A stretch of DNA of 44,155 nt from a bacterium (lineage in GTDB: Bacteria > Zhuqueibacterota > Zhuqueibacteria > Oceanimicrobiales > Oceanimicrobiaceae), in NCBI GenBank assembly GCA_037446635.1, contig JBBIIG010000034.1, positions 1 to 44,155 on the forward strand. Direction: 5' to 3'. This document shows positions 1-44,155 of the stretch, piece by piece; position 1 is the first letter of the stretch, and the number at the start of each line of letters is the position of its first letter. A program made the translations under genes and the position numbers. The notes beneath the pieces were generated by a model. The model made no database searches. It saw only the letters and a list, made by a program, of their open reading frames with translations, and was not told the origin of the DNA.

Positions 1-3000
1 ATTCTTGAAAATTACAAGTTAAGCGACGACATGCCTTTTCTGCTCCCCCACTATTTCGAGGTGTTGGATGGCACCGTCAATGGCCGCTTGCAGATCACCG
101 AGCGGCGTCTGCCTACTCGCGGCTTCAACATCGCGGGCGGAGTCACTCTCAGCAACGCCCACATGAAGCTCGTCAACGAAAACCTCTATTTCGAGGACAT
201 TGTCGTTGACGCCGAAATCAAAGACTGGAATCTCTACATCAAGCGCGCCGCTCAAAAAATCAACGGCTCGCCGACGCTTGTGGAGGGCATGATCCAAAAC
301 CTGCTCGCTCCGGAATTAGAATTACGCCTGACCTCGCAGCAGTTCGACGTGGAGACGTTTTTGCGCGAATTCTTTCCCCAAAAGCACATCCCCCTCAAAG
401 GCCTGAGCCAACTCGATATAACTTTTAGCGACTCCTTTGCCCGTCCCAAAATCGCCGGCGCCATCAAAGCGGACAGCCTGTGGTTGAGCGGCCATAAATT
501 TAGCGGGTTTGAAACGAAACTCAATCTGCGCAATCAAGCGCTGGCGTTTGATGAGATTTCGGGCAGCCTCGGCAACGCCGAGATTTCTGGCGCCGGCCGC
601 ATCGACTTTATGTCGCCGGAAAAATTGCTCGACTTCGAGATCGCCCTGGCCGGCGATTTCACTCGCGAGCTGCAGCAGCTCGGCGCGCTCTCCGCCGACC
701 ACTGTGTGGGCCAGGCGCAAATCAACATTCTCGGACCGCTGGCGGCGCCGGTCAGCCGCGGCGAATTCAAGCTCTTTTTCACCGAGCCATCGGCGCCATC
801 GTTGACCTTCACCGGTTCGTTTACTTACAGCGACCAGCAATTATCTCTCAACACCGCCTCCAGCGATCACGACTGCCGCATCTACTTATCCGCGAAAAAC
901 CTTTTCAGCGCGCCGCGTTTCAGCATCGAGGGCACCAACGTCGAAAAGCTGCTGATGTTGTTCCCGACTCCGGAATCCGCTTTCATTCGCGAACATTATA
1001 GCTTCAACCTCCGAGCCGAAGGCGCCAGCAAAAAACCCTACATCCTGATTGATGGCTACCGTCGCGATAACTACGAAAAACTTTTTGAAATCGCCACCGA
1101 CACCACGGCCGAGCGCGCCGCCAACCTGCTGACGGGCAGCCTTTTGCTTTTTCCCAACAGCGGCGGCATTCCGGGAAATTTCGAGATCGATATCTCCCCC
1201 CAAAGCTTCAAGCTCCATCGTCTCTACATTGGCAACCGCAGCGACGGCGCAGTGGAGTTGCTGCAGCGGCGCGCAGGGGCGGATGGCGCGGCGCTGCTCA
1301 TCAGTGGCTTTCAATTTTCTCGCATCAATTCGCTGCTGGGAAATGTTCTGCCGCCGGTGACCGGCAACCTCTACGGCCGGATCGAGGTTGACTTGCAGGA
1401 TGACCAGCCGAAATATTTTGGCGAACTGTGGCTGCTGAACGGCTTCATCAAAAATTCCGGGCCGTTCAAAGGCGAGCTCAGTTTTGCGGCGGATGCTTCG
1501 CAGGTGGTTTGCCGTCGTTTGGCGCTAGAAAAGACCGATGGCGTCAGCCTTCTTGCCAAAGGCTCGTTCAATTTTTCCACCAAAGAAGTGGACGGCGACA
1601 TCGCCGCGCACAACCTCGACATCAACGAATTCGTTTATCTCGTGACCGGCCAACGTGGGTTGGTGGGAGGCAGCGCCCTGGTGCAGGCTTCGCTAAAGGG
1701 CCGCGGCCCCAACGTTCCGATTTACGGCAGCGTTAAAATCAGCAACGCCAGAGTGCTGGTTTTTGAATTTGATCGCGGGCAGTTCGATTTCGGCGGCGCC
1801 CTCGCCCCCAACGGCTCTTACCTCTCGCTGGATGCGCTGCAAATTGGCCGCGTCGTCCTGGAAAAATCGGAGCAATTCATTTTAAGCGGTACGGCGCGCT
1901 TGCCAATTACCAGCAAAAAGTCTCTGGATATCCACATGACCGGCGACGGCAATTTCCTCTCGCTGCTTTCAGATATCGATCCCTTTTTTGAAAAAACCAG
2001 CAGCACGGGCCGGCTGGATTTGCACATCGCGGGCCGCTACATGCGTCCGGATTTTTCTGGCAGCGCCTTCACTTGCCAAAACGGGGTGTTGTATCTGACT
2101 TCGGTGACGCGCAAAGTCGAGAACCTCGAGGCCGACTTGCGGGTGCGGCCGCAGGACTATTTTCTCGACATCGTGAAGCTGCAGGGCGCCATCCGTAAAG
2201 AGCCGTTCTGGATTTCCAACAGCAGTGTTTTAACCGGCATCAATCACGGCGTCTATGAGCCGCTGCGGGTCGCCGGCGACGATCTCAATCTTGGCGCCAT
2301 TTTTTTGAGAACCGGGCCCAACGGCGTTCCCCTCAACATCCCGGCGTTGATGGAGAGCGGCGATATCGGTTGGTACGAGTTGGTTGGAAAGGATTCGCTG
2401 GAGCAGTTCTTTGTCGCCGGGCCGTGGGCCAACCCGGTGGTGCGCGGCGAAGTGCGCACCCGCAACGCCAACCTGGTTTTCCCATTCGAGGAAAGCTCTG
2501 GCAGCGGCGAGTACACCCTGGTGCAAAAAATTATCGACAATATCAATTGGGACGTGCGCGCCCGCTCGATCAAAGACACCCGCTACGTCAAGCAGTTCAC
2601 CACCGGCGTCTATGTCAATATGGAACTGGACGCCAAAAACAGCAAGCTTGAATTCAGCGGCATTTTGCGGGACTCCACCTTCCGCATCGTCGGCGAAGTG
2701 CAGTCCACCCGCGGCGAATTTGAATACGTTGACCTGACGTTTCGGGTGGAGAAGTTCGGCGCGGAATTCGATCGCAACTCCCTCTACCCGGTGGTTTACG
2801 GCAAAGCCTGGACCGTGGTGCGCGACACCGCCAACGTTCCCAGCGACGTGTATCTGGAGTTGTACACGGTGGACGACGGCAATCGTGAAGTGAACCGAGG
2901 GCGTTGGGATCGGGTCAACATTAGGCTCTCCTCGGAATTTCCCGGCTACGCCCAAACCGAAAAAGATATTATGGCGACTCTGGGCTATTCTTCCGCAACC

Positions 3001-3441
3001 GTTGAGGAGCAGGCCACGCGCGTGGTGGGCTACAGCACCGACAAATTTCTTTTCCGCCCCATCATTCGCCCCATCGAACGGCAGCTTGAGCGCCGGCTGG
3101 GTCTGGACGTGGTGCGTTTCAGCTACGCGTTTGCGCGCAACTTTCTCGACGCCAACCTTAACGACGAGGAATTGAGCGCGTCGCTGGCGCTGCTGCGCAG
3201 CAGCCGCGTCGTCCTCGGAAAATATTTGACCGAAGATATTTATATCAATTACTCCGGCGAATTGAAAGCTGGCATCGATTTTCGCTATCAGGATCGCGGC
3301 GTCGGTTTGCAGCACGTGGTGGGCCTGGAATATCGCCTCAACCAAAGCTGGCTTTTGCAAATGGAGTACGATTACAACACGCTTTTGCAAACCCAGAGGG
3401 ATGACAAAAAAATCTGGCTGCGGCACTCGTTTACATTTTGA
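1..3441 (+). CDS. tamB: Translocation/assembly module TamB-like (AsmA-family) protein, 5'-partial
   Basis: Frame is open from base 1; >1130 aa of repetitive beta-rich sequence. C-terminus has the TamB-like pattern (VVLGKYLTEDIYINY...LEYRLNQSWLLQ...HSFTF). Lies directly upstream of bamA. Confidence 0.7.
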   Translation: MLENYKLSDDMPFLLPHYFEVLDGTVNGRLQITERRLPTRGFNIAGGVTLSNAHMKLVNENLYFEDIVVDAEIKDWNLYIKRAAQKINGSPTLVEGMIQNLLAPELELRLTSQQFDVETFLREFFPQKHIPLKGLSQLDITFSDSFARPKIAGAIKADSLWLSGHKFSGFETKLNLRNQALAFDEISGSLGNAEISGAGRIDFMSPEKLLDFEIALAGDFTRELQQLGALSADHCVGQAQINILGPLAAPVSRGEFKLFFTEPSAPSLTFTGSFTYSDQQLSLNTASSDHDCRIYLSAKNLFSAPRFSIEGTNVEKLLMLFPTPESAFIREHYSFNLRAEGASKKPYILIDGYRRDNYEKLFEIATDTTAERAANLLTGSLLLFPNSGGIPGNFEIDISPQSFKLHRLYIGNRSDGAVELLQRRAGADGAALLISGFQFSRINSLLGNVLPPVTGNLYGRIEVDLQDDQPKYFGELWLLNGFIKNSGPFKGELSFAADASQVVCRRLALEKTDGVSLLAKGSFNFSTKEVDGDIAAHNLDINEFVYLVTGQRGLVGGSALVQASLKGRGPNVPIYGSVKISNARVLVFEFDRGQFDFGGALAPNGSYLSLDALQIGRVVLEKSEQFILSGTARLPITSKKSLDIHMTGDGNFLSLLSDIDPFFEKTSSTGRLDLHIAGRYMRPDFSGSAFTCQNGVLYLTSVTRKVENLEADLRVRPQDYFLDIVKLQGAIRKEPFWISNSSVLTGINHGVYEPLRVAGDDLNLGAIFLRTGPNGVPLNIPALMESGDIGWYELVGKDSLEQFFVAGPWANPVVRGEVRTRNANLVFPFEESSGSGEYTLVQKIIDNINWDVRARSIKDTRYVKQFTTGVYVNMELDAKNSKLEFSGILRDSTFRIVGEVQSTRGEFEYVDLTFRVEKFGAEFDRNSLYPVVYGKAWTVVRDTANVPSDVYLELYTVDDGNREVNRGRWDRVNIRLSSEFPGYAQTEKDIMATLGYSSATVEEQATRVVGYSTDKFLFRPIIRPIERQLERRLGLDVVRFSYAFARNFLDANLNDEELSASLALLRSSRVVLGKYLTEDIYINYSGELKAGIDFRYQDRGVGLQHVVGLEYRLNQSWLLQMEYDYNTLLQTQRDDKKIWLRHSFTF

Positions 3442-3621
3442 GAAATGCAAACCCTACCTGTCAGGGTTCGGAACCGGACCGGGTTTAAATAACAACCGAA
3501 ATAAAATGAACTTTTCACCGGCGAATTTGGTTAGAAAGACTGCCTGATTCGTCCATCACCCAGCAAAGGGTCGCCGTAATTTTAAACCAATTGCGTCGTT
3601 AATAAAAGGAGTATTTTTGCG

Positions 3622-5955
3622 ATGTCTCGAGTTGGATTCAATACGCTGCTTTGTGGGATGATCGCCCTCACGATCGTTCTTTTCGCCAACGATTCCCCGG
3701 CGCAGCTTGAACGGCGGACGCTCAAGCTCGTCGGCTTGTCGGTGGAAGGCAACCGCACCGCCGACGCCAACTTTATCAAGTTGAATTCCGGCCTCTCCAT
3801 CGATCAGGAAATCAGCGGCGAAGACATCCAGAAAGCCATCAAGCAGTTATGGAGCTTGAACATGTTTTCGGACATCGAAGTGGCGCTGGATAAGGAAGTA
3901 GGCAGCTCGGTCTATCTCACCATCAAAGTCAAAGAATATCCCCGCCTCGATCGCATCGAACTGGAGGGCAATAAAAAAATCAAAAAGAAGGACCTCGAAA
4001 AAGAGCTCGACCTCTATAAAGGCCAGGTTTTAAGCCCCCGGGAATTAAGAAAGGCGCAATCCAAGATCAAAAAGCTCTATGAACAAAAAGGTTATTTGCT
4101 GGCGGAGGTGGAAGGCCGCGAGCGCCCCGGCCAAAAAGAGGGGCAATCGATCCTGCGACTTAAAATAAAGGAAGGCAATAAAGTCACCATCGAAGGCATC
4201 CGCTTTCATGGCAACACTTCATTTACCAACAAGAAACTCCGCAAACAATTAAAAGACACCAAAGAGAACGGCTTCCTCTTTTTCGGCGGCGGCGATTTCG
4301 AGCAAAGCAAATTTGAAGAAGATAAGAAAAAGCTGGTGGCCTTTTACCGCAAAGAAGGCTTTCGCGACGCGGAGGTGGTGAGAGACTCCATTTCCTACGG
4401 CCCCAACAAACAGGACATGTACATCGACATCTGGGTGCGCGAAGGCACCCGCTACCACTTCGGCGATATCACCTGGGAGGGCAACGAGCTTTATACTAAT
4501 GAGCAGTTGAACAATCAACTCGATTTTAAAAAGGGCGATGTCTATAATAAAGAAAAGGTCGAAAAGGCTGTGTTCGAGCGCATCGGCAGCCTTTACTACG
4601 ACGCCGGCTACATCTTTGCACAGATCACGCCGCAAGAAAAGCCGGTCACCGTCGATACCGTGGATCTGCACTTCAAAATCATCGAAGGCAACGCGGTAAA
4701 AGTCAATAAAATCCACATCTCCGGCAACACCAAAACCAAAGAGAAAGTCATTCGCCGCGAGCTGAGAATTCGGCCGGGCGACACCTTTAGCCGGGAGGCG
4801 CTGATTCGCAGCCAGCGGGAAATTTTCATCCTCAATTATTTTGCCGACGTCCGGCCCGACGTGCAGCCGGTCAACGACGAGTATGTGGACATCAGCCTCG
4901 AAGTGGAAGAAAAATCCACCGACACCGCCAACCTCTCGGCCGGCTACAGCGAGCGCGACAAGCTCATCGGCAGCGTCGGCGTCACCATGAACAACTTTTT
5001 CGGCAACGGCCAGATTCTCAGCTTCGACTGGAATTTTGGCCGCGCGTTCCGCTCGTTTCAAGTAAGCTTCACCGAGCCGTGGTTCCTCGATTCGCCGACG
5101 CTGGTGGGAGTGAGCCTGTACGACACCAAACGCGACCGCCGCTTCACTGGCTACGAACAGCACAGCCAGGGCGCCTCGGTGCGATTGGGGCGGCGGCTGC
5201 GCTGGCCAGATAATTTTTTCCGCGCCGATTGGATTTACCGCATCGACCGCACCGACCTGTCAAACTTCATTCAAGATATTATTGATTTGAACCCCAACGG
5301 CATCGCCACCCAAAAATGGCCGCTCACCACCAGCAGCGTTACTCAAATCATCACCCGCAACAGCCTGGATCGGCCGGAATTCCCCACACAAGGATCGCGC
5401 TTTTCGATTTCCACTGAAATCTCCGGTGGGCCCCTCGGCGGCAACGTCAGCTATCATAAACACATCATTCAAAACGAATGGTTTAATCCGATCTTCTGGA
5501 GTTTCGTTTTATTCAATAGCGTGCAGGCTGGATACATCGAAGGCTTTGGCCGTGACCGCGACAACATTCCCTTTCTGGAGTTTTTCTTCATGGGCGGCGA
5601 GGGCTTGTCGCGCTCCATCCCCCTGCGCGGCTACAACGACCCGCTCTCCAGACAAGTGACGCAGCCCGGCGGCAAAGTCATGTTCAAATACAGCACCGAG
5701 CTGCGTTTCCCGATTTCACCGAACCCCACCATCTTCGGGCTGGCTTTTGCCGAGGCCGGCAACACCTGGGAGGGTCTCAACAAAACCGACCTGTTTGATT
5801 TGCGGCGCTCGGTGGGCGTCGGCATTCGCATCTTCATGCCGATGTTGGGAATTTTGGGATTTGATTACGCCTACGGTTTCGACAACATCAATCCCGCCAC
5901 CGGCGAAAAATTTGGCGACTGGAAACCGCACTTCGTTTTTGGAAGAAGCTTTTAA
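3622..5955 (+). CDS. bamA: Outer membrane protein assembly factor BamA
   Basis: Signal peptide, POTRA repeats (IHISGNTKTKEKVIRRELRIRPGDTFS), LRGY motif in the barrel loop, C-terminal F; RBS AAGGAG. Confidence 0.95.
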   Translation: MSRVGFNTLLCGMIALTIVLFANDSPAQLERRTLKLVGLSVEGNRTADANFIKLNSGLSIDQEISGEDIQKAIKQLWSLNMFSDIEVALDKEVGSSVYLTIKVKEYPRLDRIELEGNKKIKKKDLEKELDLYKGQVLSPRELRKAQSKIKKLYEQKGYLLAEVEGRERPGQKEGQSILRLKIKEGNKVTIEGIRFHGNTSFTNKKLRKQLKDTKENGFLFFGGGDFEQSKFEEDKKKLVAFYRKEGFRDAEVVRDSISYGPNKQDMYIDIWVREGTRYHFGDITWEGNELYTNEQLNNQLDFKKGDVYNKEKVEKAVFERIGSLYYDAGYIFAQITPQEKPVTVDTVDLHFKIIEGNAVKVNKIHISGNTKTKEKVIRRELRIRPGDTFSREALIRSQREIFILNYFADVRPDVQPVNDEYVDISLEVEEKSTDTANLSAGYSERDKLIGSVGVTMNNFFGNGQILSFDWNFGRAFRSFQVSFTEPWFLDSPTLVGVSLYDTKRDRRFTGYEQHSQGASVRLGRRLRWPDNFFRADWIYRIDRTDLSNFIQDIIDLNPNGIATQKWPLTTSSVTQIITRNSLDRPEFPTQGSRFSISTEISGGPLGGNVSYHKHIIQNEWFNPIFWSFVLFNSVQAGYIEGFGRDRDNIPFLEFFFMGGEGLSRSIPLRGYNDPLSRQVTQPGGKVMFKYSTELRFPISPNPTIFGLAFAEAGNTWEGLNKTDLFDLRRSVGVGIRIFMPMLGILGFDYAYGFDNINPATGEKFGDWKPHFVFGRSF

Positions 5956-5981
5956 TTTTAAATAAACCAAAATACAATTTA

Positions 5982-6572
5982 ATGGAGGCAAGTGTGATAC
6001 GTACGAAACCAGCGATTTTTAACTTAATCTTGATGTCGCTCTTCCTGGCCTTTGCTGCCCAGCCGGCCTTGGCGCAGTTGAAGATTGGCTATATCGATTC
6101 CGAAAAGGTAAAGTCCGTGTACAAAGAATTCCTCGATGTCGCCAAGAAGCTGCAAGAACTGAATCAAACCTGGGAACGCGAAGCCAAGGACATGGAGAAG
6201 CAAATCAAAGACATGCAGGATCAACTGGAGGCGCAGAGCCTGTTGCTGAGCGAAGAAAGAAAGGCCGAGAAACAGCAGGAAATTCAGGCGCTCTACATCA
6301 AATATCAGCAATTCCTGAATGAAAAATGGGGACAGCAGGGCGAGGCGCTGAAAAAAGAGGTAGAGTACATGCAGCCGGTGTACGAAAAAATCCGCAAGGC
6401 CATTCAAAAGATTGGCCAGGATTTGGGTTACCACTACATTTTCGATATCGTGGCCGGCAATATCGTCTATGCCTCGGAAGATCAGCCTGACCTGACGGAT
6501 AAGCTGCTGGAAGAGCTCAACAAAGGCATCCCGGCCAGCACCACCAACGCCGCGACCGAAGGCAAAAAGTAA
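5982..6572 (+). CDS. skp: OmpH/Skp periplasmic chaperone (true start probably GTG at 5994)
   Basis: Signal peptide then LKIGYIDSEKV, coiled-coil body, GYHYIFD...DLTDKLL; follows bamA. Confidence 0.9.
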   Translation: MEASVIRTKPAIFNLILMSLFLAFAAQPALAQLKIGYIDSEKVKSVYKEFLDVAKKLQELNQTWEREAKDMEKQIKDMQDQLEAQSLLLSEERKAEKQQEIQALYIKYQQFLNEKWGQQGEALKKEVEYMQPVYEKIRKAIQKIGQDLGYHYIFDIVAGNIVYASEDQPDLTDKLLEELNKGIPASTTNAATEGKK

Positions 6573-6605
6573 TTTTTAGAGCCTTGCTTTTGGGCAAAGA
6601 GTAAG

Positions 6606-6781
6606 CCCAAATCCGAATTCCGTCAGCCAAAGGCTGATCCGCTTTGGCGGAAAAACTCGAAACAAATCGAATATTAAATGACAAAGGTTTTGGGGCATTT
6701 GAATTTAATTTTGATATTGTTTCGAGTTTCGTGCTTCGGATTTCGGGTTACGAGGTGCTAACCAAAATCATGGTTAGCACC
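6606..6781. repeat. Intergenic palindromic/low-complexity repeat patch
   Basis: Long imperfect inverted repeat (AAATCCGAA...CTCGAAACAA / TTGTTTCGAG...TTCGGATTT), an internal CCGCTTTGGCGG hairpin, and a perfect 11-bp stem GGTGCTAACCA(6754-6764)/TGGTTAGCACC(6771-6781). Confidence 0.6.
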
Positions 6782-6878
6782 ATCTAATTGCCGCCATCCA
6801 CAAACAATCTCTTGCATTCCAGATTTTTCCGCGCTATTTTTAAACCATCAAACAAGAAATTCGAGTAGGGAGTGAGAA

Positions 6879-7334
6879 TTGGAACAACCACAAGATCCTG
6901 TGCTGGACGCCATCGCCATTCAAAAAATTTTACCTCATCGCTACCCGTTTTTGCTGGTGGATAAAATCATCGAACTGACGCCGCTGCAGCGCGCCGTGGG
7001 CATCAAAAACGTGACCCACAACGAGCCGTTTTTTCCCGGCCATTTTCCGGGCCATCCAATTATGCCGGGGGTGTTGATCATCGAGGCTATGGCGCAAACC
7101 GGCGGGGTGATGCTTTTGAACAGCGAAGCCAACCCCGGCGGCAAGCTGGTTTATTTCACCGGCATCGAAAACGCCAAATTCCGCAAGCCGGTGCGGCCGG
7201 GCGATCAACTGCGCTTCGAGATGGAGATGATAAAATTTCGCGCCCCCATCTGCAAAATGGCCGGCAAAGCGTTTGTGGATGGCGTGCTGGTTTGCGAAGC
7301 CGAGTTGTCGGCGGCGATCGTGGACAGAGAATAA
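6879..7334 (+). CDS. fabZ: 3-hydroxyacyl-ACP dehydratase
   Basis: [38 protein letters not shown] and [11 protein letters not shown] signature motifs; TTG start. Confidence 0.95.
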
Positions 7335-7340
7335 CAGAAC

Positions 7341-7366
7341 CACGAATTGCACGAATTGCACGAATT
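7341..7366 (+). repeat. Tandem 9-mer CACGAATTG x3
   Basis: CACGAATTG CACGAATTG CACGAATT read directly. Confidence 0.8.
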
Positions 7367-7432
7367 TTTGACTTTTTAATTCGGATAGATAGTTTGCCAC
7401 ATATTGGTTGATACTCGATTTTTAAAGCACCT

Positions 7433-8251
7433 ATGCAGGCTATAGAACCCTGGCGTTTCCTCGATACCGGCGCTTGTGACGGCGCCTTCAACATGGCGGT
7501 GGATGAAGGACTGGCGCGCGCCAGCAACTCATCGCAGCCGATTTTACGCGTCTATCGCTGGCAGCCGTTCACCATCTCAATTGGTTACCATCAGGACAGC
7601 GAAGAGGTGGATGCACAAAAATGCTGGCGCGACGGCGTCGGGGTGGTACTTCGTGCCACCGGCGGCCTGGCGATTTTTCACGCGCATGAAGTTACCTACA
7701 GCGTGATCATCCCCAAAGGCCACGGCTGGTTCGCCAAATCGAGCTTATTTGTGTACAATGAAATCAGTGCGGCGCTGGCCCTGGGATTGCAGTCGGTTGG
7801 GCTGCCGGTAAAATTGGAAAAACGCCCGCAGCCGGACGCGGATTTTGCCGGCTACCGCCGCCAGTTTGCGTGCTTCGCGTCGTCGGCGCGTTTTGAAATT
7901 CATTCTCAATCCAAAAAGTTAGTGGGAAGCGCGCAGCGGCGTTTTGAGAACGCCCTGCTGCAGCACGGCTCGATTCTGCTCGGCGACCAGCATTTGCGTT
8001 TGGTTGATTATTTAGCCCATGACAAAAACGGTGAGCTGGCGGCGGCGCGCCAACAGTTGCAAAACAAGACCACGACCATCGAGGCCGTTTTGAATCGCGA
8101 AGTGAGCTACGAAGAAATCGCCCGCTGCGTGAAAAGCGGATTTGAAATTTCATTGAACATAAATTTTGAAACGCAGCCGCTGACCGCGGCCGAATTGCAA
8201 AGTATTAATCAACTCAAAATACATTACTCTGACTTAAGGAGGAGGTTATGA
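7433..8251 (+). CDS. Lipoate-protein ligase A / LipM octanoyltransferase family protein
   Basis: WRFLDTG...FNMAVDE, LRVYRW...ISIGYHQ, RATGGLAIFH, KKLVGSAQRR...LQHGSI motifs. Confidence 0.85.
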   Translation: MQAIEPWRFLDTGACDGAFNMAVDEGLARASNSSQPILRVYRWQPFTISIGYHQDSEEVDAQKCWRDGVGVVLRATGGLAIFHAHEVTYSVIIPKGHGWFAKSSLFVYNEISAALALGLQSVGLPVKLEKRPQPDADFAGYRRQFACFASSARFEIHSQSKKLVGSAQRRFENALLQHGSILLGDQHLRLVDYLAHDKNGELAAARQQLQNKTTTIEAVLNREVSYEEIARCVKSGFEISLNINFETQPLTAAELQSINQLKIHYSDLRRRL

Positions 8252-9057
8252 AACGTTCCCTGTTGGTTTTCCTGGCTGTGGCTTTCGTTTTTGTTTTAAA
8301 TATCCCCACTTCCCACGCACAGTATTTCAAGTTCATTGACGCCAATGGCAATCCGCTTCCAGACGCTCAGATCGAAGAAGAAGTGGACGCCATTCTCAAG
8401 TTCTTCAATTCGCTGGTGGGCGGCGGCATGTTTCACACCGCCGATCTCCACAGCGTCGCCGGCATCGACGTCGGGCTGCGCGGGGTGGTGGCCAACGTTC
8501 CGGAAAAATTTAAGGAGCTGCCGGTGTTTTCCGAAGAGAACCTGCTGGGGCTGGCGTTTCTGCACGGCAGCATCGGGCTGCCGGCCAATTTTGAATTGTT
8601 CGGGCGATTTTTTTATTTTCCACTGGGCGCCAATCAGGATTTGAACGTCGATCCGCCGCGCGCCGCCGACAGCCGCGGCGGCATCACCCTCATCGGCGGC
8701 GGCCTGCGCTACGGGCTGCTGCAGCGCACCGGCATCCCGAAAATTACTGTAATGGGCACCTATCACGCCGTGCTCGTCCCCGATGAATTTGATTTTGGCA
8801 CTGTGGGCACCTTGAGCTTCAAAGCTGTGGCCAGCCACGCGCTGCCCATTTTTACACTATTTGTCGCCGGCGGAATCGATATCACGCGCTTGAAGCTGAA
8901 CGACGAATTTTTAGACGGCGAGAGTTTTACCGAAACCACGCCGCACGGCACCGTGGGGATCAAAGTCAGCGTGCTGCCGCTGGTTCACGTCAACGGCTCG
9001 TACAGCATCAGCGAATTTAGAAGCTTCTCGCTGGGATTGGGGATTAGCATCCGGTAA
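8248..9057 (+). CDS. Putative outer-membrane beta-barrel protein (DUF6588-like)
   Basis: Signal peptide ending SHA; alternating beta strands; terminal FSLGLGISIR. Family assignment is from memory of similar proteins. Confidence 0.55.
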   Translation: MKRSLLVFLAVAFVFVLNIPTSHAQYFKFIDANGNPLPDAQIEEEVDAILKFFNSLVGGGMFHTADLHSVAGIDVGLRGVVANVPEKFKELPVFSEENLLGLAFLHGSIGLPANFELFGRFFYFPLGANQDLNVDPPRAADSRGGITLIGGGLRYGLLQRTGIPKITVMGTYHAVLVPDEFDFGTVGTLSFKAVASHALPIFTLFVAGGIDITRLKLNDEFLDGESFTETTPHGTVGIKVSVLPLVHVNGSYSISEFRSFSLGLGISIR

Positions 9058-9062
9058 ATTCA

Positions 9063-10217
9063 ATGAAACGCGTCGCCATTCTCGGCTCCACCGGCTCGAT
9101 TGGCCGCAATTGTCTCGAAGTGATCGAGCAGCAGCGCTCGCGCTTTCAGGTGCAGTATCTGACCGCGAACGGCAACGTCGAGCTGTTGCTGCAGCAGGCG
9201 AAGAAATTTCGCCCGCGGGCCGCAGCGGTCTTGCGGGAAAAAGCGTCGGCATCGTTTTCCACACAATTCAAAGAATTGGGCGTGGAACTGCTGAGCGGCT
9301 TCGATGGGCTGCTGGAGATCAGTCAGCGCGAGGATGCGGACATCGTCGTCAATGCGCTGGTGGGCGCCGCTGGCTTGCGGCCGACGCTCAGCGCGCTGAA
9401 GCGCCGGCGGCGGGTGGCGCTGGCCAACAAGGAATCGCTGGTGATGGGCGGCCAGTTTGTGATGGCCGCCGCCGAAAAAGTCGGCGCGGAAATTATCCCC
9501 ATCGACAGCGAGCACAGCGCGCTTTTGCAGTGCCTGGCCGGCGAGGATCCGCAAACCATCGATGCGGTAATTTTGACAGCCTCCGGCGGCCCCTTTCGCA
9601 AGCGCGCGGTTGGCGATTTTCCGCAGGTCACCGTCGAGCAGGCGCTCACTCATCCCAATTGGAACATGGGGAAAAAAATCACCATCGATTCGGCGACGCT
9701 GATGAACAAAGGGCTCGAGGTCATCGAGGCGCACTGGCTGTTCAAATTAGAGGCGGCGAAAATCAAAGTGGTCATTCATCCGCAATCCATCATTCACAGC
9801 ATGGTGGAATTTCGGGACGGATCGATCAAGGCACAGCTTGGGTTGCCCGACATGCGCCTGCCGATTCAATACGCGTTGACCTATCCCGAGCGGCTGGCGG
9901 CCGATTTCCCCCGTCTCGATTTCCGCAAACTGAAAGACCTGACGTTTGAAGAACCGGATTTCGAAAAATTCCGCTGTCTCAAGTTATGCTATGAAGCCTT
10001 GGAAAGCGGCGGCGCGGCGCCGGCGGTGCTCAACGCCGCCAACGAAGAAGCGGTGCAGCTTTTCTTGAATCGTAAGATTGGGTTCCACCAGATTCCACGC
10101 ATTGTAGAAAGCGCGTTGTCGAAATGCCGGCTCAACAGTCTGCACAGTGTGGAAGAATTGTTGGAATATGATCGCTGGTCGCGAGAGTTTGTTCGCAATC
10201 ATTTTAATCAGCTTTAA
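9063..10217 (+). CDS. dxr: 1-deoxy-D-xylulose-5-phosphate reductoisomerase
   Basis: ILGSTGSIG, LANKESLV, PIDSEHSA, LTASGGPF, HPNWNMGKKITIDSATLMNKGLEVIEAHWLF. Confidence 0.97.
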   Translation: MKRVAILGSTGSIGRNCLEVIEQQRSRFQVQYLTANGNVELLLQQAKKFRPRAAAVLREKASASFSTQFKELGVELLSGFDGLLEISQREDADIVVNALVGAAGLRPTLSALKRRRRVALANKESLVMGGQFVMAAAEKVGAEIIPIDSEHSALLQCLAGEDPQTIDAVILTASGGPFRKRAVGDFPQVTVEQALTHPNWNMGKKITIDSATLMNKGLEVIEAHWLFKLEAAKIKVVIHPQSIIHSMVEFRDGSIKAQLGLPDMRLPIQYALTYPERLAADFPRLDFRKLKDLTFEEPDFEKFRCLKLCYEALESGGAAPAVLNAANEEAVQLFLNRKIGFHQIPRIVESALSKCRLNSLHSVEELLEYDRWSREFVRNHFNQL

Positions 10218-10225
10218 GTGAGGTC

Positions 10226-11278
10226 GTGATGTTAACCACAATTTTAGCTTTCATTTTTGTCTTGGGCCTGCTGGTGTTCGTGCACGAGCTGGGCCATTTC
10301 ATCACCGCGAAAATGGTGGGCATCCGGGTGGAGCGGTTTTCGCTGGGATTCCCGCCGCGCATGTTCGGCAAAAAAATCGGCGATACCGATTACTGCATCT
10401 CCTGGATTCCGTTGGGCGGCTACGTGAAAATGGCCGGCATGGTGGATGAGAGCATGGAGGCCAGCAACATCAAAGGCGAGCCGTGGGAATATATGTCGAA
10501 ACCGGTGTGGCAGCGGGTGATTGTGATTTCCGCCGGCTCGATCATGAATTTTCTCACGGCGGTGGTCATCTTCGCTCTTATCTTCTATTTCATTGGCGCC
10601 GGCGAAGATTTCGATAAAAGCAGCGCCATTGGATTTATCACCGGCAAACCCGCCGAATCCATCGGGCTGCAGGTGGGCGACGTGATCACCGCCATCAACG
10701 GCCAGCCGGTCAAAAGCTGGGAGGAGTTGACCAGCATCATCCACAAAAGCCCGGAGGTGGAAATCACCATTGAATGGCAAAGAGACGGCCAGGCCTTCAG
10801 CGCCAAAGTCACGCCGGAACGCGACCCCAACCGCGGCGTCGGCATGATCGGCATCGGCCCCAAAATTATCTACCGCAGCCTGGGTTTTATCGATTCCTGG
10901 AAATTCGGCCTCATCCAATCGTTCGTGGTGCTAAAAGAGACCGTCAAAGCGCTCACGCTGATCATCACCGGCGAGGAGCCGGTGCGGGATGCGCTGGGCG
11001 GGCCGCTGCGCATCGCCGAAGAGGCGGGGAAAAGCGCCAAACAAGGATTTCAATTTCTATTGCGATTAACAGCCATCATCAGCTTGAATTTAGCGTTCTT
11101 CAACATGCTGCCGTTTCCCGTGCTGGACGGCGGACACTTAGTTTTGCTGACCATCGAGGGCATTCGCCGCAAGCCGCTTTCCACCAAAACCGTCCTCATG
11201 GTGCACAAAATCGGCATGGTGTTCCTGCTGACGTTGATCGTGTTTATCTTTTACAACGACCTGCGGCGGATGCTGTAG
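10226..11278 (+). CDS. rseP: RIP metalloprotease RseP (S2P-M50 with PDZ domain)
   Basis: HELGH zinc motif, PLGGYVKM, PDZ segment, NMLPFPVLDGG; follows dxr. Confidence 0.95.
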   Translation: MMLTTILAFIFVLGLLVFVHELGHFITAKMVGIRVERFSLGFPPRMFGKKIGDTDYCISWIPLGGYVKMAGMVDESMEASNIKGEPWEYMSKPVWQRVIVISAGSIMNFLTAVVIFALIFYFIGAGEDFDKSSAIGFITGKPAESIGLQVGDVITAINGQPVKSWEELTSIIHKSPEVEITIEWQRDGQAFSAKVTPERDPNRGVGMIGIGPKIIYRSLGFIDSWKFGLIQSFVVLKETVKALTLIITGEEPVRDALGGPLRIAEEAGKSAKQGFQFLLRLTAIISLNLAFFNMLPFPVLDGGHLVLLTIEGIRRKPLSTKTVLMVHKIGMVFLLTLIVFIFYNDLRRML

Positions 11279-11306
11279 CGGCCTGCTCATTTCAGAAGGG
11301 AGGAAG

Positions 11307-12409
11307 ATGAAAGGCTCTCTGATTTTTGCCGACAACTTTGACGCGCTTCAGTATTTGAAAAAAGACTTCTCCGCCGAAGCGCCTGCCTGCGCAGGCAGGG
11401 AGCGGCTCGGCCGGCGCGAAAAAATAAGGCTTATTTATATCGATCCCCCCTACGGCACTAAGCAACTTTTACAATTTCGAACGATCGCTTTGCCACCATT
11501 AGCCGGTCGAATAATGGCAAAATCGCTTATAACGACCAGCTTACCGGAGAAGACTATCTGCAATTCCTCGCGGAACGGCTGATCTTGATGCGCGAGCTGC
11601 TGGCTGACGACGGCTCCATTTATGTTCACATCGATGTCAAGATGGGGCACTACGTGAAAATTGTGATGGATAAAATTTTTGGGCAAAAAAATTTTATTAA
11701 CGATATCACACGCGTGAAGTGCAACCCGAAAAACTTTGCGCGTAAAGGCTATGGCAACGTGAAGGATATGATCTTGTTCTACTCGAAAACCAAAGATTAT
11801 GTCTGGAATCATCCGCGGCAGGCAATTGAAATCGGCGAGGACGACGTGCGCTTCCGCTCCGTCGATGCCGATGGCCGGCGATATACCACGACGCCCCTTC
11901 ATGCGCCCGGCGAAACCGCCAACGGCGCCACCGGCAAAGAATGGCGGGGGATGTCGCCGCCGGCAGGGCGGCACTGCCGGTACCCACCGGCTGTTTTGGA
12001 GGAGCTGGACAAAAAGGGATTGATCGAATGGTCTTCAACCGGGAATCCGCGCAAAAAGATCTTCGCCGATGATGTCATGCGGGCGGGCGTGAAAATGCAG
12101 GATATTTGGGTCTTCAAAGACCCCCAAAACCCGAACTATCCCACAGAAAAAAATTTGGAAATGTTAAAAATGATAGTCAAAGCCTCGTCCAATGAAGGCG
12201 ATATCGTCCTCGATGCCTTTTGCGGCTCCGGCACCACGCTTCTCGCCGCCAAACAGTTGCGCAGAAGATGGATCGGGATTGATTCATCAAAAGAAGCCAT
12301 TGAAATTTGCAAGAAGCGGCTGGATGATTTTGAATTGATTGAACTAAAAGATAATAGGATAATACGCTATGAATCCGTGGGCCCGAAAGACCTTACGCTT
12401 GGTTTATGA
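11307..12409 (+). pseudogene. Frameshifted beta-class N6/N4 DNA methyltransferase (Tsp45I-like family is tentative)
   Basis: LIYIDPPY lies in the 11307 frame. After a 1-nt shift at ~11463-11470 the second frame continues FTISNDRFATISRSNNGKIAYNDQL...FLAERLILMRELL through YPTEK and VLDAFCGSGTT. Confidence 0.85.
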
Positions 12410-12563
12410 AAAAGACTATCTCGACAGGTTACAGGAGGTTTACCCACATGAAGAAGGAGCGAATTTTGCTGCTTGCGCCAATAATAGCTTGCCGGTCAGA
12501 ATTGACACCTCATTGATCTTCACGGTGAAGATTAATCGGTGGATTTTCTTCCGACGTATGTAA
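12369..12563 (+). pseudogene. N-terminal remnant of the cognate type II restriction endonuclease
   Basis: Overlaps the MTase end. MNPWARKTLRLVYEKDYLDRLQEVYP resembles the N-terminus of Tsp45I-family enzymes as I recall them; the ORF degenerates after ~30 codons. Confidence 0.5.
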
Positions 12564-15500
12564 CGTATGCTACCGGCATGGTTAGCAGAACTAACAATGT
12601 CGAGCTCACCAACCCACCAATCGTAGCCAACGCCAGCGAATACCAGATGCTCTCATCCGGGCGGACAAAAAGAACCAGCGGCAACAGACCCAACACAGTC
12701 GTGGCGGTGGTCATAAAAATCGGACGCGCCCGTTCCACCGAACCTTGAATCACGGCATCAACAACCGACAAACCCCTCTGGCGAAGCATGTTGATGTGAT
12801 GTACCAGCAGAATGGCATTATTTACAACGATGCCCCCCAGCAAAATTACCCCAATGTAGGCGGAGCGATCAAAATTGGTATCGGTGAGATAAAAAATCAG
12901 AAACACGCCAATGAGCGCCATCGGCACGGTCAACATGATAATGAACGGTTGTTTCAACGACTCAAACAATCCTGCCATTATCATATAAACCAGAAACACG
13001 GCCAACATCAGTACTCCGTAAATCTGGCGTTTTTCTTCCTCCTGCAAAAAGAAGAATGAGGCGCGCTCGAGCTTGTAACCCGGCGGCAGTTGTGTATTTT
13101 TCACGACGCTTTCCACCAACCGGTCGCCGAATTTCCACGGCCCGCGATATTCAAAACTAATACCGCGCACGTACTGCTGCTCCTGGCGTACGATCTGTGC
13201 CAGTACTTTACGCTCACCAATCTGCGCCACCTCGCTCAACCGCACCGGCTCTTTGCTCGAGGTTTGAATAACGACCCGGCGCAAATCCTCGAGGTCAAAA
13301 TCGGAGTGCCCGGCCATCTTCATCCGGTACTCCGTCTCCTTCCCAGCAATTTTCAGCCGCTGCCAGTCGAGATTTTCCCGCAAGTAATTTTGTACCGCGT
13401 TCAAAACTTCTGTGGCTGACAAATGAGCTCGCTGCAACTTCTCTCGATCTACAGCGAGCACCATCTCGAACAAATCATCCTTTTGCCGGAAGCCGAACGA
13501 GCTGTTGGTATCCACGTCATGCACCCGCGGACTGCGCGCTAATTTTCGGCCCACTTCCTCTGCAAACCGTTTCACTTCATTATAATTGTAACCTAAGACT
13601 TGCAATCGATACTGCGGGGCAGCGCCGCCGCCGCTGTAAAACCCCTGGCCATAGCCATAGACCCCCACCGCTGGTCCACCGATTTGCACCGCCAGTTCGG
13701 TGAGCTGCTCTTTAAGTATGAGCGGAAAGATGGAGCGCCGAACCTCTGGCGGAAAGGTGACGTCCATGCGGGCGAATTCGGGCGCCACCGTTGTGAACAC
13801 CTTGGCAACTTTTGCATTTCCAACAACGCTGGCTTCAAACGTGCGCACGATTTCATCAGTACGCTCAATTTCCGAACCCGTTGGCATGTTGATGAACACC
13901 ACAATGTACGTGTCTTCACCCCACGACCAGATCCGGCCTTTGGCGACAAATTTCTCAAACAGATAGTAGCTGCCCGCGAACAAGCTGATCGCCAGAAAGA
14001 TAATGAAAAATCGATGGCGCAGCGCCCAGGCCAACAACCGCGGATAAAAGCCAAATGACGAGTTCTTCAATCCTCCGCCTTCAATCTTCCATCCTCGAGC
14101 TTCCTTTCTCTTCATCACCACCGCTGCCAGACTGGGGGTAAACGTAAATGCCACCAACAGCGACGCCAGCAGCGCCAGCCCAACAGCGATAGTAAACGGC
14201 AAATAATAAATTCGCAGTTCGCCGGTCGTGTAAAGGAAAGGGATAAAAACCGCCACCGTCGTCAGCGTCGAGGCGATAATCGGCAGGGCCACGTCGCGGG
14301 CCCCTTCCTCCGCAGCCGCCGACACGTCAGCGCCGCGTTCATGGTAGCGAGAAATACTGTCCAGCACCACGATGGAGTTGTCCACCATCATGCCAAACCC
14401 CAACGCCAGTCCGGCCAGCGTCAACAAATTCAATCCGATGCCGGCAAAATAGAAGAAGTTGATGGTGAGCAAAACCGAGAAAAAAATGGTGGCGAGAATG
14501 ATCAGCGGGCTGATTACGTTTCTCAAAAAAGCCAGCAGCACGAGAAAGATCACGGCAACGCAGAATAGCGAGCGCGAAGCCAAATTGGTAAGCTCGCGGC
14601 GGATTGGCTCACTCTGATCGCGTTCTTTGATCAGCCGCACCGCGGGTGGAAAATTTTCTTGTAGTTCCGCCAGGCGCGCAAAGATGCGGTCGGCCACGAG
14701 AATAGTATTCGCGCCGGCTTCCTTTTCAATATTAATCACGATGGCCGGCTGGCCGTCGATGCGGGTTAGGTTGCGCGGCTCGCTGTATCCGGAGTAAACC
14801 CGTGCCACGTCCCGCACCCGCACCACTGCGCCGTTGTTGGCCGAGACGATCATCTCCGAAATTTCATCGACGCGGTTCAACGGGTTGTCGATGATGAGAT
14901 CAAATTGGGTGGAGCCTTGATAAATTCTGCCCGCTGATGCCCGCACGTTAACATCTCGCAGCGCCGCCGCCACTGCCTGCTCCGATAAATCAAGCGCGCG
15001 TAATTTCGTGGGATCGAGCTCGATTTGAAGCTGCGGATCCTGTCCCCCCAGAACCTGCACATCGGCGACACCCTCCACGGCCAACAGGGGGCCACGCAAC
15101 CGTTCCAGTGCAAAACGCCGAATCTCCGGCAGCGACAACGGACCCGTGAGATGGTAAGAAAGAAAGCGCCCGGACTGAAATTCTTTGGGCACATACTTTT
15201 GAATCTGCGGCGGCTGCACGCCAAAGGGCAACTCCTCTTTGAGCAGCGACAGTTTTTCGCTCAGCTCCAGCGCGGCAAAATCCATATCCGCGCTGCGGGC
15301 AAATTCGATGTTGACGGTAGAGCGGCCTTCCTCAGAGATGGAATCGACTTTTTTAACATGCGCGACGGTGTTGGCCGCGGCTTCAACGGGCGAGGTCACC
15401 AACGCTTCGATGGTTTCAGGCGACGTGTTTGGCCAATATGTGGCAACGGAAAGTTTGGGGAAGCTCACATCCGGAGTGAGCTCCAGCGGCAGCCGGCTCA

Positions 15501-15585
15501 GCGACACGAGGCCCGTGAAAAGAATGGCGAGAAAAAACATGGCCACAGCCGTAGGCCGGCGGATGGCGAGGGAGATCAGGTTCAT
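12532..15585 (-). CDS. RND efflux permease subunit 2 (AcrB/MdtBC-like), ~1017 aa
   Basis: Start reassigned to MNLISLAIRRPTAVAMFF (ATG at 15585). GMMVDNSIVV, GIVVNNAILLV and RARPIFMTT motifs. Confidence 0.92.
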   Translation of the reverse strand: MNLISLAIRRPTAVAMFFLAILFTGLVSLSRLPLELTPDVSFPKLSVATYWPNTSPETIEALVTSPVEAAANTVAHVKKVDSISEEGRSTVNIEFARSADMDFAALELSEKLSLLKEELPFGVQPPQIQKYVPKEFQSGRFLSYHLTGPLSLPEIRRFALERLRGPLLAVEGVADVQVLGGQDPQLQIELDPTKLRALDLSEQAVAAALRDVNVRASAGRIYQGSTQFDLIIDNPLNRVDEISEMIVSANNGAVVRVRDVARVYSGYSEPRNLTRIDGQPAIVINIEKEAGANTILVADRIFARLAELQENFPPAVRLIKERDQSEPIRRELTNLASRSLFCVAVIFLVLLAFLRNVISPLIILATIFFSVLLTINFFYFAGIGLNLLTLAGLALGFGMMVDNSIVVLDSISRYHERGADVSAAAEEGARDVALPIIASTLTTVAVFIPFLYTTGELRIYYLPFTIAVGLALLASLLVAFTFTPSLAAVVMKRKEARGWKIEGGGLKNSSFGFYPRLLAWALRHRFFIIFLAISLFAGSYYLFEKFVAKGRIWSWGEDTYIVVFINMPTGSEIERTDEIVRTFEASVVGNAKVAKVFTTVAPEFARMDVTFPPEVRRSIFPLILKEQLTELAVQIGGPAVGVYGYGQGFYSGGGAAPQYRLQVLGYNYNEVKRFAEEVGRKLARSPRVHDVDTNSSFGFRQKDDLFEMVLAVDREKLQRAHLSATEVLNAVQNYLRENLDWQRLKIAGKETEYRMKMAGHSDFDLEDLRRVVIQTSSKEPVRLSEVAQIGERKVLAQIVRQEQQYVRGISFEYRGPWKFGDRLVESVVKNTQLPPGYKLERASFFFLQEEEKRQIYGVLMLAVFLVYMIMAGLFESLKQPFIIMLTVPMALIGVFLIFYLTDTNFDRSAYIGVILLGGIVVNNAILLVHHINMLRQRGLSVVDAVIQGSVERARPIFMTTATTVLGLLPLVLFVRPDESIWYSLALATIGGLVSSTLLVLLTMPVAYVTYVGRKSTD

Positions 15586-15649
15586 GGGTACATGGTCTTG
15601 AGGTTTCGCAAAAAAATAGAGCCGTTCAGTAAGAAATGCAAATTTTTTC

Positions 15650-15677
15650 TTGACAAAGTCGGCTTTTTTTTTATGAT
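15650..15677 (+). promoter_or_regulatory. Sigma70-type promoter of cassette 0 with T9 run in spacer
   Basis: TTGACA(15650-15655), 16-nt spacer, TATGAT(15672-15677); downstream RBS AAGGAG and ATG at 15755. Confidence 0.7.
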
Positions 15678-15754
15678 TAAAAAGTTTGTTGTGCCTTCGC
15701 TCTTGCATCCTAATCAAACTAAATCCCAAATCCCAAAAAGAAAGGAGTAGGATT

Positions 15755-15956
15755 ATGCGTAAGAGGCTTGCAGTTCTAGTACTGTTGGTGGCGTGTCTAT
15801 CTCTCACCGTTGTACCTTTTGGCCAAGTCTGACCTTCATGCTTGCTGCTCCAGGAATCAACTCGTTTCATTGGATAAACCGCAGAATGACAAAACAGATG
15901 TTCATCACGGTGAAAAGGTCATCGTTGCTTTTTCGCCGATAGCTTGGGCGTGGTAA
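15755..15956 (+). pseudogene. Disrupted small secreted peptide gene (cassette 0), absent from ORF track
   Basis: Strong RBS; MRKRLAVLVLLVACLSLTVVPFGQV then TGA at 15830. Removing one T from TTTT at 15817-15820 gives ...VVPLAKSDLHACCSRNQL... ending at 15956. Confidence 0.6.
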
Positions 15957-16105
15957 AGTCAAAGTTTGCACGAAGTTCCAAACCGGCTTTGATTTTGCTG
16001 AACGAGGGTGTAGTCGAAAAAACCGCCATTGTTGGGGATCCCGAACAACTAGATGAAGTGCGAGAAATATTGGAGATTTTTAGAAAACGGCCAGAGGAGC
16101 TATGA
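15914..16105 (+). pseudogene. C-terminal remnant of a thioredoxin-fold protein
   Basis: Start-less open frame CFFADSLGVVKSKFARSSKPALILLNEGVVEKTAIVG...RPEEL*. It resembles the ends of the 22145 and 28058 proteins (FYDSLNFV...PTTMLLD), and its TGA overlaps the next ATG (ATGA). Confidence 0.55.
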
Positions 16106-17292
16106 ATACTAATTCGATGTTGCTCTTTTTGTTGCTGGGGAATTTGGGCATTTTTTGTTTGCAATCATGTGCTTCAGAGGAAAATCAGCAAGCAAAGGAA
16201 AGCGTTCCTGCTAACAACAAGGGTAAATGGTTAGAGCAAGGATTGAACGTTCATTTGAAAAAGGTCAAAGAGGTAAGGCTGGACACCGCGGGGGATGGTT
16301 TTATGATTAGTCTAACTGGCTTAGTCCACAGAAATGACGGGTATTACGCGATTGGAGGAACAATTCCAGAGATCATCATTTATGACTCAACTGGCGCTTA
16401 CCTAAAGACGATACGGGTGAATCCTTCTCCTGCGGGACTTTGTTCCTACAGGGATATCGCGATGTCGCCCAATGGGACGATTTTTATCAAAGATATTGAA
16501 GCATCCGAAATTCTTGAAGTGGATTTGAATGGAGACGTACATAAAAGATTCGCAACAAGTGAGAATGATAGCAATCAAATCGCTTTTGGCGGACTTGAAG
16601 TCGTTGAAACTTCAACGCAGACGATGATTTTCTCGACCATATTCCAGTGGCTGGATCCCTCAGAAATATTGACAAAAACCCTAATGGTCGGCCATTTTGA
16701 TCAGAATGGTAAACTAACGCAACGATTCGCGAACCACGACCCGCTTTACGCTGAATACAATCTGTTACAATTCCAGCCATCGACGTTTACGATTTATAAA
16801 GATAGACTGTACTTAATAGAAGAGGCCCTACCGTTCGTAAGAGTTTACTCGCTGAACGGGGAATTAGTCAACAGATTCGGCGAGTACGGGATGCATCAAC
16901 GGCCTCTAAGGAAAATGACTACAAACATTTCTCCTGAAGAGCAATATGCTCGAGGTTTCAACTATACAAGATATGATGCCGTAGAAATCCTTCCAAAGGT
17001 CCTTGGCCATGATGACGCCCTTTTGGCCGTAACGTATCATAACCTTGACCCATCCGAAGAAAATATAAAAAGAAGCGTCGGTCTCCAAAGTGAATCTTAT
17101 TTGATGGTCTATTCCTTGGAAGGAGAATTGTTGGTTAACGATCTGCAGCTCCCGGGCTTCGGCTATCTATTGGATGTTAACGAAGACTCTGATTTAATCA
17201 TTCTCCTAAATTACGAGTCAGAGAACCGCCTGCTTGGCCACTTCCGTTTAGCTGTTGAGGCAGCAGAATCGGCGAACACCTCATCCCTCTAA
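16102..17292 (+). CDS. 6-bladed beta-propeller-type lipoprotein
   Basis: Lipobox LQSC; NHL-like blades (IIIYDSTGAYLKTI, VRVYSLNGELVNRFG, MVYSLEGELL). Confidence 0.75.
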   Translation: MNTNSMLLFLLLGNLGIFCLQSCASEENQQAKESVPANNKGKWLEQGLNVHLKKVKEVRLDTAGDGFMISLTGLVHRNDGYYAIGGTIPEIIIYDSTGAYLKTIRVNPSPAGLCSYRDIAMSPNGTIFIKDIEASEILEVDLNGDVHKRFATSENDSNQIAFGGLEVVETSTQTMIFSTIFQWLDPSEILTKTLMVGHFDQNGKLTQRFANHDPLYAEYNLLQFQPSTFTIYKDRLYLIEEALPFVRVYSLNGELVNRFGEYGMHQRPLRKMTTNISPEEQYARGFNYTRYDAVEILPKVLGHDDALLAVTYHNLDPSEENIKRSVGLQSESYLMVYSLEGELLVNDLQLPGFGYLLDVNEDSDLIILLNYESENRLLGHFRLAVEAAESANTSSL

Positions 17293-17310
17293 GCTATCTC
17301 CCAAATCGCA

Positions 17311-18300
17311 ATGACTATTAGATGCACTGGTTTTTTCTCCATCAGTATTCTCCTTCTGATCGCAAATTGCAGCACTAATAGAACAAACTATCAATTTCTT
17401 AAAATTCGCGAAATTCCGATACAGCTACCGCACGGTCAAGCTGTCTGCCGAATTTTCGACATCGCACAGGATACTTCCGGTCGGTTTTATCTGGCGGATT
17501 TTTCCTGTCATACAATTTGGGTGGTTAACGGAGAGGGGCACTTCATTAGCCGGATCGGATCACAGGGACAGGGACCGGGTGAATTAGGGGGGCCAGTCAG
17601 TATCGCCATAAAAGGAGATACGCTGGCTGTGCTTGAAGACCAGAACGATCGCATATCCTTTTTCGATTTGAAAGGTGAATTTGCTTACTCGTTTCCCCTT
17701 TCCGGAGGGCAATTCAGTGGACTTGAACTAAGCCATGGCGACGAGCTGATTGTTAGCGAATCGCTTGGCCTGCAACATTTCGACTTGTATTCCGTGGCCG
17801 GCGAGAAACTGACCAGTCGCCCTGCCGTTCCAACAACAGCCGTAGTGATGCCCCTTCAAATTGCCGGTGGACAAATCTCGCTTGCACCCGATGGCAACAT
17901 TCTTTTTTCATTTTTAAAAAAGTATGAGATTGTCAAAATGAATTGGCAGGGAGAAATATTGACCAGCTACACGGCATCGCCGCCCGGCTATATCGCACCG
18001 GACCTGAGCAGCCGTGAGGCGTTGATGAAACAATCCGAGTGGGCCGTAGTGGGATTGCCGTTGCAGGTTCAGGACAAAATACTCGTTCAATGGTCGGCTC
18101 GGGATGTCAAAGAAACGGGCGAAACCTCGTGGAAACATTTTGTGGATTTGTTCACGGTAGATGGCAACCCCATCAAATTAGCCATTCCAGCGCCCAACTA
18201 TTTTCTTATGGCAAAAGACGAGCTTCTATACTCGCTGACAGAAGATTCAGTGTATGAATCTAGTAATCCAGCAATAATAGTATATCAATTGGTAGAATAA
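17311..18300 (+). CDS. 6-bladed beta-propeller (NHL-like) lipoprotein
   Basis: Lipobox IANC; GHFISRIGSQGQGPGEL motif; terminal NPAIIVYQL. Confidence 0.85.
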   Translation: MTIRCTGFFSISILLLIANCSTNRTNYQFLKIREIPIQLPHGQAVCRIFDIAQDTSGRFYLADFSCHTIWVVNGEGHFISRIGSQGQGPGELGGPVSIAIKGDTLAVLEDQNDRISFFDLKGEFAYSFPLSGGQFSGLELSHGDELIVSESLGLQHFDLYSVAGEKLTSRPAVPTTAVVMPLQIAGGQISLAPDGNILFSFLKKYEIVKMNWQGEILTSYTASPPGYIAPDLSSREALMKQSEWAVVGLPLQVQDKILVQWSARDVKETGETSWKHFVDLFTVDGNPIKLAIPAPNYFLMAKDELLYSLTEDSVYESSNPAIIVYQLVE

Positions 18301-18322
18301 AGCACAGATGATAGAGAATAGT

Positions 18323-18358
18323 AAACCTCCCGCAGGGTTTGACACCTGCGGGAGGTTT
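18323..18358. terminator. Perfect 14-bp hairpin between convergent genes (bidirectional terminator or REP-like)
   Basis: AAACCTCCCGCAGG-N8-CCTGCGGGAGGTTT. Confidence 0.8.
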
Positions 18359-18363
18359 TTGAT

Positions 18364-21300
18364 CTAACGATCCCCTCTGAGACCTTTCCGAGCAGCCACC
18401 AAACTATACACTACCGGCACCACCACTAACGTCAAAAACGTCGCGGAGAGCAAGCCGCCGCTAATCGCCACCGCCAGCGGACGCTGCAGTTCCCCGCCCG
18501 GCCCGAAGCCCAACGCCAGCGGCAGCAAACCCAGCACGGTGGTGAACGTTGTCATCAAAATCGGGCGCAGCCGTTTTTGGCCCGCTACCAAAATGGCGTC
18601 GTGCACCGAAGCGCCGCGCCGCCGCTCCTGTTTGATGAAATCCACTTTGATCACCGCATCGTTGTCCACAATCCCCACCAGCACCACCACGCCGATCAGC
18701 GACATCACATTGAAACTCTGGCCGGTGACAAACAGCGACAGCACCGCGCCAATAGCCGCCAGCGGAATGGTAGTTATAATAATAAAAGGATGAATAAGAG
18801 ATTCAAACTCCGCCGCCAGAATCATATAAACTAAGGCGGCGGCCAACAGGATGGCCAGAATTAAACTGCGAAACGAGCGCCGCATTTCCTCGCGGGCGCC
18901 GCCAACGGTGATTTGGTAATCATACGGTCGCTCGATACTGGAGATGCTTTGTTCAATATCTCGCACCACCGAACTGTAGCCGCGGTCGCTGACACTGCCA
19001 TAAAGCGCCATCTGCCGTACCTGATTTTCCCGATGAATTTCGGTGGGACCACGAGACGGTTCGGCCCGAATCAATTCTCGCAGGGGAACGGAATGGTTGC
19101 CAAAGCGAATCCGCGCGTTCAGCAAATCGGCCAGCTCATCCCGCGCCGACACTTCGGGGCGCACGACGATATCGATCTTGCGGTCGAAGTCCGTGAACTG
19201 GGTGGCAACTGTTCCCCGCATGGTGTTTTGCACGAAATTCGCAACCAGTCGCGCGGAGAGGCCATAGCGGCCAGCGGCTTCGCGGTCAATGGTGATGCGA
19301 ATTTCCGGTCGCCCTTCTTTGTAGGAGCTGCGAAGGTCAACCAGCCCCGACACCTCACGAACGCTTTCTTCAACTTTCTGGAGCAAACCATTCATCAAGC
19401 CCAGATCGCTGCCGCTGATTTTTATGGCTACATCCGCTTCCACAGCGTCCAAATACTGGCTGAGCAAATTCTCGCTGGCGGCCAGAGTGATTTTCGCAGC
19501 AGGCATGCGCTCAAACTCAGGCCGTAGTGAAGCCATGACTTCATCGCTGCTTTTTGAGCTGCGCGGATTCAGCCGAACCTGCAGCCGCGCCCGATGGAGC
19601 GCCGTCTCCTCCAAAAGCAAGCCGCTTTGGTCTGAAGCCAGCCCAATGTTGGAAAACACCGTCGCCACTTCGGAGCGACGCAATAGCAAGCGCTCCATCT
19701 CGCCCACTACCTGGCTGACGCTTTCCAAACTTGTGCCCGGCGGCATTTCAACTTTGATGACGAATTCTTTTTGATCCACTTTGGGCATGAGCTGCCGGTC
19801 GATGACCAAACTCAAAAGTCCGGAGATAATCAAACTCAAACCCGTAATCAGGATCACCTTCGCGCGATTGCGCAGCGCCCACTTCAGCAGGGTTTCATAT
19901 TTTTGGGAAAACAGGTTAAACATACGATCGAATGTTTGCAGCACCGGGCGCCAAATTCGGCCCAAGATTTTCACCAAGCCCTCCAACCAAAAACGAGCCA
20001 GCGCTCCCAGCCAACCGCCGAGCCATTTCCAGAATTTTATGAATGGACGAATTGTGAATTCCATGATTTTTTGAGATAGATCCGAAAGGCGAGTTTTGCG
20101 GCGCTCGAAAAGACTGGAATAGATGCGAGTTTCTGGCGCGGTTTTGATTTCGTCGCGATCCCTTTTGCGGAAAAAATGCGCGGCCAGCACCGGCAGCAGA
20201 GTCAACGAGACCACCAGCGACGCCAGCAGCGCGAACGTCACCGTCATATATTGATCGCGAAAAAGTTGGCCCGCGAAACCCTGTACATAAATAATCGGAA
20301 AGAAAACCGCGATGGTCGTAAGGGTTGCAGCCGTGATGGGCATGGCCACCTCGCGAGCGCCCGCAATGGCCGCGGAACGGACATCGGCGCCTTCTTCGCG
20401 CAAACGAAAAATGTTCTCCAAAACCACGATGGAGTTATCCACCAGCATGCCCACCCCCAGCGCCAGTCCGCTCAGCGAAATCATATTCAAGCTGATGCCG
20501 CCAAAAAACATCATTATAAATGCGGCGAGAATCGAAATGGGAATGACAAGGCCGATGTTGATGGGGTGACGGACATCGCGCAAAAACAGGAACAGCACCA
20601 CAAACGCCAGTACGGCGCCCACACTCACCGCTTGTTCGACATTGCCGATGGCAGCCGAAATGAACTCCGCCTGATCCGCCGCGACGGCGATGTTCACCTC
20701 CGGATGCTCACGCCGCAACTGCTCCAGCACCGCATGAACGCGCCGAGATACTTCCACCGCATTGGCCTCGGCCTCTTTGGTGATGATCACGCCAATCGCC
20801 TCCTGCCCGTTGAAGCGGGTGATGGACTCGCGCTCGCGAAAGCCGTCCACTACCTTGGCGATATCCTTCAACGTGATCACGGCACCGTTGCCATTATTGG
20901 AGATCACCACGGCTTGCAACTCTTGCGTATCCTGAAACTCGCCAAGAGTGCGCAAGGCATAACGGTAGAGGCCCTTTTTGATCGTGCCGCCGGGCAGGCT
21001 GCGATTGGCGTTGGCGAGCGCTGTTGCCACCTCATCGAGCGAAACGCCGAGCGCGGTGAGTTTGCGGTTGTCGACCTCCACCTGAATTTCCCGCTCCAGA
21101 CCGCCGGTCACCGCCGCCAGCGCTACTCCCTGAATTTGCTCGAGACGGCGTTTGATCACGTTGCGAGTGAATTCTTTCAATGGCACGAGGTCGCCGCCGG
21201 TGACGGCCAGCGACATTACCGGCAGGGCGCGGGGATCGAGGCGTAAAATCGTGGGGCGTTCGGCTTCCTGCGGCAGCGTCCAGCGCAGGTTGTCCAATTT

Positions 21301-21630
21301 CTCCCGCAAGTTGAGCGCGGCGATGTCCATGTTCGTGCCCCACAGAAACTCGAGGGTCACCAGCGACACGCCTTCTTTTGAAACCGACGTCACCCTCCGA
21401 ACACGCGGGACGGTGCTTACCGCTTCCTCGATGGGAACGGTAATTAACCCCTCGACTTCGATGGGCGGGACATTGGGATAGGAGGTCCAGACGGTGAGCC
21501 TGGGATAGGATACATCCGGCAGCAAGTCCACCGGCAGGCGCGTGAGGGACACCACACCTAACATGATCACCGCCAGAAAAAACATGGTGGTGGCGACGGG
21601 CCGGCGCACTGAGATTTCGGCTAAAGACAT
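18364..21630 (-). CDS. RND efflux permease subunit 1, full length (1088 aa)
   Basis: MSLAEISVRRPVATTMFF; GMLVDNSIVVLENI; RLRPILMTT; LQRPLAVAISGGL. Confidence 0.93.
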   Translation of the reverse strand: MSLAEISVRRPVATTMFFLAVIMLGVVSLTRLPVDLLPDVSYPRLTVWTSYPNVPPIEVEGLITVPIEEAVSTVPRVRRVTSVSKEGVSLVTLEFLWGTNMDIAALNLREKLDNLRWTLPQEAERPTILRLDPRALPVMSLAVTGGDLVPLKEFTRNVIKRRLEQIQGVALAAVTGGLEREIQVEVDNRKLTALGVSLDEVATALANANRSLPGGTIKKGLYRYALRTLGEFQDTQELQAVVISNNGNGAVITLKDIAKVVDGFRERESITRFNGQEAIGVIITKEAEANAVEVSRRVHAVLEQLRREHPEVNIAVAADQAEFISAAIGNVEQAVSVGAVLAFVVLFLFLRDVRHPINIGLVIPISILAAFIMMFFGGISLNMISLSGLALGVGMLVDNSIVVLENIFRLREEGADVRSAAIAGAREVAMPITAATLTTIAVFFPIIYVQGFAGQLFRDQYMTVTFALLASLVVSLTLLPVLAAHFFRKRDRDEIKTAPETRIYSSLFERRKTRLSDLSQKIMEFTIRPFIKFWKWLGGWLGALARFWLEGLVKILGRIWRPVLQTFDRMFNLFSQKYETLLKWALRNRAKVILITGLSLIISGLLSLVIDRQLMPKVDQKEFVIKVEMPPGTSLESVSQVVGEMERLLLRRSEVATVFSNIGLASDQSGLLLEETALHRARLQVRLNPRSSKSSDEVMASLRPEFERMPAAKITLAASENLLSQYLDAVEADVAIKISGSDLGLMNGLLQKVEESVREVSGLVDLRSSYKEGRPEIRITIDREAAGRYGLSARLVANFVQNTMRGTVATQFTDFDRKIDIVVRPEVSARDELADLLNARIRFGNHSVPLRELIRAEPSRGPTEIHRENQVRQMALYGSVSDRGYSSVVRDIEQSISSIERPYDYQITVGGAREEMRRSFRSLILAILLAAALVYMILAAEFESLIHPFIIITTIPLAAIGAVLSLFVTGQSFNVMSLIGVVVLVGIVDNDAVIKVDFIKQERRRGASVHDAILVAGQKRLRPILMTTFTTVLGLLPLALGFGPGGELQRPLAVAISGGLLSATFLTLVVVPVVYSLVAARKGLRGDR

Positions 21631-21729
21631 GTTTGAATTTTAGGACTCGTCTCGCAAAAAATAAGAGAAGCGCGGGGAAAAAGCAAAAAATTCTTGACAA
21701 AAGCTGTTTTTTTATTTTTATCTTCAGTG
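21371..21729. repeat. Copy 1 of the 'permease 5' end + divergent promoter' repeat (other copies ~23910-24270 and ~31393-31882)
   Basis: Near-identical to 23910-24270 through ...TTCTTGACAAAAGCTGTTTTTTTATTTTTATCTTCAGTG; the third copy is more diverged. Confidence 0.92.
21694..21724 (+). promoter_or_regulatory. Putative promoter of cassette 1
   Basis: TTGACA(21694), 19-nt T-rich spacer, TATCTT(21719); conserved in three copies. Confidence 0.55.
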
Positions 21730-21814
21730 TACCAACTATTGATCATCCTCGCCAAGTTCAGAACTTTTCGCAGTCCAACAATCAACCAAGCTAATAACCA
21801 AAAAGGAGGCCATC

Positions 21815-22012
21815 ATGGCAAAAAAAACAGCGCTCGTTCTAATATGCTTAGTTGTACTTCTGCTGGGTAGTACCCTCTATTACGTGATCGGCAACAAAAC
21901 CGCCAACTCAATTTTTGTAAAAGACGCACTGGCTACTGCTAGAGATCCTCATACTCATGAGGGCAGACTTACTGTCTGCTTCAATATTGTCGATAAGGCG
22001 TGTGATTCGTAA
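21815..22012 (+). CDS. Small secreted peptide with C-terminal C-x7-C
   Basis: RBS AAGGAGG; hydrophobic leader ending ALA; core TARDPHTHEGRLTVCFNIVDKACDS; followed by a stem-loop at 22025-22060. Confidence 0.75.
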   Translation: MAKKTALVLICLVVLLLGSTLYYVIGNKTANSIFVKDALATARDPHTHEGRLTVCFNIVDKACDS

Positions 22013-22144
22013 ATCATACTGATCGGTGGGTGGAAATTACCGACAATAATCTCCACCACCACAATCTGTCAAATTCTGACATTAAACTCTCATCAAATCA
22101 GTTCTTGGGCTATCAACAGGAGGCAGAACAAAGGTGAACGGCAA

Positions 22145-22834
22145 ATGAAATTTTTTGAGGACAAACTGATGTGGGGTTTGACTGGAATCCTGTTCATAAC
22201 TATGGCGATAACATCACTATTTTGGGGCCGCCAATTGCACCGTCAGCAGAAACTAATAAGCCAACTAAGTACAGAAGTAGATGAACTTCGATCCCTAAAA
22301 GAATCATCTGATTTAGAAGAACGGCTTAGAGGAAAACTTTTGCCATTTAATGAATTGAAAAGCCTGACGGAAGAAAGTTCTCAAAAAGGGTTATTCAGAA
22401 GTAACCTTTATACGCTAGTTTTGGTCGTTTCGCTTTCAAATTGTTCGAGTTGCAGGGACGAAGAGATTCAATTATGGCAAGAGTTCTATAATAGCAGGAC
22501 CAGTACAAAATGCGAAATTGTAGCTGTTTTCTCTGAGTCAGTAATGACTGAACAAGAAAGGACCATAGTAAAAAAATATGTCCAAAGCTTTGACTTGACT
22601 ATGCTATGCTTTCTTGATCAGAACAATAAGATCTTAGAGTTTTTGCATTTGAAACCCGAACAAACACCTGTCGCTCTGCTAATCAATCGATTTGGAAGGA
22701 TTATTCTTGTCCATCAAGCGTTGGCACAAAATCCTGAGAAGACAGTCCGGTTTCAAGAATTAGTGTATCGGCTCTTTGAGGGTTTACAACAACCTGAAAC
22801 TGAAGAAAGTTGCTCCCCCCGTGTCCATCTCTGA
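22145..22834 (+). CDS. Membrane-anchored thioredoxin-fold (TlpA/AhpC-TSA-like) protein, CSSC
   Basis: N-terminal TM helix and coiled coil; LVLVVSLSNCSSC; TPVALLINRFGRI cis-Pro loop. Confidence 0.75.
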   Translation: MKFFEDKLMWGLTGILFITMAITSLFWGRQLHRQQKLISQLSTEVDELRSLKESSDLEERLRGKLLPFNELKSLTEESSQKGLFRSNLYTLVLVVSLSNCSSCRDEEIQLWQEFYNSRTSTKCEIVAVFSESVMTEQERTIVKKYVQSFDLTMLCFLDQNNKILEFLHLKPEQTPVALLINRFGRIILVHQALAQNPEKTVRFQELVYRLFEGLQQPETEESCSPRVHL

Positions 22835-23909
22835 GAACACAGTCGTTTGCATAATAGTAATCGCGTCCGTCTTGGCGCTGGTATCCTGCAAATCGCAGGA
22901 GTCGGAAACCATGACAGATGATTCACCGAGGCTAAGCATCGCCGGGAGCGCCTCTTCTTTTTCTGAGTTGGGCTTTCATGAGGAACTGCCGCTGGTTACA
23001 GAGAACGAGTTCATTGCACGAATCGATTTTCTGAAATTTGCAGGAGACCACATTCTGCTCGGAGATTCTTTTTTCGGGCAACAATTGTTGCTTTTCAACA
23101 CCTCCGGCACATTAAGACACAAAATAGGCAAGCGGGGCCGAGGCCCTGGCGAATATATCAATCCACAGGCCAGCGGGATATTTGATAAAAAAATTTATGT
23201 CGCCAGCTCGGGAACTCAACGTATGGAAGTCTTTGACTTGAATGGCGCCTATTTGCGAAGCTTTTCCTTGGCTGGTCAAATGATCATGTATGATATGCTA
23301 TTCGGCTCATTCGGTCATATTTATATACTGAATCCAACTCGTTATCTAAAATACTCTATAGCGGTCCTTGATACCTCGGGGAAGAAACTCAACGAGATAT
23401 CGGAAATAGACGAGGAATTCAAACATGCGTTTGACACCTTCAATCCACCGAGTAGTTTCGCCATCAATGTGCGAGACGAGTTGTATCAAATATTCATTCA
23501 TCGGTATGAAATACGAGTTTTTGACAAAAAGGGTCAAGCCTTACGAACGATTCGCTGCAGCAGCCCTTTTTACAAAGCGCCTGATTATGAAAAAGCCAAG
23601 ACGGTTAGGGGAATCGATCATGAAAAACGTTTCATGCTCACTTTTACTCACCTGCGCGGCATTTTTCTACTTAAACCAGACCTCATTGCCGTCGTGCTGA
23701 GAAATTGGGAGTCGTTGGACGAATATCGGGAAGTCATTGAATTCTGGGAAGCCAGCGGAAAATTTCTTACGCGTTACAAAGTCGAAGAGGACGAAAAACT
23801 TGTAGCGACACACAATGAATATCTGGAATTTTCCAAAGAAGGCCCGGTTGATGAATAGGGTTTGTATGGAAATCCTAGCTTGATATGGAGAACATTTCCA
23901 AAAAACTAA
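22821..23909 (+). CDS. 6-bladed beta-propeller lipoprotein with probable premature TAG at 23856
   Basis: GTG start at 22821; lipobox LVSC; HKIGKRGRGPGEY. Past the TAG the frame continues GLYGNPSLIWRTFPKN*, matching the NPxI/V tail of sibling propellers. Confidence 0.8.
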
Positions 23910-24171
23910 CGCCTTCCTGGAAAACCGACAATACTAGCCGAATCCGCGGGACGGTGCTCACCGCTTCCTCGATGGGAACGGTTATCAACCCCTCGACTTC
24001 GATGGACGGGACATTGGGATAGGAGGTCCAAACGGTGAGCTTGGGATAAGAGACATCCGGCAGCAAGTCCACCGGCAGGCGAGTGAGGGACACCACGCCT
24101 AACATGATCACCGCCAGAAAAAACATGGCGGTGGCGACGGGCCGGCGCACTGAGATTTCGGCTAAAGACAT
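23910..24171 (-). pseudogene. 5' fragment (~87 codons) of RND permease 1
   Basis: Nearly identical to the start of 18364-21630; homology ends at 'EGVS'. Confidence 0.92.
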
Positions 24172-24234
24172 GTTTGAATTTTAGGACTCGTCTCGCAAAA
24201 AATAAGAGAAGCGCGGGGAAAAAGCAAAAAATTC

Positions 24235-24265
24235 TTGACAAAAGCTGTTTTTTTATTTTTATCTT
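24235..24265 (+). promoter_or_regulatory. Putative promoter of cassette 2
   Basis: Identical to 21694-21724. Confidence 0.55.
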
Positions 24266-24354
24266 CAGTGCATCAACTATGATTATCCTCTCGCCATCTC
24301 AGAAGCTTCATGGTCTACAATCACCAAAACAAATAACCAAAGGAGGTTAGTCCT

Positions 24355-24897
24355 ATGCGAAACGAAAAGCTTTCCAAACTCTTTTTAGCGATCTTCTCCA
24401 TCATACTCCTAATTGGAGTATTCACAGTTCTAAATACCGAGTATGCACTTAATTCTCTATCCTTGCCACAAGAATCAAAAGAGGTTTATTCTCTTTTTTA
24501 TTTTGGGGCAACCAGTTGTACTTTTTGTATTGTACCACAGAATATTGAAAATATCAAAAAACTCAGAAAGGAGTTTTCTGAAAAATATAACTACTTAACC
24601 ATCAAATTTGTGATGGTTTGCATGGATAAGAATATAGAAGAAGGTTTGGAATATGTTAAGAAATACGGTGAATATTGGGATGAAATTTCAATTGGAAACT
24701 TTTACGAAAACGAATTAGTAATGAACAACCTTAACAAGGCCAATACCCCAGGGGTACCTCACATAATTGTTTACAGGGATACACTTATTAGGATGACAAC
24801 CCCAGTCATCAAAAGTAGAAAGGTTGTAGTTGACTTACTTGGCGCGGATCAAATACAAAAATGGATAAGGAGTGGTTATCCTTTGTTACGAGATTAG
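24355..24897 (+). CDS. Secreted/anchored thioredoxin-fold protein, CTFC
   Basis: RBS AAGGAGG; signal-like N-terminus; LFYFGATSCTFC; GVPHIIVY. Confidence 0.75.
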   Translation: MRNEKLSKLFLAIFSIILLIGVFTVLNTEYALNSLSLPQESKEVYSLFYFGATSCTFCIVPQNIENIKKLRKEFSEKYNYLTIKFVMVCMDKNIEEGLEYVKKYGEYWDEISIGNFYENELVMNNLNKANTPGVPHIIVYRDTLIRMTTPVIKSRKVVVDLLGADQIQKWIRSGYPLLRD

Positions 24898-25047
24898 CTG
24901 GCACTTTTCCAATCACTGTTTCTCTGCTCGACATGGGGAGTTTTGTATTTCGCCTTTTCATTCTCACTCGTAAACTTCTCGGTCTTATAGTTCGACAAGA
25001 CTTGACATCCATTTCAAGTTTTCTTCTCAGCGCGCTTTCCCTAACGC

Positions 25048-26406
25048 TTATTCCCGTTGAATCCTTACCCGCGCGTCATGCACCAGAGTATAGTGCCCGG
25101 AAGTAATCACCATTTCCCCGGGCTTTAGATCAAAACTGGAATTTAGAATCTCTGCGAATTCGTCGTTTTCCAGCCCGGTCTCCACGTAGCACCATTTCGC
25201 CAAACCGTCGCGTACAATGAACACGAGCTTGCGCTGGTCGCGGGTGAGCACCGCCTCTTTGGGAACCAGCAGCCGGTCTTTAAAAATCTGCGCCTCCAAT
25301 TTCGCATAGGCAAACATGCCCGGCAAAATCCGCCGACTGGGATTCGTCAACCGCACCGCAACTTTCACGGTTTTGCTTTCGCGATCGACGACAGGATTTA
25401 TGGACGTCACCCGGCCGTGAAACGTCTCGCCGGGATAAGCGGGAAACGTCACCTCGGCTTTCCGCCCCTGCTCGACGAGGCCAATCTCGCTTTCCAGCAC
25501 CTGCACCGCTACTTCCATTTGCGACAAATCTACTAGTTTAAAACACTCCTGCCCCGACGAAATCTGTTGCCCAGTTTCCACTTGTAAATCTGCCACTACG
25601 CCAGAAAACGGCGCGCGTATTTCGGTGTAGCTGAGATTCAATTCGGCACGTTGCAGGGCTAACTCGGCCGCCGTCAGGCCCGTCCGGTGCGCTAATAACT
25701 CGTCACGCCTCTTGCCCGCCAACACTTGTGCAGTTTCATACTTAAGCTTCGCCCGCAGGAATTCATCTTCCGAGATCTGCCCGCGTTCGTGTTTTGCTGC
25801 TATCTCCGCGAATTCGTCTTCGGCCCGCTTCAAGTTATCCGCCGGCACATTCTCCATCTTCCCTATTTCTCTATGCCCTATTTCCTTATCTGCTTCCCCT
25901 TGTTTACGCTCCACGCCCTTCGCTCCACGCTCCCCGCTATCACTCCGCTTCTCCTCACGCTGCAGCATACCAAAATCCACCTGCGCTCCCAACAACCTAT
26001 CCTGCGCTTCCGCCAGCGCCAGACGATACTCTCGATCATCCAACTTGAGCAACAGGTCGCCTTCGCGAACCGATTGCCCCTCGCCAACAGCAAGCTGCGC
26101 AATAGCCCCCCCAATTTTAGTGGACATGACAATCTCGCGCAGCGCCCGCGTTTGTCCCGTGGCCGAGATGCGCATCACCAAATCACCAATCCGGGCAGGC
26201 ATCGCCGCCACTGCGACAGCCGTTTCCTGCTGAGCTGTAAAATCGGCGGCGTCAGGTTCGTTGGTCGAACCCGAGGCCTTACCGCTGAGCCGTGGTTGAA
26301 GCTGCCAAAACATTACCAAAGCAATGGCCGCGCCAACCAAAGTTATGGTGAACATTTGCAGTTTTCGACGCGATACCACGCGCTTTTCTTCTATCACACT
26401 TTTCAT
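25048..26406 (-). CDS. RND periplasmic adaptor (MFP), full length
   Basis: TM anchor, lipoyl halves (VGEGQSVREGDLLLKLDD; IRAPFSGVV), beta-barrel (FHGRVTSINPVVD...ILPGMFA), LLVPKEAV. Confidence 0.93.
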   Translation of the reverse strand: MKSVIEEKRVVSRRKLQMFTITLVGAAIALVMFWQLQPRLSGKASGSTNEPDAADFTAQQETAVAVAAMPARIGDLVMRISATGQTRALREIVMSTKIGGAIAQLAVGEGQSVREGDLLLKLDDREYRLALAEAQDRLLGAQVDFGMLQREEKRSDSGERGAKGVERKQGEADKEIGHREIGKMENVPADNLKRAEDEFAEIAAKHERGQISEDEFLRAKLKYETAQVLAGKRRDELLAHRTGLTAAELALQRAELNLSYTEIRAPFSGVVADLQVETGQQISSGQECFKLVDLSQMEVAVQVLESEIGLVEQGRKAEVTFPAYPGETFHGRVTSINPVVDRESKTVKVAVRLTNPSRRILPGMFAYAKLEAQIFKDRLLVPKEAVLTRDQRKLVFIVRDGLAKWCYVETGLENDEFAEILNSSFDLKPGEMVITSGHYTLVHDARVRIQRE

Positions 26407-26549
26407 TCTTCGCTCGCAAAATTTTTTAGATTATTTTAAAAAATTGTGGGAGAAATGCAATATAAGTTTGTCTATACAGAATAAAAGGTCTCATCGTTTC
26501 GCACTTCCTCTCTGTGATATACTGGCAATCTCAAAGTCGGGGAGAAATC

Positions 26550-27329
26550 ATGGATGAACTGTCTGTCTGTTTTTCTGCACTCAAGCGCAGTTCAGACTTC
26601 CTAAGGGCGACGTTGCAGAACCATTTCAAAACCATCACGATAAACTCCGACAGCGAATTATGGGCTTTCTTAAAGACTCATCACCTGTTTTCTCTAGTTA
26701 TGTCTACCCGCCTCCACAACAAAAGCGACATGCGACTAATTAGAAACCTTTGTGCTGCCATGCCACGGTTGCCCACTGTTCTCTACGGCCAGGTAGGCAG
26801 CGAAGAATTGGCGTTTCAACTGGCCAAAACGGGCGTCGAGCATTTTATCCCCGAGGGCAACCTGGACGAGCTGCTCGCTACTTTACATCACTTGAAAGAA
26901 CAAGCCACCTTTCGCATTGACCTGCGGGACTTTGGGATTGACCTGAGCCAGAGTAACGACTACTGGGTGCGACAATTTTTTGATGTGCTTTTGAAAGAGC
27001 ATCGATATATTCATCTTACTACGGTGCAGCAGATAGCCAATCAGCTCGGCATCACCCCCGTTCATCTGGATCGCTCCTTTAAGAAAGATGGTTGCCCGAT
27101 GACTCCCAAACAAATCCTCCTGTGTTTAAAAAATTATTACGCCGCTTACCTCCTCGACACCACGAGCTGGTCCACTCAAAAGATTGCTCAGTGCTGCGGC
27201 TTCAACAGTGAACATGATCTTTACAAATCCTTTGCGAAGAGAACCGGTATAACGGTGAAACAGTTTCGCAAAAGCAAGGTTTGGAGGGAGTATCCCCAGA
27301 TTATCACATCGCAATATAAATCATCATGA
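26550..27329 (+). CDS. AraC-family transcriptional regulator with degenerate receiver-like N-terminal domain
   Basis: GGAG RBS then ATG at 26550. Double HTH: IANQLGITPVHLDRSFKK...IAQCCGFNSEHDLYKSFAKRTGITVKQFR. Divergent from the MFP. Confidence 0.85.
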   Translation: MDELSVCFSALKRSSDFLRATLQNHFKTITINSDSELWAFLKTHHLFSLVMSTRLHNKSDMRLIRNLCAAMPRLPTVLYGQVGSEELAFQLAKTGVEHFIPEGNLDELLATLHHLKEQATFRIDLRDFGIDLSQSNDYWVRQFFDVLLKEHRYIHLTTVQQIANQLGITPVHLDRSFKKDGCPMTPKQILLCLKNYYAAYLLDTTSWSTQKIAQCCGFNSEHDLYKSFAKRTGITVKQFRKSKVWREYPQIITSQYKSS

Positions 27330-27386
27330 ATCCAAAAGCCAGAATCCGACCAAATTCATGCTAAGAAATGGCACAAATGTTAAGCA

Positions 27387-27464
27387 ATGACATTGACAAA
27401 TGTCATCATTTTTAAAATATTTCCACTAAAGGTTATGACCGAAAATGACATCCGAAAATGACAT
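27387..27464. promoter_or_regulatory. Candidate operator: ATGACAT repeats upstream of mauE
   Basis: Inverted ATGACATT-N4-AATGTCAT (27387-27406) overlapping TTGACA; tandem CCGAAAATGACAT x2 (27439-27464). Confidence 0.55.
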
Positions 27465-27510
27465 CCTGGATTAAGAGAATTATAAACAAAACAACATACA
27501 GACGTAGTTT

Positions 27511-28044
27511 ATGGTTCCATTTTATATCAAAGCCTATTCCCATTCTCTATCAGCGATCATCTTAAGCGGTGTCTTTTTCCTAAGTGGTATTTCAAAAATC
27601 CTCTATTGGGGAGATACCACTATTGCAGTGCGAAATCTTGTTTTCGATAAAGAGATGGCACTTGTAATTTCCGTCGTAATTGTTGTTTTAGAGCTTTCGT
27701 TATCTGTGCTATTGCTTAGACCTAAGTTTTGGAGATTGTGCGGCATCATCAGCGTGAGTATGTTAATTGCTTTCACTGTGGTTGTTTTTTGGGGTAAATC
27801 GCAAGGTCTTATAACTCAATGTCCCTGCTTTGGAAAGCTGTTTGGTGCAAAAATTGGTGGAGCGTTGATTGTGAGAAATTCGATTTTGCTATTATGCGGG
27901 ATTTCCTTGCTTACTCAAAAGGTCTTCTTTCAGGATAGTGATTCGACCATAGATTCACTTTTTAAATCAATGACGGTAGCAAACTTTTCACTGCTTGTAA
28001 TCAATGCCGTCTTGTTTGGAAAATTAGTAGGAACCTTTTTTTAG
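27511..28044 (+). CDS. MauE/DoxX-family redox-associated membrane protein
   Basis: VFFLSGISKI, LELSLSVLLL, CPCFG and IVRNSILL match the MauE pattern (CxCFG...RN). Confidence 0.85.
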   Translation: MVPFYIKAYSHSLSAIILSGVFFLSGISKILYWGDTTIAVRNLVFDKEMALVISVVIVVLELSLSVLLLRPKFWRLCGIISVSMLIAFTVVVFWGKSQGLITQCPCFGKLFGAKIGGALIVRNSILLLCGISLLTQKVFFQDSDSTIDSLFKSMTVANFSLLVINAVLFGKLVGTFF

Positions 28045-28057
28045 TTACCGAAAGTCT

Positions 28058-28663
28058 ATGCTCAAAGATAAGTATAGAAACGTTGCACAAAATTTTCTAT
28101 TCTTTCTTTTGATTGGATTATTAGGCGGTAATTTGTGGCTACTGAAAGGTAAGCAGTCCAACGATAGCAAAAGCAAAAGTGCCCGCTCACCTGCAAAATG
28201 GACTCCGTCTTACATCCAATTCCCGGAGCACCTCACAGATGCAATGACTGGAGACAGCATAAACTTGGATCCTATCATAAATAATCGGATTAAGGTGTTG
28301 ATTCTTTTAAACACTGGCTGCTATCGATGTATTGAAGATCTGCCGAAGTGGGAAGAGTTTATAGGGGAATTTCCGAATCAAGATCAAATACAGTTCGTTT
28401 TTATCGCGCAAGCCCCTACACGTAAATATCTGGAGTATATGATAACACGTCGGGCGCAAATTCATCAGCCGGTATTTTATGATTCACTGAATTTCGTCGG
28501 AAGAACAAATCATATCCACGAGATTCCCACGACTATGTTGCTCGACCAAAAGAACAAGGTTGTCCTGGCCGGATCCCCCATTCTGCATCCAGAGCTGAAA
28601 ACAATGTATCACGACAATATTGAAAATCTTCTGTATAGAAAGGATGGGACTGAAGCCTGGTGA
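28058..28663 (+). CDS. Membrane-anchored TlpA/AhpC-TSA-like redoxin, CYRC
   Basis: KVLILLNTGCYRCIEDLPKWEE; IPTTMLLDQKNKVVLAGSP. Confidence 0.85.
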   Translation: MLKDKYRNVAQNFLFFLLIGLLGGNLWLLKGKQSNDSKSKSARSPAKWTPSYIQFPEHLTDAMTGDSINLDPIINNRIKVLILLNTGCYRCIEDLPKWEEFIGEFPNQDQIQFVFIAQAPTRKYLEYMITRRAQIHQPVFYDSLNFVGRTNHIHEIPTTMLLDQKNKVVLAGSPILHPELKTMYHDNIENLLYRKDGTEAW

Positions 28664-29733
28664 AATTAAAATCCTTGCGTTTGGCGACGGCGATTCTCCT
28701 CGTTTTTTCTAACTGTGCCGATAGAGAAAATGATTTGCCGACGGTTGTAAATGAAAACAGCCCTCTAAGCAGGATATCCCTTGAGTTAATCGATTCGATT
28801 GGTTCCGATGATCCGGCCAATGAAGATTACATATTCGGCATCATCTATAGCCTACAAGTTGATGACAGTGGTAATTTATACGTTTTAGATCGAGCCTTCA
28901 AAAACATCAGAGTCTTTGCTCCCAATGGAAAATTTCTTCGCGGTTATGATTTGCCCAAAGGAAAGGGGCCGGGTGAATTCATGAGGCCAGTATCTATGGC
29001 GTTATCGTGGGATAAAAAGCACATCTATGTTGCCGATGCTGAGCTAAGAAAACTAACCATACTCGACCTGAATTTCAATTTTATTTACTCCTTTGCAGTA
29101 AACAACTACTACTTCGAAGTCTTCGGTGGGCCGAATAACACCGTCATCGTTGTGTTTGACCAACTTTACTTTAAAAAGAAGGATATCATCGTACATATTG
29201 TAACCGAAACAGGCAAAGTGATTGCACAATTTGCAACGCCGCACAGGGATATGGTCAAACTGAGAGATAGGAGACTTCAATTTGTGACATATACTTTTTT
29301 TGTCCCATCAGATTCTCTGCTTTTCCTTGCGCATAGCTATCCCTATGACATAAGTGTATATGAACCGGGTGGCAACCTTAGACATCGCTTTGCGCACAAG
29401 CTGCCATTTTGGGGGGAGGAGATCAGGAAAGGAGAATTTCTTCTTCCGAGACGGACTATAAGCGGCTTGGCTGCCACCAATGATTCATTGCTGCTCGTTT
29501 TTACATTCGACAATCAGACCGAACAATCAAATCTTTATGCGTACGACTACCATGGAAGAAGCCGGGGAGAAATACTGCTTTCCGATTTCAAAATCGGTAG
29601 GCTTCCATTAACTGTAATGTCGATAATTTATGACGATCAAATTCTCTATGTGAAAACTGACGCTCCGTTTCCAAAGATACTTAAGTTCAAAATCTCCCAA
29701 CAACTCCAAATAACTAATCAGGAGGTGAACTAA
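28660..29733 (+). CDS. 6-bladed beta-propeller (NHL-like) lipoprotein
   Basis: Lipobox FSNC; VDDSGNLYVLD...IRVFAPNGKFL...KGKGPGEF; terminal FPKILKFKI. Confidence 0.85.
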   Translation: MKLKSLRLATAILLVFSNCADRENDLPTVVNENSPLSRISLELIDSIGSDDPANEDYIFGIIYSLQVDDSGNLYVLDRAFKNIRVFAPNGKFLRGYDLPKGKGPGEFMRPVSMALSWDKKHIYVADAELRKLTILDLNFNFIYSFAVNNYYFEVFGGPNNTVIVVFDQLYFKKKDIIVHIVTETGKVIAQFATPHRDMVKLRDRRLQFVTYTFFVPSDSLLFLAHSYPYDISVYEPGGNLRHRFAHKLPFWGEEIRKGEFLLPRRTISGLAATNDSLLLVFTFDNQTEQSNLYAYDYHGRSRGEILLSDFKIGRLPLTVMSIIYDDQILYVKTDAPFPKILKFKISQQLQITNQEVN

Positions 29734-30041
29734 TGAAAAAGAAAAAGCTGTTGGTAGGCCTTGGTCTCATTGGTCTATGTTTTGTACTAAGCTTGGTTTG
29801 GGAGTACACCAATCCGGCATTAGCCGCCGTCGATTGTTGTACAAGCTGTACAGATTATTGCTTCTGTGAAAACAGCAACCATGCCTATGCATGTGCGACC
29901 TACCCCTGTGGCACGCCTCCCTGCATTGGGGTCGGTACCAAATGTTGCCTGCCCTGGTACCCTAGTGGCGGTGGTGGTGATGACGGCGGCGAAGGCGACG
30001 ATGAATGTGATGTTTACTTTCCTCCACCCCACTGCGTGTAA
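29733..30041 (+). CDS. Secreted 12-cysteine peptide
   Basis: RBS AGGAGG; signal peptide ending ALA; mature region has 12 Cys and a Gly/Asp linker. Confidence 0.85.
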   Translation: MKKKKLLVGLGLIGLCFVLSLVWEYTNPALAAVDCCTSCTDYCFCENSNHAYACATYPCGTPPCIGVGTKCCLPWYPSGGGGDDGGEGDDECDVYFPPPHCV

Positions 30042-30051
30042 GTTACGTCCA

Positions 30052-30109
30052 CAAAGAGTAACCTCCCATAGATCTCAAGCCTGCGGGAGGTACTCTTTGG
30101 CGGTTTATC
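30052..30109. terminator. Hairpin after the peptide gene, related to the 18323 element
   Basis: CAAAGAGTA-ACCTCCC...CCTGCGGGAGG-TACTCTTTG. Confidence 0.7.
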
Positions 30110-30153
30110 CCGAAAAATGGTAGCTGCAACATTATTCGCTTTATCGAACCTTA

Positions 30154-30190
30154 ATCTATCTGTCTCCTCTGAGACTTTTTCAATCAGCTA
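30154..30190 (-). pseudogene. Scar of an RND permease 1 3' end
   Basis: 28/37 nt identical (hand count) to 18362-18398; reads KSLRGDR* versus KGLRGDR* in the intact gene. Confidence 0.75.
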
Positions 30191-30250
30191 ATAGTCAAGT
30201 AGCATTTAATTGGTAAGAGAAGTAAATGATCACCTTAAAAGAGATTTTCC

Positions 30251-30784
30251 ATGCGCAAAGGACCCGTTGTCAGTTTTAAGGTCAGGCAAGCCAAACCGCT
30301 TGCTCCAATATTAAAAGGTCTATCGAATATCAGTAAATTTCTTTTTGGTAGAATAGATTTTTCTTCGCAAACCAGCTCTGCGATTTTGAATTCACGGGAA
30401 GAAGCTTTCCTTCGTGGAAACGATGCTATCCAGGTAGAACATATACTCTTCTCCCTTCTCAAATTAGGAAAGGGAAACATAGTCAACGTTTTAGAAAACC
30501 TGAACTGCGACATAAATGCCTTACAGCAACAAATTGAATGGCAGATGGACAAGTCTCATAAAAAAGAGAAACACTCCAATTTGCCATTCTCAACTCATGC
30601 TAATAATGCCATTAAATCTGCGTCATCAATTGCAAATGATTTCAAAAGCAAAGAAATTGAACCCGAACATCTACTTCTGGGAATCGTGAAAACGGCAAGT
30701 GGTGAGCTTACATCAATCTTCCGACGATTTAATCTCACGTATGACAATTTGTATAGCGAGCTAAAAAAGATTCAATCCAACTAA
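30251..30784 (+). CDS. Stand-alone Clp N-terminal (double Clp-N) domain protein
   Basis: SREEAFLRGNDAIQVEHILFSLL and LPFS...IEPEHLLLGIV repeats; no AAA+ domain. Confidence 0.8.
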   Translation: MRKGPVVSFKVRQAKPLAPILKGLSNISKFLFGRIDFSSQTSSAILNSREEAFLRGNDAIQVEHILFSLLKLGKGNIVNVLENLNCDINALQQQIEWQMDKSHKKEKHSNLPFSTHANNAIKSASSIANDFKSKEIEPEHLLLGIVKTASGELTSIFRRFNLTYDNLYSELKKIQSN

Positions 30785-30792
30785 GCCCGCAA

Positions 30793-31194
30793 CTATCCAA
30801 AAATCTTCGGATCGGTCGCATTGGCAAGAGCTTCTTCGCGGGAAATGCGGCCTCGTTCGAGGAAGGTTTTGAGCGCCTGATCCATCGTCTGCATGCCGTA
30901 AGCGCCGCCGGTTTGAATGGCGGAAAAAATCTGGTGCGTCTTTTCTTCGCGGATAAGATTGCGCACCGCCGCGGTGGCAATCATAATTTCGTGCGCGGCC
31001 ACGCGACCGTTGCCGTCTTTGGTGGGTAGCAGCCGCTGCGCCACGATGCCCTGTACCGCGTTGGCAAACATGGCGCGAATCTGTCCCTGCTGCTCCGCCG
31101 GGAAAACATCGACGATGCGGTTGACGGTTTCCGCGGCGCTCATGGTGTGCAAAGTGGCGAAGACGAGGTGGCCGGTTTCGGCGGCAGTGAGCGC
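30793..31194 (-). pseudogene. pilT: C-terminal fragment of type IV pilus retraction ATPase PilT
   Basis: ALTAAETGHLVFATLHT, AVRNLIRE and GMQTMDQAL present; Walker A/B region missing; upstream 200 nt is unrelated. Confidence 0.85.
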
Positions 31195-31392
31195 CTTTTT
31201 TTCAACATCTTCAAAGAGTTGTTTCCTTGAAATCTTTAATTCTTGCATGGGCCTGCCTTTGTAGATTTCAAGCAGTTTCTCCCAAATCATTATAAGAAGC
31301 GCCCGGCGGCGCTCCTGTTTGAGTATCTTTGCGTATATCCTCACCGGCCTGGTGACAGCGTGGGTTGCCATCATTGCGATATGGGCCGAACT

Positions 31393-31781
31393 TTAAGATG
31401 GTGGGCCGCTCGGCTTCCGGTGGCAGCGTCCAGCGCAGGTTGTCCAATTTCTCCCGCAAGTTGAGCGCGGCGATGTCCATGTTCGTGCCCCACAGAAACT
31501 CGAGGGTCACCAGCGACACGCCTTCTTTTTGAAACCGACGTCACCCGCCGAACACGCGGGACGGTGCTCACCGCTTCCTCGATGGGAACGGTAATTAACC
31601 CCTCGACTTCGATGGACGGGACATTGGGATAGGAGGTCCAAACGGTGAGCTTGGGATAAGAGACATCCGGCAGCAAGTCCACCGGCAGGCGCCTGAGAGA
31701 CACCACACCTAACATGATCACCGCCAGAAAAAACATGGTGGTGGCTACCGGTCGGCGTACCGAGATTTCAGATAAAGACAT
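31393..31781 (-). pseudogene. 5' fragment (~129 codons) of RND permease 1 with frameshift
   Basis: MSLSEISVRRPVATT...; extra T at 31526-31530 (T5 versus T4 in the intact gene); homology ends at ERPTIL. Confidence 0.92.
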
Positions 31782-31845
31782 ATTGGGATTTCAGGACTGG
31801 TTTTCGCAAAAAATAGGAGAAGTGCGCGAAAAAGCAAAAAAATTC

Positions 31846-31877
31846 TTGACAAAAGCTGTTTTTTTTTTTTTTATCTT
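31846..31877 (+). promoter_or_regulatory. Putative promoter of cassette 4 with T14 tract
   Basis: TTGACA(31846), then AAAGCTG and T14 (31859-31872), with TATCTT at 31872; spacer 20 nt. Confidence 0.55.
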
Positions 31878-31957
31878 CAGTGAATAAACTATTGAAAATT
31901 CTGTCGCCAACTCAGAATTAAAATAAAAACTAAATTCCTTAATGAGGAGAGTCTAAA

Positions 31958-32182
31958 ATGAAAACGTTTAAAATATTAACTTTATTCATTTTCATGTTAT
32001 CATTTATATTGCTGTTATACCCCATTGAGCCTGTCTATGCACAGAATCCTTGCGCTTGTGTATATTGGTGTTGGTCGTGGCCTGACAGGTGTGAAGGTCG
32101 TCATCCTAATTCGTGCTGGATTGGAACATATAATGAATATCAATGTCCCGGTATTTGCTTCAACAATTGTTACCCCGTTTAA
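31958..32182 (+). CDS. Secreted 8-cysteine, Trp/Tyr-rich peptide
   Basis: RBS GAGGAG; signal ending VYA; mature QNPCACVYWCWSWPDRCEGRHPNSCWIGTYNEYQCPGICFNNCYPV; stem-loop at 32199-32240. Confidence 0.85.
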   Translation: MKTFKILTLFIFMLSFILLLYPIEPVYAQNPCACVYWCWSWPDRCEGRHPNSCWIGTYNEYQCPGICFNNCYPV

Positions 32183-32289
32183 CCAGAAAGTTCAACATCG
32201 CCAACGCCATTATGTTATGCTCATAGAAAGTGGCGGGGCGCGTGTAAACATAAAACACGGGTGGTAAGAACAACCAGTACTTTAAACGG

Positions 32290-33999
32290 TTGAGATATAA
32301 TTCTGTGAAGTCAAACAAAGTCTGGATTACAGGTTTTATTCTATCTTTTCTATCAATAATCCTCGTCATTGCCTATAGACTAGGTTGGCTAAATCTCTTC
32401 TCCTATGGGGTACACAACTACAAGAAAGCCAAGCAGCAATTGATTTCAGAGGTCGTTTCCCAAACCTTTCCGGATTTTCAAGTGTACACTGAAAATGGGG
32501 ATTCACTTGGAATTTCTGAGGTTATGGACGAAAAAATAAATTTGATACTTTTTTTGGGACCGGGTTGCATACCGTGCAATAGCCAAGTCATTGAAACAGT
32601 AGCAGAATTTCACAAAGTGAATCATGAACCGAAGATTGTCGCCCTTGTGTACAAAGGAGAGCATGAATTTGTCCACCTACGAACACTGGCTGAAACCAAG
32701 TTCAAAGGCCTTGTAGCAAAATTCAGTTCCACCAATAAGTTTGTAATACCCACTTTTCCTTCAGTTTATCTCTTTGACAAAGAAAGTCGGAAGATTGTTG
32801 ACGTGTTTTTTCCAGATGCTAACCGCATTGAAGATTTTCAAGATTTTCTAAAGAATGTGACTGAGCATACTCACCGAAGTTATCCCCAAAAAGTCACACC
32901 ACAATTTGCTGCTAATCGTGATTATTCAAGAAAGAGAGTCGAAACCATAAACCAGATGTTTTCTAGAAAGAAAGAGCAGCTCACGCTCGTTAAGAGAATA
33001 AAATTGGAGTATAACTCCGAAAGCTTAATTTCGGATGTCAGAGCGTTTGAAATCGGGAAAGATGGCGAAATCTTTATTGGGCACAGTTCCGGACAAAAAG
33101 TCACTATTTTTGGCTCGGAGGGAAATTATATGAAGACCCTTACCGTCGAAGATATTTATGGCCCGGGTAGAACAAACGCAGACTGCTCTCGAATTTTTTC
33201 TGTTGGAAAATCCCAAGTGGGTTTTCTTTTTATTGGATTCGTTACAGATTTGCCCCTTTATGATTTGCAGAAGAGCGAATTCAGTTTTATGCCATTGAAC
33301 AATGTAACAACTGATCTTATTTTTGTTCCGGAGCTAAGAAAGAAAAGGCTTCCCCGTAATAGCCCGGTGCTGGATGCGACTTTCGTTGATGACGACCATG
33401 TTTATCTGCTGAGTTTCCCTCAGCGAGTACTTGGGCAGGAAGGTTCGCCTCAAGTATTTGAGCTAGAAAACAATACCATTGTGAATAGTTTTGCCGCGTT
33501 TCCCAATTTACGGTATCCAAACTTTTCCCAACGCTATGCCCCCCAGCGTGCTCGCATCATTTGGTATGATAACATCTTGTACACCTACTGCCCTCTCGAA
33601 AATCGAATTTACCGATTTGATGCCACAGGGAATCGTCTAGACGATTTGGTTTACCCGATGGGCTTCATCAACCAGCCCGATGGTGATGCGCCAAATGATC
33701 CTCGTGAATGGCACAAATATGAGATTGGAAACGCCGACCTTTTCAATGGCATCTTTCCCACAAAAATTGAGAACAAGGCCTACGTGATTATCGCCCGGCA
33801 GAGGGACAGGTCTTTCTTTCTGGATGTGTTCGATGATAAGGATATGCTTACGGAGTCGATCGAGATTACCGGCTACTTCGAAGAGAATCGCATTGCTGAA
33901 CACAACGGACACTTTTATGGCTATATGTGGCCGGAAGTTGGTGTTCAGCGGTTCGAGGTCACGGGTAACCCTGAAGTTGTTATTTACTCTCTAAAATGA
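32290..33999 (+). CDS. Fusion of TlpA-like redoxin (CIPC) and 6-bladed beta-propeller
   Basis: TM anchor; FPDFQVYTENGDSL...LILFLGPGCIPC...FPSVYLFD; then propeller blades ending GNPEVVIYSLK. Start codon uncertain. Confidence 0.8.
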   Translation: MRYNSVKSNKVWITGFILSFLSIILVIAYRLGWLNLFSYGVHNYKKAKQQLISEVVSQTFPDFQVYTENGDSLGISEVMDEKINLILFLGPGCIPCNSQVIETVAEFHKVNHEPKIVALVYKGEHEFVHLRTLAETKFKGLVAKFSSTNKFVIPTFPSVYLFDKESRKIVDVFFPDANRIEDFQDFLKNVTEHTHRSYPQKVTPQFAANRDYSRKRVETINQMFSRKKEQLTLVKRIKLEYNSESLISDVRAFEIGKDGEIFIGHSSGQKVTIFGSEGNYMKTLTVEDIYGPGRTNADCSRIFSVGKSQVGFLFIGFVTDLPLYDLQKSEFSFMPLNNVTTDLIFVPELRKKRLPRNSPVLDATFVDDDHVYLLSFPQRVLGQEGSPQVFELENNTIVNSFAAFPNLRYPNFSQRYAPQRARIIWYDNILYTYCPLENRIYRFDATGNRLDDLVYPMGFINQPDGDAPNDPREWHKYEIGNADLFNGIFPTKIENKAYVIIARQRDRSFFLDVFDDKDMLTESIEITGYFEENRIAEHNGHFYGYMWPEVGVQRFEVTGNPEVVIYSLK

Positions 34000-35056
34000 A
34001 ATGAATAAGGTCAGCCCCATGTGTCGATCTCCCGAAAACAGCGCGTTTGTACCGTAATGATTTCGCCCGGCCTCGAAACGTCTCGCCGGGATAGGCGGGA
34101 AACGTCACCTCGGCTTTCCGCCCTTCCTCAATTAGACCAATCTCGCTCTCCAGCACTTGCGCTTCCACTTCCATTTGCGACAAATCTACCAACTTAAAGC
34201 ATTCCTGACCCGCGGAAATCTGCTGCCCAGTTTCCACTTGTAAATCTGCCACTACGCCAGAAAACGGCGCGCGGATTTCCGTGTAGCTCGAATTCAACTC
34301 AGCCCGCTGTAGGGCTAACTCGGCGGCGGTTAAACCGGTGCGGTGCGCCAACAGCTCATCGCGTTTCTTTCCCGCCAACACCTGTGCGGTTTCGTACTTG
34401 AGCTTCGCCCGCAAGAATTCATCTTCCGAGACTTGCCCTTGTTCATATTTCTCTCTTATTTCCAAGAATTTGTTCTCGGCGTCCTTCAACTCATCGAGAC
34501 GGACATTTCTTTTATTCCGTTCTTCCTGTTCGCCAACTTCCGCCGTTGATTCCGCCGGCATTGGCTCCACGCTCTTCGCCTTGCGCTCTTCGCTCTCTCC
34601 ACCTCGCTTCTCCTCACGCTGCAACATGCCGAAATCCACTTGCGCTCCCAACAACCTATCTTGCGCTTCCGCCAAAGCCAGGCGATACTCCCGGTCATCC
34701 AACTTGAGCAACAGGTCGCCCTCGCCAACCGATTGCCCCTCGCCAACCGCCAGCTGCACAATAGTCCCGCCAATTTTAGTGGACATGACAATCTCACGCA
34801 GCGCGCGCGTTTGCCCCGTGGCCGAGATGCGCATCACCAAATCACCAATCCGGGCAGGCATCGCCTCTACTGCAACAGCCGTTTCCTGAGCTGTAAAATC
34901 GGCGGCGTCAGGTTCGTTGGTCGAACCCGAGGCCTTACCGCTGAGCCGTGGTTGAAGCTGCCAAAACATTACCAAAGCAATGGCCGCGCTGACAAGGCCG
35001 AAGGTGATTAGTTGCAGGCGCCGGCGGGATGATCCCCAATTATTCTCGCCTCTCAT
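33980..35056 (-). pseudogene. 3'-truncated paralog of the RND adaptor (MFP)
   Basis: Very similar to 25048-26406 until GETFRGR (~34055); lacks the last ~110 aa; tail runs into the convergent propeller gene. Confidence 0.9.
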
Positions 35057-35165
35057 TTCTTACGAAGCAATTTTCTCGACCATTTTAAAGAATCCTAACA
35101 TGCATTTCAAGTCTCTTCTCAGCGCATCCCTGTCCGAACATCTTTAATAAATAGCAATGATGCAT

Positions 35166-37529
35166 TCATCTTTTATTCACCAACTCAAACAACCGATTCG
35201 GACTCAGTGGAATCTCGCAAATCTCCAACTTAAACTCTGGCAGCGCATCCTCGATGGCCTGCGCGAACAGCGGCCCGACGGGAATCGCGCCGGCCTCGCC
35301 CGCGCCTTTGATGCCCAGCGGATTCAGCGGCGACGGCGTCTCGATGTGCGCGGTCTCGATCGGCGGCATGTCGAGCGCGGTGGGCAACAGGAAGTCCATG
35401 AACGAGGCATTGAGAATTTGGCCGTTGTCATCGAAAAAAAGCTGCTCGTAAAAGGCGTTGCCGAGCCCCTGCGCCACGCCGCCGTGAATCTGTCCCTCCA
35501 AAATCATCGGGTTGATGACTTTGCCGCAGTCGTGCACCACCACGTATTTGTGCACCTTCACCATCATCGTTTGCGGATCGACTTCCAAAATCATGGCGTG
35601 CACGCCGCTGGCGGTGCTGCCGCGATCGGGACCAAAATACGCCGAGGCCTCCAACCCCGGCTCGGTGCCGGGTTTCACCGCGCCGCGCAAGGGGTTGGCG
35701 CGCACCGCTAAATCGCCCAGCGTGATCATTTTCTCCGGCGCGGCCTGCCCGCCAGAGGCCTCAGGCAGGCGGGCTTTCACAAACACTTTTCCGTCAGCGA
35801 GATCGATTTCATCTTCGGAAACGCCCAACGCGGCGGCGCCGTGTTTGAGAATTTTCTTGCGCACTTCGACGGCCGCCGCATGCACCGCGTTGCCGGCCAC
35901 TACCGCGCCGCGACTCGCGAAGGTGCCGCAGCCCCAGTGAAACTCGCGGGTGTCGCCGGTGGTGACGCGAATGTCGCTCACCGGCACGCGCAATTGCTCG
36001 GCGGCAATTTGCGCGAACGAGGTGAAGTGCCCCTGTCCCTGCGTGCCGACGCCGGTGGCGACATTTACTTTGCCGCTGGCATCGACGCTGACTTTCGCGC
36101 CCTCATACGGACCGATGCCTGTGCCTTCGACGTAACACACCACGCCCACGCCCACGCGCCGGCCCTCCGCGTGCAGCTTCGGTTGCTCGTGCTTGATGAA
36201 ATTTTCGTAGCCGATCATCTCCGCGGCTTTTTCCAGGGCGGGTTTGTAATTGCCGCTGTCATAAACCAGCGGCGCGAAATCCTGATAGATGATGTTGTTG
36301 TCATGGGGAAAGGCATCAGGCGGCAGAAAATTTTTGCGGCGAATTTCGAGGCGGTCGATGCCGAGCTCGCGGGCGGCGAAATCCAGCAGCCGCTCCATCA
36401 CGAACACGCCGTGCTGGCGGCCCGCGCCGCGATAGGGCGTAACGATGGGCTTGTTGGTGAACACCGCTTTGAATTCGCTATAATAATTCGGAATGTTGTA
36501 GCCGCCTAACAGCGTGCACTGGCTGTTGATGGGCACGGTGAGTCCGTAGGGATCGTAGGCGCCGGTATCGTGGAGAAACACATCGTGCACGCCGAGGATG
36601 CGGCCGTCGCGAGTGAGGGCGATCTCGGCGTCGTGGAGTTGGCCGCGTTCCTGCGTGGTGGCGAAAAAATTTTCGAGGCGATCTTCCGTCCATTTGATGG
36701 GACGTTTCAGCTTCATGGCGATCCACGGGATGAGCATCTCCTCGGGATAGAACATCATAATTTTGGGGCCGAAGCCGCCGCCGATGAACGGCGCAATCAC
36801 CTGCACCTGCGACTCGGAGAGGCCCAGCATGCTGGCGAGTCCATTGCGAATGGGGATGGGCGCTTGCGTGCTGTCCCAGATCATGAGCTGCTGGGTTTTG
36901 TCATCCCAGTTGGCGACGATGCCGCGATTCTCCATGGCCGCGGCCACGCCGCGGTCGTAGAAGAAGCGGCGCTTAATGAGCACCTCGGCCTGATCGCGAA
37001 TGGCCGCATAATTTCCTTTTTCTTGAATGACGTGCGCGGCGACGTTGGAGTCGAGATCGTCGTGCAGCAGCGGCGCATCGGGCTGCAAGGCTTTTTCGAG
37101 ATCGACGACGGCAGCGAGCGGCTCGAAATCGACGACGATTTCGGCCGCAGCGTCTTCGGCGATGTAGCGACTCTCGGCAACGACAACGGCAATCGGCTCG
37201 CCGACATGACGAACTTTATCTTTCGCCAGCGGCACTTGTGTGCGCTTGTTGAAGGTCAGCCGTTTGATGGGCGGCGGCGACACCAGCAGCGGCCCGGGCT
37301 GCCAGTACGATCCGAGATCATTCGCCGTGTAAACCGCGACGACGCCTTTGTGTTTTCTTGCCGCCGAAACATCGATGCCCTTGATGCGGGCGTGGGCGTG
37401 ATCGCTGCGGTGAAACGTGACGTGCAGCATCTCCGGCAGGTGGACGTCGTCCACAAACAAAGCTTGGCCGGTGAGAAGACGGTAGTCTTCATTTCTTAAA
37501 ATGGATTCGCCGAAGTATTTCTTAGCCAT
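35166..37529 (-). CDS. Xanthine dehydrogenase / CoxL-CutL family molybdopterin-binding large subunit
   Basis: EDYRLLTG, IGGGFGPK, PYRGAGR, QGQGHFT, QIHGGVAQGLG, GIKGAGEAG. Confidence 0.92.
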   Translation of the reverse strand: MAKKYFGESILRNEDYRLLTGQALFVDDVHLPEMLHVTFHRSDHAHARIKGIDVSAARKHKGVVAVYTANDLGSYWQPGPLLVSPPPIKRLTFNKRTQVPLAKDKVRHVGEPIAVVVAESRYIAEDAAAEIVVDFEPLAAVVDLEKALQPDAPLLHDDLDSNVAAHVIQEKGNYAAIRDQAEVLIKRRFFYDRGVAAAMENRGIVANWDDKTQQLMIWDSTQAPIPIRNGLASMLGLSESQVQVIAPFIGGGFGPKIMMFYPEEMLIPWIAMKLKRPIKWTEDRLENFFATTQERGQLHDAEIALTRDGRILGVHDVFLHDTGAYDPYGLTVPINSQCTLLGGYNIPNYYSEFKAVFTNKPIVTPYRGAGRQHGVFVMERLLDFAARELGIDRLEIRRKNFLPPDAFPHDNNIIYQDFAPLVYDSGNYKPALEKAAEMIGYENFIKHEQPKLHAEGRRVGVGVVCYVEGTGIGPYEGAKVSVDASGKVNVATGVGTQGQGHFTSFAQIAAEQLRVPVSDIRVTTGDTREFHWGCGTFASRGAVVAGNAVHAAAVEVRKKILKHGAAALGVSEDEIDLADGKVFVKARLPEASGGQAAPEKMITLGDLAVRANPLRGAVKPGTEPGLEASAYFGPDRGSTASGVHAMILEVDPQTMMVKVHKYVVVHDCGKVINPMILEGQIHGGVAQGLGNAFYEQLFFDDNGQILNASFMDFLLPTALDMPPIETAHIETPSPLNPLGIKGAGEAGAIPVGPLFAQAIEDALPEFKLEICEIPLSPNRLFELVNKR

Positions 37530-37693
37530 ACTTAGTCCTCTTTGAGATTTTGGCTTAGCCTGATTAATTTTTTATTATGATAACCGGATGTTTGTTAATT
37601 GGGAAGCCCACCTGTCAGCAGGGGCGGATCCGCTCCGCTAAAAAGTTTCCTCCTAAATGACAGGCGCACTCAATGTTAATGAAACAAAAAATT

Positions 37694-38281
37694 TCATTCA
37701 ACCTTTATTCTACTCGCCCACATCACCGCCCAGCTTCGGAATTTCATGTTGTGCACCAGATGCCAGGGCAGCGTTCGCCCGCAGGATCGAACCGGATGCG
37801 ACAGGAATTGATTGATGCGCGTTTCATAGACAAAGATACCGCCAGCCGCCAGCACGCGGGCAATTTCTTTCAGCGCCTTGAGCCGATGGCTGATGTGATA
37901 GCAGGTGCCGAAGTCAATCACGATATCGAACGACTGATCCGGGAACGGCAGCTTGCGCACATCCTGCACGTACAACTCCGCCGCCACGCGCCGCTGCCGC
38001 AGGCGCTGCTGGGCAGATTGGATGAGGCGGTCGTCAATATCAATTCCCACCAAGCGCTTCGGTTTGCACCATTTGAACAGCGGCGGCAGGGCGATGCCCT
38101 GGCCGCAGCCGACTTCCAACATCCGCTGCTGCCGGGGCAATGCCATCGCCGCCGCCATCGCCGGCACTTCTAAAAATTCCTGCATGAAATTCCGGCGGGG
38201 GACGTCGTTGAAGCCCACGTAATCGCAATCCAAAAACTGGGAAGTCGCTGTTTGGGGCGGGGTTTGAATGATGGCAGCCAC
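37694..38281 (-). CDS. Class I SAM-dependent methyltransferase
   Basis: MLEVGCGQG, LVGIDID, LPFPDQSFDIV, ALKEIARVL. Confidence 0.85.
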   Translation of the reverse strand: MAAIIQTPPQTATSQFLDCDYVGFNDVPRRNFMQEFLEVPAMAAAMALPRQQRMLEVGCGQGIALPPLFKWCKPKRLVGIDIDDRLIQSAQQRLRQRRVAAELYVQDVRKLPFPDQSFDIVIDFGTCYHISHRLKALKEIARVLAAGGIFVYETRINQFLSHPVRSCGRTLPWHLVHNMKFRSWAVMWASRIKVE

Positions 38282-38341
38282 GTTTCCACTCCTCGTTTTT
38301 TAAATTCTTTTGGCTGCCCTCGCAAGCGGAGTGCCACAAAT

Positions 38342-38378
38342 AAAACAGCCGATTCGACAGGGGCAAATCGGCTGTTTT
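38342..38378. terminator. 13-bp inverted repeat, intrinsic-terminator-like
   Basis: AAAACAGCCGATT-N11-AATCGGCTGTTTT. Confidence 0.6.
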
Positions 38379-38548
38379 TACTCAAGTGAAAGCAAAACCC
38401 TCACTTAAAGACGCCAAGGCGCAAAGATCGCCCTGTGCACGCAAGCCTACTTTGCGCCAGCAACGGCGTTGACAGCAAAACCACCAGGCCAACCAGCGGC
38501 GCGATTCTCCGGGAAACGACAACCGAGGTTTTCATTGGGGTTCCTCTT

Positions 38549-39373
38549 TCATTTTAAGTGCACGCCCAAATGGAGTCCGAAGACGAAGTCGATGGCTTGA
38601 CTCAAATCATCATCAAGGGGAAAACGGACGTGAACACCAGGGCGAACCGTCCCCAGGTTTAAGCTGGCCGCCGCGCCGAGCTGGTGAACCGTGCGCTCGC
38701 CCAAATCGAGATCCTCCTCGGAAACAATGAGGCGGCCGGTGAACCCGCCTATCAAGCTGATGAGCTCGCCGTTGTATCCAACCTGAGCGCTATAATCGAG
38801 AAAAAATTCGGTTTCAGCGATGGCGTCGCCGGCGTCCAGCCACAGGGTTGGGCCGCCGCGCAATCTGAATACGATATTCGATGCGCTGGTTCGATGATAA
38901 TTTACTCTTCCTAAAACAGTAAGTACATCTGGTATGTAGGCTTCGGCGCGATCGAAATCCGTGATCAAACCGACCCCCAGCGCGCCTATTTTATCCACGT
39001 CATTCGAAGCCAGGGGGGCGCGCAACCCTAACTCCGCAAAAAGTGGGGTATCTGGGTTGTGAATTTCTAATCCAACGTACGGATTCCCAAACGCGCTCTG
39101 AGAATCATCGAAGTCCTCAAAGCCGACATGCGCAAACGGCACCTCGCCCACGAAGACCAGGCGCTTCGATAACGGCAGGCGGACGGAAAAAAAAATCGCC
39201 GAGGTTGCAAACGTCGTATTATCTTCGCCGTCGAAATTCGGTTTTAAAAATTCAACGGCAATGACCTTGTTCTCCTGCCCCTGATTAAGCCAGATGCTTT
39301 GCGCCGATACCGGAACGCTCACACTAATTAAAATAACAGCGCTCAACGCGACAACAAACATGAAGCGATACAT
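38549..39373 (-). CDS. Putative outer-membrane beta-barrel protein
   Basis: Signal peptide ending VSA; amphipathic strands; terminal FVFGLHLGVHLK; RBS AAGGAGG. Confidence 0.7.
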   Translation of the reverse strand: MYRFMFVVALSAVILISVSVPVSAQSIWLNQGQENKVIAVEFLKPNFDGEDNTTFATSAIFFSVRLPLSKRLVFVGEVPFAHVGFEDFDDSQSAFGNPYVGLEIHNPDTPLFAELGLRAPLASNDVDKIGALGVGLITDFDRAEAYIPDVLTVLGRVNYHRTSASNIVFRLRGGPTLWLDAGDAIAETEFFLDYSAQVGYNGELISLIGGFTGRLIVSEEDLDLGERTVHQLGAAASLNLGTVRPGVHVRFPLDDDLSQAIDFVFGLHLGVHLK

Positions 39374-39501
39374 GGTACCCTCCTTAAAAAAAGTTTGAAA
39401 AAACGGCGGGGAAAATTATATCCCGCGACGTTTTATAATAGGACAATTTTAAAAGGCCTTATATCTCAGACGGCCCAGAAAAATAGAGCCGCATCTATAA
39501 A

Positions 39502-39517
39502 GGCAAGCTTAATGCCA
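39502..39517 (-). promoter_or_regulatory. Sigma54 -24/-12 promoter
   Basis: Minus strand TGGCATTAAGCTTGCC (GG-N10-GC), ~130 nt upstream of the 39373 start and just downstream of a bEBP gene. Confidence 0.8.
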
Positions 39518-39601
39518 CTCGGTCTAAAAACCAAACGGCTTGATATTTTTGGAAATCTGTGAAGTAAGTTCCGGTTGGGCTGGAAAGATGGTTTACAAAC
39601 T

Positions 39602-41131
39602 CTACTCCAAACTGTAGCGCTCGATTTTGTTGAGCAGTCCCCGCCGGCTGAGGCCCAAACTCTCGGCAGCCTTCGTGCGGTTGCCGCCGAATTTTTTCAG
39701 CGCCTCCACCACCAGCGCGCGTTCCAATTCCTCAACGGCTTGCAAGAGGGTTGCTTCGCCGGGTGCAAATGGTTTATTTACGATCTGGGTCACGCCGCGA
39801 ACTTCGTCCGGAAGTAGAGTTGCGTCAACCATTCTTGCCTCCGCGTCCGCCAGCGCCGCACAGCGCTCAACCACGTTCACCAATTCGCGGACGTTCCCCG
39901 GCCAGTGGTAACGCTGCAGAAGCTGAAGCGCTTCTTTGGAAAATCCTTGCAGGGATTTGTTCATCGCGCTGGCGGACTTTTTCAAAAACTGGACGCTCAG
40001 CAGCGGGATATCTTCTTTGCGTTCACGCAGCGGCGGCAGCTTCACCGTGACCACTTTCAAACGAAACAGCAGCTCTTCACGAAACGAACCCTGTTTGACC
40101 GATTGGCTCAAATCCTGGCTGGTGGCGCAGATGATGCGCACGTCGATCTTAATCGGCTGGGTGCCGCCCACTGGCCGGATCTCGCTTTCCTGGATGGCGC
40201 GCAGCAGTTTGGCCTGCAGCGCCGGACTCATGTTGTTGATTTCATCTAAAAACAGTGTGCCGCCGTCCGCCGCCTGAAACAGGCCCTTCTTGCTTTCGCT
40301 GGCGCCGGTGAACGCGCCTTTCACGTGGCCGAACAGCTCGCTTTCCAAAAGCTGTTCCGGCAGCGCCCCGCAATCGATGGCCACGAAGCGTTTGCTTTTG
40401 CGCGGGCCGTTGTAGTGAATGGCGCGCGCAACCAGCTCTTTGCCGGTGCCGCTTTCCCCTTCGATGAGCACCCGCACGTCCGTGGGAATCACCTTCTCCA
40501 GCAGCCCGAACACCTTCGTCATCGCCGCACTCTGTCCGATGATTTCCTCAAAGCGATAAGCGCCCTGCACTTCTTTTTTTAAGTGAAGATTCTCTTCCTC
40601 CAATTCGCGGAAGCGGCGGGCGTTTTCCAACACCTGGCCGGATTGCGAAGCGATGATGTTCAGCAGCCGCAGATGCTTTTCGGAAAATCCGCCGGCGCCG
40701 CTGTGCAAAACCAGCACGCCCAACACGGCGCCGCGGTTTTGAATGGGAACGGCCAGCAGGGAAGCCAGCGGGCAATTGGACAGATTCATGGTTTTGAAGC
40801 GGGCGTCCTCGCTGAGGTTGTTTATCAAAAGGGATTCGCGCTGCTTCAAAATCTCAACCGCCGCCCGGGTGGCAATTTGTTTGATCACGGTTTCGTGCTC
40901 GCTGGCGCCCTTGCGCACCAGAGTGGTGAAGCTCTGCTCGTTCTGATTTTTCATCAGCAGAATTGTTCCCTGGCGCGCGCCGGTGAGCGCCGTGGCTTCA
41001 TTCAAAATCGTGTTGATGATGGCGTCTAAATCCAGGGTGGTGGAAATGGCGAGCGCGAGCTTGTTGAGCGCTTGCAACTCGCGCAGAGATTGGCTCAGTT
41101 CCTCAATTTTGGGATCGGTTTGAACTGGCAT
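39602..41131 (-). CDS. Sigma54-dependent enhancer-binding protein (GAF-AAA+-Fis HTH)
   Basis: Start MPVQTDPK (ATG at 41131); GAF domain; GESGTGKE, GAFTGA, LFLDEI, WPGNVREL; GNRTKAAESLGLSR. Confidence 0.93.
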   Translation of the reverse strand: MPVQTDPKIEELSQSLRELQALNKLALAISTTLDLDAIINTILNEATALTGARQGTILLMKNQNEQSFTTLVRKGASEHETVIKQIATRAAVEILKQRESLLINNLSEDARFKTMNLSNCPLASLLAVPIQNRGAVLGVLVLHSGAGGFSEKHLRLLNIIASQSGQVLENARRFRELEEENLHLKKEVQGAYRFEEIIGQSAAMTKVFGLLEKVIPTDVRVLIEGESGTGKELVARAIHYNGPRKSKRFVAIDCGALPEQLLESELFGHVKGAFTGASESKKGLFQAADGGTLFLDEINNMSPALQAKLLRAIQESEIRPVGGTQPIKIDVRIICATSQDLSQSVKQGSFREELLFRLKVVTVKLPPLRERKEDIPLLSVQFLKKSASAMNKSLQGFSKEALQLLQRYHWPGNVRELVNVVERCAALADAEARMVDATLLPDEVRGVTQIVNKPFAPGEATLLQAVEELERALVVEALKKFGGNRTKAAESLGLSRRGLLNKIERYSLE

Positions 41132-41245
41132 AATGCTTGCGAACCTTGGTTTTGGGTTGCACGTGCGGACGGGCAAGTTGAATGTAACAGCTTGTGAATG
41201 GATTGTCAAGCCGAAAATAGTTGTTGCTTTTAAATTTAATTCAAG

Positions 41246-41264
41246 TAACTTTTTCAAAAAGTTA
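41246..41264. promoter_or_regulatory. Perfect palindrome in the divergent intergenic region
   Basis: TAACTTTTT-C-AAAAAGTTA just upstream of the RBS of 41280. Confidence 0.45.
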
Positions 41265-41279
41265 TCCGGAGGGATGACA

Positions 41280-42626
41280 ATGAGAGAGGAATCCCCAGTT
41301 ACTATTTCCCTTTTAGTCGCCCTTCTTGCACTGCTCCCTTCCTTTGCCTTTGCCCAGCGCCCGCCCACTCCGCCCATCGACTTCAGCTATCTTGAGTTGG
41401 ATTTTGCCCGGCCCGGAGCGCGTTCGGCGGCGATGGGCGGCGCCTTTATCGGCGCAGCGCTCGATGAAATCGCGGTGCTATTCAACCCCGCTGGCATGAC
41501 TTACGTGAGTCGGCCCACGGTTTCAGCGCATCTGCGATCTTTCAGCCGTATCAACCGCGTTGGAGGCCAAGAGGATGAAAACGACCCGTTTACGGTGGCG
41601 GTGGTCGTACCAATAAAAAAGCTGCGATTTGGATATTCCCGGCATCAGCTCCTTTTTTGGATCAGCAGCACTGGATCAGACCAACAGCTCAATATCGACC
41701 CGCCGCTAACCATACGCCAGGTGTTAGGTGGGTTGGGAAATTTTCCGGGGAAGCTTATTCATGTTAACTGGCGGACTTACCGAGACAACTTGTCCCTGGC
41801 TTATGAGTTCTCCAAAAAAATCAGTATCGGTGTCACTTGGCAGAGCTATAATTTCGATTTAGTTCTTTTGGACGAGATCTTCTTGGATCCACAGGTGATG
41901 GATGGGAGCCTCCCAAGAGGCCTCAACGCCGCCACGCGCTACGCCACCACTAAAGTCAATTACGTATCTCGCGGGATTCTAGGAGGAACCGTCGGCTTGA
42001 TGGCCAACCTGATTCCTGATCGTCTATTTGTGGGCATGGTGGCCACTACGGGCCCGTCTTTTGATGGTATCGAAAGCAGCACCTTTTTACCGGAATATCA
42101 CGTAGGTACCCAAACCTTCCCGGCCGAAGACCGCATCCAAAATCTTGTTTTCAATGTTCCGGATACTTACGGGATAGGTTTCTATTATCACTCCGGAGGA
42201 CGTTTCAATCTAACGTTTGATCTTTTCCGAATCGAATATTCCGATCAACTTTCCGGCAACGATTTGAATGTGCCCGCCGATGACGAGCTTAACGAAAGTG
42301 GGATTTACGTAGATCCAGACGGCCGGCCTGATTTAGCAGTCGAGGACGCCACTGAAATTCACATTGGCCTGGAATGGCTTTTCCGAATTCAGAAATTGGG
42401 ATTCCTGCTGCCGCTGCGAGTTGGTTTTTATACTGACCCCGGCCACCGCATCCACGCGGTTTCAAATCATTCCGATTTACAAAGGCGCTACCCCAAGGCC
42501 GACGATCGAGTGCACTTTACTTTTGGCAGTGGGTTCGTATTCAAGTACGGTAAGTTTGACGCCGCCTTTGATTTGGCGGAGAATTATAACCAACTGTTTT
42601 TATCGTGGACGTTGAGGCTGCCGTAA
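41280..42626 (+). CDS. FadL/OmpP1-like outer-membrane transporter
   Basis: GGAGGG RBS, ATG at 41280; signal ending AFA; PGARSAAMGGAFIG...FNPAGM motif; LRVGFYTDP. Confidence 0.75.
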   Translation: MREESPVTISLLVALLALLPSFAFAQRPPTPPIDFSYLELDFARPGARSAAMGGAFIGAALDEIAVLFNPAGMTYVSRPTVSAHLRSFSRINRVGGQEDENDPFTVAVVVPIKKLRFGYSRHQLLFWISSTGSDQQLNIDPPLTIRQVLGGLGNFPGKLIHVNWRTYRDNLSLAYEFSKKISIGVTWQSYNFDLVLLDEIFLDPQVMDGSLPRGLNAATRYATTKVNYVSRGILGGTVGLMANLIPDRLFVGMVATTGPSFDGIESSTFLPEYHVGTQTFPAEDRIQNLVFNVPDTYGIGFYYHSGGRFNLTFDLFRIEYSDQLSGNDLNVPADDELNESGIYVDPDGRPDLAVEDATEIHIGLEWLFRIQKLGFLLPLRVGFYTDPGHRIHAVSNHSDLQRRYPKADDRVHFTFGSGFVFKYGKFDAAFDLAENYNQLFLSWTLRLP

Positions 42627-42849
42627 ACTCACCAACTCAATTCATTTCCAGGCGATCTGCTTTCATTGACAGAAGCCATCTCCTCTAAAGGTTTTTACAA
42701 TAGTCCAGTACTTGCTTCCCGGCACAAAACTTCACAGTTGAAACGAAATTGTTCTTGATTCTGAAATGAATAGCATTAAATTAGCCATTACACTCAGGTA
42801 CTCTTCTTGCACGGTCTCGCTCAAAACTTAGACGCAGCGGGAGGAAAAA

Positions 42850-44155
42850 ATGCGAGGGAGCTTCCACGCTTTGCAATTTATTTTGGTTTTGGCGGCAGCC
42901 GTTTTGTCCAACCCCGTCGCTGCCGGTGCCCAGTGTGCGCCCACGCTTCCCCTCAATCTCAGCTATCTGCGCATCGATTTCATTCAGCCGGGCGCGCGGC
43001 AGGCGGCGCTGGGCGGCGCGTTCATCGGCGCAGCGCAGGATGTCACTGCCGCTGCCATCAACCCGGCCGGACTGGCCTATTTGCGCAATGTCGAGGCCAC
43101 TCTCCAGCAGCGGCTCGGCCATCATGAATTTGACGTCGCCAACGGTTTAGGCCGCGACGATGAAATTACCGTTGGCGACCACAATTTCGATCAAACGCTG
43201 GCGGGCGTTTTCCTGCCGGGCGTTTTTTTGCCGTCGCGGAGACTCTCGTTTGCGCTTTTTCGGCAAGCCGCGATCGATACTTACTACAATTTCGAGACCC
43301 GGCAATTTCTTGACTCCACATTCACTGGCACCCCCGAATTGACCTTGGGGGGCCGGGGCCACTACCCCGGCAGACAGGTCAACTTCGATTTTGAGCTGGT
43401 GCACGACGCTTTTTCGGTGGCGTTCAAAGCTACTCAAACGTTAAGTGTGGGTGTGACCGTCAAAAATTCCACGTTGAATTTTAATTTACAAGAACGACTG
43501 TTTTTGGATCCACAAGTGCTCGATGGCCAGAGGCCGCGCATCAATTCCGATACTACCCTCTATTCCATCAACACCATTCACACCCGCAAGAATAAATTCA
43601 GCTATAGCTTCGGGTTGATGAGCAACCTCCTGAGCGACCGTTTGTTCTTCGGGGCGGTCTTCAACTTCAACCCCACTTACCAGCTTGAAAGCAATGTTTA
43701 TTGCCTGGCGAGCGGCCTTGGTGTAAACGATTTGCCAGCTACCACCGAGACCCTTCCTTTCAAGCTTTCAATCCCGGATAGCTACGGCTTCGGTTTCTAT
43801 TTTTTACTGAACAGCCGGGTGCGTTTCAGTTTAGACGTGCAACGGATTGAATATTCCGATTTGCTCTCCGGCCATAATGTGGACGTCCTGCCTGATTCCG
43901 GCGGCGCCTCCCGCGACATCACCGTTAGCGACGGCACCCACTTCCACACCGGGGTGGAGTGGCTGTTCATCCTTCCCCAGTTGCGACTCAGCGTGCCGAT
44001 GCGGTTCGGCGCGCATCTCAACCCCGGCCACCAAGTCCACCGAGTCAACGCTGAGGACGAATATTTGAATCGGCTCTATCCAGACGTTGGCGCCCGATTG
44101 CACTTCACCTTTGGCACCGGCTTCACTCTAAAAAATCTTATGTTCGACAGCGCGA
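42850..44155 (+). CDS. Second FadL/OmpP1-like transporter, 3'-partial (not in ORF track)
   Basis: GGAGG RBS, ATG at 42850; MRGSFHALQFILVLAAAVL...PGARQAALGGAFIGAAQD...INPAGL; paralog of 41280; runs off the window end. Confidence 0.75.
   Translation, partial: MRGSFHALQFILVLAAAVLSNPVAAGAQCAPTLPLNLSYLRIDFIQPGARQAALGGAFIGAAQDVTAAAINPAGLAYLRNVEATLQQRLGHHEFDVANGLGRDDEITVGDHNFDQTLAGVFLPGVFLPSRRLSFALFRQAAIDTYYNFETRQFLDSTFTGTPELTLGGRGHYPGRQVNFDFELVHDAFSVAFKATQTLSVGVTVKNSTLNFNLQERLFLDPQVLDGQRPRINSDTTLYSINTIHTRKNKFSYSFGLMSNLLSDRLFFGAVFNFNPTYQLESNVYCLASGLGVNDLPATTETLPFKLSIPDSYGFGFYFLLNSRVRFSLDVQRIEYSDLLSGHNVDVLPDSGGASRDITVSDGTHFHTGVEWLFILPQLRLSVPMRFGAHLNPGHQVHRVNAEDEYLNRLYPDVGARLHFTFGTGFTLKNLMFDSA

Follow-up and report, generated by a model that had tools for sequence, protein, structure and literature searches.

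The window analysed here is the 44,155-nt contig JBBIIG010000034.1 of assembly GCA_037446635.1, whose genome (G000; 4,640 kb, 97% complete) appears, judging from its relatives, to be a MAG. As an initial annotation had described, five plus-strand cassettes (15755-18300, 21815-23858, 24355-24897, 26514-30784 and 31958-33999) are interleaved with separating minus-strand pump genes (RND_A, 12532-15585; RND_B, 18364-21630; MFP, 25048-26406), and a Pfam scan of the 39 window ORFs gave zero matches to the lanthipeptide, YcaO, rSAM, MNIO and C39 genes said to be absent. That annotation's five cassettes and recurring module held, whereas its reading of ORF 21815 as Cys-rich did not, and its proposed defensin-like action is disfavoured. 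It had not listed two truncated RND_B 5' copies, a truncated second MFP, AraC, ClpN and a pilT 3' fragment. The features are as follows.

12532..15585 (−): RND permease A, 1017 aa; ACR_tran E 2e-195; true start at 15585 by homologue alignment
15650..15677 (+): sigma70-like divergent promoter of cassette 1; 11/12 matches, top site in 19.7 kb
15755..15956 (+): broken microprotein gene with signal peptide, frameshift and CC
15931..16105 (+): redoxin C-terminal remnant; redoxin HMM E 1e-6 (Z=1)
16102..17292 (+): propeller 1, lipoprotein-like; propeller HMM E 5e-18; 38% to the L088 cassette propeller
17311..18300 (+): propeller 2, DUF5128, lipoprotein-like; Pfam and propeller HMM
18364..21630 (−): RND permease B, 1088 aa; ACR_tran E 2e-252; 32% to permease A
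21652..21749 (+): shared divergent promoter region, copy 1, TTGACA inside
21815..22012 (+): microprotein 1, 65 aa, hydrophobic leader, 2 core Cys
22145..22834 (+): membrane-anchored redoxin, CSSC; ResA/StoA E 6e-6, redoxin HMM E 3e-11
22776..23858 (+): propeller 3, DUF5128, lipoprotein-like; Pfam and propeller HMM
23875..24346 (−): truncated RND_B 5' copy with promoter copy 2; pS 0.147, pN 0.018
24355..24897 (+): lone redoxin-like protein, CTFC; weak HMM match
25048..26406 (−): periplasmic adaptor (MFP), intact; TIGR01730 E 9e-60
26514..27329 (+): AraC-family regulator; Pfam; homologue adjoins a cassette in L053
27511..28044 (+): MauE (DsbB-like), CPCFG motif; PF07291 E 1.8e-16
28058..28663 (+): membrane-anchored redoxin, CYRC; redoxin HMM
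28660..29733 (+): propeller 4, six-bladed NHL-like, lipoprotein-like; Pfam DUF5128, AF2 fold
29733..30041 (+): microprotein 2, 102 aa, signal peptide, 12 core Cys, acidic
30251..31195 (mixed strands): ClpN-domain gene (+) and pilT 3' fragment (−)
31371..31917 (−): truncated, frameshifted RND_B 5' copy with promoter copy 3; pS 0.172, pN 0.022, mosaic
31958..32182 (+): microprotein 3, 74 aa, signal peptide, 8 core Cys
32290..33999 (+): 569-aa fusion of a redoxin (CIPC) to a propeller; redoxin and propeller HMMs, AF2
33980..35056 (−): second MFP, 3'-truncated; amino acids 83% identical to those of the intact MFP; pS 0.41, pN 0.105

Cassette 1 resembles, through propeller matches, the cassettes of loci L088 and L182, which hold a peptide, a redoxin and two propellers. 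The broken peptide claimed at 15755 was found as a frameshifted signal and CC remnant, followed by the equally expected redoxin remnant, a C-terminal piece at 15931-16102 (redoxin HMM E 1e-6). An element resembling the promoter at 15650..15677 lies upstream of a cassette in locus L085. Cassette 3 consists of a single redoxin and nothing else, and in cassette 4 the start of microprotein 2, with a strong RBS, overlaps the stop of propeller 4.

Microproteins, propellers and folding helpers

Three ORFs had been called Cys-rich peptides, which was correct for 29733 (12 core Cys) and 31958 (8), but not for 21815, because it has just 2 core Cys. A detector with set criteria (an ATG start, an RBS, a hydrophobic N-terminus and four or more Cys) returned 3 ORFs in the whole of G000, two of them 29733 and 31958, so these two lie beyond chance; relaxed to 2 Cys, it yielded one credible extra peptide (L045) and one false-looking hit per group. 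The homologue search for microprotein 2 recovered only the query among 11 candidates, Atlas searches with microproteins 2 and 1 gave leads all below 0.9, microprotein 1 had no family match, and none of 32 related peptides reached a Pfam or NCBIfam cut-off. NVEALA (PF14055) was matched in Pfam by neither the three window nor the 32 related peptides; an NVEALA search of 61 genomes was silent everywhere, control genomes included, and the Atlas lead scored 0.75.

The window peptides carry net charges of 0, −9 and −1 (core regions, part of the leader included), and across 30 peptides 24 were net negative and 2 positive (none above +2). Since the peptides are mostly anionic, the defensin-like action is disfavoured. 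Cys counts were even in 23/30; in six related pairs nearly all Cys were retained, with core pN below pS in five of the six, and positive selection was not demonstrable, synonymous sites being near saturation. For 18 of the 30, the distance to a propeller is no more than 100 bp, and similarity among peptides co-varies with that among propellers (Mantel rho 0.15, p 0.0016), a weak correlation that co-inheritance alone may explain.

Five propeller lipoproteins had been proposed, and five propellers are present, although the one in 32290 is a fusion that by eye seems membrane-anchored. DUF5128 (PF17170) scored above the Pfam cut-off in 3/5 (17311, 22776 and 28660), a fourth (32290) was assigned by fold and the fifth (16102) by the custom HMM alone; this HMM, trained on other loci, matched 5/5 (E 5e-18 to 7e-43). 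AF2 models of 28660 (pLDDT 84.5) and of 32290 in its C-terminal half match six-bladed NHL/DUF4221 folds; the redoxin half of 32290 was of low confidence and the domain orientation unreadable. Across 87 propeller sequences, GxGPGE was the sole conserved element and a catalytic set was absent. We considered the propeller as a peptide-modifying enzyme on the strength of a weak PAL match (E 0.017), and rejected this as conserved catalytic residues are absent. Locus L170 holds eight propellers and one peptide, and in L167 a propeller sits alongside a leader-type rSAM precursor. On balance, we favour binding of the cassette peptide as the propeller's role.

The predicted MauE was confirmed at 27511 (PF07291, 61 bits against a cut-off of 27). 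Its CxC-FG motif is intact (CPCFG) and kept in the window MauE and in 11/11 training MauEs; this motif is the MauE active site, and the same 2026 preprint reports that MauE replaces DsbB, i.e. is an oxidase (bioRxiv 10.64898/2026.03.05.709764). DsbB had zero matches in G000. As DsbD was found there, the redoxins might instead act as reductases or isomerases. Among the CxxC redoxins previously named, the redoxin HMM has its two best genome-wide matches in CSSC and CYRC, and weaker ones in CTFC and CIPC (E = 3e-5 and 2e-8, Z=1). All three pairwise fusions exist: redoxin-propeller in the window, MauE-redoxin in L168 and MauE-propeller in L177. Oxidative peptide folding by MauE and a redoxin would fit the preprint's DsbB replacement, and the cassette is very probably a folding unit.

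The pump clade, the module in relatives and cassette loading

We surveyed the neighbourhoods of permease homologues, with counts based on six-frame ORFs. The anticipated enrichment was strongest for propellers (41/90 clade loci vs 1/42 paralogous pump loci), and weaker for peptides of at least 4 Cys (12/90 vs 0/42, with one of the 12 calls, L059, apparently spurious); before tree-based regrouping, the peptide counts were 11/88 vs 1/44 (p 0.06, not significant). With same-phylum controls alone, propeller enrichment gave p 0.10, or 0.02 for loci flanked by 3 kb or more, and such p values are overstated because the loci are related. In both permease subtrees, the loci linked to propellers group as a single clade (support 1.00/0.99), and 8 loci have propellers between pump genes. 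MauE and redoxin each occurred in 5/90 clade loci, 32/41 propeller-bearing loci had no detected peptide, and the high-GC loci held peptides in 3/52 and propellers in 26/52. The clade was seen in KSB1, Calditrichota and Gemmatimonadota.

Both permeases fall far below the MdtB/MdtC equivalogs (356-468 bits, cut-offs 1584/1774) and below CusA/CzcA TIGR00914 (328 and 520 bits, cut-off 701), and permease B retains Asp and Glu in TM4. The window encodes no outer-membrane factor, with about nine elsewhere in G000. We know of no RND that exports a folded 5-7 kDa protein. As the near-complete genomes G023 and G117 hold cassettes but no detectable pump, peptide export via the RND is put forward as a plausible reading of the genomic association; that the pump moves peptides is a tentative proposal at slightly less than even odds.

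The module, comprising a Sec-signal Cys microprotein, MauE, a CxxC redoxin and a six-bladed propeller, recurs across the phylum. Thirteen MauE+DUF5128 pairs (L160-L169, L180-L182) were picked without regard to peptides, and 10/13 had a detector-positive peptide, against 3 per 4,640 kb in G000. DUF5128 matches were found in 26/27 pump genomes (median 4) vs 28/52 others (median 1), and visible MauE+propeller cassettes in 11/27 vs 3/52. Complete cassettes also occur in G023 (97% complete) and G117 (94%), in which neither pump clade was found. A description of the module was absent from the literature searched, most subscription journals lying outside that search.

The truncated pump-gene 5' copies have one divergent promoter in common, promoter copy 2 being identical to copy 1 over 68 nt; the pump-gene copies are 84-91% identical and their junctions non-homologous. 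Codon comparison showed the truncated copies to be of foreign, functional origin: their differences are mostly synonymous (and mosaic in the RND_B copy at 31371..31917), so the cassettes were probably gained through recombination with DNA of other strains. Orphan pump 5' pieces also adjoin cassettes in two other genomes (L085/L086 and L177). The segment 30251..31195 is 86% identical to a clpN-remnant/pilT site on contig C36, and of 133 codons in its pilT piece 24 have changed synonymously and 3 non-synonymously. A plasmid search gave no match at E 1e-100. A search of sequencing runs turned up no RNA run; two DNA runs held short, low-depth pieces of a relative that did not bridge the cassette junctions, and at such depth uncovered stretches carry no meaning.

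Proposed mechanism, alternatives and significance

Our preferred model, to which we assign a probability of about 0.45, is that the cassettes, with the pump linked to them, make up a polymorphic system by which disulfide microproteins are secreted. The hypervariable Cys microprotein of each cassette would reach the periplasm by Sec, where the DsbB-like oxidase MauE and the cassette redoxin, going by the chemistry of other MauEs, would form and sort its disulfides. The six-bladed propeller of the cassette would bind the cognate microprotein as both folding platform and guard, and additional "orphan" propellers would broaden the range of peptides that can be caught. In the weakest step, the two-permease RND would eject propeller-delivered periplasmic cargo via a TolC-type channel encoded elsewhere, both secreting the cell's own peptide and removing foreign ones. 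Recombination anchored in pump-gene 5' ends would load cassettes behind the common divergent promoter, leaving truncated pump copies between them. Such a system would probably serve competition or kin discrimination, using peptides that bind proteins and do not lyse membranes. A broader picture, in which a widespread bacterial "venom-like" library of hypervariable disulfide microproteins, each folded and guarded by its cognate propeller, is exported or cleared by an RND clade specialised for propeller-borne proteins and strain-swapped by recombination into a pump-flanked promoter slot, is speculative and on the unlikely side.

The locus could instead hold two linked, separable systems, which we regard as unlikely: pump and propellers, the latter being the pump's periplasmic binding proteins, would carry out efflux of other cargo, peptide and propeller would form a stable envelope complex like that of methylamine dehydrogenase, whose large subunit is a propeller and whose small disulfide subunit is matured by MauE/MauD, and the promoter and 5' ends of the pump would be handy anchors at which cassettes collect. 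The pump-propeller link without peptides (32/41 loci), the pump-free cassettes of G023 and G117 and the parallel of the gene set to mauB-E-D-A (preprint introduction) argue for this separation; however, the peptides share no catalytic motif or family, MauA is unmatched in G000 (though no positive control rang), and cassettes are far commoner in pump-bearing genomes (11/27 vs 3/52). It is quite improbable that the peptides, folded and exported likewise, are not weapons but strain-specific pheromones or kin signals read by regulator-coupled propeller receptors. Most cassettes inspected by eye have no sensor kinase or transmembrane receptor, a lipoprotein propeller alone should be unable to signal through the inner membrane, and orphan arrays of up to 8 propellers better suit scavenging or immunity, against which stand the neutral-to-acidic peptides (24/30 negative) and the AraC-type regulators that adjoin cassettes both in the window and at L053, with an AraC-like ORF, by eye, in L169.

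A metal- or redox-buffering model would have the Cys-rich periplasmic peptides sequester soft metals in the way that bufferins or metallothioneins do, the redoxins holding the peptides in the reduced state and the pump driving out the metal. It would draw on DsbD in G000, the Asp and Glu in TM4 of permease B and the description of bufferins as signal-peptide Cys RiPPs with a DoxX gene (PMC12452194). We hold it very unlikely, as MNIO is absent from G000 (the control rang), MauE is an oxidase in bioRxiv 10.64898/2026.03.05.709764, mostly even Cys counts and unrelated sequences suit diversified disulfide folds, and the permeases lie far under the CusA/CzcA cut-off. We consider it extremely unlikely that assembly joined strain variants into a chimeric tandem array, or that the array is merely a hot-spot of neutral junk: the genome is apparently a MAG, as inferred from relatives, and independent reads do not bridge the junctions, yet copies only 84-91% identical with non-homologous junctions, comparable orphan 5' pieces in L085/L086 and L177, and recurrence of the module in many assemblies speak against it.

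Among known systems, MauB is a propeller, LanI/LanFEG immunity pairs a binding lipoprotein with a pump, and orphan toxin-immunity arrays are variable cassettes flanked by conserved-gene pieces; set against LanI/LanFEG and these arrays, the anchor here is the neighbouring pump gene, not a toxin N-terminus. The mauBEDA genes encode MauE, the thioredoxin-fold MauD and the small six-disulfide MauA paired with MauB (bioRxiv 10.64898/2026.03.05.709764). The window differs in lacking conserved peptide residues, in its six-bladed NHL/DUF5128 propellers, its hypervariable cassettes and its linked pump; no window peptide matched MauA (PF02975) in Pfam, nor did any G000 protein, the control there being silent, and neither MauB heavy chain nor MauG had a Pfam match among the 39 window ORFs.

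Published precedent is partial, namely Streptomyces MauE (with or without MauD) beside Cys-rich precursors, and periplasmic export of STII. E. coli STII is exported by Sec, oxidised in the periplasm by DsbA and ejected by MacAB-TolC (PMC5985334); a small Sec-exported peptide, periplasmic oxidation and a tripartite pump are also the model proposed here, whereas STII uses general DsbA and an ABC pump in place of cassette MauE/redoxin, a propeller, a two-permease RND and many unrelated peptides. Streptomyces decRiPPter clusters carry mauE, with or without mauD, beside precursors of at least 8 Cys proposed as RiPPs; these are candidates from monoderm hosts, with no propeller or RND partner named in the part of PMC7794033 available. 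Bufferins share signal-peptide Cys precursors and a DoxX-family membrane gene; however, they need MNIO (PF05114), of which G000 has 0 (control rang), and "propeller", "MauE" and "RND" do not appear in the main text of PMC12452194. The pump resembles MdtABC in having an MFP and a pair of unlike permeases (MdtB 9lyq is the nearest solved chain), but its permeases lie far under the MdtB/MdtC cut-offs, in a separate clade. SOQ1/NHLRC2 thioredoxin-NHL fusions combine both domains of ORF 32290 and are eukaryotic, conserved and outside peptide cassettes.

The proposal offers a testable role for DUF5128 propellers, extra MauE copies and this RND clade; DUF5128 is a large family on which the literature search, outside most subscription journals, found no paper. 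It also draws attention to natural microproteins stabilised by disulfides as an untapped resource, one that RiPP tools miss because a modifying-enzyme marker is absent. Entry of cassettes behind a shared promoter, with pump-gene ends as recombination anchors, may be a route of diversification. If true, the venom-like library would entail RND export of microproteins in the folded state, and a polymorphic locus of a new type that is loaded with cassettes.

The five cassettes and their surroundings

The window covers contig C34 from end to end, part of a 97%-complete genome of 4.64 Mb. It carries five plus-strand cassettes interleaved with minus-strand pump genes, confirming the arrangement claimed in the initial annotation.

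12532-15585 (-): RND permease A
18364-21630 (-): RND permease B
25048-26406 (-): MFP, the periplasmic adaptor
Cassette 1 (+): broken peptide, redoxin remnant, two propellers
Cassette 2 (+): 2-Cys peptide, redoxin, propeller
Cassette 3 (+): lone redoxin
Cassette 4 (+): AraC, MauE, redoxin, propeller, 12-Cys peptide, ClpN
Cassette 5 (+): 8-Cys peptide, redoxin-propeller fusion (32290)

Gene content, motifs and folds are established. All five proposed beta-propellers (5/5) matched a propeller HMM trained on cassettes distant from pumps, and models of two of them matched six-bladed NHL/DUF4221 folds; the five are mutually diverged, with best alignments of only 24–27% over 115–214 residues. MauB also has a propeller fold. 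A fixed peptide detector (ATG, RBS, hydrophobic N-terminus, at least four Cys) returned three ORFs genome-wide, two of them within the window. The peptide at 21815, previously called Cys-rich, has two core Cys and loses that description; the one at 15755 is indeed broken, and 15755-16105 spans both it and the redoxin remnant that follows.

A Pfam search revealed housekeeping genes (tamB, bamA, dxr, rseP) flanking the region, with a probably broken methylase at its left border and a xanthine dehydrogenase-type gene at its right. At the left island edge (11307-12409), the N6/N4 DNA methylase gene is split over two ORFs and probably broken. The GC content of cassette genes was 34–51%, whereas that of pump genes was 54–57%. 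Similar palindromes, possibly bidirectional terminators, are found where cassettes 1 (18323-18358) and 4 (~30060-30095) end. Long ORFs at 41133-42626 (+) and 38549-39373 (-) had no Pfam match, and a ~70-nt repeat at 42639-42710 also occurs on at least nine other contigs (88–97% identity).

Duplicated pump ends at the array

The window has three copies of the permease B 5′ end and the region upstream of it (89–91% identical) and two of the 5′ part of the MFP (84% identical). All three permease B copies share a TTGACA-containing divergent element, each followed by a different cassette. The truncated pump copies are mosaic; relative to the intact permease B gene their changes are mostly synonymous (pS 0.15–0.19, pN 0.02), with pS 0.41 and pN 0.105 for the MFP, and a pilT fragment differs from the genome's own pilT by 24 synonymous and 3 non-synonymous codons. 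This synonymous bias indicates that the pieces diverged elsewhere as working genes and were disrupted when they arrived or later; the anchors are of foreign origin. The arrangement is consistent with repeated insertions that used homology in pump 5′ ends as anchors, and an apparent cassette-swapping scar is visible at the array. None of the independent reads bridged the junctions; a chimeric assembly is considered unlikely. Orphan pump 5′ pieces also lie next to cassettes in two other sets of loci (L085/L086 and L177), the latter holding two RND 5′ copies, 92% alike, between its cassettes.

Window positions 30586-31195 are an 86% copy of a clpN-remnant/pilT junction elsewhere in the genome (G000:C36:24905-25517), which suggests that cassette 4 formerly stood beside pilT in a related strain.

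Recurrence of the module and its association with the pump

We fetched 13 places, blind to peptides, where MauE matches (among the matches listed) lay near DUF5128 matches. Ten of these 13 held a detector-positive peptide; the other three held a 3-Cys signal peptide, a leader-type rSAM precursor, and none. Fusions in all three pairings of MauE, redoxin and propeller were seen (window 32290, L168, L177), the last as one ORF of MauE plus propeller (L177:3937-5736). All 32 related peptides scanned fell below the Pfam and NCBIfam cut-offs. Related peptides retained their Cys, and core pN was below pS in five of six pairs, which argues that these are real genes. The peptide-folding module is real and recurrent.

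Permease B orthologues were found in 25 of the 166 other genomes of the phylum (167 in total) at E 1e-240, and close permease homologues carried the source names KSB1, Calditrichaeota, Bacteroidetes and Gemmatimonadota; the host itself probably belongs to KSB1. We gathered 27 genome and 75 metagenome orthologue loci, with 48 paralogous pump loci as controls; removing near-duplicates (14 and 4) left 88 and 44. Initial counts were 39/88 vs 3/44 for propellers, 11/88 vs 1/44 for peptides (p 0.06), 5/88 vs 0/44 for MauE and 5/88 vs 1/44 for redoxins. In a tree of 163 permeases, control loci L079 and L191 formed the sister group of the orthologues for each of the two subunits. With these two regrouped post hoc, after the tree, the neighbourhood survey proposed in the initial annotation bore out the propeller association (41/90 vs 1/42), with a weaker result for peptides (12/90 vs 0/42, one of the 12 calls, L059, looking false). 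In the initial grouping, against the 18 same-phylum controls alone, propeller enrichment gave p 0.10, or p 0.02 given at least 3 kb of flank; such p values are overstated because the loci are kin.

Of the 41 propeller-bearing loci, 23 had a propeller at most 500 bp from a pump gene of the same orientation, and eight had one between pump genes. The 27 pump genomes had 152 DUF5128 matches, vs 65 in 52 hand-picked others, and by hand count at least 11/27 vs at least 3/52 had visible MauE-propeller cassettes. The propeller is thus a steady partner of the pump, and the peptide a frequent, not obligatory one. The main rival reading takes these for two separable systems, one made of pump plus propeller and the other of peptide plus propeller. 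In its favour, 32 of the 41 loci lacked a detected peptide, and neither pump clade was found in G023 and G117, two genomes holding complete cassettes.

Several further arrangements were observed. One Cys-rich peptide is followed by eight propeller genes (L170, G080:C53), a candidate orphan-binder array, and seven propellers surround the pump in L047. Paired 4-5-Cys peptides of a distinct family (L169:4975-5461, L191:9785-10490) share a propeller type (38% identical), one set standing behind the sister pump clade. At pump locus L057:1840-4878, a UbiA-domain protein and a transglutaminase-like protein adjoin propellers. rSAM/SPASM maturases occur with propellers at L167:3102-3245, L003:1943-3442 and L056:2071-3582 (best match CcpM, below cut-off); the 4-Cys precursor at L167 is short and leader-type, meaning that propellers accompany rSAM RiPPs too. 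Read by eye, L185-L187 hold DUF5128-scoring propellers amid clustered genes that are Cys-rich and cytochrome-like; the fold probably serves something unrelated there, which raises the background counts.

Proposed route of the peptides

Across 30 peptide-propeller pairs (three window distances entered by hand), 23 peptides had an even Cys number, 24 were net negative and 18 had a propeller within 100 bp. Their acidic or neutral charge speaks against defensin-like membrane lysis and argues for protein-binding toxins or signals as their likely purpose. Peptide and propeller similarities covaried weakly (rho 0.15, Mantel p 0.0016), which could be explained by co-inheritance alone.

The most likely route is that the peptide, once translated, would cross the inner membrane via Sec, be oxidised to its presumed disulfides by MauE through the cassette redoxin, and then be held by its own propeller. 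Where a pump is present, the peptide would be ejected via an outer-membrane factor encoded elsewhere, of which the genome has about nine genes. Orphan propellers, such as the eight behind one peptide in L170 and the seven around the pump in L047, may catch foreign peptides. LanI/LanFEG immunity and orphan immunity arrays are further comparison systems.

The module resembles STII export and mau-type maturation in its working and is a member of neither. STII is exported by Sec/DsbA/MacAB-TolC (PMC5985334), mauE(+mauD) clusters that include Cys-rich precursors are proposed as RiPPs in Streptomyces (PMC7794033), bufferins are treated (PMC12452194), and SOQ1/NHLRC2 offer comparison proteins for the redoxin-propeller fusion at 32290. 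MauE substitutes for DsbB through a CxC motif according to bioRxiv 10.64898/2026.03.05.709764, which in the parts examined here does not discuss peptide cassettes. We found no description of a peptide-MauE-redoxin-propeller-RND module in the literature searched. The pump clade is strongly associated with this recurrent peptide-folding module.

Follow-up and report, generated by a model that had tools for sequence, protein, structure and literature searches.

Several described systems accumulate or exchange variable genes at conserved sequences. According to the parts of the two reports considered here, the rhs arrays (Jackson et al. 2009, PMC2935791) and the T6SS modules of Vibrio cholerae (Kirchberger et al. 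2017, PMC5361080) are precedents for sequential displacement: GC-rich conserved fragments of variable length are joined to unrelated AT-rich cargo, which stacks additively, decays and comes without an integrase. The models there start from a circular intermediate or from homology-facilitated illegitimate recombination (HFIR), which according to PMC5361080 occurs less often than ordinary recombination by orders of magnitude. In the sections consulted on the minimal mobile elements of Neisseria (PMC3787668, PMC1797815), variable low-GC gene sets without mobility genes lie between conserved genes, which as flanks permit their exchange by homologous recombination. Long target duplication, as treated in part of the work of Furuta et al. 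(2010, PMC2853133), places restriction-modification genes as inserts of less than 20 kb within long direct repeats that reach across a start or stop codon without disrupting the target gene; such insertions are found mostly in competent species.

The locus described here lies in a window of 44,155 nt (the whole stretch of DNA analysed). In the assembly, where the array is present as described, five AT-rich plus-strand cassettes lie between three intact exporter genes and three truncated exporter copies. The intact genes, all on the minus strand, encode an RND permease of the AcrB/AcrD/AcrF family (RND2, 12532..15585; PF00873, E 2e-195), another RND permease with 32% identity to the first (RND1, 18364..21630; PF00873, E 2.4e-252), and a periplasmic adaptor (MFP, 25048..26406; TIGR01730, E 9e-60). 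Typical cassette contents are genes for a peptide, a CxxC thioredoxin-like protein, MauE and a six-bladed propeller, several of them broken. The contrast between GC-rich, similar flanks and AT-rich, diverged cassettes was confirmed, with a GC content of 0.54-0.58 for exporter sequence and 0.365-0.447 for the cassettes, and 84-91% identity between exporter fragments and intact genes. It was also correct that unrelated cassettes are stacked without a local recombinase: none of the 41 ORFs in the window has a recombinase Pfam match. The genome has three tyrosine recombinases, which sit on contigs other than this one; a search for a resolvase found none, and the window contains no tRNA. The original prediction had placed every cassette between exporter genes or their fragments, and all five boundaries which it named were found where it put them; however, it had missed a 1.2-kb piece of non-exporter DNA (30190-31393).

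Most cassette boundaries are ordinary intact neighbour genes, and displaced copies are found at only three of them, in addition to a scar. The first copy (23909..24346, minus strand) comprises the RND1 5' end (codons 1-87) and promoter block P2, with 89.6% identity, a dN/dS of 0.27 and an identical tract of 141 bp. The second (31394..31917, minus strand) comprises RND1 codons 1-129 with one frameshift and promoter block P4 (91.1% identity, dN/dS 0.09), and the third (34063..35056, minus strand) is the 5' part of MFP up to approximately codon 333, the 3' third being missing (84.2% identity over 34063-34989, dN/dS 0.16, identical tract of 104 bp). The scar (30151..30188, minus strand; repeat family D19) retains the last 8 codons of RND1 in recognisable form, with 29 of 38 nt identical. 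It is real though tiny, its score being matched by none of 1000 shuffles and none of 2416 genome tiles. Since the differences between fragments and intact genes are mostly silent (dN/dS 0.09-0.27), the broken exporter ends seem to have diverged as once-working alleles. Tracts of 95-141 bp that are identical within the diverged copies (permutation p <= 0.0009) point to recombination between alleles, while assembler smoothing could be an alternative source. The inner breakpoints vary (codons 87, 129 and ~333), and no motif beyond chance is shared by 23 junctions. The non-exporter piece, which separates the scar from the RND1 copy at 31394, contains at 30251..31195 a clpN-domain gene (plus strand) and, running towards it, the final 133 codons of pilT (minus strand). 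The stretch 30586-31195 is 86% identical to C36:24905-25517, and the pilT piece has a dN/dS of 0.05.

The promoter block of RND1 recurs with every copy of the RND1 5' end. The block at the intact gene (P1, 21631..21809; repeat family D6) has back-to-back promoter-like sites; a similar promoter-like region, between the divergent RND2 and cassette 0 (15586..15754), contains TTGACA-16-TATGAT at 15650-15677, a minus-strand site, and repeat families D8 and D12. In all three RND1 copies homology stops just beyond the common block, directly before a peptide-type start, and every RND1-linked cassette retains a start codon and a copy of the block with its predicted promoter. Between the converging cassette 0 and RND1 there is a terminator-like 14-pair hairpin (18323..18358), and a similar sequence closes cassette 3 (~30061-30092). 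Because the promoter and terminator scan was overall at chance (28 vs 24.1 expected and 22 vs 23.5 expected), only repeated, positionally conserved sites are cited here. The notion of cassettes inserted antisense inside an efflux operon is misleading: every exporter copy comes with a promoter-like site of its own, the terminator of RND1 is turned towards cassette 0, and cassette and pump share the strand in 7 of the 11 propeller-bearing loci of relatives.

All cassette genes are on the plus strand. Cassette 0 starts with a signal-peptide-like ORF of 25 aa (15755..15832), probably a frameshifted peptide gene, followed by a candidate for a divergent propeller-like lipoprotein of 396 aa (16102..17292; custom propeller HMM E 1.4e-11, a weak NHL match and no Pfam match) and by a 6-bladed beta-propeller (DUF5128; 17311..18300; PF17170 E 5.9e-09). 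Cassette 1 encodes a signal-peptide protein of 65 aa with 3 Cys (21815..22012), which has a 95%-identical variant in other assemblies, a membrane-anchored thioredoxin-like protein with CSSC (22145..22834; motif and weak ResA/StoA matches), for which a search returned only its own cluster, and a DUF5128 propeller (22776..23858; PF17170 E 7.2e-17). A TAG stop interrupts the propeller gene approximately 17 codons ahead of its apparent natural end; the latter adjoins the 23909 junction.

Cassette 2 is a single fused remnant gene (24355..24897), in which the signal sequence of a Cys peptide is joined by a deletion to a CTFC thioredoxin-like gene. This reading is based on protein variants in relatives, namely an intact peptide (P0018), an intact thioredoxin-like protein (P0001) and a different deletion (P0017). 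In a relative, P0018 is an intact Cys peptide behind the promoter block of the window, where the peptide is lost. Judging by these protein variants, the cassette differs among close relatives, and its thioredoxin-like protein was not found in 166 other phylum genomes.

Cassette 3 encodes an AraC-family regulator (26550..27329; PF12833), a MauE protein (27511..28044; PF07291 E 1.8e-16, above cut-off), a thioredoxin-like protein with CYRC (28058..28663), a DUF5128/NHL propeller (28660..29733; Pfam) and a signal-peptide protein of 102 aa with 13 Cys (29733..30041; no family match). The CPC-FG motif of MauE agrees with the active site given in bioRxiv 10.64898/2026.03.05.709764, and with its family match and CXC followed by FG the protein has the sequence features of a MauE-type disulfide-forming protein. 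In cassette 4, a signal-peptide protein of 74 aa with 8 Cys (31958..32182; no convincing family match) precedes a 569-aa protein (32290..33999), likely a fusion of a CIPC thioredoxin-like protein and a propeller (custom propeller HMM E 2.9e-08, weak redoxin match). A single-sequence AlphaFold model of the latter was set aside at a pLDDT of 40.6. For both Cys-rich peptides the Atlas gave only leads below 0.8, one of them named NVEALA protein, and no cassette peptide matched a toxin family. The cassette propellers are mutually 24-27% identical over longer alignments and 37.5% identical over one stretch of 48 residues, and only one pair of the thioredoxin-like proteins could be aligned (27% over 37 residues). 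Our literature search, which covered neither subscription journals nor bioRxiv supplements, found no paper on this cassette type among the hits listed.

The same footprint was found elsewhere in the genome. In an automatic screen, gene-end copies made up 29 of the 74 local repeat pairs genome-wide, on 24 genes; two of them are the RND1 copies described above, and the other 27, on 23 genes, mostly bracket toxin-antitoxin-type genes where scanned. Displaced ends of 34-45 codons with low dN/dS are present on mdh, gdhA and uvrA; one dN/dS of 4.25 was discounted, the ORF being on the wrong strand. The end of an ABC-permease gene is displaced in 3 of the 40 genomes carrying this permease, and a displaced mdh end in none of the 12 other genomes with a match. 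Since housekeeping genes of this genome, and genes in relatives, carry the same footprint, displacement is not specific to the exporter, and a special role of exporter genes as homology arms was not supported. That exporter ends serve as homology anchors is upheld by their divergence under purifying selection, by the identical tracts and by the different cassettes round a single pump in relatives.

Comparison of loci in related genomes, which had been suggested as a check, revealed a single-copy pump with different cassettes at varying positions. Among distant relatives, the MFP|RND1 and RND1|RND2 slots are occupied in some genomes and vacant in others. Of 26 orthologous loci, 11 have a propeller gene no more than 7 kb away from the pump, compared with 1 of 52 paralogous RND loci; some of the loci counted had also served as seeds for the propeller HMM, 7 of the 26 are shorter than 8 kb, and related genomes are not independent cases. 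Displaced RND ends are found independently in relatives (L051, L052 and L039), and the 26 orthologous loci, which come from phylum genomes, contain no truncated exporter copy. In the only same-genus genome, which is 74% complete, there was no RND1 match at the cut-off. An empty site at the outer flanks was not found; in each of 5 genomes examined, different genes come after rseP, which suggests that the position of the pump here is lineage-specific.

On this basis we consider it fairly probable that the cassettes were gained sequentially from related strains by recombination anchored one-endedly in exporter sequence, with the old gene end left broken. Donor DNA composed of a pump gene end, promoter and cassette would enter, probably by natural transformation, and recombine homologously inside the pump gene, while its other end would join an arbitrary point of the resident gene, by HFIR or by a single crossover of a circle. 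The pump would stay intact and the earlier cassette would be pushed aside together with its promoter. The map needs at least two additions (breaks at 23909 and 31394) and later deletions (in cassette 2 and the MFP copy). The rarity of HFIR counts against this route, and comEC and dprA, though present in the genome, are no proof of competence. Furthermore, the low dN/dS would be equally expected from a tandem pump copy that was functional until recently.

Such an in-place tandem duplication of MFP and RND1, with both copies long functional, cassettes swapped by double crossovers and recent deletions, is the strongest alternative, but we regard it as rather unlikely. A single decayed RND1 could have left the 31394 fragment and the 30151 scar as its two ends, together with an MFP copy of its own at 34063, and allelic exchange at conserved flanks is described as common in the part of PMC3787668 considered. 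However, of 167 phylum genomes 27 have a match to the RND1 5' end, and only in G000 is there more than one, which makes long-lived paralogues unusual. In addition, the third copy (23909) requires an extra event, the short mdh, gdhA and uvrA ends are unlikely to be former working paralogues, and unrelated cargo between such similar flanks makes duplication in place alone insufficient.

Considerably less probable is a dedicated programmed switching of cassettes, by a site-specific recombinase acting in trans or from an rhs/cdi-like reservoir, with exporter sequence as the switch region. The common end of homology in the three RND1 copies would fit, as would a second genome (L034), in which cassettes are stacked beside the pump behind a repeated 128-bp promoter block; the differing inner breakpoints without a common motif, the absence of recombinase and tRNA nearby and the footprint on unrelated housekeeping genes speak against it. 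Still more improbable is an assembly chimera joining alternative alleles of co-occurring strains. The draft is in 110 contigs, identical tracts of up to 141 bp could join paths, and no junction-spanning contig was among the matches listed from two public runs (102 further pieces exist). These runs, with near-identical result tables and just 7% of words shared, are probably one data set from a related strain at a depth of approximately 3; the zero depth of the bins for cassette 1, the cassette 3 tail and cassette 4 is uninformative. Against a chimera, the inner junctions lie in unique sequence outside repeats, the copies differ by 9-16% and one is frameshifted, contamination is 0.3%, and other assemblies contain the displacement footprint too. 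Moreover, the variants of the cassette-1 peptide (95%), the cassette-1 thioredoxin-like protein (91%) and the cassette-2 one (90%) each list 8362 bp as the length of their longest contig, and cassettes 1 and 2 would therefore seem to lie together on one independent contig. An integron or site-specific island was rejected, a linked tyrosine or serine recombinase and a recurring recombination site both being absent.

The cassettes are predicted from sequence to encode Sec-exported, disulfide-locked peptides, with MauE oxidising the CxxC thioredoxin-like protein and the propeller as cognate partner, and the twin-RND pump would be a likely exporter common to them. It is tempting to speculate, although we hold the complete scheme to be doubtful, that these are polymorphic secreted peptides, each with folding helpers and a cognate propeller as receptor or immunity protein, served by one pump, and that capture behind the duplicated RND1 promoter builds a live array. 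If true, the strain would gather signals or weapons of its neighbours in separately expressed modules, in an orphan array whose members are kept on and which was made by a genome-wide, integrase-free habit of gene capture in this lineage.

The locus is a compact natural record of additive, integrase-free gene capture beyond toxin genes, and with around two dozen footprints in one uncultured genome the silent-site divergence can be measured. With population data, it becomes testable whether orphan arrays, whose mechanism is debated, arise by one-ended homologous anchoring or through circular intermediates. Last but not least, unrelated peptide-folding-propeller cassettes beside one pump are a natural panel for cognate specificity.

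Among the known systems, the pump resembles the MdtABC type in having two unlike RND permeases and a single adaptor, but the scores of both permeases fall far short of the MdtB/MdtC cut-offs and Pfam recognised no TolC-type gene in the window. With MauE/MauD oxidative folding (the preprint cited above) the locus shares a CXC-FG MauE whose neighbours are a CxxC thioredoxin-like gene and a candidate for a Cys-rich exported substrate; the text of the preprint contains no propellers or gene neighbourhoods, and Pfam matches here include no methylamine dehydrogenase genes. As in long target duplication, direct repeats of more than 30 bp flank an insert of less than 20 kb and span a start or stop codon. 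In contrast to it, the cargo lacks restriction-modification genes and the repeats (0.4-0.9 kb) are diverged at silent sites, which suggests that one copy came from another lineage and was not copied on the spot. As in minimal mobile elements, different gene sets occupy the space between the same conserved genes without integrase, transposase or att site; those elements, as portrayed in the sections consulted, are replaced between two flanks, whereas here cassettes are added, old gene ends stay, flanks are partly duplicated and the slot position varies over the phylum.

The analogy to rhs/cdi orphan arrays holds in that behind an intact gene there are pieces of conserved sequence which differ in length and are attached to unrelated cargo of low GC content. 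It fails for the cargo, which consists of separate opposite-strand ORFs with their own promoter copy and not of silent in-frame C-terminal toxin tips. Judging from the parts of the rhs and T6SS reports considered, the anchor there is the toxin's own core and the fragments are near-identical, whereas here a nearby transporter gene supplies the anchor with its 5' end and promoter, the fragments have diverged, and the cargo is known from its sequence, a toxin or immunity role being no part of its assignment. The locus does not indicate a dedicated new recombination machine; it belongs with the known displacement arrays, to which it adds an uncharacterised cargo.

The window is one entire contig (C34) of G000, a draft genome of 4.64 Mb that is split into 110 contigs and has a completeness of 97% and a contamination of 0.3%. 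Its minus strand carries the intact genes of the RND permeases RND2 (12532-15585) and RND1 (18364-21630) and of the adaptor MFP (25048-26406). Self-comparison of the window, which had been proposed as a check, revealed that the RND1 5' end, together with the sequence upstream of it, occurs three times (21244-21809, 23909-24346 and 31394-31917; 89-91%) and the MFP 5' part twice (25407-26333 and 34063-34989; 84%). In addition, a scar of the RND1 3' end is present at 30151-30188 (29 of 38 nt identical), and its score exceeds those of all 1000 shuffles and 2416 genome tiles. Between these copies lie five plus-strand cassettes (0 to 4). In line with the original prediction, the flanks are GC-rich and similar, and the cassettes AT-rich and diverged (GC 0.54-0.58 vs 0.365-0.447). 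All five cassette boundaries that it had placed at exporter genes or their fragments, including the scar, agree with our map. It had however omitted the region 30190-31393, which contains clpN and the pilT 3' end (133 codons), with 86% identity to the pilT locus of G000 itself on contig C36 (C36:24905-25517), so that not every piece is exporter-anchored. At the latter locus the clpN-domain gene is a broken 3' remnant only, and a longer version is found at 30251-31195 of the window. Because C36 retains only the shorter, broken remnant, the data suggest that the window piece was derived from the pilT locus of some relative.

All three RND1 copies contain a back-to-back promoter-like block, and their homology stops just upstream of the first gene of the respective cassette. 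A promoter-like site is located 25-28 nt upstream of the start in each of the six exporter copies, which suggests that the pump genes are probably transcribed separately here; the proposed insertion of cassettes into one efflux operon is thus not supported.

Several other genes of the window deserve mention. Between rseP and RND2 (11307-12409), a 91-aa ORF is found together with an ORF for a DNA methyltransferase that has no ATG-started N-terminus; the neighbours of rseP differ in five relatives. A gene for a molybdopterin dehydrogenase large subunit stands alone at 35166-37529; in relatives it adjoins apparent partner subunit genes, none of which is adjacent in the window. Tandem paralogous exported proteins (35% identical) are encoded at 41133-42626, without a Pfam match, and at 42880-44154, truncated by the contig end. 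The element of approximately 70 bp at 42639-42713 has copies of 88-97% on at least nine other contigs.

The cassettes encode small signal-peptide proteins, CxxC thioredoxin-like (Trx-like) proteins, one MauE, one AraC regulator and DUF5128-type propellers, and propellers of different cassettes are a mere 24-27% identical over the longer alignments. Several cassettes are in decay. The peptide gene of cassette 0 is reduced to a 25-aa stub, the cassette-1 propeller has a premature stop approximately 17 codons short of its apparent natural end, which abuts the junction at 23909, and in cassette 2 the signal sequence of a peptide is fused to the Trx-like gene. Relatives harbour counterparts of cassette 2: P0018 is an intact peptide with the same promoter text upstream, P0001 is an intact Trx, and P0017 represents a different deletion. 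We consider it rather doubtful that the array is live, with a cognate peptide and propeller in each module. A function of the cassettes in folding exported Cys-rich peptides is predicted from the sequences, because MauE has a CXC-FG site and CxxC is present in all four Trx-like proteins. The CXC-FG site of MauE has been shown to form disulfides (bioRxiv 10.64898/2026.03.05.709764). The role of the propellers and peptide export through the pump are predicted solely from gene neighbourhood.

Orthologous loci in relatives had been suggested as a further check, and propellers occur there at varying positions. A propeller gene was found at most 7 kb from the pump at 11 of 26 orthologous loci (seven of them under 8 kb, and the propeller HMM being seeded partly from the same loci), as compared to 1 of 52 paralogous RND loci of at least 8 kb each, with those fetched twice entered once. 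It is located before MFP, in the MFP/RND1 gap (L124), in the RND1/RND2 gap (L134) or after the pump, on the pump strand at seven loci and on the opposite strand at four. Unrelated Cys-rich signal-peptide genes are present at several of these 11 loci. Two Cys-rich proteins of 450-500 aa, which presumably resemble radical SAM/SPASM maturases, adjoin propeller cassettes and pump in two relatives (L123:78-1448 and L126:2071-3582). At locus L034 of another genome, cassettes are stacked behind a repeated promoter block (5010-5135 and 11795-11921, 85%); the stack comprises several peptide-propeller cassettes besides a MauE-like and an AraC gene and is divergent from the pump. None of the 26 orthologous pump loci has a truncated exporter copy. 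Outside this set, an RND1 5' end is displaced at L051 (93%), an RND1 3' end around 6.7 kb at L052 (97%), and the 3' end of a paralogous RND around a DUF4926/DUF6883 pair at L039 (85%).

The displacement footprint is not confined to exporter genes. Screening G000 for local direct repeats (at least 70 bp, at least 78% identity, at most 25 kb apart) yielded 74 pairs, which were automatically classified, with some uncertain assignments, as 17 3'-end and 12 5'-end copies on 24 genes (two of these 29 pairs from the window RND1), 22 paralogue or internal repeats and 23 pairs without gene. Between the copies, GC has a median of 0.44 vs 0.525 in the genome. Among 26 of 44 non-window repeat rows, hand-picked and including a few paralogues or rows of a C71 array, dN/dS was obtained for 23 and was at most 0.40 in 21; the others gave 0.56 and 4.25 (a wrong-strand ORF). 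Genes with displaced ends include hemB, mdh, uvrA, gdhA and those for a tetR regulator, a DEAD helicase, an M20 peptidase and an ABC permease, and the cargo includes BrnT, ParE, TumE, DUF433/DUF5615 and DUF2442/DUF4160 genes. The ABC-permease end is displaced in G000 and two further genomes (3/40 in total), and no displaced mdh end was detected in 12 other genomes. No breakpoint motif is common to 23 junctions. G000 harbours comEC and dprA. Overall, about two dozen G000 genes have a displaced 3' or 5' end copy with mostly silent divergence, for example at C13:46411-48152 (L144), C8:102188-103673 (L143), C28:4174-6199 (L147) and C3:77867-78812 (L145). The genes that these copies surround are small, AT-rich and often form toxin-antitoxin pairs, and the stacking is two deep at some sites. 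At C71:13900-19701 (L148) lies an Rhs-like array in which core fragments are repeated, the ends vary and small genes of low GC follow downstream. This array continues past the contig end; it was called from sequence features, an Rhs Pfam match being absent at E 1e-5.

Where do the displaced fragments originate? In comparison with their intact counterparts, the two RND1 fragments have a dN/dS of 0.27 and 0.09, the MFP fragment one of 0.16 and the pilT piece one of 0.05, at a dS of 0.19-0.51. Judged by these ratios, the fragments diverged at a time when they were functional genes. At a cut-off of E 1e-42 or better, the RND1 5' end is matched in 27 of 167 phylum genomes, once in 26 of them and three times in G000 only. 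We consider additive displacement by import from related strains to be the probable explanation. DNA from such strains would bring a gene end, promoter and cassette and recombine homologously within a pump gene, and its far end would join the resident gene at an arbitrary point; the pump would remain intact, and the previous gene end and cassette would be pushed aside. The proposed use of conserved exporter sequence as homology arms is thus retained in its additive form, but not as a property of exporters, since housekeeping genes such as hemB and mdh bear the same footprint.

Tandem duplication followed by swaps and deletions is a possible but unlikely alternative. In-place duplication alone cannot yield unrelated cargo between flanks that are 84-91% alike. 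The copies are mosaic: tracts of 141, 104, 95 and 104 bp are identical (permutation p ≤0.0009), a pattern that assembler smoothing could likewise produce. We regard a dedicated switching system as improbable; as predicted, none of the 41 window ORFs encodes a recombinase, the three tyrosine recombinases of G000 are all encoded outside the window, no resolvase was found in G000, and the window has no tRNA. Chimeric assembly is very improbable, for although the only public read runs found, which have low depth, stem from a related strain and none of the listed contigs bridges a junction, the inner junctions fall within unique sequence, the copies diverge by 9-16%, and variants of three cassette-1 and cassette-2 proteins (90-95% identical) are all recorded in another collection with 8362 bp as the longest contig, from which we infer a single independent contig with both cassettes.

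For additive displacement, two routes have been proposed in earlier work, homology-facilitated illegitimate recombination for T6SS arrays (PMC5361080) and circular intermediates for rhs (PMC2935791); our data do not distinguish between them. In open-access text we found no published account either of such peptide-propeller cassettes or of RND pumps with displacement arrays. With minimal mobile elements (PMC3787668, PMC1797815) the window shares the variability of its slots, and with the long target duplications described for inserted genes (PMC2853133) the repeats that span a start or stop codon; it lacks one defining feature of each. The predicted analogy to rhs/cdi orphans holds for the mode of operation, in which the array resembles the rhs/T6SS displacement arrays; unlike theirs, its cargo has putative promoters and is no toxin tip fused to a core.
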